Shown here: piece after piece, positions 1 through 31,633 of the stretch | Position numbering within the stretch: position 1 is the stretch's first letter | Layout: every line of letters starts with the position of its first letter | From: a virus | Strand: one strand, 5' to 3' | DNA: 31,633 nucleotides | Virus record (IMG/VR): IMGVR_UViG_3300019471_000061 | Location: 1-31,633 of that record | Notes under the pieces: generated by a model | Databases searched by the model: none | What the model was told of the DNA's origin: nothing | What the model saw: only the letters and a program-made list of their open reading frames with translations | Program-made: the position numbers and the translations under genes

Positions 1-127
1 AGCCGCCTTTTCCATTCTTAAAATCTGGCTTAAAGTCTGACGTTCGTTGCAGTCTGACTTTGGCTAGTTTGCGTTCTCGGGCTCTTTCGCATTCTTTTTC
101 AGTGCGATAAATCATACCCAGAGCTAG
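1..127. repeat. Terminal redundancy: identical to window positions 31507..31633, marking the circular junction of the genome
   Basis: Direct comparison of the first and last 127 nt (agccgccttttccattcttaaaatctggc...tacccagagctag). Gene order is continuous across the junction. Confidence 0.9.
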
Positions 128-445
128 ACGCATAATGTCTATAGAATCACCATCCCAAACATCTGGCTGTGTTTCTCCATAAGAGTTCATCCAAAAATAT
201 TCATCGTCCTTTTTAGGCATCCAGTGGATACTATCTGTCGGTTCTTTGATTTCCTCAAACCACTCTGTGAGAATATTCGGGAACTTTTTCAGGGTAGTTT
301 CGTGGTAAATCATTATTATTAATCCCGTTTCTGTGGTCTTTTGGTTTTCTGGAGTACCAGCAATAAGATTTCCCGTTTTAGAGATATATGCTAACTGTCC
401 AGCTTTGAACGTTGGTAAATCTTTAAGTAGTTTATAACGTTTCAT
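128..445 (-). CDS. N-terminal part of hypothetical protein, paralog A (about 202 aa in total). It continues from 31343..31633 across the circular junction. ATG at 445
   Basis: Open minus-strand frame from 445 to the window edge. Translation MKRYKLLKDLPTFKAGQ... joins MIYRTEKECERARERKLAKVRLQRTS... at the window end. Paralogous to 28454..29026. Confidence 0.6.
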
Positions 446-453
446 GCCTATCC

Positions 454-642
454 TTAAAATAGCTTTGGACGCTCACCATTTATTCGACTGTCTAGTATTT
501 GATTGATTCGATGAATAATATGTTCTCGCTCATTTAATTCTTCTAGAGCCGTATCCTTCATTTCTAGCAAGTCGATAGTACTCATCTCATCTAGTGATTG
601 ATAGTCGTCCTCGTAATAAGGTTGTATTACTTCTTTTTCCAT
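454..642 (-). CDS. Small acidic hypothetical protein, likely start MEKEVIQPYYED with a GAGGAG RBS. The ORF track gives 454..666
   Basis: ORF track; the internal ATG is preceded by aagaggagaagaaaaaATG. Confidence 0.45.
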   Translation of the reverse strand: MEKEVIQPYYEDDYQSLDEMSTIDLLEMKDTALEELNEREHIIHRINQILDSRINGERPKLF

Positions 643-755
643 TTTTTCTTCTCCTCTTTCATCCATTCTTCGTCCTGCTTAGCTATTTCGTGTTCTGAGA
701 TAGCTACAAGAATAAGAATTAGTGCTATAAATAATATCCAAATGAGTATGTACAT
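627..755 (-). CDS. 42-aa single-pass membrane peptide (MYILIWILFIALILILVAISEHE...)
   Basis: My own translation. GAGGAGG RBS. The start overlaps the upstream stop as TAATG. It is below the ORF-track size cutoff. Confidence 0.3.
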   Translation of the reverse strand: MYILIWILFIALILILVAISEHEIAKQDEEWMKEEKKKWKKK

Positions 756-934
756 TATTGTGCCTTATCCTCCTCAGTCTGCTTTTTGTTAATTCTCACG
801 GCAATGTCGATGTTCTGAGCTCCGTTTTCCATAAGCCATTTTTTGGCTTTTCTGGCAACATTCTCGTCGTCGTATATTCTAGAGTGAGCTTTTCCTCCAT
901 CGTTCCAACGAACGATAAATTGAACGTCCATCAT
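755..934 (-). CDS. 58/59-aa hypothetical protein (MMDVQFIVRWNDGGKAHSRIYDDENVARKAKKWLMENGAQN...)
   Basis: My own translation. Apparently translationally coupled to the upstream small ORF. Confidence 0.3.
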   Translation of the reverse strand: MMDVQFIVRWNDGGKAHSRIYDDENVARKAKKWLMENGAQNIDIAVRINKKQTEEDKAQ

Positions 935-1068
935 CCGCGATTTCCGCCGCAGTAGTAATCAAAATAATCGCCTGTGAGATCTTCTAATCTCTCTAACATC
1001 TTCTGATCTTCAGCGCGTTGAGCTCGCCAACTGCGTATTTTATTAATTAGTGATTTCAACAATTTCAT
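931..1068 (-). CDS. 45-aa hypothetical protein (MKLLKSLINKIRSWRAQRAEDQKMLERLEDLTGDYFDYYCGGNRG)
   Basis: Strong RBS aaaggaggg 7 nt before the ATG at 1068. It lies immediately 3' of the 22-bp inverted repeat. Confidence 0.4.
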   Translation of the reverse strand: MKLLKSLINKIRSWRAQRAEDQKMLERLEDLTGDYFDYYCGGNRG

Positions 1069-1084
1069 ATTCCCTCCTTTGATT

Positions 1085-1221
1085 CTCAGTCCCTCGAAGC
1101 TGCGGGCTCTTCTATGTACACCCCACCTTTTCGTCGAGTGCGGATAGCGTCAAAAATGTACTAGGTGCCTTAAAAAGCTATCCTAAAATTGCGATACTAC
1201 CCGCAGCTTCGAGGGACTGAG
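1085..1221. repeat. 22-bp perfect inverted repeat (ctcagtccctcgaagctgcggg / cccgcagcttcgagggactgag) flanking a 93-nt spacer that holds a nested 7-bp inverted repeat (ggatagc/gctatcc)
   Basis: Exact reverse-complement match between 1085..1106 and 1200..1221. It lies between two minus-strand cistrons. Confidence 0.85.
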
Positions 1222-1228
1222 CTTAGTT

Positions 1229-1636
1229 TTATAAAAATTTAGCGTACTTGCCGTTCGTATAAACGGACCAAGCCTTATATCCTTGCGACTTCCAAACTCT
1301 GTACGCGCAAGATATGTTAGTTGCTGGATCATGACTATCACAGCGTTCGCGTCCAGGCAAAATCCTTACCTGAAATAGCGAGACTGAATATCCATACGTT
1401 CTTCCGTTTTGTGTAAACGTCAGGCTTGTATCGCCTGTCACATTCGGATCGCATCCGCTTTCAGCTCTCATAATCGCTAACATAGTGCGTACGTCCCAGT
1501 CGTATTGAGCAACCAGCCCGCGAAAAGTTTCACAACCTTGAGCTGTAGCCACATTTTTCGCAGGTGGTGCTTGAATTGTCTGATTGTTAATGTGCGCAGC
1601 TTTTTGCTCTAGCGGCGGTTGCTGCTTAGCCGCCAC
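1229..1636 (-). CDS. Lysozyme-like or transglycosylase-like domain protein. It uses a GTG start that overlaps the upstream stop
   Basis: Motif WDVRTMLAIMRAESGCDPNVTGD...GYSVSLFQVRI...AYRVWKSQGYKAW resembles the transglycosylase-like (Rpf/SLT-type) fold. There is no RBS of its own. Confidence 0.55.
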   Translation of the reverse strand: MAAKQQPPLEQKAAHINNQTIQAPPAKNVATAQGCETFRGLVAQYDWDVRTMLAIMRAESGCDPNVTGDTSLTFTQNGRTYGYSVSLFQVRILPGRERCDSHDPATNISCAYRVWKSQGYKAWSVYTNGKYAKFL

Positions 1637-1854
1637 TACTGTTTTGACACTTCAACTTTCACGTTTTTAACGATTGTTGCAGCTTCAGCTTTGACTTGTT
1701 CAGTCTGATTTTTCTGGTAGTACATACCGCCGATAAAAGCGATAATTCCTGTGATTAAAATCGTAATGATGATAGTTTTGATAGTTTCGATGTTAAATTT
1801 TTTCATTGTTTTCTCCTTTTTATTTTCTTGATTTAATTGATTGTCTTTTTTCAT
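1636..1854 (-). CDS. Small single-pass membrane protein. It may be the N-terminal anchor of the downstream transglycosylase-like ORF
   Basis: Hydrophobic stretch IKTIIITILITGIIAFIGGMYY. Its stop TAG overlaps the GTG of the next ORF (taGTG). Confidence 0.5.
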   Translation of the reverse strand: MKKDNQLNQENKKEKTMKKFNIETIKTIIITILITGIIAFIGGMYYQKNQTEQVKAEAATIVKNVKVEVSKQ

Positions 1855-2141
1855 AATGCGCTCTGAGCTTGAAGCTCTCTTCTTAATATTTCAGCGTCGA
1901 GAAGATCGTCTTTTTCGATCTTTCTATGCTCGTCTGCTATGACAGAGACTTCGTCGATGATGTCGATGTCTAGCATGATCATTTTCTCGTAGAACCAATC
2001 GCCGAGATCGAATCTGTCGCAGAAGTTCGACAAAGCGTCGTCTTTGTTTATACATAAATCTAAGGCGAGCTCGTCTAATTCTTCAGATGACTTGTCGAAC
2101 AGTACCTCTGTCAATATGCTCGTTATCATTTTGTTATTCAT
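1851..2141 (-). CDS. Hypothetical acidic protein
   Basis: ORF track. It is tightly packed between RecT and the membrane protein with overlapping start and stop. Confidence 0.5.
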   Translation of the reverse strand: MNNKMITSILTEVLFDKSSEELDELALDLCINKDDALSNFCDRFDLGDWFYEKMIMLDIDIIDEVSVIADEHRKIEKDDLLDAEILRRELQAQSAL

Positions 2142-2916
2142 TTACGTCCTCCAGAACAACTTCGGCTTCTTCAATCTCTAGTGATGAGCCAGGCTTGTTG
2201 TCTGCGTATTCGTCATTGACTTTTTGATCCTCAACGATCGCTGTTTGCATTTCAACGCTTAGAGGTGCGTAGCGACTCAAGAGTAGTTTCAGAACTGTCT
2301 TTTTCGCCATAGCTTCAAAATTATCTTTCCAAACTCCAAAGCCTCGCTTAAATGTCTGACTGTATTTTTGAGCGTGCTTCTCAAGCTCTTCGTTTGTCAT
2401 GAACTCAGCTTTACGGAAGCCGTTCAGTAAGATGAAGTAAGCCATATAGCCGATCACTTTACCTTCTTTTTCTACTTGAAAATTAAACTTCGGCTCGCCA
2501 GTAAAACTGTCTACTCCAGCAAATTCATTTTCATAAACTGCTCGCGTTCCCAAACTCTGGAACTGTCCCGTTTTCATAGCCAGCTGCACGAATCCGCGCC
2601 AGCCCATTTGAAATTGAGCTTCCATTTTACCCTTATTTGAATAAGGTACGATGTAAGCAAATCCGAGATTTTGGTTGATCGGTAAGTCTAGCGTTGCTGC
2701 TGTTAAACAAGCGTTGTAGGTTGTCATTGGATTGCATTCAGCGATCTTCTTGTCGCTATTTGCTAGCGCCAAAACACTTGTCAGAAACTGCCTGCCTTTT
2801 TCACCGAGCGTACGCTCAGCCGATTTCATAATCTCGTCTGATTTTACTAATTGCTGTAAAGTCAGCGGTGCGTTATCTGTTTTTTGAACTGCTACCCCTG
2901 TCACTATTAGCTCCAA
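2134..2916 (-). CDS. recT: RecT-family single-strand annealing recombinase
   Basis: Core GFAYIVPY...AQFQMGWRGFVQLAMKTGQ is typical of RecT/Redbeta-like SSAPs. It is paired with an upstream exonuclease. Confidence 0.75.
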   Translation of the reverse strand: MELIVTGVAVQKTDNAPLTLQQLVKSDEIMKSAERTLGEKGRQFLTSVLALANSDKKIAECNPMTTYNACLTAATLDLPINQNLGFAYIVPYSNKGKMEAQFQMGWRGFVQLAMKTGQFQSLGTRAVYENEFAGVDSFTGEPKFNFQVEKEGKVIGYMAYFILLNGFRKAEFMTNEELEKHAQKYSQTFKRGFGVWKDNFEAMAKKTVLKLLLSRYAPLSVEMQTAIVEDQKVNDEYADNKPGSSLEIEEAEVVLEDVNE

Positions 2917-3665
2917 TCTCCAAGAACGAGGATGTCGTCCATCGTCTGGTTTAAGTTAAAGTTTAATTTATCTCTGTCGGTTTCGCCTTCTCGTTTGTCG
3001 AACTCTTTTATCGCGCTCACGACCTTTTCGAGTTTTTGGAATCCGCTATCGATGAATTCTGGCGATGCTACAGCCACGCCGACTCGATAAGGAGCGACGG
3101 TTTCCGCTACAACCCAGTAAAATTCTTTACTCTCAATTTTAGCGATTAATGAATAAACAGCTGCTTGAAGATCGTAATCGTTGCGGCCGCTCGTCCATTT
3201 GAAGTCATCGAATTGAGCAGTAGTCTTTAAGTCAACTCCATATTTTACTTCATCGCCAATTACACCGAGCGAATCAGCATAGCCAATCCAATCCTTTTTC
3301 TCAATTTTCGCTTTAAGTTTAACTTCGTGATGCGTATTTTCACCAAGTAGCAATTTACTTGCTAACGGATGACTCTTAATCCGTTCAGCTATTGTACAGA
3401 TTGTTTCAAATTCGGATTCGTCGATAATCGGTAGAACTTGCGCGTCGCGCCATTCCCTCGCCTCTTTTGATCGATAATCTGAGTATTGCTTAACTACGAA
3501 TTCCTGTTTGCCACCGAGCAAATGAGCGTGAACTAAAGTTCCTAAATCTAAAGCTCTGCTCGTAGGTTTTTCGATAACACCAAGCTTAAGAGCCACGGCG
3601 TAATCGATCCCTTTGCGATAAATATTCTTCGCCATTGAGTAGCTAAAATGGTTGATGTTATCCAT
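2907..3665 (-). CDS. PD-(D/E)XK (RecB/Cas4-like) exonuclease, partner of RecT
   Basis: Motifs GTLVHAHL, GYADSLGVIGDE, VDLKTT (the D/ExK motif) and QAAVY (the QxxxY motif) are present. It overlaps recT. Confidence 0.7.
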   Translation of the reverse strand: MDNINHFSYSMAKNIYRKGIDYAVALKLGVIEKPTSRALDLGTLVHAHLLGGKQEFVVKQYSDYRSKEAREWRDAQVLPIIDESEFETICTIAERIKSHPLASKLLLGENTHHEVKLKAKIEKKDWIGYADSLGVIGDEVKYGVDLKTTAQFDDFKWTSGRNDYDLQAAVYSLIAKIESKEFYWVVAETVAPYRVGVAVASPEFIDSGFQKLEKVVSAIKEFDKREGETDRDKLNFNLNQTMDDILVLGDWS

Positions 3666-3689
3666 TATTTAACCTCTCTTTTCTCTAAA

Positions 3690-3835
3690 TTGTCAGAGGC
3701 CTGCCGACCCTCAAGGTTGTCGGTGTCGCGAACACCCAGCGGATTTTCACCGCCAGCTTCCAGTCGTGAGCGCTCGCAGTCGCTCACGACTTCTTCGCCT
3801 TTACCCAGCGTTCGGCAAAACACTGACAATTTAGT
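3690..3835 (-). promoter_or_regulatory. GC-rich, highly structured 5' leader of the exonuclease-recT operon. Candidate regulatory RNA
   Basis: It contains a 10-bp perfect stem, gtcgtgagcg-N8-cgctcacgac, at 3761..3788. The outer inverted repeat is aattgtcag / ctgacaatt. About 60% GC, against about 43% for the genome. It lies between a TTGACC-N17-TAAATT candidate promoter and the RBS agagagg. Confidence 0.4.
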
Positions 3836-3934
3836 TAACGTTTATATTCAGGTCAAATTGTTAAGCTACAATGCTCTATTTTCGATTATTTTGTCTATGA
3901 AGTTATCTGTAGGATAGATAGCCTCATTTGACAA

Positions 3935-3990
3935 AATAAAAGACCAACGAAATGCTGGTCTAATAAAAAAGACTCGCATTTCTGCGAATC
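3935..3990 (-). terminator. Tandem intrinsic terminators downstream of tRNA-Thr on the minus strand
   Basis: gattcgcagaaatgcgagtc followed by TTTTTTATT, and agaccagcatttcgttggtct followed by TTTTATTTTG. Confidence 0.6.
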
Positions 3991-4000
3991 TACGTATTTA

Positions 4001-4076
4001 TGGAGCCACGATCGGGACTTGAACCCGAGACCTACGCCTTACCATGGCGTCGCTCTACCAACTGAGCTATCGCGGC
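4001..4076 (-). tRNA. trnT: tRNA-Thr, anticodon GGU, with an encoded CCA
   Basis: Manual fold of GCCGCGA-TA-GCTCAGTTGGTAGAGC-G-ACGCC-ATGGTAA-GGCGT-AGGTC-TCGGG-TTCAAGT-CCCGA-TCGTGGC-T-CCA. All four stems pair and the anticodon loop contains GGT. Confidence 0.85.
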
Positions 4077-4336
4077 ATCTGATTTATTAATAATATGCCC
4101 GAGTCAGCGTAAAACGTCCACAGTAAGCGTTGTAGCTTACCACGGTAGCGCTCATCCATGTAATAATTACAGTAAATGATTTCTACCATTGTAGATTTCG
4201 TAAGGTTAGAGGTTTCAACGTACACATTGCGAAGGCTCTGTGCACATCGCAATCATATGTTCCTATATTAGCAAACAAGAGCTATTTTGTCAATAGCTTA
4301 AGCGCAATTAAATAAAGATTCTATAGATTTATTAAA

Positions 4337-5206
4337 TTAGGCGACAGCTCCTATCTTTAATCTGTCATAAACATTTATCATTCCGCTATCAAGCGCGTGC
4401 AGATAAACTTCAGTCGTTGCAGAATTCGAGTGTCGCAATAATCTCTGTGCTTGTGAGATTGACGCGCCACGCTTCTGAATATCTGTAGCGAAGCTGTGCC
4501 TCAGCGCGTGCAGGTAGAATCCGTCAATTCCTACTTTTTCGAATTCTCGACGCATTTTATATCTAAGCTCGTCAATACTATACGGCCGTCCGTCTTCATA
4601 AGCTGGAGATATCCATAAATAATCTGTAATTCCTTTGAAGACGATCCACTCATCCATCCACTTTTTCGTGCGAGGCGTCATGAAGACTACCCCTGCTTTA
4701 TTTCCTTTTCCGATAATGTGAATTTCTCGACCGCTTATATTCTTAAGCCGTAAATTTCTTAATTCTGTAGCGCGCAATCCTGAATCGAACGCTAGAGATA
4801 TCAATAATCGCGTCATAGGTTCAGCATTCTCAATAACTTTCTCGACTTGATCGCGTGTGAACCAATTTCGACGCGGAGGTTTCTCTTTCGCTGGCTCAAT
4901 TAGTCTAATTTTTACGGATATGTCGTAATCCATATCTCTCAAGTATTTCAAAAAAGCTATTATGTGGCTGAGCCTGCTATTAATAGTTCTACCTGAGACT
5001 ACGTTTCCAGTAGCCGCTCCAGACGACTGCATCGCCATCCATCTATTAATATCTCTATTCGTTAATTTCTGCATATCGTCAACAATTTCTAGTTCCGCGA
5101 ATTTATTAAGCACTCTAACTTTCGTATCCATTGTCTGCTCTGTAAACTGACGAGCTCGACAATAATTCAAGTACTCTTCGATTTGCTCATAAATAGGTTT
5201 ATTCAT
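4337..5206 (-). CDS. int: Tyrosine recombinase or integrase, XerC/D-sized at 289 aa
   Basis: R..HxxR..Y catalytic signature: LRATELRNLRL, HALRHSFAT, LRHSNSATTEVYLHAL. It sits adjacent to a tRNA gene. Confidence 0.85.
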   Translation of the reverse strand: MNKPIYEQIEEYLNYCRARQFTEQTMDTKVRVLNKFAELEIVDDMQKLTNRDINRWMAMQSSGAATGNVVSGRTINSRLSHIIAFLKYLRDMDYDISVKIRLIEPAKEKPPRRNWFTRDQVEKVIENAEPMTRLLISLAFDSGLRATELRNLRLKNISGREIHIIGKGNKAGVVFMTPRTKKWMDEWIVFKGITDYLWISPAYEDGRPYSIDELRYKMRREFEKVGIDGFYLHALRHSFATDIQKRGASISQAQRLLRHSNSATTEVYLHALDSGMINVYDRLKIGAVA

Positions 5207-5228
5207 TTGTAAAACTCCACTTTTCGAA

Positions 5229-5286
5229 CAGTTCTATATAGAATTTCTTTATAATCATATTTTTGAAAAATATTGTATATAGAACG
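5229..5286. promoter_or_regulatory. Integrase promoter region with two palindromic operator-like sites (TTCTATATAGAA, perfect; TTGTATATAGAA) flanking a -10-like TTTATAAT
   Basis: A 12-bp perfect palindrome at about 5232..5243 and a near-copy at about 5272..5283. Both lie directly upstream of the int ATG. Confidence 0.45.
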
Positions 5287-5488
5287 TAAAATTAGTAATT
5301 AATTGTCATATTTAGCGCGGAGGTGCTCGAGTTGCTCGGAAAACAATAAAAATACGGTCAAATGACCGCTCCAATTATGCAAAACTCCAAAAAACTCGCA
5401 TATATTTAGAATTATTACATAATAATTGAGTGCGAGCAAACGCAAACAAGCCGCTACGAAAGCGACAGTACGTAAAAATGATATTAAC

Positions 5489-5863
5489 CTACGTCAGAAG
5501 ATTAAATTGACGTTTCATCTCTGTTAATTTGTGCAAATTCGCGATATTTGTAGGCGATTCTAGCTGCTCGCTCATCTGTTGTGCGTGGTGCTCTTTAGCT
5601 GACTTAGCTTTAGCTTGAGCTATTAACTTACGCAACCAATCCACAGTCTTTGACAAATTTTTTCTGGACCAAATAAAAGCAAAATATTTGCGTGGATCAC
5701 GTTTTCGTTTCGCTAATTTCACAGAAAACTCAAACTCTTTTTCGTAATTAATTTGTCGATTTCGAAACATCGGCAGATATTTATCATCAGAAATAAGCTT
5801 TGTCGCTTTGCCTAATTTTTTCTGCATTTTTTCAATACGTCGCTCATCAATTGTAATGTTCAC
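5489..5863 (-). CDS. Hypothetical basic protein with a GTG start and poor RBS
   Basis: ORF track. Lys/Arg-rich C-terminal half. It is transcribed toward int. Confidence 0.4.
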   Translation of the reverse strand: MNITIDERRIEKMQKKLGKATKLISDDKYLPMFRNRQINYEKEFEFSVKLAKRKRDPRKYFAFIWSRKNLSKTVDWLRKLIAQAKAKSAKEHHAQQMSEQLESPTNIANLHKLTEMKRQFNLLT

Positions 5864-5892
5864 CCCTGTAAAAATTACCCTCTGAGCTATCT

Positions 5893-5945
5893 CAAAACAA
5901 AAATAGCCCCTTAAACTAAATATAGTTTTGAGGCTATTTTGATCT
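5893..5945 (-). terminator. Hairpin (AAAATAGCC-N24-GGCTATTTT) followed by a U-tract on the minus strand
   Basis: 9-bp inverted repeat with a nested palindrome, followed on the minus strand by TTTTGTTTTG. Confidence 0.45.
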
Positions 5946-5994
5946 ATCCTACGTTAATAGTTTATTCACTGCCCTAATTTTTGTCAATAGCTAA

Positions 5995-6381
5995 GACGGT
6001 TCAATCCTACCGCGAAATTTGTCGTGGTCTGATTTTGTTCAGTCAAAAAGAAATAACGCCAGCAAATCATCTAGCTCGATTATTCAGCACGGCGTGACTA
6101 TGCTCAATGTACCCGCTCAAACGATTGAAAGCGCTGTCCAAATCACTTTCCCGAAATCATTCACGTCAGGTACAATCCCGACTGTAGTTTGTAGTTTTGG
6201 TGGATATACTGGTCCTGGCGATGGTTGGACAGACACGCCAAATTCGTCATGGGGTGGCTGCGCTTTTAGCGCGGTAGGTGTTACGAACACCTCATTTACA
6301 GCCAGATGTCGACGTTTCGACGGTGCGACACTTTTAGGAGTGTATTATGTGAACTGGATCGCGATTGGCGAAGCTGCTTAG
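5995..6381 (+). CDS. Start-less alternative tail-fibre C-terminal cassette (cassette 3), H-type-lectin-like. It opens in frame with DGSILP directly after a TAA
   Basis: The protein aligns with the C-terminus of the fibre 9722..10666 (AVQITFPKSF / AVQVNFPKKF; VNWIAIG / ISWIAVG). Its 5' end gaCGGTTCAATCCTACC reproduces the fibre junction sequence in the same phase. The only start is TTG, with no RBS. Confidence 0.5.
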   Translation, partial: DGSILPRNLSWSDFVQSKRNNASKSSSSIIQHGVTMLNVPAQTIESAVQITFPKSFTSGTIPTVVCSFGGYTGPGDGWTDTPNSSWGGCAFSAVGVTNTSFTARCRRFDGATLLGVYYVNWIAIGEAA

Positions 6382-6389
6382 TCAGCATA

Positions 6390-6422
6390 AAAATCCGCCC
6401 CCATTTTCAGAGGGCGGAAAGA
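6390..6422 (-). terminator. Intrinsic terminator, CCGCCC-N11-GGGCGG, with a minus-strand U-tract
   Basis: On the minus strand the hairpin is followed by TTTTTAT. On the plus strand there is only aaag. Confidence 0.55.
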
Positions 6423-6655
6423 GAGCACGGATGTTCAAACCATGCGTTTGCAGTTTATCACTATTTATTAGATTCCGCAATAGCAACGTCAGCAACGACC
6501 AGTCGTCGTATGTATTCGCTAACTGTCATATTCAACTCGGCGGCACGCTTGACGATCATCTCGTGATCGCTCTCTGAAACTTTTATATGTATGTGCTTAT
6601 TTTTCACATTCTACCCTTCTGCCGGCTACAATGCCGCCGGCGGGGCTGTTAATAT

Positions 6656-7084
6656 TTAATAAATAGCATTGACGGTAAAGTATTTCAAGCCATCGTAGCG
6701 AATTTCAGCCTCTTCTGCGCCATTCTGTAGCATATAGTCGATAGCTTCCCGTAAAGCTTCGCTAGAGACGAATATCTCAGCCTCTTCATCGTCATCATCG
6801 TAAAAGTGAATAGTACCGTCGTCATCAACAACTGCTTCATAATCTTCATATCTATCTAAACTCTTTACTGTTTCGATAATATTATCAAGCATTGCTTCTT
6901 CGTCGAATTCAATAGAGATATCTTCAATGGTTAAGTTTTCACTTTTGCTAAATCTTTTACGAAGTTCAGTGCGCATTATCTGCTCTAGTTCTTCTTTGTC
7001 ATTTCGTAGATCAGCACTTGCTTCAAATTGTATTTCTTGAGTTGGTTGGTCGTCTCGATAAAACCATCCTGTGTATGTTGCCAT
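6656..7084 (-). CDS. Very acidic hypothetical protein of 142 aa. Possibly a DNA-mimic or anti-restriction type
   Basis: ORF track. AAAGGAG RBS. Runs of D and E (DDDDEEAE). Similar GC-rich elements (AACAGCCCC...GCCGCC) flank the gene. Confidence 0.55.
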   Translation of the reverse strand: MATYTGWFYRDDQPTQEIQFEASADLRNDKEELEQIMRTELRKRFSKSENLTIEDISIEFDEEAMLDNIIETVKSLDRYEDYEAVVDDDGTIHFYDDDDEEAEIFVSSEALREAIDYMLQNGAEEAEIRYDGLKYFTVNAIY

Positions 7085-7107
7085 TTTATTCTCCTTTCTT
7101 GGCGGCG

Positions 7108-7302
7108 GCGGTTGAGGGGCTGTTTATTTTTTAGTGTTTGTGTTTTCTAGGTTTTATTTTCTAGTTTTGATTTTTCGTTTATTTACAATCTCCAATTTTA
7201 CAGTGATTTTAATTCTGAAAAACTGAAAGGTTGATTTGAACATTTTTACTCTCTTTCTTGCCGCCGAATTGTTAATTGTTGCTTGGTTGCCCCTCAACCA
7301 TG
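7108..7302. repeat. 11-12-bp GC-rich inverted repeat (ggttgaggggc / gcccctcaacc) bracketing about 170 bp of AT-rich DNA that holds direct repeats (ttttctag x2)
   Basis: Reverse-complement match between about 7109..7120 and about 7292..7302. Confidence 0.4.
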
Positions 7303-7471
7303 TCTTTAGTATAGCAAACGTGTTACCAAACGTCAACACTTTTTGTGAAAAAAGTCAGAGATTTTTTGTTGAACCTGTGGAAAACTCACTTCCCGTAGAA
7401 TATGTAGCGATATTCTTTATAAAGTCTAATGATAATACGTTTTAACATAAGTTTAATTTTACCAAATGAAA

Positions 7472-7506
7472 AAAGCTACCGGGCTTGCAAACACAGTAGC
7501 TTAGTT
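7472..7506 (-). terminator. Intrinsic terminator closing the lysis cassette
   Basis: On the minus strand, aagctactgtgtttgcaagcccggtagctt is followed by TTTTTCATTT. Confidence 0.6.
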
Positions 7507-7518
7507 AAAGGTAGAGTT

Positions 7519-7566
7519 TTTCAACTGTTCGGGATTTCCGAACAGTTTAGTTGTTCGGTATTTCCG
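7519..7566. repeat. Two tandem hairpins, each built on TTCGG-N5-CCGAA. The first has a 10-bp perfect stem, aactgttcgg/ccgaacagtt
   Basis: Seen directly. They lie between the holin stop and the terminator. Confidence 0.4.
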
Positions 7567-7568
7567 AA

Positions 7569-7826
7569 TTACTCAACAGCTTCTTTCATCTGCCGCACCA
7601 AGTCTAAGATGATAGTCTTAGCTGCAGACAATCCAGCCGCGATTGCAGACAGAGCAGTAGCCATTGTCAGCGCGTATAATTCGTGCCAGCTTGCAGCGAA
7701 TAGCAAGTTCACTAAGTTTACCCCAGCTAATAAGAACGTCGCGATAAACGTCTGTACAAACGTCCACGCAGCACGAATAACTACGTCTTTATAGTTTATA
7801 TTCTTTAATGCTTCTAGTGATTTCAT
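7569..7826 (-). CDS. Holin, two transmembrane segments, Gram-positive phage type
   Basis: 85 aa. Two hydrophobic helices and a charged C-terminus. It lies directly downstream of the endolysin. Confidence 0.75.
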   Translation of the reverse strand: MKSLEALKNINYKDVVIRAAWTFVQTFIATFLLAGVNLVNLLFAASWHELYALTMATALSAIAAGLSAAKTIILDLVRQMKEAVE

Positions 7827-7835
7827 ATCTCCTCC

Positions 7836-8834
7836 TTATTTCTTAAACTTAAAAATACTCATCAAAAAATCGATAATCTTCTCTAACAAACTTTTATTCT
7901 TAGCGATGTCTTGACTTAATTTGCCGATAGACCTCATAACGTCTTCGTTTGTAGGTTGTGGTGCTAGCGGTTGCTCCTGCGGCTTTTCTTTGATTTGAGG
8001 TGCCTGTTGCAATTCTGGTGTCTTTGGTGCTGGTTGTGGCTGAGGGCGTTTTTCTGGTCGTGGTGTACCTGCATCGCCATTCGCTAATTCGCGTACTCGC
8101 TCTGCTAGTACCCAAATCCCGTCATCTGCCATTTTTAGCTGTAGGTAGCGTTTGTTGTTTTCGGTAGTTTCATCTAATATCTCCGTCGAGCCAACAATTC
8201 GGAAGTAATCACCTGTGTTTATCTCACCATCTAGTAAGTAACCGTCTTTGTCTGTCTTTACTGCTACAGAAACTGGTACACCGTTGTCCTCCCAATCGAA
8301 CTCATCAATCAATCGGTTGCATCTAATTTGTCGTAAGTCGAATACAGTTGCTACTTCATCCGCGTAATAAACTTCAGGTAATGCTACACGCTTTGTTTCT
8401 TTTGGTTTACCTACATATCGATAAAATGCATATGGCGGGCAACCTGAGGCACTCCAGAGCCAGTCGTGATTATCTATAACAATACCCGCTTGATAGCGAC
8501 AGTTAATGACGTTATCAGCGTCCACAAACATTCCTGTATGACCCAACGCACCTCCAGAATTGCCTCGAATACCCCAGATAAAAATATCTCCACGTTGTGT
8601 GTCTGCCTCGCCGTTTGCGTCTTCAGGTACACGAACCCAGCCATTCTTTTCCAGAGCGTCGAATAGTGTGTCTGTGTTGCCAATCCAGTAGCTAGCAGGT
8701 AAAAGACCTGCTTCTTTTAGAGCGTGATATACAGAGCTTGAGCAGTCGTATGAATTTGGACCATTTCGGCTCTCCATTGAGTAAAAAACTCGACCTTTAC
8801 GTGCATAGAACCACGCTAGTGCTTTTTCTATCAT
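7836..8834 (-). CDS. Endolysin: an N-terminal CHAP peptidase domain followed by a binding region and a Pro/Gln-rich linker
   Basis: Catalytic Cys in the YDCSSSVYHAL context and His in the GALGHTGMF context. The C-terminus carries a PQPQPAPKTPELQQAPQ linker and an amphipathic tail. Confidence 0.8.
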   Translation of the reverse strand: MIEKALAWFYARKGRVFYSMESRNGPNSYDCSSSVYHALKEAGLLPASYWIGNTDTLFDALEKNGWVRVPEDANGEADTQRGDIFIWGIRGNSGGALGHTGMFVDADNVINCRYQAGIVIDNHDWLWSASGCPPYAFYRYVGKPKETKRVALPEVYYADEVATVFDLRQIRCNRLIDEFDWEDNGVPVSVAVKTDKDGYLLDGEINTGDYFRIVGSTEILDETTENNKRYLQLKMADDGIWVLAERVRELANGDAGTPRPEKRPQPQPAPKTPELQQAPQIKEKPQEQPLAPQPTNEDVMRSIGKLSQDIAKNKSLLEKIIDFLMSIFKFKK

Positions 8835-8835
8835 T

Positions 8836-9198
8836 TTATTTCCTCCTTGCTTGAGTTTGAATTTCTTCTTGTAATTCTGTGATTGCTTTGTTCTGTTGAA
8901 TTAAGTTATTAGTCGCATAAATAGCCAGTGTGACAAGTGCGACTGCGAATAATTTCGCTACGGTGCTTGTTGCTAGTTTCCAAAAGTTCATAACGCCTGC
9001 GACCTCAGTGTATTTGACGTATTTTTTTTCTGACTCTTTTTCGTGTTTTGCTAGCTGTGCTTGAGTAATATTAGCTTGTGCGATATTTTCAATTCGCTCT
9101 AGCATGACAGTATGCTTGTCTACGCCATCCTTAATGTATTCGACCTTAGCTTGTAACGCTCCAAATTCTTTAGCTGATACTTCTGGTTGTTCGTTCAT
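8836..9198 (-). CDS. XhlA-like lysis-associated membrane protein. The likely start is MNEQPEV
   Basis: N-terminal coiled coil and a C-terminal TM helix (LFAVALVTLAIYATNNL). It is the first gene of the lysis cassette. Confidence 0.5.
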   Translation of the reverse strand: MNEQPEVSAKEFGALQAKVEYIKDGVDKHTVMLERIENIAQANITQAQLAKHEKESEKKYVKYTEVAGVMNFWKLATSTVAKLFAVALVTLAIYATNNLIQQNKAITELQEEIQTQARRK

Positions 9199-9214
9199 AA
9201 TTTTCCCCATAAAA

Positions 9215-9260
9215 AAACGACCACGTGAAGTGATCGCAATCTATTGACTTTATTATAACA
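9215..9260 (-). promoter_or_regulatory. Late promoter-hairpin element, copy 7 (TGTTATAAT-N11-hairpin-U7), upstream of the lysis cassette
   Basis: Minus strand reads tgTTATAATaaagtcaatagATTGCGATCACttcacGTGGTCGttttttt. Confidence 0.5.
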
Positions 9261-9356
9261 CAGACAACTTAAAAAATACGAACAAACATGCGAGATAAAG
9301 CACCCCAAAAACCCTCGCGTGCTTGCTCGCATTTCTACTTATATTTTATCATAAAA

Positions 9357-9375
9357 CAATCCTACCACAGAAACT
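9357..9375. repeat. Left 19-bp inverted repeat, CAATCCTACCACAGAAACT, at the head of cassette 2
   Basis: It is the exact reverse complement of 10077..10095. In frame it encodes ILPQKL. Confidence 0.85.
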
Positions 9376-9721
9376 GTCGTCAATTTCTAGAGGTGATTAT
9401 TCTACTGACGAGGTAGATACTGGTAAAAAATGGATAAATGGCAAGACTATTTATAGAAAGACTTTTGTGATGGGTGGACTTGGTGTAGCTACCACTGTCA
9501 AAAAACCGCACAACATCTCTAAATTGGATATAGTGATTAGGATTCAAGGTATCGCCAAAGAAAACTCAATTGGTGCGACGATTAACCTGCCACATGCTGC
9601 CGATCAACAACCATATACTGTCACTGTATATGCCGATAACACGAACGTGAATATTCAAACATACGCCGATCAGAGCGGATATGTTCAGTCTTATGTGACT
9701 TTGTGGTATACGAAAAAGTAG
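9357..9721 (+). CDS. Start-less alternative tail-fibre C-terminal cassette (cassette 2), carrying a KKWINGKTIYRK-type domain. It is inverted relative to the fibre gene
   Basis: There is no ATG or RBS. The ORF-track start is a TTG. It abuts the fibre gene stop-to-stop (TAGCTA). It shares the in-frame junction ILPQKL. Confidence 0.6.
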
Positions 9722-10666
9722 CTAAATCGTACCTACAGCGATCCAACTTATGCCGTGATTTGCACCACCGAAAATGCCTGAAGTAGAAGCCGTGATAGTG
9801 GTGCCTGTTTGACTAAACGATCCACACTCGATATTTGTGCCAGCGCCGATTTTCTGATCGAAACTTGCTGGAGATGTTGGCGTGTTTCGCGTATATCCGA
9901 TTAAAGTCGGAATGACTGCATATACTTCCTTGAATTTTTTAGGAAAATTAACCTGTACAGCTTGTTGTTTTCCGCCATTTCCATAAAATGACACCCAGCC
10001 CGATTGAATAACTAGCGAACCAGAGACAGCCTGTGCTGAGTTATTAGCGCTAAATGACAGCATATCAGTAGTCTTAAGTTTCTGTGGTAGGATTGAACCA
10101 TCTTTAATATTCTTTGATTCTATAGTACCATCTGAAATTAAATTAGCATTATTTATTCTGCCGTTTGGCAAGGTCGTCATTTTTCGCAAGTCGGTGATGT
10201 CATTACTGCTAATCGCTGTTGCTCCAGCGCGCTTTTTGACTCTAGCTAGTATAATAAATGGATTTGACGCACCAATCGCCGCCTGAATTGCGGAATTTGT
10301 TGGATCGGCTGGATTTGACGCTGCAGCTCCAGAGATAGCTTTTAACTTAAATACGTCATTAGTATTATCTGTTACAGATTGGTCCCCTGCTACATTTCTA
10401 TCGACATAAGCTACAATAACCGCATTTATAGGATTTGAAGGAGACGCTGCTCCGACATTAACCGTTTCTGTTCCGATAACATTTATATTGTAAGATGGAT
10501 CACGCCCAACAAGCGCAGTGCCTGCGTTGACTGTGACATTCATTCCACTTCCAGCCACTACATCTAATCCATCTGCCACTTCTCCGCTTAAAGCATCGCG
10601 TATAAGTTGTGTTAGTGCTGCAGGACTGTGCATTCCTCCGCCGTAATTGAAAACTCGCCTTGTCAT
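9722..10666 (-). CDS. Tail fibre or receptor-binding protein with an H-type-lectin-like C-terminal domain. The true ATG is at 10666, with RBS ggaaaggtag
   Basis: Gly/Ser/Thr/Asn-rich beta-type sequence. It is the last gene of the tail module. The C-terminus resembles the 6019 cassette. Confidence 0.7.
   Translation of the reverse strand: MTRRVFNYGGGMHSPAALTQLIRDALSGEVADGLDVVAGSGMNVTVNAGTALVGRDPSYNINVIGTETVNVGAASPSNPINAVIVAYVDRNVAGDQSVTDNTNDVFKLKAISGAAASNPADPTNSAIQAAIGASNPFIILARVKKRAGATAISSNDITDLRKMTTLPNGRINNANLISDGTIESKNIKDGSILPQKLKTTDMLSFSANNSAQAVSGSLVIQSGWVSFYGNGGKQQAVQVNFPKKFKEVYAVIPTLIGYTRNTPTSPASFDQKIGAGTNIECGSFSQTGTTITASTSGIFGGANHGISWIAVGTI
10077..10095. repeat. Right 19-bp inverted repeat, AGTTTCTGTGGTAGGATTG, inside the fibre gene
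   Basis: Reverse complement of 9357..9375. It sits at the boundary between the constant and variable parts of the fibre. Confidence 0.85.
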
Positions 10667-10705
10667 AATTCTACCTTTCCGCGCCGCCAGAAGGGCTGAA
10701 TAAGA

Positions 10706-10751
10706 AAAAATTGCCACCAAGCGGTCGCAATTTATTACTATAATTATATCA
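10706..10751 (-). promoter_or_regulatory. Late promoter-hairpin element, copy 1 (TGATATAAT...AATTGCGACCgcttGGTGGCAATT-UUUUUCUU), upstream of the fibre gene
   Basis: Reverse complement of 10700..10752. Confidence 0.5.
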
Positions 10752-11178
10752 CATTAAGTGAACCTCGACCCGTCGCTATGACGAAAAACTTAATCTTGAC
10801 CACTTCATTTCCAAAATATTCAACTCGCACTGTGAATTTCTGATTTTTTGGGTCTGAGACGAATTGACCGATAGTGTTTATCGATAGTTGAGCGTTTGGC
10901 GCGCCAACAATTTCGTATTTTGCGCGTACGGATAATCCAGCTACATTTTTATCTGAGTGAAATATCACGTTAAACTCTTTTCCTTGCAATCCATTCGGCA
11001 TCGTCGGTAGCTGTTGTGAGTAATCCCAATTAGAATTTGTCGATATTTTAAATACTTTAACGGCGTCAGCTCCGACAATTTGACGCTCTTTTTTTTCACG
11101 CTGACATCTCTCTAGTTGTTTTAATTCGTATAAAATGTCAGGTTCTGATTCAAGCCTATTTACTGCCACGGCGTCCAC
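10744..11178 (-). CDS. Baseplate or receptor-binding-associated protein, one of a paralogous trio
   Basis: N-terminal coiled coil followed by a beta-rich C-terminus. It shares S.NS.WD...PNG motifs with the 11160 and 11596 proteins. Confidence 0.45.
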   Translation of the reverse strand: MDAVAVNRLESEPDILYELKQLERCQREKKERQIVGADAVKVFKISTNSNWDYSQQLPTMPNGLQGKEFNVIFHSDKNVAGLSVRAKYEIVGAPNAQLSINTIGQFVSDPKNQKFTVRVEYFGNEVVKIKFFVIATGRGSLNVI

Positions 11179-11603
11179 TCCTCAAAACTAATATCGCACG
11201 CGTCATTAGCGATAATCTGAAACTTTAAGTTTATCGGCTGACCCATTGTGCCAAAAATTGGAACAAACCATTTCATCACGTTGTTTTGAGACGGCGACAG
11301 AGGTATTCCTATGACTGAATAAACTGCATTAAGCGCGCTTGATTGAATCGCTAGTCTGCCTACTAAATTTCCGCTATTTTTTGACCTAGCAGTAACTATA
11401 ACCACAGTCCAACCCTCGCCATTAGCGACCTGCCCTGGTCTGTTTGGAGCGACAGACATATCCCACTGAGAATTAGAAGCGGATAACTTCATTTTAATTT
11501 GATCACCGCCGATAATTTGACGCGTTTTTTCGTCGTTCATTTCTCTTTTAATACTGGCGATTTCGTCTATAATATCTCCAACGTTAATTCTGCTTCTACT
11601 CAT
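11160..11603 (-). CDS. Baseplate or receptor-binding-associated protein, paralog
   Basis: See 10744..11178. It starts MSR, like the 11596 protein. Confidence 0.45.
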   Translation of the reverse strand: MSRSRINVGDIIDEIASIKREMNDEKTRQIIGGDQIKMKLSASNSQWDMSVAPNRPGQVANGEGWTVVIVTARSKNSGNLVGRLAIQSSALNAVYSVIGIPLSPSQNNVMKWFVPIFGTMGQPINLKFQIIANDACDISFEEWTPWQ

Positions 11604-12171
11604 ACGAGACCACCGTGATTTTAGTTTTTCCGCGGTCAGTACTGCGCACTCGAAACCTCATTTTTAAGTATTCTCCAGAGCTACTGCCGACACCATAGTT
11701 GACGTTAGTTTCGTATTTATAAATTAACTTTTTTGCGCCGTAATCGGTCTTGTCTATCAAATATTCAGCGGATAAGATGCTCGTGAAGCTACTATCTCTA
11801 TTTGTGAATACCAGCCCTAAAGATGGCGAATAAAACGGCTCCCATCGCTGATTTCCTAGCATAATATCTAGAAATGGATAAACGACTGGCGAGTTTTGAT
11901 TGGCTGGCTCGAATATTGTTGTTATAGCCAGGAGTCTCATATTCAGCGGTCCGCCAGTGTTAGTTAATAGCACTTTGTCGGTCGTAGTTGACGAGCCTCT
12001 GCGCACGAATTCAAAAGTATCCCAGTTTTCGCTATTAGGCGATTGATATGTGCGAACACCAGACGTAACACTAGTCGGTTGTGATATTAGTTTTGAATCT
12101 GCGTGATTGGCTCTGATTCTAGATAGAACACCGACTATATTCTGCTCTTCTAATTCTGTCAATCTGCTCAT
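11596..12171 (-). CDS. Baseplate or receptor-binding-associated protein, paralog
   Basis: Shares the PNSENWD motif with its neighbours. Confidence 0.45.
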   Translation of the reverse strand: MSRLTELEEQNIVGVLSRIRANHADSKLISQPTSVTSGVRTYQSPNSENWDTFEFVRRGSSTTTDKVLLTNTGGPLNMRLLAITTIFEPANQNSPVVYPFLDIMLGNQRWEPFYSPSLGLVFTNRDSSFTSILSAEYLIDKTDYGAKKLIYKYETNVNYGVGSSSGEYLKMRFRVRSTDRGKTKITVVSYE

Positions 12172-12174
12172 ATT

Positions 12175-13251
12175 CTACTCTTGTTGCGCGATGATATTAT
12201 CTACACTTAAATTGTCGAACGTTAGCTTTACTTCTTCTGCGTCATTTTCGTCAACCGTTACCTCGATTTTTTCGATTCTGTAAAATCCGTGAATGTGCTC
12301 AAACATAATGTAGCCATTCATTTCAGCGTAAATCGTATCACCTAAACCAACGTCATTTAAGTCTAGAATACCGTCAGACAGAGTAAAACTCGGTAGCTCG
12401 CGAACATCTTTCAACATCTCCAAAATACCGTTCGTATTTTCTTGAAGTGTCGATTCTCTCTCAACTGAGCTAAATGTAACGACTTTTTCGCGACGATATA
12501 ACGCTTGTCGTGAGAATGGATCTGTAGCTGTAGCCACAATAGCGTCGTCGCCATTTCCACTGCCAATTCCGATGACATAATTAGCTAGACTATCCACCGA
12601 GCGCTCAAAACCAAATCCCGCAACGTTCTTGGGATAAACTAGTCTAATGTCTGGTCGATAATTACCCATCGCGTCAAAAGTATTGAACTTTTTGTCGGGC
12701 GTGAACTGAAAATCTGGTCCATCTATAACGTTACTCAGTCTCGTTAAAAAATCCTTCACATTAGCTCTGGTCTGATTACGCTGTCGAGGATTTTTTCCTA
12801 AAGACGTAAATTCACCGCGACGTATGCCAAAATCTCCGTCTTGTTTGTTTTGATACTGATTAATGACGCCCCACATAATATCTCCTTGGCGGACATTATT
12901 GTAGGCCGCGTCAACATACGCGTCTTTGAAGTAATTGAGATAACCAGTAAAACTCAATTCAATGTCTACTGAGGGGTCGTTTGGTGAAAAATCGATTTTA
13001 ATAAGGTGTGCGCCAATTCTGTCCTTGCCATTTCTCACAATTCGTATATCTGTCGTACCTGCGTCCATAAAATCATACGGTCGCATTCCTGTTTTTTTGA
13101 CATATTCTTCATATCTCGCTAAATCCATTCGAAAACTGACAGTTTCAGCGGCGTTTCTCTGCTCTGTCCACTTCAAACCTTGAGCCAGATGACGAATATC
13201 GCCCAGGCATTTTCCATTTTTGCTGTAAACCTCAATTTTGTAATCTGCCAT
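12175..13251 (-). CDS. Tail-associated lysin or baseplate hub N-terminal domain (Tal-like)
   Basis: Position after Dit and size of 358 aa are typical of siphovirus Tal. Confidence 0.55.
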   Translation of the reverse strand: MADYKIEVYSKNGKCLGDIRHLAQGLKWTEQRNAAETVSFRMDLARYEEYVKKTGMRPYDFMDAGTTDIRIVRNGKDRIGAHLIKIDFSPNDPSVDIELSFTGYLNYFKDAYVDAAYNNVRQGDIMWGVINQYQNKQDGDFGIRRGEFTSLGKNPRQRNQTRANVKDFLTRLSNVIDGPDFQFTPDKKFNTFDAMGNYRPDIRLVYPKNVAGFGFERSVDSLANYVIGIGSGNGDDAIVATATDPFSRQALYRREKVVTFSSVERESTLQENTNGILEMLKDVRELPSFTLSDGILDLNDVGLGDTIYAEMNGYIMFEHIHGFYRIEKIEVTVDENDAEEVKLTFDNLSVDNIIAQQE

Positions 13252-13253
13252 TG

Positions 13254-14093
13254 CTAAATACCTATGAATCCACTTCTAAATCTCAGTTCCGCCTCAGTTC
13301 GCTCGTCTTGAATATCTGTCTGTAGTTCAATTCGATTATCTCCAGCGATTAGTCCCCAAAAATTCGATCCAGCCGTCTGTAAATCGTAAATGTTCATTCC
13401 GTCGAGCAGTATCGTCTTATTTTTCATATCAATCTCCAATTTGTCACCATCTTTAACCACCGCAGTAATTTCCATCGATTGGTTTGTCGTTCGGTTGATG
13501 ATTTTCGGGTTGGTAGCTTTTGTACTGATGATAATATTCGGCAATATCATTTCGTTACCTGAATTATTCACGGTTGCTGGCTGCTCGTCTGGACTGATAT
13601 AGAGCGGAAGTTCGAACGGTATGACAAATCCACCTTGTCGAGTTTTTCGTATTGTTGCTAGAAGTTCTCCGTCGCTGTTGTCGTATAGCAGCGGATCATC
13701 GGCTTTTAAGTTTATTTTCCACTCAACCAAATTCAACACTTTATTAATCGGCATATCAACGCCGATCAGCACTACCTCTGTTGAATAGACGTGTCCCGCT
13801 GGAGTAATAATACGAAGAGTGCCTTTGTTTCTGACTATCTTAGCCAAAATAGTCGAAAATTCTCGTCGCCTATCCTCGACTTCCGCCACTGTTCTACCAA
13901 AAATTCGTCCACTGAACGAGATAAAACGAGGTTCATACAATTGTTTTGTGGTCCAGCCGCCATTTGCTCCTAAATTCGTACCTTGAGATGTTCGAATTGC
14001 GGGTAGCCCTGCTAATCCTTCAATCGGCTCGTCTAAGTGCATACCGATTAACTGGTCATTTATCTGAAAATCGTTCAAAAATACTTGCCACAT
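13254..14093 (-). CDS. Distal tail protein (Dit)
   Basis: 279 aa. It lies immediately downstream of the tape measure gene. Confidence 0.55.
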   Translation of the reverse strand: MWQVFLNDFQINDQLIGMHLDEPIEGLAGLPAIRTSQGTNLGANGGWTTKQLYEPRFISFSGRIFGRTVAEVEDRRREFSTILAKIVRNKGTLRIITPAGHVYSTEVVLIGVDMPINKVLNLVEWKINLKADDPLLYDNSDGELLATIRKTRQGGFVIPFELPLYISPDEQPATVNNSGNEMILPNIIISTKATNPKIINRTTNQSMEITAVVKDGDKLEIDMKNKTILLDGMNIYDLQTAGSNFWGLIAGDNRIELQTDIQDERTEAELRFRSGFIGI

Positions 14094-14102
14094 TTTATCC
14101 TC

Positions 14103-16046
14103 CTACGCCTGGCTTAATAAATACCCCAAATCACTCGCTACCATTTGAGCATCGACCTTGTCGCGAACATTATACGTGTTATTAACTACGATGTGCTTCG
14201 TCAATCCTCCAACATCGCCATTCGTTCGCTTATTAATTTGAGCGACTAAGCTTGCCATTTTACTTTCTGGAACAACCCACTCATTCTGTCCGCCATCACC
14301 AGCATAAATTATCGATCCACCGTTTGTTGGCGGCACAATACCACCTGTAGCGAGTCGAGGAATATGTAGTTGTGAGATATTGCCTATGTGTACACCTGGA
14401 ATCTTATTTATCAAGCCGATAGCGCCGTTAATCGTATTGATAAATCCGTTCGCCATTCGCTCAACCATGCCAAGCGCACCATTTACAGCACCTTTAACCG
14501 CTCCACCTACTGAATTGCCGACGAAACTACCTATTTTTCCGAACATTCCAGCAACAGTATTCCAAACGCCGCCGAAAAATCCAGGCATTCTGCCAAACAC
14601 TCCAACAATAGCGTTCCAGGCTCCCTGAAATACGCCGCTAAACCAACCTGCTGCACCGCCAAACACTCCAACAATGCCGTTCCAAAGACCTCCAAACCAT
14701 TGACCTATTGAAGTAATAGTCGACGATAGAACGCCCACAAATCCATTCCATATGTCCTGACCGACTTGCGTTTGCGTGAAGAACCAAACTAGCCCAGCTG
14801 TAACCGCAGCTAGAGCTACAGCTACTATCGCTAGCGGATTAGCGTTTAGTGCTGCATTAAATAACCATTGAACGCCAGTCGCCACTTGTGTAGCCACTGT
14901 CCAAGCCTTAGAGGCCGCACTAGCTAGAGACACGGCTGTATTGTAGGTAATTACCGCGCCAGCAAATATTCCGACAGCCACAGCTATCACAGTAAACACA
15001 GTGCTGTTGTCTTTTACGAAATTTATCAATCCAGCAATCGAACCAAGCATCTTCTCAATTCCAGAACCAAAGCCACTCACTGCCCCCGTTATGTTTCCAC
15101 CACCAATAGCGCCAATAATCTTACTCACACCACGAACAACAGCTGTTTTCATATTTTCTATAGAGGTCTGAATTCCGCCAGTGGAATTTTTGGCTTGGTC
15201 TTTGAAGTTTTGGAATCCGTCAACACCTTCAGTATTCAATTTTGTGATCGTGTCCATGAATTCGTCCATTGACACAATTCCAGTTCGCATTGACGTGCCG
15301 AGCGCCGTCGTCATATCGCCAGTACCGTTCTTAACAGCCTCTAATTGCTCGACAAGCTCTTTTCCTGTCGAAGACATCGGATTGTTGTTTGCGTATTCAC
15401 GAGCTTTTGCTAAGTACTTGTCGATAGCTGCGCCATTTTGGAAGAATGCTTTTGAAATTTGCTTTAATTGAGCTGGCATAGCGCTCTGTAATGAGCGCCA
15501 TTCGATCATGTCAGGTCTACCTTTAGCGTATGCTTGCGAAATCTGCTCAATTGCCGTAGCCTGAATATCCATCGGTGCGCCACCCGCTAGAATAGCGTTA
15601 TTAAGCGCTAAGAACATGTCCGTAGATTTGCCAACATCGCCATTTTTTGAGGTTAATCGCTGTACAGACATTGCCGCACTGTCTAGTGATGTAGGTAATC
15701 CCTTCAGCTCGTCAGACATTCGAGCAATTGCCTTTTTCGAGGCGTCAGCGGAAATTCCAAGGTTGCTCATTACCTTAGGAAAATTGTTCAAAATGTCCAC
15801 ACGACGAATAGCTCCATCAACAGAGCTATTAATCATATCAAAAGACTTATGAATTCCAGCCGAAATTAAATTACCAGCCGCGACCGAAACCGCACCACTA
15901 ATTCCACTAAAAGCATTTTTCGTCTTATCACTAGAACTACTCGATTTGTTCGTAAAGTTATCAACAGCAAGACCGGCTTTTGATAAAGCCGAGACTAATT
16001 GTGAGCTATTTCCTTTAATTACTAGTGTTAATTCGTTGCTTGCCAT
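14103..16046 (-). CDS. Tail tape measure protein
   Basis: 647 aa. Internal Gly-rich tandem repeats of the form GxWNxIVGVFG, and long Ala/Gly-rich hydrophobic tracts. Confidence 0.8.
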   Translation of the reverse strand: MASNELTLVIKGNSSQLVSALSKAGLAVDNFTNKSSSSSDKTKNAFSGISGAVSVAAGNLISAGIHKSFDMINSSVDGAIRRVDILNNFPKVMSNLGISADASKKAIARMSDELKGLPTSLDSAAMSVQRLTSKNGDVGKSTDMFLALNNAILAGGAPMDIQATAIEQISQAYAKGRPDMIEWRSLQSAMPAQLKQISKAFFQNGAAIDKYLAKAREYANNNPMSSTGKELVEQLEAVKNGTGDMTTALGTSMRTGIVSMDEFMDTITKLNTEGVDGFQNFKDQAKNSTGGIQTSIENMKTAVVRGVSKIIGAIGGGNITGAVSGFGSGIEKMLGSIAGLINFVKDNSTVFTVIAVAVGIFAGAVITYNTAVSLASAASKAWTVATQVATGVQWLFNAALNANPLAIVAVALAAVTAGLVWFFTQTQVGQDIWNGFVGVLSSTITSIGQWFGGLWNGIVGVFGGAAGWFSGVFQGAWNAIVGVFGRMPGFFGGVWNTVAGMFGKIGSFVGNSVGGAVKGAVNGALGMVERMANGFINTINGAIGLINKIPGVHIGNISQLHIPRLATGGIVPPTNGGSIIYAGDGGQNEWVVPESKMASLVAQINKRTNGDVGGLTKHIVVNNTYNVRDKVDAQMVASDLGYLLSQA

Positions 16047-16048
16047 TG

Positions 16049-16542
16049 TCAGTTACGTCCTTTTGATAATTTGTCGTAAGACTCGCTTTCTATTTTGTTT
16101 TCAACTGCTCTTTTCGCCATGATTGCTTCTATAACCCATTCAGGAGTGTCCAAATATTCTTCGTAAGTCCAGCCATAGTCTTTTAGAATTCCTGCTATAA
16201 CAATTGGCTCTGGAGCTGCAGTTTTTGTTCGATAAGCACGCTCATAATCTTGTGCGAGCGCGGTTATTCTTTTGGGCTTGCTTTAGGGTCTAGAACTTCT
16301 TGCAGCTGCTCAGATATTAAGTTAAAATCCTCTCCGCTCGTTGAATCCATTAACGCTTCATAGGCAGCATCTGAACCGTCAGCGTCTTTATATCTGATAA
16401 GAACAGCCTTTATACCTAATTCAATAGCTAAGTCTACGTCGTCTTTTGCTTTTGCAAATTCTTTACGTGTACGGTTAGTAATTGCCGTTTTCAAAATTGC
16501 CTCGCCTCCGCTAGGTAGTTGAATAGTTTTCGTATCTTCCAC
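16049..16542 (-). CDS. Tail assembly chaperone G-T fusion made by a programmed -1 frameshift
   Basis: The -1 frame downstream of CCCAAAA is open for 71 codons (PKRITALAQDYERAYRTK...KGRN) and stops 2 nt before the tape-measure ATG. Confidence 0.6.
16264..16542 (-). CDS. Tail assembly chaperone G
   Basis: 92 aa and acidic. A slippery CCCAAAA sits 5 nt before its stop. Confidence 0.65.
   Translation of the reverse strand: MEDTKTIQLPSGGEAILKTAITNRTRKEFAKAKDDVDLAIELGIKAVLIRYKDADGSDAAYEALMDSTSGEDFNLISEQLQEVLDPKASPKE
16270..16276 (-). other. -1 ribosomal frameshift slippery heptamer, C CCA AAA
   Basis: X XXY YYZ in the zero frame of gene G. This is the canonical G/GT arrangement. Confidence 0.55.
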
Positions 16543-16587
16543 TGAAGTAACCTCCTTGTATTAAAGCGATCGTTTTGTGGCAAAAGA

Positions 16588-16632
16588 AAAATTGCGACAC
16601 AAGATCGCAATTTATTACTTGTATTATACCAA
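16588..16632 (-). promoter_or_regulatory. Late promoter-hairpin element, copy 2 (TGGTATAAT-N10-AAUUGCGAucuugugUCGCAAUU-UUUCUUUUG)
   Basis: 8-bp perfect stem. It overlaps, back to back, the plus-strand promoter of the nuclease gene. Confidence 0.5.
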
Positions 16633-16653
16633 ATTAACTCTATAATTCATAAT

Positions 16654-17667
16654 ATGAAGTCTACAATATCGCCAATTGATAAAAAGAATGTTAATTTTGA
16701 GTTGGAAGAATTATTTCCTGCTTGGTTTTACATTATAGCTATTATATTTTTCATATGTCGGCTACCGAGCGGTCTTATGGATGCTATATCGAGCACTTTT
16801 ATGATTTCGAGCGTTTTACTACTAGGAAATGTCGCTTTTAAGTGGAAAAAGCTGAATAATACTTCTCGTATTGTGGCTTTGTGTGTAGTTTTTTGTGCTT
16901 TTTGTGTTGGCGGTGCGCTATCGAATAACAATCACGTGGCTGAACAGCAAAAATCCAATACTCAAACAACTCAGCCAGAGCAAGCTCAAAAACAACCAGA
17001 AAAACAGCCAGAAGCTCCAAAATTTAATCCAGCATTAGCTCAAGACGCAAATTTTCAGCAAGGCGAAAAAGACACTGTAACAGAGGTAATAGATGGTGAT
17101 ACGATTCGCACGTCGAACCACGCCAAAATCCGTCTAGTAGGGCTTGATACACCTGAAACTAAGCACCCGCGCAAGCCCGTCCAGTGTTTTGGCAGAGAAG
17201 CTTCTCAAAAAATGAATGATTTAGTCGCTGGTAAAACGGTTTATTTAGTTGCAGATCCTACTCAAAGCAGCAAAGACAAATATGGACGAGATTTATTCTA
17301 TATTTATCTAGAAGACGGCACGAACGTAGCTTATACGATGATTCGCGAAGGCTACGGTCATGAATACACGTATAATTCTAATCCTCACAAATGGCAAGCG
17401 CAGTTCCAAGAAGCTCAGAGAATAGCTATACAAGAAAATAAGGGCTTGTGGGCGGCAAATACGTGTGGCGGCAACACCGAAAAGCCAGCAGATCAACAAG
17501 CGCAACCTGCTCCAGCTCAAAATCAGTCTGCTGATGGTGTAACATTTAGCAGTTGTCGAGAAGCTCGCGCTGCTGGATATAGCAATATGCGTCGTGGCGA
17601 ACCTGGATATTCGCCAGATTTAGACAGAGATGGCGACGGAGTTGCTTGCGAAAGTCGTAGAAGATAG
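16654..17667 (+). CDS. Membrane-anchored extracellular thermonuclease: N-terminal TM helices, an SNase domain and a C-terminal Excalibur Ca-binding domain
   Basis: VIDGDTIR...IRLVGLDTPE SNase signature. C-terminal DLDRDGDGVACE Excalibur motif. Plus-strand promoter TTGTAT-N16-TATAAT, with the ATG 7 nt after the -10, so the mRNA is leaderless. Confidence 0.8.
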   Translation: MKSTISPIDKKNVNFELEELFPAWFYIIAIIFFICRLPSGLMDAISSTFMISSVLLLGNVAFKWKKLNNTSRIVALCVVFCAFCVGGALSNNNHVAEQQKSNTQTTQPEQAQKQPEKQPEAPKFNPALAQDANFQQGEKDTVTEVIDGDTIRTSNHAKIRLVGLDTPETKHPRKPVQCFGREASQKMNDLVAGKTVYLVADPTQSSKDKYGRDLFYIYLEDGTNVAYTMIREGYGHEYTYNSNPHKWQAQFQEAQRIAIQENKGLWAANTCGGNTEKPADQQAQPAPAQNQSADGVTFSSCREARAAGYSNMRRGEPGYSPDLDRDGDGVACESRRR

Positions 17668-17668
17668 A

Positions 17669-17700
17669 AAAAGCCCGCGTATTGCGGGCTCTTCTTTATA
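17669..17700. terminator. Bidirectional intrinsic terminator, AGCCCGCgtattGCGGGCT
   Basis: T-rich tracts on both sides. It ends both the nuclease gene and the major-tail transcription unit. Confidence 0.6.
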
Positions 17701-17707
17701 TTTGAGA

Positions 17708-18700
17708 CTAATAAGTGTACTTATTAACCAATTTTGCAGTAAATGACTTGCTGAAGTCTGCTGTATTAAGCAACATAACAGCGTCAATCTTTTCAGTAGC
17801 TATGTCACTCACGCCGTAGCTTGGTTCGTAGCCGCTAAATGCAGCGACTGCAATGTCGAATGTCAGGCTCGTGTTGGTCTTCGAGCCAGCTTTACTCTTG
17901 TCGTCTACAAATGACAGACGTAATGCTTTACGCTCATCATTGTAGCTCATAGCTCGATAAGTACTGTCGCGGTATAGCTTTTCAATAGAAACTGAAACTT
18001 CAAATTCACCGTTTAGAATCTCACCGTAGGTGTCCTTAGAATCCATTGTTTGCTGTGGCTGAAGGTTCTTGCTGATAGTCAACGTCAAGCTCTTAATGTC
18101 CTTAGCCTCAGGTGCTGCGTCAAGACCAGCTAAATTGTCGGCAATTTTGAATGATGCGTGCTTTGGTAAAAACTCGGTGTCATCGATAGTGTAAGTGATA
18201 TTGTCGTTAGCTGTAACACTCTTGTGAGACTTAAACGCTACTTCAACCTTCGGAAAATCGTCAGGTGTCCACGTAAATGTCACTGTATCGGCCATTGCAT
18301 ATGCAAAGCGAGCAGACAAATTAGGCTCTTTAATCGCCATAGTAGCCGAAATGTGATTATTGTCGTCTCGTAGTGCAAATGCGTGCTCTTTCGCCGTAGT
18401 GTCACCTTGTACAGCTGTAGTTGTTGGTTTCTGTCCAAATGCTAGCGCGAGCCAATAGTACAGACCCTTAACCCACAATTTTGTCGAAATTGAGCCGTCG
18501 CCCTCAACCAAAACGTCGGTTTTGCCGTTGTTCTTGATGATTGTGCCGAGCGCAGATTCGTTCATTTTGCTCGTTGGCGAATCCTTAAAACTGATATCTA
18601 GATGTGGTGCTCCGTAAGTTGGTGCTACCGCTGTGCCTTTGGCGTTTGGATCTTCTAGTCCAATACCAACAGCAACTTTTCGTCCGCTAAATGTAGCCAT
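17708..18700 (-). CDS. Major tail protein (putative)
   Basis: 330 aa. It is the first gene after late-promoter copy 3 and precedes the G/GT-TMP block. No sheath gene is present. Confidence 0.5.
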   Translation of the reverse strand: MATFSGRKVAVGIGLEDPNAKGTAVAPTYGAPHLDISFKDSPTSKMNESALGTIIKNNGKTDVLVEGDGSISTKLWVKGLYYWLALAFGQKPTTTAVQGDTTAKEHAFALRDDNNHISATMAIKEPNLSARFAYAMADTVTFTWTPDDFPKVEVAFKSHKSVTANDNITYTIDDTEFLPKHASFKIADNLAGLDAAPEAKDIKSLTLTISKNLQPQQTMDSKDTYGEILNGEFEVSVSIEKLYRDSTYRAMSYNDERKALRLSFVDDKSKAGSKTNTSLTFDIAVAAFSGYEPSYGVSDIATEKIDAVMLLNTADFSKSFTAKLVNKYTY

Positions 18701-18749
18701 TTGCTTTCTCCTTTTATTATTTACCTAGGTAAACAAAAGCGTGCTCAAA

Positions 18750-18797
18750 GAAAAATTGCGATCTTCGAGACCGCAATTTGTTAATTTAATTATACCA
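18750..18797 (-). promoter_or_regulatory. Late promoter-hairpin element, copy 3 (TGGTATAAT...AAUUGCGGUCucgaaGAUCGCAAUU-UUUCUUUG)
   Basis: 10-bp stem with one G-U pair. Confidence 0.5.
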
Positions 18798-18799
18798 CA

Positions 18800-19309
18800 T
18801 TAGGATAATAAATCTGGTCGGAATTGCGCGTGCTTAACCTTAAATCTTACGATAGCCTCAGCCGTAAATAATCCTTTGTCGCGTGGAGTAGCGTCAAATT
18901 CTACAGTCGTTTCTTCTCCAGCGTCAATCCATACACGATCGCCTGGATCTTGATTAGCTCTCAGAGCACCAATAATGCTACCTTTTCGAAGCGTCATGTC
19001 ATCATGCCTGGCTGCTACTAATTCTGCTAATTCGAGATGACTACGTGCGTCCGTTCCCTGATTGAAATCTTTAGTCATATCTACAACCACACATAAAACG
19101 ATCGCCATGTTGCTCTCAATTTCGCCACCAGCTGAATCGTGAACCTCGTAGTCATTATCAAAACTAATAAACGCCATCGGTCGCGTCAGCTGACTCTTAT
19201 TGATCACGACAGGATCGCCATAACCATATCGACCGCGTAAAATCTCTGGTCCATCTTTTTCTAAAATATCTCTTATCTGTTTGAGTATTGGATCTACGTA
19301 TTTTGCCAT
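18800..19309 (-). CDS. Head-tail connector or tail completion protein (putative)
   Basis: Assigned on position and size only. Confidence 0.35.
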   Translation of the reverse strand: MAKYVDPILKQIRDILEKDGPEILRGRYGYGDPVVINKSQLTRPMAFISFDNDYEVHDSAGGEIESNMAIVLCVVVDMTKDFNQGTDARSHLELAELVAARHDDMTLRKGSIIGALRANQDPGDRVWIDAGEETTVEFDATPRDKGLFTAEAIVRFKVKHAQFRPDLLS

Positions 19310-19321
19310 TGCCTTCTCCTT

Positions 19322-19732
19322 CTAATCAAAAATATTACGTTGGAATATACGAACTATCTCTTTCGCCTGCTGTTCTTCAATCGCCATCATCACACGGCGC
19401 GGCATATATTTACGTGGTTGACGTGACTGATGATATTTGAAGTATGAGCGCGAGTTGGATATCTCAGCCTGCTTTGATGATATTCTGCTACGAAATCCTC
19501 GACGCATTGCGCCAGTTTTTTCAAGTATTTGCCACGGATACGCTTTTTTTCGCTTTTTCCATTTACCCCAAACGCCACCGCGTGAACCAAAGTTCTGATC
19601 AATGACATTTGTCATATATTCAGCAGACTCTCTTAGCGATGTCTGCATGTTTTTAGCTTTACGTCCGCGCAAATCCAATTCGCGCATGACTTCGTCGCGT
19701 CCTTCAACTGAAAATGTGATTTGCAAGCTCAC
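19322..19732 (-). CDS. Head-tail joining or virion morphogenesis protein (putative)
   Basis: Assigned on position and size only. The protein is basic. Confidence 0.35.
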   Translation of the reverse strand: MSLQITFSVEGRDEVMRELDLRGRKAKNMQTSLRESAEYMTNVIDQNFGSRGGVWGKWKKRKKAYPWQILEKTGAMRRGFRSRISSKQAEISNSRSYFKYHQSRQPRKYMPRRVMMAIEEQQAKEIVRIFQRNIFD

Positions 19733-19734
19733 AG

Positions 19735-20436
19735 CTAATCCTCGCGCTCATAACATCGATCGCCGTGGAGTCGACTCGTGCCTGAGAATCTTCCAAACAA
19801 GTCGCTGTCACAATATGCAGAGATAGAACCTAATCCAATAGTAGAATCACTACTGCTTTCGCCACAAACACCACCAGACTTCATAAACTCCTGCAAATCT
19901 TCTTTAACAGTCTCTAGTCGCTTATAGCCATCTTTGCTCGTGCCTTCAATGTCCTGGTTGTAGCCATATTCTCGAATTAAGAGTCGGGCCGCGGCATAAT
20001 TCATACACAATTCTGCAACTTTTCCAGGAATAGGCTTACCCTCTTCTCTGTTGTATGGTGCGCATGGATCAATTGCGGACATATTCTTATTAATCCACTC
20101 CATGGCTGCCAATCGAGCTTTTTCAACAACTCTTAGAGGCACTGAAGCGTATGAATAGTCTATAGTAACGACAGAATCGGCTTTCGGTGCTTTCTCTAGC
20201 TCAATCACGCCAAAAGCAGGATCAACTTTTACAGCTTTAACTGGAGTTCCGTCAACGAACACGACAAAATCATCAACTGTAACCGCATCGTCAAAATTGC
20301 GGTCTGTAATTGGTTTACGATCTGTAGTAAATACTTTATTCACGCCATCAACTGCGCCATTAAGACCAACGCCATTTTCAACGTGATGAAGCCCAGCCTC
20401 TTCCAGTATGTCTTGTAATGTCGTGTAGTATATCAT
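19735..20436 (-). CDS. Head-tail adaptor or head completion protein (putative)
   Basis: Assigned on position after the capsid gene. Confidence 0.35.
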   Translation of the reverse strand: MIYYTTLQDILEEAGLHHVENGVGLNGAVDGVNKVFTTDRKPITDRNFDDAVTVDDFVVFVDGTPVKAVKVDPAFGVIELEKAPKADSVVTIDYSYASVPLRVVEKARLAAMEWINKNMSAIDPCAPYNREEGKPIPGKVAELCMNYAAARLLIREYGYNQDIEGTSKDGYKRLETVKEDLQEFMKSGGVCGESSSDSTIGLGSISAYCDSDLFGRFSGTSRLHGDRCYERED

Positions 20437-20507
20437 CGCAACTCCCTTTATTTTCTTAGTATTCAGACTAAGGCGGACGATAAACTCCTCCGCCTCAAGA
20501 CTAACGA

Positions 20508-21368
20508 CTAAACGCCTTTCAAGCCTACAATAAACTGTGCCGCTTGATAAGCTGCGTCGTAACGACCGCGCAAGCCCCAGCTAAACACATCAGTTTCGAA
20601 TGCCTTGTCGCTGTTCAAATCAGTCTTAGCAACAGGTTCGCCAACCTTTACTCGCTCAGCAATCGTCAGTGGGCACATACCTTCTTTAGCTGCAACCAAG
20701 AATGTAGCCTTGCCAGCAATTCGTGGATCAACAATCAATTCAACACGCTTGTAGTTAGGGTTGCTCTGACCGTTATCTAATCGTTCGCGGAGCAAGATTT
20801 TCTCAGCTTCCTCGCGGTTTTCCAAGCCAACGATCAAGTGGGTTGGGATTGGGTTGATCAAGTCGCCGTCAGAGTCCTTCATACCAACCAAAGCATCGTA
20901 AGCTTTGCCGAAAACTGTAGCGCTGAATGCTCCAGAGATCAAGTTGCCACGATCAGCGTGGAAGAATGGCTTGCCGTCGCTCAAGTTAGCAGTAAAGCCA
21001 ACAGGAAGTGCAGCTACAGCCAACGCGCCGTAGTGACGACCGCTCTTAGTAGTCATAACACGAGTTTGGTTTGGAATCTGACCGAGGTCGTCATCTTCAA
21101 TCTTTTCGCGCTCAACATCCAGAGTTGACTCCCATTTTCGAGGAGCGATTGTGTAAACTGTGTTGTCAGCTACACCGTGCTTGCGCTCTGACTTAAATTC
21201 TCGCATACCTGGAACGCTGTTCAAAGTAACGATGTTGCTTACAGCGCCTGTAACTGGCGTAACGTCGTAAAGAATGCCAGCTAGTGGGTCTTTGTATTCT
21301 TTTTTCGTAGTCTTGTACACTGTTTTGACTACAGTATCAAGATTTTGTAAAACTTGCTTCAAGTTCAT
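20508..21368 (-). CDS. Major capsid protein (Mu gpT-like, putative)
   Basis: 286 aa. It lies downstream of the protease/scaffold gene. It is followed by a hairpin (20471..20495). Confidence 0.55.
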   Translation of the reverse strand: MNLKQVLQNLDTVVKTVYKTTKKEYKDPLAGILYDVTPVTGAVSNIVTLNSVPGMREFKSERKHGVADNTVYTIAPRKWESTLDVEREKIEDDDLGQIPNQTRVMTTKSGRHYGALAVAALPVGFTANLSDGKPFFHADRGNLISGAFSATVFGKAYDALVGMKDSDGDLINPIPTHLIVGLENREEAEKILLRERLDNGQSNPNYKRVELIVDPRIAGKATFLVAAKEGMCPLTIAERVKVGEPVAKTDLNSDKAFETDVFSWGLRGRYDAAYQAAQFIVGLKGV

Positions 21369-21382
21369 CTCATCTTCCTTTC

Positions 21383-21745
21383 TTAGCTCAAGCGAACGCC
21401 TACAGTTTTGTTATCAATTACTTCAACAATCTGTCCGATTGCAGGAGCGGTAGCGCTAACAGTTGTCGTAACCTTGTCAGGTGTAGCAACAGCAACAGCT
21501 TTACCTAAGTCAGCAGCTGCTACTGAGTCGATTGCCAATTGGAACACGCCTGTTCGATAAACGCGCACCTCATTCTTAACTAAGCTACTAGTACCTTCCA
21601 TTGCAACACCTAGAAATGGTTTTGCTCCTGCTTCTGCTGCTTTAGCATTGCCTGCAGCGTCAACAGTAACTAATTGTCCGCGATTGATCACATTGGTGCC
21701 AAATGGTGCTGAGATCAAATCGCCGTCTTGTCGTAGAAAAGTCAT
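21383..21745 (-). CDS. Small head structural or decoration-like protein
   Basis: 120 aa, Ala/Val/Gly-rich. It sits between the scaffold and capsid genes. Confidence 0.4.
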   Translation of the reverse strand: MTFLRQDGDLISAPFGTNVINRGQLVTVDAAGNAKAAEAGAKPFLGVAMEGTSSLVKNEVRVYRTGVFQLAIDSVAAADLGKAVAVATPDKVTTTVSATAPAIGQIVEVIDNKTVGVRLS

Positions 21746-22896
21746 TATTGATTCTCCTTCTTTACTTCTTTATAATCTTCTTCGTTCAAGCCATAGCGCT
21801 CGATGGTTTTCTTGTCCTCGTCGCCAAGCTCGACTTCTTCGCCGCCACCGTTGTCATCGCTTTCAGCTCCTTTTTCGTCAGTCAAATTCAGCGATGGACT
21901 TGACTCGATAAACTCGCTTAATAACGTATCAACAGTCTTGGTTTCATCATCAGATAGGTGGATTTCTTGGCTAGCTACTTCGCTCAATGCCATAAATGCC
22001 TCTTTCTGAGCTGGCACCACCTTGCCATCACTCAGCAACTTATCAAACTTAGCCTCAGCCGCTTTTTTCGCTAGAGCAGCTTCTTTTTCTGCAATTGCTG
22101 CTTCACGATCAGCCAAAGCTTTTTCTCGATCAGCAAATTCATTCTCATTTTCTTTTTCGTCTTTTTTCTCTTCCGATTCTTCTGTTTCAGGTGTCTCAGC
22201 GTCAGCAATTTGCTGCTTTACAGCCTCTGCTTGGTCTTCTGGTACTTCAATTTCAGCACCAGCGGCGACGGTTGCGGTCTTCTCTTCGCCGTCTTCCTGC
22301 CACTTCACCTCGACGTCAAATTCGCGGTCGTTCTTAACTTTTACCTTCATAGTCTCTTCCTCCTTTTCGTAATCTTGACTATCGCTAAACAATATTGCTG
22401 GCGTTTCGTCAGCAAGCGGCATAAACTGCTGCATTCCTTTTATGTAAGGATCGACAACTAGACCGATGTGTTTCAACAGTGGACCAACGCGCTGTCCAGT
22501 TCTTTTATCGAGATAATTGTCTTCAAAGCCCATTGAAACGTCAGGAATATTGTGATTTTCGATATTTTTGGCAGTTTCTTCGTCACGGATTTCAATGACC
22601 GCGTCAATTCCTTCGTCTGTAAGCTCCATATCTACCATTTCACCCTTGTTTAGTGCTGCCAGTTCGGCCGCGCTTTTTGGATGTCCCAATGGAACAGCCA
22701 CAACACCATATTTTCCGCTATCGAAATTTTCTTTAAGACGTTTACCGAAAATCTTGTCCAAAATCATCTTTCGTGATGAGTTGTTAGGGTCAACATATTC
22801 GCCAAATCGACAAATCTGCTTTTTGAACCTCTTAAAACTACTACTAGTGTTATCTGCTAGCTCAACATTTACATCTCGATTGATAAATACATACAT
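21745..22896 (-). CDS. Prohead protease / scaffold fusion (Mu I-like). The true start is MYVFINRD, with a GGAG RBS
   Basis: The N-terminal globular region is followed by a long acidic coiled-coil tail (EKEAALAKKAAEAKFDKL). The ORF-track 5' extension begins at a TTG, upstream of the RBS. Confidence 0.5.
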   Translation of the reverse strand: MYVFINRDVNVELADNTSSSFKRFKKQICRFGEYVDPNNSSRKMILDKIFGKRLKENFDSGKYGVVAVPLGHPKSAAELAALNKGEMVDMELTDEGIDAVIEIRDEETAKNIENHNIPDVSMGFEDNYLDKRTGQRVGPLLKHIGLVVDPYIKGMQQFMPLADETPAILFSDSQDYEKEEETMKVKVKNDREFDVEVKWQEDGEEKTATVAAGAEIEVPEDQAEAVKQQIADAETPETEESEEKKDEKENENEFADREKALADREAAIAEKEAALAKKAAEAKFDKLLSDGKVVPAQKEAFMALSEVASQEIHLSDDETKTVDTLLSEFIESSPSLNLTDEKGAESDDNGGGEEVELGDEDKKTIERYGLNEEDYKEVKKENQ

Positions 22897-23035
22897 ACTT
22901 TTTCTCCTGTCTGAACCGCGATCGTATGTAAGAAAAGTGTGAGTTCTACAAATATCAACCTGTAACAGTGTCAAAAATGTTTGTGTTGCAAAAGTCTAGT
23001 GGTTACTTTGGCGGGTGAAGCCTTGATCTTCAAAA

Positions 23036-23083
23036 GAAAATTGCGATCACATACGATCGCAATTCATTAACGCTATTATATCA
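23036..23083 (-). promoter_or_regulatory. Late promoter-hairpin element, copy 4 (TGATATAAT-N10-AAUUGCGAUCguauguGAUCGCAAUU-UUUCUUUUG)
   Basis: 10-bp perfect stem. Confidence 0.5.
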
Positions 23084-23147
23084 TAAAGAATAAATTAGCA
23101 ACAACTATTTATTGACTTTTTATAGTGGTCGTGGTAATATTTATGTA

Positions 23148-23194
23148 GAAGTAGGTAGCGCCACCCGTATTGGATGGGAAAGCGGACCTACTTC
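23148..23194. repeat. Hairpin GAAGTAGGT-N28-ACCTACTTC overlapping the portal gene stop, with a T-tract on the plus strand
   Basis: Seen directly. It is oriented as a plus-strand terminator, facing into the end of the portal gene. Confidence 0.35.
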
Positions 23195-25833
23195 TTTTTT
23201 ATAACGACAAACTTATTACCCTTAAAAACAACTAGATTGTCGATGACGGCATTATTTTTAGGTATCGAAATATGACGCTTTGCGCTAGCCGCAGCCTCCT
23301 CGAGAGATATATTTTTAGATGTAATATCTATGAATATGTTGCGCTTCGCCTTGTCTGTAGCCTTAAATATCGCATTTGGTATTGTCATAGGTCTTAAACT
23401 ATCAACAATAATACTTTTCAATTCGTATTGAGTGTCGTTAGATATAAAATCGTTCGACGGCTTGTCTTTTAGGTTCGGCAAGCGCTTTAATTTTAGTTGA
23501 TCTTTCCATCTATTATAAAATTCTATTTCGGCAGGCGTCATATATTCTGCGCTTCGTGGATCTAGTCGAGCCGCCTCAATTGCTGCCTTCTTACTAACGC
23601 CATCAGGCAAACCGATAACCGCTTTACTCTGGAATTGAGCAGTCTCTATGCGTTTCATTGTTTTTTCATCAATCCCAGTTATTTTTGGCAACTTATATTC
23701 CTTATTTAACGCCGATATTCTCGTCCAGATACACCTACAGTTGATATGCTTTGGCGGTCGCTGAAACATCGTTTTACGCTCATTAGCAGATATTACTTTG
23801 CCGTCTAACTCTGCGCAAATTGGACAAGTGTTTTTTTCCATCAGTGCCGACCACTGATAAACCGCGGTGTCGTCATCTTCGTCAAATGAAGCGAAACTGT
23901 CATCGCGTCCGTCGTTCATACCTTGAGAGATAATAGTACCTTTCGTCCCAAGTACGGCCTGTGCCACCCACGCACCAGCCGATATTTTAATAGCTTCTAG
24001 CACAGCGCTTTTTTGAGCCGTACTTTGATAGGCTGGTGTAGTTGGTTCGATTTCTTCTGTATCTTCGTCAGGCTCATCAGCGAGATTGATTGGCTGCTTC
24101 AATAGTTCTCCAGCAATGATATTATTCACATCTTCATTCTGCATATCGACAATGAAGTCTACGTACTGTTTTTCGTGTAGCTTGCGTTCTTCTTTTAAGG
24201 CTGGTGCTGGCAATTTTTGCTCATCCGCCGCAGATAATTTTCCGTAATTGTAAGCCGTGCGGTAATACTTTGCGATTAATGACTTATAGCTGTCTGGCAG
24301 TGAGAACACTTCATCAAGTGAAACACCGTCAATTGCCTTATTCAACTCTTCAGTGGCTGCTGCGGCGAAACTATCCTCCTGCGCCTTCATCCAATCCTGA
24401 ATAGCGTCGAACTTGACTCGTTTTTCGGCGTCTGTTAAATCTCGATTGATTGTAACGTGTTCGTGAGGTTCAGGAGGAGCGACTTCGCTAATCTTGTCAT
24501 TTTCGTCTAGAAATTTGTCGGCGTTGCCGCCATTGCCTCCGTCTTTGTCATTGTCGCTGTCATCATCGTCTACTTTTTCGTCTTTCGGTTCTTCTTGACG
24601 ACGTTTTTTAATCGCGTCTAGGTCAATTCCTAAACGAGTCGCTGTCGATTCCTCGATTCCAGTAGCGATGTCATCTGATATTCTGTCTTTTTGAACGAGT
24701 AATTTGAATGCCTCAAACACTGCCGAAATAATAGATTCGTCAGGTGTGTCAAAGTGGAATTCTGGATAGTGTCGCTCCGCAAAGTTCAAGTCGATAAGAT
24801 CAGCGATGAGATATTGATTAATATGAGATTCAAGCAGTCGCATAACACCAGTAATTGCGGTCTGTAGCAAGTCTTTCTGATTAGTACTTAGGCTATATGA
24901 GCCTACGTTGCTTGCGGAACCTTGAGTCGCCGTTAGAATAACGCTAGCGTGGAATGCTCGCGCCATTTCTGAGTTCTGTCGCTCGATCGATTGATGCGGA
25001 TCGCGCCCCTCGGTGTTGAGCACGTCCAATTCGTAACCGTACGGAATAGACGCTACAGAGTTGTGTTTTCCTAATCTGCCAAGCACCTCCAGTGCTTTAT
25101 TTCGCGCTTTCTTCAATTGCTCAGACACCACGCCGTCGACTGTTCGCTTCAGAACTTTCGGCTTAATGGCATCAGCCTGCAAAGCCACGCTGTCCAAATA
25201 TTCGAGACGACGCTTCTTGTCATATCGAGGATATAGCGACTTAAACGCACTACGACCGTAAAGATAATTTCGGCTTTTTCCGTAAGTAAACAAAAAGCAT
25301 TTATAAGCTGGGATTGTCACTTCTTGAGCGGCTCCGTCGATATCTGTTGTTCGTTGCTCAGCCCCGCCAAATCCACCAACTTCATCTCTGATTAACGTTA
25401 GTGTAGTACTGTCGCGGTGAGCAAGTCTCTTCAACACGAGCTTGCCGTCTCTTAATTCATAGACTTTTTCGAATAAAGCGAATCCTTCATAAATTGCGAT
25501 GAGCGATTGGTCAATAAACAGATTCATCGGTGTTTGCATGCCACCCTTGTGTGGCGGCTCTAGGAGATTTCGGCGAACAAACTCAGCTTGTGCTTCGTCT
25601 ACATCTTCGCTATCAGCGTCAATATGATATGTCGCCGCTAAAATACTCATAGTAAAGATGTTATATAGAGCTTCAACTGTCGTGTCACTGTCGAGCATCC
25701 TTCGATAATCTTTAATACTGATTTCATCAGTACGAGATTCTTCTCTGTCAAAGCTCTCAAAAACAATATCTCCAGCAAAGCCAATTTCGCTAGTCAGGTT
25801 TTTTGGTGTTTCGTCTTTCTTGAATAGTGCCAC
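23188..25833 (-). CDS. Portal protein fused to a MuF-like minor head protein, with an extra C-terminal module of about 185 aa
   Basis: 881 aa. Acidic linker DDDDSDNDKDGGNGG. MuF/SPP1 gp7 signature CPICAELDGKV...PPKHINCRCIW about 185 aa before the C-terminus. Confidence 0.7.
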   Translation of the reverse strand: MALFKKDETPKNLTSEIGFAGDIVFESFDREESRTDEISIKDYRRMLDSDTTVEALYNIFTMSILAATYHIDADSEDVDEAQAEFVRRNLLEPPHKGGMQTPMNLFIDQSLIAIYEGFALFEKVYELRDGKLVLKRLAHRDSTTLTLIRDEVGGFGGAEQRTTDIDGAAQEVTIPAYKCFLFTYGKSRNYLYGRSAFKSLYPRYDKKRRLEYLDSVALQADAIKPKVLKRTVDGVVSEQLKKARNKALEVLGRLGKHNSVASIPYGYELDVLNTEGRDPHQSIERQNSEMARAFHASVILTATQGSASNVGSYSLSTNQKDLLQTAITGVMRLLESHINQYLIADLIDLNFAERHYPEFHFDTPDESIISAVFEAFKLLVQKDRISDDIATGIEESTATRLGIDLDAIKKRRQEEPKDEKVDDDDSDNDKDGGNGGNADKFLDENDKISEVAPPEPHEHVTINRDLTDAEKRVKFDAIQDWMKAQEDSFAAAATEELNKAIDGVSLDEVFSLPDSYKSLIAKYYRTAYNYGKLSAADEQKLPAPALKEERKLHEKQYVDFIVDMQNEDVNNIIAGELLKQPINLADEPDEDTEEIEPTTPAYQSTAQKSAVLEAIKISAGAWVAQAVLGTKGTIISQGMNDGRDDSFASFDEDDDTAVYQWSALMEKNTCPICAELDGKVISANERKTMFQRPPKHINCRCIWTRISALNKEYKLPKITGIDEKTMKRIETAQFQSKAVIGLPDGVSKKAAIEAARLDPRSAEYMTPAEIEFYNRWKDQLKLKRLPNLKDKPSNDFISNDTQYELKSIIVDSLRPMTIPNAIFKATDKAKRNIFIDITSKNISLEEAAASAKRHISIPKNNAVIDNLVVFKGNKFVVIKKK

Positions 25834-25875
25834 TCTTTCGCTCCTCGAAATAAAGCAGTTACTTCACCAAAAAGA

Positions 25876-25919
25876 AAAATGCGGCCAAGCAACCGCAATT
25901 TATAACTTAGATTATATCA
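25876..25919 (-). promoter_or_regulatory. Late promoter-hairpin element, copy 5 (TGATATAAT...UGCGGuugcuuggCCGCA-UUUUUCUUUUUG)
   Basis: It overlaps the 3' end of terL. Confidence 0.45.
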
Positions 25920-27450
25920 CGAAATCCGATTCTGACCAATCATCATCTTTTGACGCGTACGAGCCACTTTCGTCAAATCCTTCTTCACCTTGATTTAACC
26001 CATCGACGAGCAACATTCGAATCGCATATACAATCGCGTCAACCATGTCGTCGTGTGTTCCTTTTGGAAATTCTATTAGCTGTTCTCTTAAAGCTTGTCC
26101 GTTTTGGATATCTTTAACTAGGAACACTTTCCCAGCCTCAAAGAATCTGCTGACAGCTAATAGTCGTCGCACCTTGTCTTTGTCTGGTTTCAATCCAATG
26201 ACAGGTAATCCTGCCAATAGGTCGCGGAATACTAATCCTAGCGCGCCCTGCTCAATTCCGACAACTTGCGGTTGATATGTTTCGTAGAGATTTTTAATAG
26301 TCTCTGCTGTTATGCTTGGTGATGTTCGCTGATTTCGAATTGCTCTCACGTAAACGTTGCCGTCAGCTCCTAAGTCCGCGACAATCATAGCCGTCGGGTC
26401 GGCAGTCTGTCTTTCGCTCGCGGCAGGATCAACTGTCAGCACTCTAGCTTGACGAGAATATTCGTCTGGTGCTTGGCTCGGCTCGCACTCTTTAATCCAG
26501 TCGGGCTTGACTATCGCATCTTCTTCACTGAATGGCTTGTGCTGATATTCCTGTGCAAAAGCAATGCTTCCGACAAACTCTTGATCATTTGGATTGTCGC
26601 GCATAGATTTTAGCTTTTCGAGGCTGCGATGCTCTGGCCACAAAGCGTGTTCAGTGCCGTCCTCATCAGTTGTGATTGCGTAAAATACTCGTGTTTGCCA
26701 ACTTTTGAAAATATCTTGCTGTTTCATTACTTTATTGACGAGGCTGTCGAAATGAAGAATCGTGCCGATAACGACAGCTCGTCCACCTCTTGCCAGTGCT
26801 GGAATAGCTGCTTTAGTGAACCAATGATAAAGCTTCTGGCGTTGCTCAGCGCTCTTGATATTTTCGTCGTTCTCGATGTCGTCAAATATCATCAGCGTCG
26901 GACGGGTGTGCCTGTGTCGAATACCGCGGATTTTCATACCCGAACCCTTAGCGGCGTATTTAATGCCGTTGCTCAACACGAATTCGCCATCTTGCCAGTC
27001 GTCGCCCTTCATATTCCCGAATAACCATTTAATTTTCGGATTATTCTCGAACTCATCTTTAAGCGCATTGATGAACTCTGCAGCTTGAGTGTATGTGTCG
27101 CTGATTATCACTATGAATTCTTCTTGTTCAAAACAACCAGCCCACAGAGGGTATGTCATGTCTACTGTTGTCGACTTCGCGTGTCCACGTGGCGCAATAA
27201 CGCCTATGCGTCGATTATTCTTATCACTGATTAAGTCTAATATCTCTTTATGAAACGGTGGTGTTTCTAGTGGAAAATATGGTCGGGCGATGAACCAACC
27301 AAACAAATGAATGTTTTCGCGCCTCTTAAATATCGCTAATAGGTACTGTCGGAGCTTATCTCTATCCGTTTCCCAGTACTTTTCGCATAGTCGTACAATG
27401 TCTTTCCTGGTCAGATTATTCAAAGATTGCTGCTCGGAGTTCTTCGTCAT
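25912..27450 (-). CDS. terL: Terminase large subunit
   Basis: Walker A, VIAPRGHAKST. Walker B, LMIFDDIE. C-terminal RNaseH-like nuclease region (VLTVDPAAS...IVADLGADG). Confidence 0.9.
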   Translation of the reverse strand: MTKNSEQQSLNNLTRKDIVRLCEKYWETDRDKLRQYLLAIFKRRENIHLFGWFIARPYFPLETPPFHKEILDLISDKNNRRIGVIAPRGHAKSTTVDMTYPLWAGCFEQEEFIVIISDTYTQAAEFINALKDEFENNPKIKWLFGNMKGDDWQDGEFVLSNGIKYAAKGSGMKIRGIRHRHTRPTLMIFDDIENDENIKSAEQRQKLYHWFTKAAIPALARGGRAVVIGTILHFDSLVNKVMKQQDIFKSWQTRVFYAITTDEDGTEHALWPEHRSLEKLKSMRDNPNDQEFVGSIAFAQEYQHKPFSEEDAIVKPDWIKECEPSQAPDEYSRQARVLTVDPAASERQTADPTAMIVADLGADGNVYVRAIRNQRTSPSITAETIKNLYETYQPQVVGIEQGALGLVFRDLLAGLPVIGLKPDKDKVRRLLAVSRFFEAGKVFLVKDIQNGQALREQLIEFPKGTHDDMVDAIVYAIRMLLVDGLNQGEEGFDESGSYASKDDDWSESDFVI

Positions 27451-27889
27451 CGATATTACCCTCCTCTTTCGCTTTTTTCAGCTTCAAGTCGCGCTCATCT
27501 CGCCATCCACAAACATTTTTCATAGTAAAGATAGCAAAGCTTGCTGGAGCAGCACCACTCAAAGCCACATCGACTATAAACTCGCGTTGTAAATCTTTGG
27601 CGGTTTCATAGGCTTCCGCAAATTCTGGGTGAAGATCGCACCAATCCCTCAAAGTATTGCGATGTACGCCAATTTTTCGAGCGAACCCTTCAAGCCACGG
27701 CATTCTCTGAGGCATTCTTCTAGCTATAAGCTTATCTCCGTCAGCTGACGAGACGGTTTCGTCTTCTGTGATTTTCGTAGGGTCGATTGAAAAATAGTCA
27801 ATTAGTTGTTGACAATATTCTGGTTTGTACTTTGTTGGTTGCCCTCCTTTGTTAGGAGCGCGCTTTTTCACTGTTTTCTTAGTCGTCAT
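27416..27889 (-). CDS. terS: Terminase small subunit
   Basis: N-terminal basic tail, HTH-like segment GVHRNTLRDWCDLHPEFAEAYETAKDLQREF. It overlaps the terL start. Confidence 0.7.
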   Translation of the reverse strand: MTTKKTVKKRAPNKGGQPTKYKPEYCQQLIDYFSIDPTKITEDETVSSADGDKLIARRMPQRMPWLEGFARKIGVHRNTLRDWCDLHPEFAEAYETAKDLQREFIVDVALSGAAPASFAIFTMKNVCGWRDERDLKLKKAKEEGNIDDEELRAAIFE

Positions 27890-27904
27890 GATATTTCTCC
27901 AAAC

Positions 27905-27948
27905 AAAAAGCGGACCTTTCGATCCGCAATCCTATGGCTATTATAGCA
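27905..27948 (-). promoter_or_regulatory. Late promoter-hairpin element, copy 6 (TGCTATAAT...GCGGAUcgaaagGUCCGC-UUUUUGUUU), upstream of terS
   Basis: Reverse complement of 27901..27950. Confidence 0.45.
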
Positions 27949-28025
27949 TAAAAGAGGCGGCACATAATTCGCCACCGCCCCTTCAAACTTTTTAGGTGCA
28001 CACATATCATTGACGTTTGCGCCTA

Positions 28026-28460
28026 TTATGGCTTAGTTATTGACTCAATAAACTCAATCGCCGCATCACAACCTTTACAAACAACAGTCTGGATACCAGC
28101 CTCATTGAGCGTTTTAATCCACTTCTTTTGATTTGCTGACGTTACGCCTCCCTTCTTACGTTTCATTTCGATGAATACCAAACGATTTGCGTATGTATTG
28201 GTATATGATGATAGATCCTCTCGAGGCACATTGTCGCCGTATCCATACCAGACATCCGGCACGACTACGGCCAAGTCAGGCACGCCAGAACTCACGCCGA
28301 GTTTCTTATTTTTCGCTTTCTGGCTCCAGCTTCGGGTGTACGTTTCATTTGGCACACGAAAATGTAGATAACCTTTCAGTCGCAACCACTGTACAAATGC
28401 TTCTTGTTCTTGATCCTCGGTTGGATTTTCTATGTTTGCGATGTTAGGCATTATTACCAC
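28026..28460 (-). CDS. VRR-NUC domain nuclease
   Basis: EAFVQWL...VPNE...GVPDLAVV...FIEMKRKKG...QKKWIKTL matches the VRR-NUC pattern. Confidence 0.7.
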   Translation of the reverse strand: MVIMPNIANIENPTEDQEQEAFVQWLRLKGYLHFRVPNETYTRSWSQKAKNKKLGVSSGVPDLAVVVPDVWYGYGDNVPREDLSSYTNTYANRLVFIEMKRKKGGVTSANQKKWIKTLNEAGIQTVVCKGCDAAIEFIESITKP

Positions 28461-29026
28461 TCCTTAATTCCGAGATATTTTAGCCAGTCTTCTCTGTTTT
28501 CTTTGATGGATTTTTCAATGCTGTCATATGTGTCGAAGTAAATAGCTGAAGGATATTGCAGAAAGGCAGTCGCTTCAATCAACAACTCTTTATCATTATG
28601 GTTGTAATAAACTGTCCACTTATTCTGATCGTTATTGCTCCAATCCGGCTCAAAGTTTGACGTCCGACGTAGTCTGACCTCGGCTAGTTTACGTTCAAGG
28701 GCTTGTTCGGCTTCTTCTTTAGTGTGATAAACATTACCATTGTCAATATTCAATCTGTCAATGATAGCGTCTGCGTAATTGCGATAGTTAACATTACCCC
28801 AATAGTCAATGTACCAATATCTATCGCCCCATTTAAGATTCCAACTAATACTGCTTGTTGATTCGAACCACTCGTCAAAATTATCGATTTCTCTAACAAG
28901 AATTGAATGTTTATATCCTGATCCACATGTTTTCAAAACCCTTGTGCCATCGATTTTAATTTTCTCTTTGAAGATTGCCCCAGCTTTAACTGTTGGTAAA
29001 TCTTTCAGTAGTTTATATAGTTTCAT
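28454..29026 (-). CDS. Hypothetical protein, paralog B of the wrap-around gene
   Basis: Shares MK.YKLLKDLPT.KAG at the N-terminus and ERKLA.VRL.RTS.F.PD...SIKEN..DW at the C-terminus with paralog A. Confidence 0.6.
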   Translation of the reverse strand: MKLYKLLKDLPTVKAGAIFKEKIKIDGTRVLKTCGSGYKHSILVREIDNFDEWFESTSSISWNLKWGDRYWYIDYWGNVNYRNYADAIIDRLNIDNGNVYHTKEEAEQALERKLAEVRLRRTSNFEPDWSNNDQNKWTVYYNHNDKELLIEATAFLQYPSAIYFDTYDSIEKSIKENREDWLKYLGIKEW

Positions 29027-29412
29027 TTCTCCTCCACTAATTCAGGGTCTTCGTGGATATTGCCAACGACTTCTAGGTTTGTTAATTCAAAGAGAGCCTC
29101 AGCCACACCTGCACATTCGCCTACAAATCCACCATCAGAAAACTTGACTACCCAGTACTCAATAGGCTCGCCAGTGTCATCTATAAGGATATCTCCCTCA
29201 TAAATCTCTCTACCGTTTATGTCTCTTAGTCCAGTGAATTGCTCTGCGATATTCTCACCTCTAAAGATGTCGTCTCTGTATTTATAGAAGTCAACTTTGA
29301 TATAAGAAAAAAATCCGAATAAAAAACTTCCGTCTGAGGATATATGCACTAAATCATCTGGGATATATTTCTTTAATAAAGTATTCCAAACTCTAAACTT
29401 TATTTCACGCAT
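29023..29412 (-). CDS. YopX-family protein
   Basis: MREIKFRVW start and GNIHEDPELVE end. These are characteristic YopX termini. Confidence 0.65.
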   Translation of the reverse strand: MREIKFRVWNTLLKKYIPDDLVHISSDGSFLFGFFSYIKVDFYKYRDDIFRGENIAEQFTGLRDINGREIYEGDILIDDTGEPIEYWVVKFSDGGFVGECAGVAEALFELTNLEVVGNIHEDPELVEEK

Positions 29413-29659
29413 TAGACTTCCTTTTGTTGTCTGTTAATTGATTTTTGATAGCTGGATAGACTCGACGAATAAGTAACCTACGATATGGTTCTTTGCCGTC
29501 GATAGTTAGCTTTATTCCGTTGAGCTTTGACTGCCCTAGTAATTCAAAAAACATAATCTCACCATCTTTGGTTTCTTGCGTATAAATAGCATTTTCCGAT
29601 TGAGTTCCATCTGACCTCAGAAAAACAAGGTCATCCTCTGGAATATCTGATATTTTCAT
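29405..29659 (-). CDS. Hypothetical protein, likely start MKISDIPEDD
   Basis: ORF track, 29405..29719. An internal Met gives a non-overlapping start. Confidence 0.4.
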   Translation of the reverse strand: MKISDIPEDDLVFLRSDGTQSENAIYTQETKDGEIMFFELLGQSKLNGIKLTIDGKEPYRRLLIRRVYPAIKNQLTDNKRKSNA

Positions 29660-29886
29660 ATCTCTTTCCCGTCCTTGTAGCATTTTGAATAGCCCATCTC
29701 GCCACCAACTGTTTTGCAACGAGCTTCAGTGTTCTTGTTTTGAGCCTCTCGCTCTGACATTTGATCCTCCCAAACAGCAGCCCAGTGCAAAAGGACAATT
29801 ATTGAAATTATCAGTACAAATACACCTAAGACAATCACTACGTCTTGCGGTTCAGCGTTCTTCATAAACTTCGGACTAATTTTCAT
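29656..29886 (-). CDS. Small membrane protein
   Basis: Hydrophobic helix VVIVLGVFVLIISIIVLLHWAAV. Confidence 0.4.
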   Translation of the reverse strand: MKISPKFMKNAEPQDVVIVLGVFVLIISIIVLLHWAAVWEDQMSEREAQNKNTEARCKTVGGEMGYSKCYKDGKEI

Positions 29887-30236
29887 TTCTTATGCTCCTC
29901 CTCATACCTTTTGATAAAGTTGTCTATAGCTTCCCATACAACACCGTTCGGAGCCTCCTGTTTAATGCGTTTGAAGACTTCGTACTGCTTTGGAACTACC
30001 TCAGTCAGATATTTAATTTCTCCATACAGTCTTACGATTTCTAAGATACGCCCACTGATACCACCGTTCACGCACCTCTTTGTTTCATCATAATTATACG
30101 GATCCATATATAAAGACGTGGCACTAGTTTCGATTGGGTTTACATCTTTTAATACACTTTCTAGCGAGCCTTTTTCTAAGATTTCTTCAAGCAGTTCATT
30201 TTGTTTTTCAATTGATTTTTTCATCGACTCAAACAT
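29883..30236 (-). CDS. Hypothetical protein
   Basis: ORF track, 117 aa. Confidence 0.5.
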   Translation of the reverse strand: MFESMKKSIEKQNELLEEILEKGSLESVLKDVNPIETSATSLYMDPYNYDETKRCVNGGISGRILEIVRLYGEIKYLTEVVPKQYEVFKRIKQEAPNGVVWEAIDNFIKRYEEEHKK

Positions 30237-30354
30237 TATCGTATTCTTTTACCGTCTTAATGATTTTTTTAATTGCCCAATGTCCAGCTACGATCAAGCC
30301 AGTGATAAAAATAGCGTGCGGTACTGCTTGTAAAATCCAAACTAATGTTTCCAT
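30229..30354 (-). CDS. 41-aa membrane peptide (METLVWILQAVPHAIFITGLIVAGHWAIKK...)
   Basis: My own translation. It overlaps the next start. RBS weak. Confidence 0.25.
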   Translation of the reverse strand: METLVWILQAVPHAIFITGLIVAGHWAIKKIIKTVKEYDNV

Positions 30355-30362
30355 TTCGTTTC

Positions 30363-30527
30363 TCAATCTAACTTATTAAGTACAATCTCATATTTGCCAT
30401 CATCAAGGGTAACCTGTATACGCTGATTTTCTACGGCTCTAAGTATTTCTATAATAAGGTTAAGAGACAACTCTAACCTCATTCTTGTTGGGGCTACATT
30501 CCATAAAGCCCCTAGCGGTCCTATCAT
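30363..30527 (-). CDS. 54-aa hypothetical protein (MIGPLGALWNVAPTRMRLELSLNLIIEILRAVENQ...)
   Basis: GGAG RBS 6 nt before the ATG. It is the first ORF after the structured intergenic region. Confidence 0.35.
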   Translation of the reverse strand: MIGPLGALWNVAPTRMRLELSLNLIIEILRAVENQRIQVTLDDGKYEIVLNKLD

Positions 30528-30551
30528 ATAATTCTCCTTTTAATTTTTACT

Positions 30552-30816
30552 CAACCGCAGAACTGGGGCAAGGCGACACCAAGTGAGTGTATATCATTAG
30601 TTAATTACTTTAAGGATTGATGTCGCCAGTTGATAGCACCAAATAATGATAGTTGTTTTTGGGTATAAAATAGCAAAAATATGCATACAATTTTCTTGCC
30701 GAAAGTAAAAGGTGCGTTGGTGCTACCAGTTGAACAGACGACTCGGGTGGGCAAAATAGTCATCTGTCCAGTTCTACGGTTGAATTGTTAATGTTCTAGT
30801 GGGTACGATTTGTACC
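30552..30816. promoter_or_regulatory. Structured intergenic region. A 15-bp inverted repeat (caaccgcagaactgg / ccagttctacggttg, one mismatch) lies about 200 bp apart. Nested stems are ggcgaca/tgtcgcc. A terminal hairpin GGGTAC-N5-GTACCC has a plus-strand T-tract
   Basis: Seen directly. It lies between two leftward operons. A TGATATACA extended -10-like element is present on the minus strand. Confidence 0.35.
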
Positions 30817-30819
30817 CGT

Positions 30820-31050
30820 TTATTTACGTTTGCTTATGCGACCACCTTTTTTACCAGCGCACTTTTTTACAAAGTGAGGACCGTCGATTAAGTCGCAGTC
30901 GCATTCAATGTCTTGTGCAAATCCTTTACAACTTCCGTGACTTGCAAATGTAGCAGAGCCACCTTTTCGTCCGATTTCTGCGTAGAAGTTTGGATTGCTT
31001 GCTAAGTTTTTCTGAGCGGCTTTGAGTCCGCCTGTTCGTGTGCCTGACAT
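30820..31050 (-). CDS. KGG-motif (GsiB/YciG-like) stress-protein-like small protein with a C-terminal Cys cluster
   Basis: NFYAEIGRKGGSAT matches the KGG repeat (compare GsiB FYQEIGQKGGEAT). C-terminus is CKGFAQDIECDCDLIDGPHFVKKC. Confidence 0.6.
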   Translation of the reverse strand: MSGTRTGGLKAAQKNLASNPNFYAEIGRKGGSATFASHGSCKGFAQDIECDCDLIDGPHFVKKCAGKKGGRISKRK

Positions 31051-31343
31051 TATTCTTCCTTCACTTTCCTATCTAATTTTTCAATCAATTTATGAACACC
31101 ACGTCCTGAGCCGATACCCTTACCAGTCCACCAGCCTTTATATGGATATAGTTTTGCGATATGATTCTTTCTATCGTTTCTCTTATAGATATATATCGCT
31201 TTCTCGTTAGCATCCCAGGCTACGGCATACCAAGCCTCTATGAGCAAGTCAGTTGCGTGTTGTACACGGCTTGGTTCAAGAGATTTTCGACGCTCTTCAC
31301 GCTCTTTTTTCATAGCCTTAAATATTGTGCTTAATTCACCCAT
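31050..31343 (-). CDS. Hypothetical protein
   Basis: ORF track, 97 aa, basic. Confidence 0.45.
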   Translation of the reverse strand: MGELSTIFKAMKKEREERRKSLEPSRVQHATDLLIEAWYAVAWDANEKAIYIYKRNDRKNHIAKLYPYKGWWTGKGIGSGRGVHKLIEKLDRKVKEE

Positions 31344-31633
31344 TAGTCTTCCTCAATTCCAAAATAAATCTTCCAATCTCGCTCATTTTCTTTGATGGAT
31401 TTTTCAGCTTCTGCTCTGGTTTTGTAACGTACGATTTCTCCATCATCATAGTAATCAAGTTCACACACGGCGAGCGTTTCACATCCATGGTCATAATAGA
31501 CCATCCAGCCGCCTTTTCCATTCTTAAAATCTGGCTTAAAGTCTGACGTTCGTTGCAGTCTGACTTTGGCTAGTTTGCGTTCTCGGGCTCTTTCGCATTC
31601 TTTTTCAGTGCGATAAATCATACCCAGAGCTAG
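31343..31633 (-). CDS. C-terminal part of hypothetical protein, paralog A (wrap-around gene). 31507..31633 duplicates 1..127
   Basis: Open frame to the window edge. It continues in 128..445. Confidence 0.6.
   Translation of the reverse strand, partial: LALGMIYRTEKECERARERKLAKVRLQRTSDFKPDFKNGKGGWMVYYDHGCETLAVCELDYYDDGEIVRYKTRAEAEKSIKENERDWKIYFGIEED

Follow-up and report, generated by a model that had tools for sequence, protein, structure and literature searches.

The question raised by this locus is what kind of element fills the GC-rich, palindromic segment in front of the first early gene of the present phage. The window analysed here, i.e., the whole stretch of 31,633 nucleotides, is the complete genome (about 31.6 kb) of a siphovirus with nearly every gene on the minus strand. 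It encodes a small and a large terminase, portal, protease and major head protein, as well as tail genes, a tape measure, Dit and an endolysin with Amidase_5 and ZoocinA_TRD domains. The gene order is integrase, tRNA-Thr(GGT) copy, two tandem terminators, AT-rich region, element, exonuclease, RecT and many small orphan genes. The tyrosine integrase is situated at 4337..5206, and the tRNA-Thr(GGT) copy (4001..4076, minus strand) marks the attachment-site region and is, in integrated prophages, the host tRNA. The two intrinsic terminators after the tRNA (3941..3991, minus strand), which are kept in the related loci L001 and L009, shield the early operon against transcription from the tRNA. Within the AT-rich region that precedes the element, there is a long imperfect palindrome (3886..3939), likewise kept in relatives, which is possibly an operator or regulator site. 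The first early gene here encodes a PD-(D/E)XK (DUF3799) exonuclease (2907..3665, minus strand; Pfam PF12684, E = 3.4e-16), and the RecT single-strand annealing protein is encoded at 2134..2916 (minus strand; Pfam PF03837, E = 3.1e-45). Shine-Dalgarno sequence (AGAGAGG, 3679..3673) and start codon (ATG, 3665..3663) of the exonuclease lie together at 3663..3679 on the minus strand, unpaired with the element; the preliminary description of this DNA had recognised the same ribosome-binding motif, one base off, at 3672..3678.

The same phage was found integrated in three metagenomic contigs (L011, L015, L021), in each of which the element is situated about 170 nt downstream of a chromosomal tRNA-Thr(GGT) that itself follows tRNA-Thr(TGT) and tRNA-Tyr. 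The host is a bacterium of the Candidate Phyla Radiation (CPR), since the flanking genes of L021 (rpoA, L17, S9 and others, upstream of the phage) fall into clusters whose named members are Candidatus Nanosynbacter. The phage thus integrates at the tRNA-Thr(GGT) of Candidatus Nanosynbacter, a member of the human oral Saccharibacteria/TM7, and is a temperate phage of this ultra-small oral bacterium. Searches with Pfam and PHROGs recognised no repressor, N- or Q-like protein, reverse transcriptase or replication protein in the phage. A retron msr-msd was rejected as an identity of the element on the grounds that the phage has no reverse transcriptase gene, all ORFs of at least 250 aa having been assigned to other functions.

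The early operon starts with a conserved, folded and strand-specific non-coding RNA of about 150 nt. It extends over 3685..3834 (minus strand), from the first to the last base of its outer stem P1, and makes up essentially the whole 5' leader, here called type A, as a 150-nt RNA element with a four-way junction. Its 3' end is situated 5 nt before the purine-rich Shine-Dalgarno tract. No other 150-nt stretch of the 31.6 kb is as GC-rich as this segment (99.9th percentile), which has 56-57% GC against 41.9% genome-wide; the preliminary description had already singled it out as a GC-rich outlier, with values of about 60% and 43%. The minimum free energy of the minus strand is -71.3 kcal/mol, compared to -49.9 +/- 3.9 kcal/mol in dinucleotide shuffles (z = -5.5, within an overall range of -5.5 to -6.5), and none of 200 shuffles folded as well. 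The plus strand likewise folds well (z = -6.6), because any palindromic region would fold on both strands. Two ORFs cross the region. An 89-aa ORF on the plus strand, dismissed as implausible in the earlier account, is indeed unconserved and hit by 1-nt indels in relatives, and a 54-aa ORF on the minus strand (3665..3829), which that account had missed, is interrupted by stop codons in 15 of the 18 sequence variants. Both being broken in relatives, a small protein-coding gene was rejected.

Concerning similarity to known RNAs, Rfam 15 yielded no match in 3640..3900 even at E<=10, and within the window only the tRNA passes the gathering score; a search with one of the shorter, type B leaders described below returned sub-threshold noise only. 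A blastn search of the element and of its 1-kb region against 50,697 phage records resulted in tRNA matches only. Homologues were obtained from pattern scans of viral, metagenome and genome collections and from exact-protein look-ups. The full element was found at 27 loci with 18 distinct sequences, all in the same genomic context. A covariance model (R1) scores 191 bits and finds exactly one copy per genome, without any second copy of the putR type, and at a near-match to the loop of the central hairpin (26481..26490) there is no hairpin.

The 18 sequences are close to each other (95% mean column identity) and all derive from one phage lineage, so that the covariation comes from closely related sequences. 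Their differences concentrate in predicted stems, to which 24 of the 31 variable columns belong as paired positions, and are largely compensatory; unpaired loop and junction nucleotides are almost invariant. Over the 53 consensus pairs, 99.2% of the cells are paired among the distinct homologues. Compensatory base changes in related phages, proposed in the preliminary description as a check on the structure, are present: eight pairs exhibit double changes, compared to 4.1 +/- 1.2 in column shuffles (the observed number was reached in 0 of 500), and registers slid by 1-3 columns retain between 0 and 2 such pairs. If the alignment is read as the opposite strand, the proportion of paired cells drops from 99.2% to 86.5% and that of the variable pairs from 280 to 231 of 288. 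The structure accordingly belongs to the sense (transcribed) strand, since the G·U intermediates pair only there. The earlier suggestion of a structured non-coding element on the strand transcribed towards exonuclease and recT is hence borne out by fold, covariation and broken ORFs. A double-stranded palindromic DNA operator is unlikely, because an operator would keep its arms and leave its spacer free, whereas here the arms covary and the asymmetric loop is invariant.

According to the RNAalifold consensus, P1 is continued by P1b and P1c into a four-way junction bearing P2/P3, P4 and P5. The outer inverted repeat CTAAATTGTCAG, from which the preliminary description had picked out 9 bp, is a perfect repeat of 12 bp (3685-3696 / 3823-3834) that can be prolonged into arms of 23 nt, which are 83% complementary. 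Its 5' arm on the minus strand, CUAAAUUGUCAG (3823..3834), pairs over these 12 bp with the 3' arm CUGACAAUUUAG (3685..3696, minus strand), the assignment resting on both the inverted repeat and the consensus fold. Three P1 pairs exhibit double changes (U-A to C-G, A-U to G-C and U-A to C-G), with G·U intermediates, all of them paired. The 5' strand of P1b/P1c, which includes UGCCGA and CUGGGU and is nearly invariant in sequence (3803..3821, minus strand), pairs with 3698..3717 (minus strand), where the 3' strand, beginning with ACCUUGAGGGUCGGCAGG, was placed by the consensus fold. In this helix, changes are one-sided (G-C to G·U, U·G to U-A) and thus of little weight as independent support. 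The 3' strand also holds the GTCGG of a CCGAC...GTCGG stem postulated previously; the bases of that stem exist (3705-3709 / 3720-3724), but they pair elsewhere in the consensus fold.

P2 (3755..3799, minus strand) comprises three invariant base pairs (GGC/GCU) together with an internal loop (GAAGA / GGAA), likewise conserved, on which P3 stands. In the central hairpin P3 (3762..3791, minus strand), a perfect inverted repeat encloses the 8-nt loop ACUGCGAG (3773..3780), which is invariant. This hairpin corresponds to the stem with an 8-nt loop of the earlier account, the stem being 11 bp long (3762-3772 / 3781-3791) instead of 10 bp. P4 (3738..3754, minus strand) is a hairpin of 5 bp with a 7-nt loop (GGCGG-UGAAAAU-CCGCU) placed by the consensus fold; its stem is invariant and gives no evidence of covariation, and its loop tolerates U/C, A/G and an insertion of 1 nt. 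P5 (3722..3736, minus strand; GGUGUU-CGC-GACACC, likewise from the consensus fold) includes one pair with a double change (U-A to C-G), three mismatched cells and a 1-nt indel in the loop. Covariation therefore supports P1, P3 and one pair of P5, whereas P1b/c, P2 and P4 are predicted rather than proven. A potential pairing of the P3 loop with the P5 loop (GCGAG with UUCGC or CUCGC) was noted by eye; it involves one variable column, and the type B leaders are devoid of P5.

Apart from type A with its 150 nt, shorter leaders carrying the P3 hairpin were found in about 40 related phage contigs, and two shorter types, B1 and B2, are distinguished. In both, the hairpin is situated about 12 nt before the ribosome-binding site of a gene for a small membrane protein. 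B1 leaders retain the tract GGCGAAGA, whereas in B2 leaders a hairpin with the P4 stem sequence is present, but upstream of the P3-like hairpin. In phages with a RecT that is 80-92% identical, the covariance model finds the P3 hairpin only, and the full-length element is absent by this model from 34 loci of more distant RecT phages, where it likewise detects P3 alone. A hairpin with the loop ACUGCGAG and a top of G-C, Y-R and G-C pairs occurs at more than 80 loci in 52 distinct contexts. Among 16 distinct type A and type B hairpins, 7 of the 11 pairs exhibit double changes and 97.2% of the cells are paired, compared to 80.6% in shuffles, and the loop never changes. The P3 loop is under strong purifying selection and constitutes the best candidate for a recognition site, and the P3 hairpin is probably the functional core of the leader.

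The start of this transcript was previously placed at a promoter TTGACC-N17-TAAATT. Such a sequence indeed exists (3828..3856, minus strand) and matches the consensus at 9 of 12 positions, but it is confined to this window: its counterparts in relatives read TTAGCC or TTGGCT at -35 and CCAAGT or CTAAGT at -10, no promoter of this kind is called in L001, L009 and L010, and sigma-70 scans of the relatives revealed no conserved promoter. Its -10 hexamer moreover falls within the outer stem P1, which covaries as RNA, so that a transcription start upstream of 3834 is required. Directly upstream of P1 lies the conserved block TATAAACGTTAA (3835..3846, minus strand) with a candidate -10 TATAAA (3846..3841). 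The block, (T/A)ATA(T/C)AAACGT(T/A)AA, is kept in all type A loci and also in L007 and L008, which do not possess the element and in which the block runs straight into the ribosome-binding site; type B leaders retain only AAACGT from it, and no good -35 is conserved. The conservation of this block suggests a -10 at 3846..3841 and a transcription start at about 3836-3834, in which case the element would be an insertion of 150 nt that separates the putative +1 from the ribosome-binding site. All three leader types agree in that the element fits exactly into the interval from the promoter block to the ribosome-binding site.

An insertion of this kind might be selfish or neutral, i.e., a functionless palindrome framed by terminal inverted repeats, like a MITE or REP, given that a GC-rich block with perfect 12-bp terminal repeats is missing from L007 and L008 at the same spot. 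Such an origin is scarcely credible: the element is present as a single copy per genome and in a single context at all 27 type A loci, with none elsewhere in host or phage DNA, its terminal repeats exhibit a covariation with G·U intermediates that is restricted to a single strand, and its internal loops are invariant. Scans with the terminal-repeat pattern and with internal 20-mers found the same phage context only, again with one copy per genome, and a mobile repeat was rejected. The matches L012, L023, L029, L032 and L083 in these repeat and 20-mer scans are chance matches.

The sense-strand structure might also be formed by single-stranded DNA, as a hairpin or cloverleaf serving as a priming or primosome site, a replication origin or a site for a recombination protein. 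G·T wobbles are tolerated in single-stranded DNA hairpins too, so that the strand asymmetry is compatible with DNA; no replication initiator, primase or helicase is recognisable in the phage, and the element adjoins an AT-rich region. An origin-like element had also been considered in the preliminary description, but neither iterons nor DnaA boxes nor a switch of GC skew were found: there are no direct repeats in 3800..4000 and no DnaA box nearby, and the skew is uniformly negative. Together with the exact fit of the element between promoter block and ribosome-binding site in each leader type and with its lack of linkage to the exonuclease-recT genes, this makes a function as DNA highly unlikely.

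The supposed tie to exonuclease and recT is not upheld. While the gene after the element encodes the exonuclease in the window, this place is taken in L002 and L021 by a PDDEXK-FtsK fusion, with a different RecT behind it, and in L010 by the gene of a small membrane protein, such that identical or near-identical copies of the element precede different first genes. Conversely, L007 and L008 possess an exonuclease that is 70% identical, yet do not contain the element.

Similarly, the idea of a thermosensor or of a riboregulator occluding the ribosome-binding site finds no support. In each of six contexts, the element folds as a domain of its own; the Shine-Dalgarno sequence stays unpaired or pairs with coding sequence only, never with the element, whose GC-rich helices do not include it. 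There is thus no expression platform, as neither a terminator 3' of the element nor sequestration of the Shine-Dalgarno sequence was found. Control of the early operon by a riboswitch or RNA thermometer, responding to a metabolite or to temperature, would nonetheless be in keeping with the conserved unpaired nucleotides in a multi-helix junction closed by P1, which resemble an aptamer, and a CUCU tract beside the 3' arm of P1 could weakly pair with the purine tract (AGAG or GGAG). Given that no such platform exists, that no Rfam family is matched at E<=10, that the element is confined to one phage lineage and that its type B relatives do not possess the junction, a sensor of this kind is extremely unlikely.

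Concerning an action in trans, a stable non-coding RNA could be cut from the leader, with P1 defining its ends, and act as an immunity RNA comparable to P4 CI or P1 c4, as a 6S-like RNA or as an anti-defence decoy. Phages P4 and P1 encode immunity RNAs in early-operon leaders and thereby provide a precedent; moreover, the element is compact and GC-rich, its two ends are paired with each other over a long stem, a trait of many stable RNAs that arise by processing, and no protein repressor is recognisable in the phage. Neither a terminator nor a recognisable processing site is present 3' of P1, however, and no match to Rfam C4 or 6S was obtained even at E<=10. The loop of P3 finds no complement elsewhere in the genome, CUCGCAGU being absent from the transcript strand throughout, which also argues against a kissing or antisense target. 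We consider a processed RNA quite unlikely.

From these data, a function of the element as a structured RNA of the early leader is very likely; it probably governs the way in which the early operon is read, by a mechanism that is inferred. A binding site in the mRNA is one possibility, albeit a doubtful one: the leader, and above all P3, 12-35 nt upstream of the Shine-Dalgarno sequence, would serve as an operator or stabiliser bound by an RNA-binding protein or RNase of phage or host. The bound factor would set translation initiation or the half-life of the early mRNA, and the closed 5' stem would protect against decay that depends on the 5' end. An invariant loop on covarying arms is the classic signature of a hairpin recognised by protein; the type B hairpin is situated about 12 nt before the ribosome-binding site, and P1 begins at the putative 5' end. 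In addition, the phage possesses no recognisable regulators, so that uncharacterised proteins are available as partners. On the other hand, different genes follow the element, its distance from the Shine-Dalgarno sequence is not constant, the structure leaves this sequence untouched, and a simple stabiliser requires neither a four-way junction nor invariant junction nucleotides.

The leading reading, which we hold tentatively, is that the leader binds a factor or RNA polymerase and mediates processive antitermination. The element would be transcribed first, from the early promoter, and the folded RNA would bind, via the P3 loop and the conserved junction nucleotides, the elongating RNA polymerase or a factor of phage or host. 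The transcription complex would thereby be brought into a terminator-resistant state, as in HK022 put, lambda nut/N and pLS20 conAn2. Only transcripts from the early promoter would then pass the conserved intrinsic terminators along the almost unidirectional 30-kb gene array, whereas spurious or read-in transcription, e.g., from the strong upstream tRNA promoter, would be stopped.

Antitermination is favoured because the element is devoid of an expression platform and occurs irrespective of which gene comes next, and because one long unidirectional array carries an excess of terminator-like hairpins, some of which are positionally conserved. The genome contains 51 terminator-like hairpins, about twice the number in shuffles (about 27), and the sense-strand terminator sites at 27976 and 25897 keep their positions in L010, a diverged relative. 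It is further favoured because two terminators insulate the operon from the tRNA promoter, as in the licensing logic put forward for conAn, which admits only properly initiated transcripts, and because putL and conAn2 are precedents at the same kind of position.

Several observations weaken antitermination. No terminators are predicted inside the early operon, the first ones being situated about 7 kb downstream, in front of terS. At this junction, a perfect extended -10 (TGcTATAAT) is followed by a terminator, an arrangement that resembles lambda pR'-tR'. This early/late junction suggests that a separate Q-like factor may control the late genes, and thus points to a separate late antiterminator. 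Furthermore, type B phages keep P3 together with other small hairpins, such that most of the 150-nt fold is dispensable in these phages; the element shares neither sequence nor architecture with put; no boxA-like motif was seen by eye; and promoter and start are placed by conservation of the upstream block, with no convincing sigma-70 consensus conserved.

A stronger version of antitermination, according to which the leader itself would reprogramme the RNA polymerase of Nanosynbacter, either in cis as put does or, once released, in trans, and act as a protein-independent or minimally assisted RNA switch of the whole lytic programme, is unlikely. If it were true, a leader RNA would decide whether transcription from the early promoter crosses a terminator-studded 30-kb genome, and it would constitute a new structural class of polymerase-binding antitermination RNA in a CPR phage without recognisable repressor, Cro, N or Q.

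Phages of Saccharibacteria and of other CPR bacteria are almost unstudied, and the element is a candidate for a new RNA family, of which about 80 members are available and the core is clear. As a leader RNA supported by covariation, it provides a testable handle on prophage induction and on the control of gene expression, in a system that is tractable since co-cultures of cultivated oral Nanosynbacter with their hosts exist. Were the RNA to act on polymerase, a third architecture would join the very few antitermination RNAs on record (put, EAR, conAn2); were its target a protein, the invariant 8-nt loop would be a ready bait for finding the partner.

Structured leader RNAs that act in cis in the early operons of phages are a known kind of object; the present element shares neither sequence nor architecture with any catalogued family and stems from phages of a barely explored bacterial radiation. 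Like P4 CI and P1/P7 c4 (Rfam C4, RF01695), it is an RNA in the untranslated leader of an operon in a phage without a classical repressor, whereas it has no Rfam match and, unlike the C4 RNAs, no complementary targets for its conserved loop. With lambda nut it shares a hairpin of the early leader, not far from the promoter (here a putative one), of which the loop is conserved and the stem variable. The stem of lambda boxB comprises 5 bp with a pentaloop, whereas P3 of the element comprises 11 bp with an 8-nt loop. Another common trait is a linear tract conserved 5' of the hairpin, GGCGAAGA in the element; a boxA consensus was not seen in 3685..3850, where the sequence was read directly, and no N-like protein family is recognisable in the phage.

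conAn2, a large RNA from conjugative plasmids of the pLS20 type, mediates antitermination; it heads a long operon of this Gram-positive mobile element and combines inverted repeats at its flanks with stem-loops and a GC-rich core that is essential (PMC8191782). The element is similar to it in being a large non-coding RNA that heads a very long unidirectional operon of a mobile element with internal terminators, and equally in its flanking inverted repeats, GC-rich core and stem-loops (PMC8191782). They differ in several respects: conAn2 is about 280 nt long, works with the ConAn1 protein encoded just upstream, and has dispensable flanking repeats, whereas in the element the flanking repeat forms a helix that covaries, and neither a preceding gene nor a protein resembling ConAn1 was identified. 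Upstream of the element there are the terminators, the tRNA and the integrase gene, with no gene between promoter region and element.

Compared to HK022 put, which has about 70 nt and two stem-loops, the element is longer (150 nt) and forms a four-way junction, and no sequence similarity is seen; put is present in two copies per genome and the element in one, its host being a Saccharibacterium. put suppresses termination in cis through binding to the zinc-binding domain of the beta' subunit of RNA polymerase. putL is situated just downstream of PL and acts without a protein (PMC9378689). Like putL and putR, the element is a structured RNA just downstream of an early phage promoter (in the present phage, a putative one) and ahead of the first gene (PMC9378689). 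Equally to put, it possesses no expression platform, and an action on the transcribing polymerase, which is experimentally established for put (PMC9378689), is proposed here for the element.

The integration site of the phage is the host tRNA-Thr(GGT) gene of Candidatus Nanosynbacter, as seen in three metagenomic contigs carrying the integrated phage (L011, L015, L021), where the target is situated downstream of tRNA-Thr(TGT) and tRNA-Tyr; host and attachment site are therefore both fixed. In agreement with this host assignment (Candidatus Nanosynbacter, Saccharibacteria), a 33.5-kb contig representing essentially the same phage as the window (L031, CAUSYU010000006.1) was binned in a MAG of an uncultured Candidatus Saccharibacteria. 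The phage itself carries a full-length tRNA-Thr(GGT) on the minus strand (window 4001..4076), preceded by a strong promoter of its own (TTGACA-17-TGnTAATAT; 4265..4293, minus strand). Between the tRNA terminators and the structured leader at the head of the early operon, a long imperfect palindrome is found (3886..3939; TTATTTTGTC AAATGAGGCTATCT atcctac AGATAACTTCATA GACAAAATAA), which is retained in relatives, with changes in both arms, and could belong to attP or be bound, as an operator, by some unknown regulator.

Concerning the early genes, the exonuclease is replaced in some sibling phages by a fusion protein of 619 aa (related locus L002, 5737..7596; L021, about 10258..12122), in which an N-terminal PD-(D/E)XK nuclease domain is joined to an FtsK/SpoIIIE-type ATPase. 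This fusion is followed by a divergent RecT (25% identical), and together they form an unusual recombination module. Neither a repressor, Cro, antiterminator or excisionase nor a replication initiator, primase or helicase was recognisable with Pfam and PHROGs across the whole 31.6 kb of this temperate phage; its regulatory and replication modules are made up of orphan genes. Among the few plus-strand ORFs of the window, one of 337 aa (16654..17667) with matches to nuclease/endonuclease PHROGs is situated inside the tail region with bidirectional terminators on either side; it resembles a moron or an insertion of the defence type.

The late operon contains three intergenic copies of a hairpin on the minus strand (23038..23065, 18753..18779 and 16589..16613). 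In each, AAATTGCGATC and GATCGCAATTT enclose a loop and a T-run comes directly after the stem, and the three may be a family of regulated terminators or processing sites. They have the motif ATTGCG(G)ATC in common with the terminator proximal to the small terminase gene terS. This terminator belongs to the early/late junction upstream of terS (27910..27976, minus strand), where three elements follow in series: a first terminator (GGTGGC...GCCGCC and a T-run), a perfectly matching extended -10 (TGcTATAAT), and, 12 nt past the latter, the second terminator (GCGGATCgaaagGTCCGC and a T-run), which adjoins the terS ribosome-binding site. The same layout is kept in the diverged relative L010 (3780..3843), and the arrangement of terminator, extended -10 and terminator is similar to that of lambda pR'-tR'.

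What the first reader, a model, noticed from the sequence alone, without database searches (positions are those of the whole stretch)
9215..27948. Seven copies of a conserved extended -10 promoter followed at once by a hairpin plus U-tract, suggesting promoter-proximal terminators at every late unit
The minus strand carries TG-n-TATAAT, then about 10 nt, then a stem-loop (consensus AAUUGCGAUC-loop-GAUCGCAAUU, 6 to 10 bp, two copies with G-U pairs), then UUUUUCUUUUG. The copies sit upstream of terS (27905..27948), portal-MuF (25876..25919), protease/scaffold (23036..23083), major tail (18750..18797), G/GT-TMP (16588..16632), fibre (10706..10751) and the lysis cassette (9215..9260). The extended -10 needs no -35, and the TG dinucleotide is present in all seven. 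If transcription starts about 7 nt after the -10, each transcript begins with a canonical intrinsic terminator at about +5 to +40. That architecture recalls lambda pR'-tR' and Q antitermination, here split into seven reinitiation points. It would make late and lysis expression depend on an as yet unidentified antiterminator, or on another factor that recognises the 5' hairpin. On the plus strand the same element is A-tract-hairpin-U-tract, so it could also act as a bidirectional insulator between units. No Q-, RinA-, Alt- or ArpU-like gene is recognisable by eye. Candidates are the small early proteins, for example the Cys-cluster KGG protein at 30820..31050, the 97-aa protein at 31050..31343 and the basic protein at 5489..5863.
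Basis: partly seen in the sequence, partly recalled or inferred. Interest (0 to 1): 0.8.

Follow-up and report, generated by a model that had tools for sequence, protein, structure and literature searches.

The report
Promoters followed immediately by terminators
In a temperate phage of Saccharibacteria, each of the seven late gene blocks starts with a perfect host-type promoter box followed within about ten bases by a standard transcription terminator; this layout is kept across more than a hundred related sequences and most likely holds the late and lysis genes off until termination is overcome.

Summary
Seven exact TGnTATAAT boxes lie on the minus strand at the stated coordinates (1.4 expected by chance). 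Each is followed by a hairpin and a T-tract. The layout recurs at the same seven gene junctions in about 100 related contigs. 127 unique terminator variants carry a perfect box and only 3 a degraded one. Hairpin sequences differ between lineages but always fold. Stems show 118 G.U-type versus 10 A.C-type pairs, so the structure is selected as sense-strand RNA.

The boxes lack -35 elements. The phage's non-late promoters have 5-6/6 TTGACA. Host genes and tRNAs beside integrated copies use the same box class with no hairpin. The hairpins are not simply terminators of the upstream unit. Plain terminators or opposite-strand genes precede three sites, homology between relatives starts at the box, and some relatives place two or three terminators between the box and the gene.

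Best reading (about 0.5): host-recognised promoters gated by promoter-proximal terminators that need read-through. This works like lambda pR'-tR', AlpA or P23-45 gp39, but is repeated seven times with the terminator at about +4 to +38. No antiterminator was found. The main rival is leaky dual-use modules with no dedicated factor. I class it as a new variant of a known kind, unproven without transcript mapping.

The parts
27900..27948 (-). Element 1, upstream of terS: box TGCTATAAT 27948..27940, stem-loop 27927..27910, T-tract 27909..27900, then GGAG and ATG
   Evidence: the site is conserved in relatives
27956..27976 (-). Plain intrinsic terminator ending the early operon; its T-tract runs into the TG of element 1, giving terminator-promoter-terminator
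   Evidence: In relatives the sequence differs (four distinct hairpins) but it always abuts the box
25870..25919 (-). Element 2, upstream of portal-MuF: box TGATATAAT 25919..25911 (the terL stop codon TAA lies inside TATAAT), stem-loop 25897..25880, T-tract 25879..25870
   Evidence: four different hairpin lineages at this site
23028..23083 (-). Element 3, upstream of the head protease/scaffold gene: box 23083..23075, stem-loop 23065..23038, T-tract 23037..23028
18743..18797 (-). Element 4, upstream of the major tail gene: box 18797..18789, stem-loop 18779..18753, T-tract 18752..18743
   Evidence: In about 20 relatives a second terminator follows in tandem before the gene
17668..17694 (-). Plain strong (bidirectional) terminator after the major tail gene, with no box
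   Evidence: dG -17.3
16579..16631 (-). Element 5, upstream of the G/TMP block: box 16631..16623, stem-loop 16613..16589, T-tract 16588..16579
10700..10751 (-). Element 6, upstream of the fibre gene: box 10751..10743 (stop codon of the upstream gene lies inside TATAAT), stem-loop 10733..10709 with one G-G mismatch that keeps the left arm ATTGCG, T-tract 10708..10700
9207..9260 (-). Element 7, upstream of holin-endolysin: box 9260..9252, stem-loop 9237..9217 (two G.U pairs), T-tract 9216..9207, then GGGG and ATG
4226..4293 (-). Variant eighth copy: -35 TTGACA 4293..4288, extended -10 TGCTAATAT 4273..4265, 11 nt, hairpin ATTGCGA-N14-TCGCAAT 4253..4226, no T-tract; reads towards attP and the tRNA-Thr gene
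   Evidence: identical in window-type genomes
5959..5987 (-). Contrast: classical promoter TTGACA-17-TAAACT for the 124-aa basic protein
7308..7336 (-). Contrast: classical promoter TTGACG-17-TGCTATACT for the unit encoding the 142-aa and ribbon-helix-helix proteins
3828..3856 (-). Contrast: classical promoter TTGACC-17-TAAATT of the early exonuclease/RecT operon

Best explanation
Each element is a host sigma-A extended -10 promoter fused to a promoter-proximal intrinsic terminator. Shown: the sequence anatomy, its conservation and its RNA-level selection. Inferred: host RNA polymerase starts at the conserved A 7-8 nt after the box. The transcript then begins 2-5 nt before the hairpin, the stem-loop occupies about +4 to +30, and the U-tract ends near +38. 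By default most transcripts stop there. That would keep the structural and lysis genes of this temperate phage silent in the lysogen and early in infection, even though the promoters look constitutive. Late expression would then need termination to be suppressed after induction. The agent would be a so-far unidentified phage-induced factor. It could be a general polymerase modifier of the P23-45 gp39 kind, which spares extended -10 promoters and reads through terminators. It could instead be a factor that acts on the 5' hairpin itself. Plain terminators of unrelated sequence delimit the early operon and the tail unit.
For: Box: seven exact copies against 1.4 expected. 127 of 130 unique terminator variants in relatives carry a perfect box 5-16 nt upstream, with only the N position varying. 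The -35 content equals background (2.57 vs 2.53 of 6), while four non-late promoters have 5-6/6 TTGACA at 17 bp. An A sits at position 7/8 after the box in all seven. Host genes and tRNAs beside integrated copies use the same box class without any hairpin. Terminator: 6 of 7 were found by the independent scan. Strength lies within the range of the phage's plain terminators. There are 40 distinct stems across seven site classes, all paired. G.U-type pairs outnumber A.C-type 118 to 10, and the sense strand folds better in 120 of 143 variants. Coupling to the downstream unit: terminator-promoter-terminator arrangements at terS and G/TMP, opposite-strand genes upstream of the G/TMP and holin boxes, and mosaic junctions exactly at the box. 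Read-through must happen: relatives have box, terminator 1, terminator 2, SD and ATG of the major tail gene, and three terminators after the box of an early operon. Temperate lifestyle: integrase and integrated copies at a tRNA gene. Clade-specific design: the same holin/endolysin cassette in about 60 other phage contigs lacks the element. Internal contrast: the early promoter at 4293 has the same hairpin at the same spacing but no T-tract. Precedents: AlpA (PMC7969949), gp39 (PMC3351154), Q (PMC4914094).
Against: There is no transcript mapping, so start sites and termination are inferred. No antiterminator candidate was found in three HMM libraries or in PDB sequences. No early protein co-varies with the architecture. 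The 96-aa protein is tied to RecT, and the 59-aa family also occurs in phages without the element. Early modules are mosaic while the late architecture is constant, which is awkward for a dedicated early-encoded factor. Seven separate promoters would be redundant if antitermination were processive from the first one. Other temperate phages of the same host place an extended -10-like box (TGCTAGAAT) with a plain leader before the same holin, so gating is not obligatory. Efficient termination only about 38 nt from a start site is assumed, not shown.
Confidence: 0.5

Rival explanations
1. Unregulated dual-use modules. Each hairpin plus T-tract is a partial (leaky) terminator that ends and 3'-caps RNAs coming from upstream. 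The same hairpin forms a 5'-terminal stem-loop that stabilises the mRNA started at the box. The modules insulate units and set their stoichiometry. Late timing comes from template amplification by replication, not from a dedicated antiterminator.
For: The -10-to-stem spacing is fixed and puts the stem 2-5 nt from the inferred 5' end, as 5'-terminal stabilisers require (the requirement is from my own knowledge of ompA-type stabilisers). The early promoter at 4293 has the same hairpin without a T-tract, so the 5' hairpin has a use of its own. Boxes overlap stop codons of upstream genes, which indicates compaction. No antiterminator was found and no early gene co-varies. Mosaic early modules favour self-contained cis logic.
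Against: The T-tract is conserved even where a plain terminator already precedes the box or where no same-strand gene ends nearby (terS, G/TMP, holin). Tandem terminators in front of the abundantly needed major tail gene are hard to explain as tuning alone. The terminators are no weaker than the plain ones that end operons. Perfect consensus promoters before holin-endolysin in a prophage would then be kept in check only by leakiness.
Confidence: 0.27
2. Context-dependent valve with no phage factor. The terminator releases polymerases arriving from upstream. Polymerases that have just started at the box about 35 nt away are still in an early-elongation state (sigma retained, very short RNA, no NusA) and pass it. 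Each module would stop old transcripts and start new ones.
For: The strict coupling and spacing of box and hairpin. Seven independent modules. The constant late architecture combined with mosaic early modules and no identifiable factor. Sigma retention and a special window at nascent RNA lengths of about 16-30 nt are documented for E. coli early elongation complexes (PMC4914094).
Against: No precedent is known to me for terminator resistance caused only by closeness to the promoter. By +38 the exit channel should be free of sigma region 4, which is displaced at about 16 nt (PMC4914094). The second terminator in tandem arrangements lies further downstream. This reading leaves late genes unrepressed in the lysogen.
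Confidence: 0.12
3. DNA-level operator. The inverted repeat just downstream of the -10 is the binding site of a dimeric repressor or activator that blocks or helps polymerase at all late promoters, in the manner of a stoperator or roadblock.
For: The left arm ATTGCG is invariant in all seven late copies and in the early copy at 4253, even where it is mismatched in the stem (fibre copy) or where the right arm has drifted (holin copy). The position at about +3 to +30 would suit a roadblock.
Against: Stems contain 118 G.U-type against 10 A.C-type pairs, which is strand-specific and not palindromic at the DNA level. Hairpin sequences differ completely between sites within one genome and between lineages at one site (ACTCTCTG, TACGACGCG, TGCGACAA). 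The adjacent T-tract has no role in this model. No DNA-binding protein was recognised.
Confidence: 0.06
4. The boxes are not promoters. The elements are only terminators of the upstream units, and TGnTATAAT is conserved for another reason, such as stop-codon context or a sigma-dependent pause site that aids termination.
For: Two boxes overlap stop codons of upstream genes. All elements lie at 3' ends of gene blocks as well as at 5' ends of the next.
Against: All eight specified positions of the box are conserved and the N is free in 127 of 130 variants. The box is present where a plain terminator or an opposite-strand gene lies upstream. Homology between relatives begins at the box. Host genes and tRNAs are preceded by the same box class at promoter distance. 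Plain terminators in the same genomes have no box.
Confidence: 0.05

Closest known systems
Lambdoid late control: constitutive pR', terminator tR' and the Q antiterminator
   Same: A promoter recognised by the host primary sigma holoenzyme is followed by an intrinsic terminator that blocks late and lysis genes of a temperate phage until termination is suppressed (features as described in PMC4914094).
   Different: There are seven promoter-terminator modules here instead of one. The terminator starts about 4 nt after the inferred start, compared with about 190 nt in lambda (figure from my own knowledge). No conserved sequence lies between -35 and -10 that could act as a Q-binding element. There is no -35 at all and no Q homologue.
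Pseudomonas aeruginosa AlpA and the alpB promoter with terminator tB
   Same: An intrinsic terminator sits between a promoter and the first gene of a lysis operon, two terminators precede a second operon, and a small factor loads at the promoter to bypass them (PMC7969949).
   Different: AlpA binds an element between -10 and -35, and no such element is conserved here. No AlpA-family protein was detected. The number of copies and the closeness of the terminator to the start also differ.
Thermus phage P23-45 gp39 (with gp76)
   Same: [quoted passage not shown] The window shows the same split: non-late promoters with 5-6/6 TTGACA against late boxes with background -35 content.
   Different: Promoter-proximal terminators are not described for P23-45 in the text read. 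No gp39 relative was detected. In this case the host's own promoters also appear to be of the extended -10 class, so such a factor would not shut off the host.
5'-terminal stem-loop mRNA stabilisers (E. coli ompA leader, phage T7 phi10 leader; from my own knowledge)
   Same: A hairpin lies within a few nucleotides of the 5' end of the transcript. The early copy at 4253 has only this feature.
   Different: Stabilisers need no U-tract. Here a canonical U-tract follows the stem directly at all late sites and in all lineages.
Cluster A mycobacteriophage stoperators (from my own knowledge)
   Same: Many copies of a short oriented element sit in the intergenic regions of a temperate phage and are thought to stop transcription in the lysogen.
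   Different: Stoperators are asymmetric 13-bp protein-binding DNA sites. The elements here are RNA hairpins with G.U pairs and variable sequence, each attached to a promoter box.

Membership tests
Sigma-70-type extended -10 promoter | TG one base upstream of a TATAAT-like hexamer | tested here: met
   Seven exact TGnTATAAT in the window; 127 of 130 unique variants in relatives are perfect
Sigma-70-type extended -10 promoter | Works without a -35 hexamer | tested here: met
   The best -35 match averages 2.57 of 6, equal to random positions at 2.53. This shows absence of a -35, not promoter function
Sigma-70-type extended -10 promoter | Purine start about 7 nt downstream, correct orientation and position relative to a gene | tested here: met
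   A at position 7 or 8 after the box in 7 of 7 copies; all lie upstream of gene blocks on the coding strand
Sigma-70-type extended -10 promoter | Mapped primary 5' end | not testable with these tools
   No transcript data available
Intrinsic (Rho-independent) terminator | G+C-containing stem-loop in the RNA | tested here: met
   7-12 pairs, 3-5 G-C pairs, dG -8.4 to -13.6; G.U to A.C ratio 118:10; 40 distinct stems all paired
Intrinsic (Rho-independent) terminator | U-tract directly after the stem | tested here: met
   5-7 T in the 8 nt after the stem at all seven sites; conserved in relatives
Intrinsic (Rho-independent) terminator | Release of transcripts at the U-tract | not testable with these tools
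   Needs Term-seq or in vitro transcription
Lambdoid Q antitermination system | Q-family protein encoded by the phage | tested here: not met
   No hit in Pfam, PHROGs, NCBIfam or PDB sequences for any non-structural ORF. Q families are not mutually homologous, so an undescribed analogue is not excluded
Lambdoid Q antitermination system | Q-binding element between -35 and -10 (PMC4914094) | tested here: not met
   Sequence upstream of the box is not conserved among the seven copies, and relatives diverge completely right up to the box
Lambdoid Q antitermination system | -10-like pause element in the initially transcribed region, pausing at 16-25 nt (PMC4914094) | tested here: inconclusive
   TAAATT, TAGATT or TAGGAT (4 of 6) lies 9-14 nt after the box in most window copies. 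Other lineages have TATATG, and such matches are common in A+T-rich sequence
Lambdoid Q antitermination system | Terminator downstream of a constitutive late promoter | tested here: met
AlpA-type antitermination | AlpA-family protein and a binding element between -10 and -35 (PMC7969949) | tested here: not met
   No Phage_AlpA or related domain; no conserved element upstream of the box
gp39-type promoter switch plus antitermination | Late promoters of the extended -10 class and earlier promoters of the -10/-35 class (PMC3351154) | tested here: met
gp39-type promoter switch plus antitermination | Small polymerase-binding protein related to gp39 | tested here: not met
   No PDB-sequence match to gp39 or any other solved polymerase-binding phage protein. 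A functional analogue is not excluded
5'-terminal stem-loop stabiliser | Hairpin within a few nt of the 5' end | tested here: inconclusive
   The first paired base is 9-13 nt after the box, which is 2-5 nt from a start at position 7-8. The start site is inferred, not mapped
Rfam families | Match to a curated RNA model | tested here: not met
   Only the tRNA passes the gathering score. A permissive scan of element 5 gives only chance-level hits, E 0.31 and 0.86

The most novel reading that the evidence does not exclude
The modules work with no dedicated antiterminator gene, as self-contained stop-and-restart valves. The terminator releases polymerases arriving from upstream but not polymerases that initiated at the box about 35 nt away. 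Alternatively, it is relieved by a factor or RNA that recognises the invariant 5' arm (ATTGCG) as it emerges. Either case would be a new way of coupling initiation to termination, found in phages of an ultra-small bacterial lineage whose transcription has barely been studied.
Probability: 0.12. Interest if true: 0.85.

Novelty: new variant of a known kind. Interest (0 to 1): 0.62.

Why it matters
If the gating reading is right, this phage clade controls its whole late programme, lysis included, after initiation rather than at it. It would do so with seven copies of a roughly 50-bp module made of a consensus host promoter and a terminator that starts almost at +1. That implies an undiscovered way of suppressing termination, since the phage has no recognisable regulator of any known family. 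It would also be the first inferred regulatory logic for phages of Saccharibacteria, bacteria for which genetic tools have only recently appeared. The modules are short and sharply defined, so they are directly testable with a reporter or by in vitro transcription, and they could serve as bait to find the factor. The host flanks also suggest that this host uses extended -10 promoters and leaderless starts, which helps with annotation and engineering. If the rival is right instead, the result is a compact example of one hairpin serving as the 3' end of one mRNA and the 5' end of the next.

Tried and rejected
1. A near-identity DNA search against deposited phages found nothing. The terminase is at most about 30% identical to deposited phages, so no annotated relative could be used.
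2. Rfam found no family for the element.
3. Searches for a regulator in PHROGs, Pfam and NCBIfam covered essentially all non-structural ORFs. A linker-joined concatenate was also run against PDB sequences. Only VRR-NUC, YopX, RecT, exonuclease, integrase, an SLT-like domain, KGG, a NikA-like ribbon-helix-helix protein and an H-type lectin domain were recognised.
4. Co-occurrence of early proteins with the element was tested.
   - The 96-aa acidic protein was rejected because it always follows RecT, including in phages without the element.
   - The 59-aa protein was rejected as a specific partner because its family also occurs in phages without the element.
   - The 190-aa protein and its junction-spanning paralogue are present in only 9 of 22 relatives.
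   - The KGG, 97-aa and 124-aa proteins are not clade-wide.
5. AlphaFold2 on the 59-aa protein gave pLDDT 86 and a beta-beta-alpha-beta fold. Foldseek against the PDB found nothing significant: best E 0.06 to designed proteins, and T7 Gp2 at E 0.38, which I do not count as evidence.
6. RNAalifold on the seven window copies gave little covariation. The core is invariant and MAFFT misregisters arms with different loop lengths. For that reason no covariance model was built, and pairs were indexed by distance from the box instead.
7. Looking up the integrase to reach host flanks returned only non-integrated copies. Host flanks were reached later through homologues of two early proteins.
8. The idea that the T-tract is only a translational enhancer was rejected. 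It abuts the Shine-Dalgarno sequence at only two of the seven sites.
9. The idea that the box is a multi-frame stop signal was rejected. N varies, and several boxes lie far from any upstream gene end.

Full report
**What the window is.** The window has a 127-bp terminal overlap, so it is a complete circular phage genome of about 31.5 kb. Almost all genes lie on the minus strand. The genome encodes:
- an integrase and a tRNA-Thr;
- an exonuclease/RecT early operon that runs across the window junction to a VRR-NUC gene;
- a Mu-like head module with terS, terL, a portal-MuF fusion, protease and major head protein;
- tail genes and a holin-endolysin cassette.

It has no close relative among deposited phages. 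About 100 related contigs exist in IMG/VR, many from human oral samples. Two GTDB hits are labelled Candidatus Saccharibacteria. Integrated copies sit in 308-kb and 513-kb host contigs next to a tRNA gene. The junction shows that the phage integrates into a host tRNA gene and brings a complete replacement copy. The phage is therefore temperate.

**The observation.** Exactly seven TGnTATAAT boxes occur, all on the coding strand at the stated coordinates. Shuffles give 1.4 on average, and none of 100 reach seven. One-mismatch variants are not enriched. Each box is followed by 11 nt (9 at terS), an invariant ATTGCG, a stem of 7-12 pairs and a T-tract. An independent terminator scan finds six of the seven.

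**Conservation.**
- The same seven junctions carry the element in relatives.
- In 17 loci that span the late region, exactly seven boxes lie at syntenic positions.
- Starting from terminators instead of boxes, 127 unique hairpin-plus-T variants have a perfect box 5-16 nt upstream. Two lack only the TG and one has a single mismatch. The N position takes all four bases.
- The hairpin sequence is not fixed. At the portal site four unrelated stems occur in different lineages. In total there are 40 distinct stems, all paired.
- At 40 of 75 left-arm positions both partners differ between lineages while pairing is kept. Some of these reflect register shifts or whole-hairpin replacement, so they are not independent events.
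- Non-Watson-Crick pairs inside stems are G.U-type 118 times and A.C-type 10 times. The sense strand folds better in 120 of 143 variants.

The structure is therefore selected as RNA of the coding sense, not as a DNA palindrome.

**Is the box a promoter?**
- All eight specified positions are held at consensus. An A lies 7-8 nt downstream in all seven copies.
- The -35 content equals background. The four non-late promoters of the same genome (4293, 5987, 7336, 3856) have 5-6 of 6 TTGACA matches at 17 bp.
- In about 20 kb of host DNA flanking integrated copies, host genes and tRNAs are preceded by the same class of box. Several have the ATG 8-9 nt downstream, which suggests leaderless mRNAs. None has a hairpin or T-tract.
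- At several sites relatives are unrelated upstream and identical from the box onwards, so the box travels with the downstream unit.

Together these make the boxes look like ordinary strong host-type promoters. Transcription starts themselves were not mapped.

**Is the hairpin only the terminator of the upstream unit?** Four findings argue against this.
- At terS a separate plain terminator ends the early operon and abuts the box in every lineage, with at least four different sequences.
- A strong plain terminator follows the major tail gene, before the G/TMP box.
- The G/TMP and holin boxes are preceded by opposite-strand genes.
- In about 20 relatives the order is box, terminator, second terminator, Shine-Dalgarno sequence, then the ATG of the major tail gene. 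In another lineage a box at the head of the early operon is followed by three terminator-like hairpins.

The box-associated terminators (dG -8.4 to -13.6, 5-7 T in 8) are as strong as the plain terminators that end the early operon and the tRNA unit. Polymerase must therefore pass one or more real-looking terminators to express abundant structural proteins.

**Specificity.** The same holin-endolysin cassette (70-98% identity) occurs in about 60 other phage contigs with unrelated tail genes. Those contigs lack the element. Their holin is preceded by TGCTAGAAT with a plain leader, or is translationally coupled to the gene before it. A more distant member of the clade (L105) keeps the element. 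The architecture thus belongs to this structural-module clade. It is not a property of the host or of the lysis genes.

**An internal contrast.** The classical promoter at 4293 is followed after exactly 11 nt by ATTGCGA-N14-TCGCAAT with no T-tract. A 5' hairpin with the same left arm is thus shared by an early and the late promoters, and only the late ones add the terminator tail. The left arm ATTGCG is invariant in all eight copies, even where it is mismatched (fibre) or where the right arm has drifted (holin). That hints at a sequence constraint beyond pairing, which I cannot explain.

**Mechanism.** The best-supported reading is that host-recognised promoters are gated by promoter-proximal terminators. 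This keeps late and lysis genes off in the lysogen until termination is suppressed. It works like lambda pR'-tR'/Q (PMC4914094), like AlpA at the alpB promoter (PMC7969949), or like P23-45 gp39, which spares extended -10 promoters and reads through terminators (PMC3351154). Membership in any of these families fails on the tested defining features.
- There is no homologous protein.
- There is no conserved element between -35 and -10.
- The evidence for a -10-like pause element is inconclusive.

The search for a partner protein also failed.
- The 96-aa protein belongs to the RecT module.
- The 59-aa family also occurs in phages without the element, and its predicted fold has no significant neighbour.

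Because early modules are mosaic while the late architecture is constant, a leaky dual-use module without a dedicated factor remains a serious rival. So, at lower odds, does a factor-free valve. I put the gating-plus-antitermination reading at about 0.5.

**Verdict.** This is a real, strongly conserved and unusual architecture, and a new variant of promoter-proximal terminator control. The functional claim is unproven without transcript mapping.

Noticed in passing
window 3689..3830 (-): A conserved structured RNA forms the leader of the early exonuclease/RecT operon. It is a multi-branched fold with dG -60.4 and z -3.4. Ten distinct homologues share 87-100% identity, more than the neighbouring proteins. 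RNAalifold predicts 49 pairs, 6 with changes on both sides. There is no Rfam hit at E <= 1. The 5' strand of its closing helix overlaps the -10 of promoter P3856. It may be a cis-regulatory RNA.
   Followed up: partly
window 4226..4293 (-): A classical promoter, TTGACA-17-TGCTAATAT, is followed after 11 nt by the same ATTGCGA hairpin as the late elements but without a T-tract. It reads towards attP and the tRNA. After integration it would sit at the far end of the prophage, reading into host DNA.
   Followed up: partly
window 4001..4140 (-); L190:6731-6930; L196-L198: The attachment site lies in a host tRNA gene. Integrated copies show the host tRNA 5' half joined to phage DNA, followed by the phage's own complete tRNA-Thr(GGT) and two tandem terminators.
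   Followed up: yes
L190:1-7100, L105:1-7000, L109:1-6700 (host flanks): Host genes and tRNAs are preceded by TGnTAnAAT boxes. Several have the ATG only 8-9 nt downstream (L190:2303, L190:5414, L105:647). This suggests that the host uses extended -10 promoters and leaderless mRNAs. The sample is only about 20 kb.
   Followed up: partly
window 16641..17667 (+): An opposite-strand nuclease gene (337 aa) is inserted between the major tail gene and the G/TMP block. A TATAAT lies 7 nt before its ATG, a leaderless-type start, back to back with the box of element 5. The gene ends at a bidirectional terminator, 17668..17694. Some relatives lack the insertion.
   Followed up: partly
window 1..609 and 31343..31633 (junction), and 28454..29026 (-): The 92-aa ORF at the window end is the C-terminus of a 202-aa protein that spans the circular junction. 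It is a paralogue (44% identity over the C-terminal half) of the 190-aa protein two genes before terS. The family is of unknown function, has no match in any library, and is present in only 9 of 22 relatives.
   Followed up: partly
window 7836..9210 (-); L112-L189: The holin-endolysin cassette (Amidase_5 plus a zoocin-type target-recognition domain) is shared at 70-98% identity with many phage contigs that have unrelated tail modules. This is a clear mosaic exchange of the lysis module.
   Followed up: yes
window 6019..6381 (+) and 9323..9721 (+): Two opposite-strand genes lie inside the otherwise one-directional genome. One is an H-type lectin or gp53-like C-terminal domain protein. The other is a 132-aa protein between the fibre and holin genes. 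Both are conserved in other phages of this host.
   Followed up: no
window 6394..7336 (-): A separate small unit has its own strong promoter (TTGACG-17-TGCTATACT). It encodes a short very basic ORF, an acidic 142-aa protein and a NikA/Arc-like ribbon-helix-helix protein, and ends at a strong terminator. Relatives carry Arc-like and SocA-type genes at this position. It may be an accessory immunity or toxin-antitoxin region.
   Followed up: no
L105:19409-20288: In a more distant integrated relative, the portal-MuF fusion protein carries an ADP-ribosyltransferase toxin domain (PF03496) in the precomputed gene calls. The 881-aa window protein shows only the portal and MuF domains.
   Followed up: no
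window 755..934 (-): A small 59-aa early protein is widespread in phages of this host. It is confidently predicted (pLDDT 86) as beta-beta-alpha-beta and has no significant structural neighbour.
   Followed up: yes
L013:1170-1480 and L109:6325-6400: Relatives with a helicase-type early module start that operon with a box (sometimes imperfect), an ACTCTCTG hairpin with a T-tract and two further terminator-like hairpins. The same leader also occurs in a phage with an unrelated head module, so this early element travels with the early module.
   Followed up: partly

Follow-up and report, generated by a model that had tools for sequence, protein, structure and literature searches.

The locus described here raises the question of whether a tail-fibre gene that meets, stop codon to stop codon, an oppositely oriented reading frame is one state of a switch and, if so, which DNA is moved, by which enzyme and with what consequence for the virion. 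The window, that is, the whole stretch of 31,633 nucleotides that was analysed, is the entire circular genome of a temperate Saccharibacteria (TM7) siphophage of ~31.5 kb, and two abundant lineages of oral TM7 phages, the window's own and a sister lineage, carry the switch. To our knowledge, experimental work on phages of Saccharibacteria or other CPR bacteria is almost nil, and neither a receptor nor a host-range determinant has been described. Against this background, the locus pinpoints the receptor-binding protein, with lectin-like tips that can be exchanged, and it is very probably a programmed, shufflon-like switch of that protein operating by multiple inversions. Among the GenBank phages, neither DNA nor protein searches matched the fibre region, module A or module C, which left no annotated relative for comparison, and the literature search yielded no paper joining Saccharibacteria with a shufflon or with inversion of a phage receptor-binding protein.

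The original prediction rested on a 19-bp inverted pair, which is indeed present: CAATCCTACCACAGAAACT occurs exactly at 9357-9375 (plus strand) and 10077-10095 (minus strand), with 701 nt separating the arms, and is the top-ranked inverted repeat of the window in a repeat search. No further copy was found in the window at up to 3 mismatches, and 100 dinucleotide shuffles gave 0 matches (0 expected by chance). Both copies read I-L-P-Q-K-L in the same codon phase, as had been proposed, and the junction lies at fibre residues 192-197 rather than around residue 205. The proposal of a two-copy, one-segment switch holds for this pair but overlooked a third copy, since the fibre-side repeat plus its flank, GGTTCAATCCTACC..., recurs at 5998-6011 on the plus strand, so that the locus has three sites and three cassettes.

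Site F, inside the fibre gene (10077..10099, minus strand; GGTTCAATCCTACCACAGAAACT, codons G190-L197), is the point at which alignment blocks of differently arranged relatives stop; it is short and asymmetric, with a core, CAATCCTACC, that extends into GGTT at one end and into ACAGAAACT at the opposite end. Site H (9357..9375, plus strand) heads module C and adjoins non-coding DNA upstream of the holin gene, while site I (5998..6011, plus strand; GGTTCAATCCTACC, extended to AAGACGGTTCAATCCTACC from 5993) follows a TAA stop codon (5992-5994) and has 14 nt in common with site F. All three sites contain CAATCCTACC in frame; it closes the constant part and opens each of the cassettes. Sites H and I are direct repeats of each other, and site F runs in the opposite orientation.

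The fibre reading frame (9722..10666, minus strand) opens with the constant N-terminal part of a receptor-binding tail protein, residues 1-189 (10100..10666, minus strand), which lies outside both invertible segments, has no meaningful relative in the PDB by sequence and is 94-98% identical in relatives bearing other C-termini. In the AF2 model, the N-domain is confident over residues 30-160 and the linker at 162-212 has low confidence; the recombination site falls in this linker, directly before the C-terminal lectin domain. The domain now expressed, module A (9722..10076, minus strand, stop codon included), adopts an H-type lectin fold, as had been foreseen for the expressed tip: Foldseek matched it to the R1-pyocin fibre foot 6cxb (E 1.8e-4, rmsd 2.9 Å over 97 columns) and further to the H-type lectins 3wmp and 2cgy, and Pfam gave a weak match to Gp53-like_C.

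Module C (9376..9721, plus strand) encodes an alternative C-terminal domain, is silent and promoterless, and converges with module A; the predicted stop-to-stop abutment is exact, the plus-strand frame ending at 9721 and the fibre frame at 9722, and the predicted lack of an in-frame ATG is likewise seen. An upstream ATG at 9288 is out of frame here and in frame in relatives. Module C has no PHROGs or Pfam match; its AF2 model is a beta-sandwich (pLDDT 77) with weak Foldseek matches to fibre tips (E of at least 0.1), and it occurs fused to the constant part in the natural proteins P0066, P0067, P0070, P0071 and P0072. The third silent cassette, module B (6012..6381, plus strand), belongs to the H-type lectin family and has a frame that opens only at site I; natural fusions to the constant part were found in L002 (314 aa, Pfam H_lectin), P0063, L023, L026 and L033. 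Only the cassette joined to site F is translatable, the remaining two having neither start codon nor promoter, and the locus as a whole shows the composition that defines Rin-type systems, a constant N-terminal coding part of a receptor-binding protein together with the cassettes A, C and B.

Site-specific recombination of F with H, its inverted counterpart, would flip 739 bp (9357..10095) and swap A for C, in a segment that contains the two abutting modules and nothing else. This is the inversion that had originally been proposed, with in-frame fusion of the fibre to another receptor-binding domain, and its product is found in nature: the F x H protein built in silico (311 aa, in frame) is 95-97% identical over its full length to P0066, P0070, P0071 and P0072 from public metagenomes, whose natural-protein cluster has 208 members. 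Moreover, exactly 9357..10095 is inverted in L006, L008 and L009, with module A in the silent position; in L006, block 10572-11310 aligns forward on 9357-10095 of the window and both flanks align in reverse. One apparent flipped junction, P0038/L001 (IKDGSILPQKLSS...), was rejected, since what it shows is an unfused silent cassette whose repeat is longer.

Recombination between F and the inverted site I would flip a far larger segment of 4.1 kb (5998..10099) and bring in module B, carrying along a 142-aa gene, an 85-aa membrane protein, the endolysin (7836-8834, minus strand; Amidase_5 and ZoocinA_TRD), a holin-like gene (8836-9210, minus strand) and modules C and A. The corresponding F x I product (316 aa in silico, in frame) is 92.7% identical to P0063, whose cluster has 108 members. 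An explanation of the L002 arrangement as an assembly fold-back was considered and rejected, module B and the large inversion accounting for it. Contig L003 (4,055 bp) consists of the large segment itself, and its two ends coincide exactly with the points of divergence between the F and I flanks, as would be expected if both orientations coexist in one sample. Contigs L003 and L004, from ERZ27319491 and ERR7564261, both break at the sites. When B is joined to F, the lysis genes and the tail operon are convergent, and a promoter scan of the flipped lysis genes gave nothing above background. A recombinase without bias towards inversion would in addition excise the lysis block, H and I having the same orientation.

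All three states were observed in natural genomes, whose breakpoints lie at the sites: A at F, C at H and B at I in the window, L005 and L021-25; C at F, A at H and B at I in L006, L008 and L009; and B at F, C at H and A at I, with the lysis block inverted, in L002, L033 and L023+L106. Most of these comparisons are between contigs from different samples, and module alleles can differ by 10-13% between arrangements (87% identity for the segment of L006 against that of the window), both of which would suit a static mosaicism in which past horizontal exchange among phages left the silent cassettes behind and the arrangements are old and fixed. Such a history is nevertheless highly improbable. Every state recurs across several sub-lineages; 119 of 121 silent cassettes retain an intact full-length frame despite having no start signal of their own; and contig ends accumulate at the sites, with 10 of 70 contigs ending within 160 nt of one. 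The sister lineage, which has the same system yet flips the constant half of the gene, also argues against it, as L060 and L064 are 99.97% identical (2 mismatches in 6,185 bp) and differ by a 1,072-bp inversion whose block ends overlap by a 19-nt repeat; L057 and L011, from the same lineage, differ by two nested inversions. Inversion appears frequent and phase-variation-like, and contig breakpoints, together with near-isogenic contigs of different samples, suggest that the orientations coexist within one clone or lysate. With each inversion the lectin-like tip changes, and so, presumably, does the host strain or cell-surface receptor to which the phage can adsorb; host range is likely to change as well.

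The fine structure of the sites bears on how the exchange might occur. When relatives are compared, SNPs on one side of the core travel with the flank and those on the other side with the module, which places the crossover inside CAATCCTACC(ACAGAAA). Among 130 copies of the lineage-2 sites, whose repeats are 18-19 nt long, an 18-nt block is conserved at 90% or more and the flanks, non-coding ones included, at 30-60%, and the Leu-Pro codons are fixed as CTA CCA. Inversion by homologous recombination, or by template switching between the short repeats, driven by the phage RecT and exonuclease or by host RecA and needing no dedicated site-specific recombinase, could draw on the RecT and PD-(D/E)XK exonuclease (DUF3799) that the phage encodes, on the absence of a dedicated invertase gene and on a repeat length that varies between relatives, being 14-19 nt in some and above 40 nt in L001, L031 and L033. 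It is nonetheless improbable, as the shared repeats span just 10-19 nt and have sharp edges, with a block conserved beside non-coding flank while its neighbours drift; the same core is kept across lineages with differing surroundings, the crossover maps within that core every time, and the fixed synonymous codons would be left without reason. The recombination is taken to be conservative and site-specific.

The enzyme is most likely a tyrosine recombinase. As had been stated, a serine invertase is absent from the complete circular genome by Pfam, with neither PF00239 nor PF07508 among the scanned ORFs or in the precomputed Pfam annotations of the homologs of the remaining ORFs, and the same scans and annotations contain a single tyrosine recombinase, at 4337..5206 (minus strand). 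This sole site-specific recombinase is a 289-aa, armless, Xer-like protein (PF00589, 1e-24) with SAM-like core-binding and catalytic domains only. Its NCBIfam matches are confined to Xer and integron models, all below cut-off and none of them an Rci model; its nearest PDB relatives are XerA and XerD, with XerC also among the best; and tblastn against GenBank phages gave only matches of at most 33% identity, to generic Xer proteins and integrases. By position it is the prophage integrase: it lies at the prophage edge in L005, L008 and L009, and junctions with the host tRNA-Thr occur ~190 nt from its gene in L005 and L009. The attP core, ..GGATGAGCGC|TACCGTGGTAAG.. (4136..4160, minus strand), mimics the anticodon arm of the host tRNA-Thr(GGT), and at the junctions in L005 and L009 the sequence turns into host tRNA after GAGCGC. 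The complete tRNA-Thr(GGT) borne by the phage itself (4001..4076, minus strand; ARAGORN) is missing from these junctions. A link between the repeat and a tRNA T-arm, raised in the original prediction, was not borne out: the att core lies in the anticodon arm, and inversion sites as mimics of either the att core or the T-arm were rejected, the best 22-nt matches being no better than shuffles and their registers inconsistent. Between site I and the recombinase, a 124-aa protein without a family match (5489..5863, minus strand; homolog in L048 at 12202-12618) adjoins the recombinase in both phage lineages.

That this integrase, the only candidate encoded by the phage, is also the invertase has a probability not far short of even. 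More tentatively still, one armless Xer-like recombinase may perform two jobs, integration at the tRNA-Thr anticodon arm and a three-site shufflon on sites unrelated to att, including the 4-kb flip of the lysis cassette. A possible but lesser explanation is that the invertase comes in trans from the Saccharibacteria host or from some other resident element, with the phage recombinase confined to integration and excision. The integrases of these phages fall into three clades (35-41% identical), with att cores in the tRNA-Thr anticodon arm or at the palindrome GTGATTTATATAAATCAC, and the site core TCCTACCAC is common to both phage lineages even though their integrases are only 40% identical and their att cores unrelated; a trans-acting enzyme would account for this constancy, as would shared descent of a coding motif, (I/V)LP. 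A sub-lineage with the third integrase clade has a different repeat, ACAATACAAYCAC, as expected if enzyme and site co-vary, and in both lineages 0.8-1.6 kb separates the outermost site from a recombinase gene. The lack of significant likeness between att and inversion sites points to a separate enzyme, and an invertible phage locus without a flanking recombinase, for which a trans-acting invertase was proposed, offers a precedent (PMC6109161). Against this, the exact 18-nt site of lineage 2 occurs in 52 metagenome stretches, all of which are either this phage cassette context or short fragments, and none an evident host locus.

Whichever enzyme acts, two oral TM7 phage lineages would hedge among at least 3 to 5 tip types, and the locus offers a compact test case for a single Xer-like enzyme serving as integrase and multi-site invertase, or for the use of a host invertase. 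The latter, an ultra-small Saccharibacteria host supplying a trans-acting invertase that its phages exploit, would be equally unusual if true. In practical terms, such loci break metagenome assemblies, and the resulting "orphan" ORFs are then called hypothetical proteins by gene callers.

Among known systems, the G segment of Mu, the C segment of P1 and the Min system of p15B, the last with multiple segments, switch host range by means of the serine invertases Gin, Cin and Min. The geometry predicted from the Mu G segment and from shufflons, an invertible C-terminal receptor-binding switch, is borne out by flipped products and inverted contigs in nature, and as in these systems the invertible DNA comprises convergent alternative C-termini and excludes the constant N-terminal part of the fibre. 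In contrast to them, the present locus has no serine recombinase, its modules have no tail-fibre assembly gene (U/U') inverting along with them, the sites bear no relation to gix and cix, and the host is not an enterobacterium. The shufflon of R64 and other IncI plasmids relies on Rci, a dedicated 384-aa tyrosine recombinase with a C-terminal domain, and targets the plasmid pilus adhesin PilV. Both there and here, multiple inversions occur among segments bounded by asymmetric ~19-bp repeats, the C-terminus of an adhesin is switched, a tyrosine recombinase is implicated and deletion between direct repeats must be avoided; the differences are that the target here is a phage receptor-binding protein rather than pilV, that a 289-aa Xer-like integrase is the candidate in place of Rci, and that the sfx sites are unrelated.

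A second invertible locus of the tRNA-Met-integrated bifidophages 689b-1 and Bb423phi2 (~500 bp, 8-bp repeat CAGGGTTA) comprises the 3'-terminal part of a structural gene together with a small ORF convergent to it, with no flanking recombinase and a proposed trans-acting invertase (PMC6109161). It resembles the present locus in being a convergent segment that inverts at a short repeat without a recombinase alongside, but it is a single segment, whereas here there are three sites, receptor-binding domains and many natural states.

The closest known system is the Rin shufflon, described in prophages of Bifidobacterium breve and B. longum (Mavrich et al. 2018, PMC6109161) and also of Eggerthella lenta (PMC8778435), from which the present locus is set apart by the lack of a dedicated invertase, another layout and a new host phylum. 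The likeness, drawn from published descriptions, extends to temperate siphophages with a constant N-terminal part and promoterless variable C-terminal cassettes in the receptor-binding protein, to a short asymmetric repeat heading each cassette and to inversions at these repeats, where the natural variants found here have their breakpoints. Neither system has a serine invertase, a tyrosine recombinase is implicated in both, and both recombinases are armless and Xer-like, Rin being XerD-like (PMC6109161); the H-type lectin fold of module A likewise has a counterpart in the H-type lectin domains reported for the Eggerthella Rv cassettes (PMC8778435). In the Rin prophages, however, a dedicated rin gene flanks a tandem Rv array and the lambda-like integrase is separate (PMC6109161), whereas the complete genome analysed here has one recombinase, at the att junction, and no rin-like invertase beside a separate integrase. 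The cassettes here are not in tandem but form a convergent pair with a third cassette 3.3 kb away, which is why one of the inversions carries the lysis genes, and the sister lineage flips the constant part. The repeat is CAATCCTACC... as opposed to rix TTCCCTAACCC, and the host is a CPR bacterium rather than an actinobacterium; a search of Actinomycetota prophages for similar cassettes beside homologous receptor-binding proteins found none. Tyrosine-recombinase-type shufflons of receptor-binding proteins would now extend beyond actinobacterial prophages. Tip-swapping by inversion is already known in other phages; what these Saccharibacteria phages contribute is a new host group and an unusual layout.

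The fibre locus carries the 19-mer CAATCCTACCACAGAAACT at 9357-9375 (+) and 10077-10095 (-), which is the top inverted repeat of the region; no further copy occurs in the window at up to three mismatches, and 100 dinucleotide-preserving shuffles returned no match. The fibre ORF (9722..10666, -; 314 aa from its ATG) meets a plus-strand ORF ending at 9721 stop to stop, both ORFs encode ILPQKL in phase through the repeat, and no ATG is in frame with the plus-strand module. The exact repeat pair, abutting ORFs and common hexapeptide of the original prediction are therefore confirmed, with the junction, placed there near residue 205, moved to residues 192-197. In the relatives P0001, P0002 and P0047-P0052, an ATG ORF (MRDKAPQKPSRACSHFY...) enters the silent cassette in frame, and gene callers report this extended cassette ORF as a 144-149-aa hypothetical protein; in the window (9288-9356), a 1-nt difference shifts the ATG out of frame, suggesting that the extension is fortuitous. 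Just upstream of the holin start codon, in the gap that separates the lysis genes from the silent cassette, a hairpin with a trailing T-run resembles a terminator (9217-9237, -).

A third site and cassette extend this picture. The 314-aa fibre of contig L002 matches the window protein over its first ~195 residues and differs at the C-terminus (Pfam H_lectin), and the L002-type C-terminus is encoded in the window at 6012..6381 (+), headed by GGTTCAATCCTACC (5998-6011), which a TAA stop directly precedes. The window thus holds three sites, namely F within the fibre gene (-), H at 9357 (+) and I at 5998 (+), of which H and I are direct repeats, together with the expressed cassette A and cassettes C and B, headed by H and I, respectively. 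Just outside site I, the non-coding flank holds a good sigma-70-like promoter (5959-5987, -; TTGACA, 17 nt, TAAACT), which is directed at a 124-aa ORF and the recombinase gene.

Each site copy in the relatives was typed by its left flank (F, H, I) and module head (A, B, C, D). The window groups with L005, L021, L022, L024 and L025 as F-A / H-C (or H-D) / I-B, while L006, L008 and L009 are F-C / H-A / I-B, which is exactly the predicted flip of 9357..10095; when L006 is aligned with the window, both flanks run in reverse and 9357..10095 forward. A further state, F-B / H-C / I-A, is found in L002, L033 and a 31.8-kb contig seen as L023+L106, and here the holin and endolysin genes have the reverse orientation with respect to the tail genes and recombinase. 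The finding is real and its interpretation as an invertible fibre switch is in essence correct, but the system extends beyond the two-site segment first described. Bases specific to a flank (GGTT versus AAAA) keep to that flank, and those specific to a module (AAAC versus AAAT) keep to that module, which places the exchange point inside the shared core. Inverted products built in silico have close natural counterparts: that of 311 aa is 95-97% identical over its length to the natural proteins P0066, P0070, P0071 and P0072, and that of 316 aa is 92.7% identical over its length to the natural protein P0063. The clusters behind the three fusion types hold 239 member sequences for A, 208 for C and 108 for B. 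At the same junction, a sub-lineage (L027, L029, L034-L038; ~10560, ~11265) has ACAATACAAYCAC as its repeat instead, with another cassette type, G, and a fusion of the constant part to G exists as P0116.

At the sequence level, near-isogenic proof of inversion is supplied by a sister phage lineage (L011-L091, L118-L169; e.g. L048 9166-11361), in which the constant part is 35% identical, the junction motif is IVLPRHL, the integrase is 40% identical to that of the window, and the RBP gene is placed after the lysis genes. Its 18-19-nt repeats TATAGTCCTACCACGACA stand at three places, and a 1,072-bp invertible segment contains the constant part and a 100-aa upstream ORF, so that the constant part flips between module B at one end and an A|C pair at the other. 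L060 and L064 show 2 mismatches in 6,185 bp plus an inverted 1,072-bp segment, their alignment blocks sharing the 19-nt repeat as overlap; between L057 and L011, both segments are inverted. Distinct junction sequences of this lineage, drawn from viral and metagenome collections, show the constant part fused to A in 22 cases, to C in 27 and to B in 11. Across 130 site copies, conservation is at least 90% in the 18-nt block and 30-60% in the flanks, two of which are non-coding.

Signatures of selection and assembly can be added. An open frame runs full length from site to stop in 119 of 121 silent cassettes, despite the lack of a start signal of their own. A contig end falls within 160 nt of a site in 10 of the 70 site-bearing loci; L003 (megahit k141, 4,055 bp) matches interior sequence of L002 at 100% identity, and both its ends lie exactly at AAGACGGTTCAATCC, the point of F/I flank divergence. 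From the breaking of a k=141 graph at so short a repeat, we infer that both arrangements were present in the sample.

In the AlphaFold2 model of the fibre, a confident N-domain (~30-160) and a confident C-domain (213-314) are joined by a low-confidence linker (162-212), within which the recombination site (residues 192-197) falls. By fold, the C-domain aligns with the foot of the R1-pyocin fibre (6cxb, E 1.8e-4), with H-type lectins (3wmp, 2cgy, discoidin II) and with C-terminal domains of Pseudomonas phage tailspikes. Module C is a distinct beta-sandwich with weak fibre-tip matches only; in other phages it forms the C-terminal end of free-standing fibre proteins 173 and 209 aa long (P0008, P0018/22/25). 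On these grounds, a receptor-binding role is well supported for modules A and B and plausible for module C. Homologs of the RBP N-terminal domain (35-41% identity) occur in Cryobacterium, Arthrobacter and Pseudarthrobacter prophages (L015-L018, L020), and no inversion cassettes were found in these prophages. All three genera belong to the Actinomycetota, the phylum on which TM7 bacteria live.

Identical ends (1-127 and 31507-31633) establish the window as a complete circular assembly of ~31.5 kb with 41.9% GC. It is a siphophage genome, encoding small and large terminase, Mu-like portal/F fusion, gpT-like capsid, tube protein, TMP, Dit, fibre, holin, Amidase_5 endolysin, RecT with a PD-(D/E)XK exonuclease, and a single tyrosine recombinase. 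Midway through the tail block, an antisense gene (16654-17667, +) encodes a staphylococcal-nuclease and Excalibur domain protein whose N-terminal region is hydrophobic; it is conserved in the relatives L005, L006 and L008. GenBank phages gave no match to the window DNA or these proteins; Candidatus Saccharibacteria genomes and MAGs harbour its relatives as prophages (P0112; L010-L014), which makes Saccharibacteria (TM7) the host.

In the prophages L005 and L009, the recombinase occupies an integrase-like position at the prophage edge, and phage sequence past its gene stops at ...GGATGAGCGC, where the 3' portion of a host tRNA-Thr(GGT) takes over, starting in its anticodon stem. This switch indicates that attP (about 4136-4160, -) mimics the anticodon arm of that tRNA. 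Since no intact tRNA was found at these junctions, integration appears to split the host gene, and a complete phage-borne tRNA-Thr(GGT) ~60 nt from the att core, both within 4001-4160 (-), is probably its replacement. Where L005 and L009 have the tRNA-Thr junction, L008 has a gene for an 874-aa HsdR-like helicase/nuclease (15852-18476), between the integrase and host rpmG.

As predicted, the complete genome contains no serine recombinase, as judged from ORF scans and, for remaining homologs, precomputed Pfam assignments. The single recombinase, a 289-aa armless protein like XerA, XerC and XerD that falls under all NCBIfam cut-offs, is the only phage-encoded candidate invertase; also in favour of this role, its gene is separated from site I by 0.8 kb (by 1.6 kb in the sister lineage), the Rin invertase is likewise XerD-like and armless, and the sub-lineage with ACAATACAAYCAC has an integrase of a third clade (311 aa, 39% identical). 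However, the protein is an integrase by position, neither its att core nor the palindromic att core GTGATTTATATAAATCAC of the sister lineage is significantly similar to the inversion sites, and both lineages share the core TCCTACCAC though their integrases are 40% identical. Because of these points, supply of the invertase by the host stays a serious alternative to the phage recombinase. An exact search of metagenomes turned up the 18-nt site in this cassette context only. RecT-mediated homologous recombination is a less likely route, since the sites are short, sharply bounded and conserved as a block.

The proposed likeness to Mu G and P1 C holds for geometry but not for recombinase class. 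Among described systems, the Rin shufflon of Bifidobacterium prophages comes closest, in which a constant Rc is combined with promoterless Rv cassettes, each after an 11-bp rix TTCCCTAACCC, by an armless tyrosine invertase, rin, separate from a lambda-like integrase; a simpler invertible locus without a flanking recombinase is also described (PMC6109161), and Eggerthella prophages carry the same Rin-type system with H-type lectin Rv genes (PMC8778435). No paper was found linking Saccharibacteria phages to RBP inversion. While the principle is common to both, the present system differs from Rin in repeat sequence, in host phylum and in having no dedicated invertase, and its cassettes lie scattered instead of in a tandem array, with the result that inversion turns round either the lysis block or the constant part. 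It is a variant of the tyrosine-type phage RBP shufflon, found in phages of a CPR bacterium.
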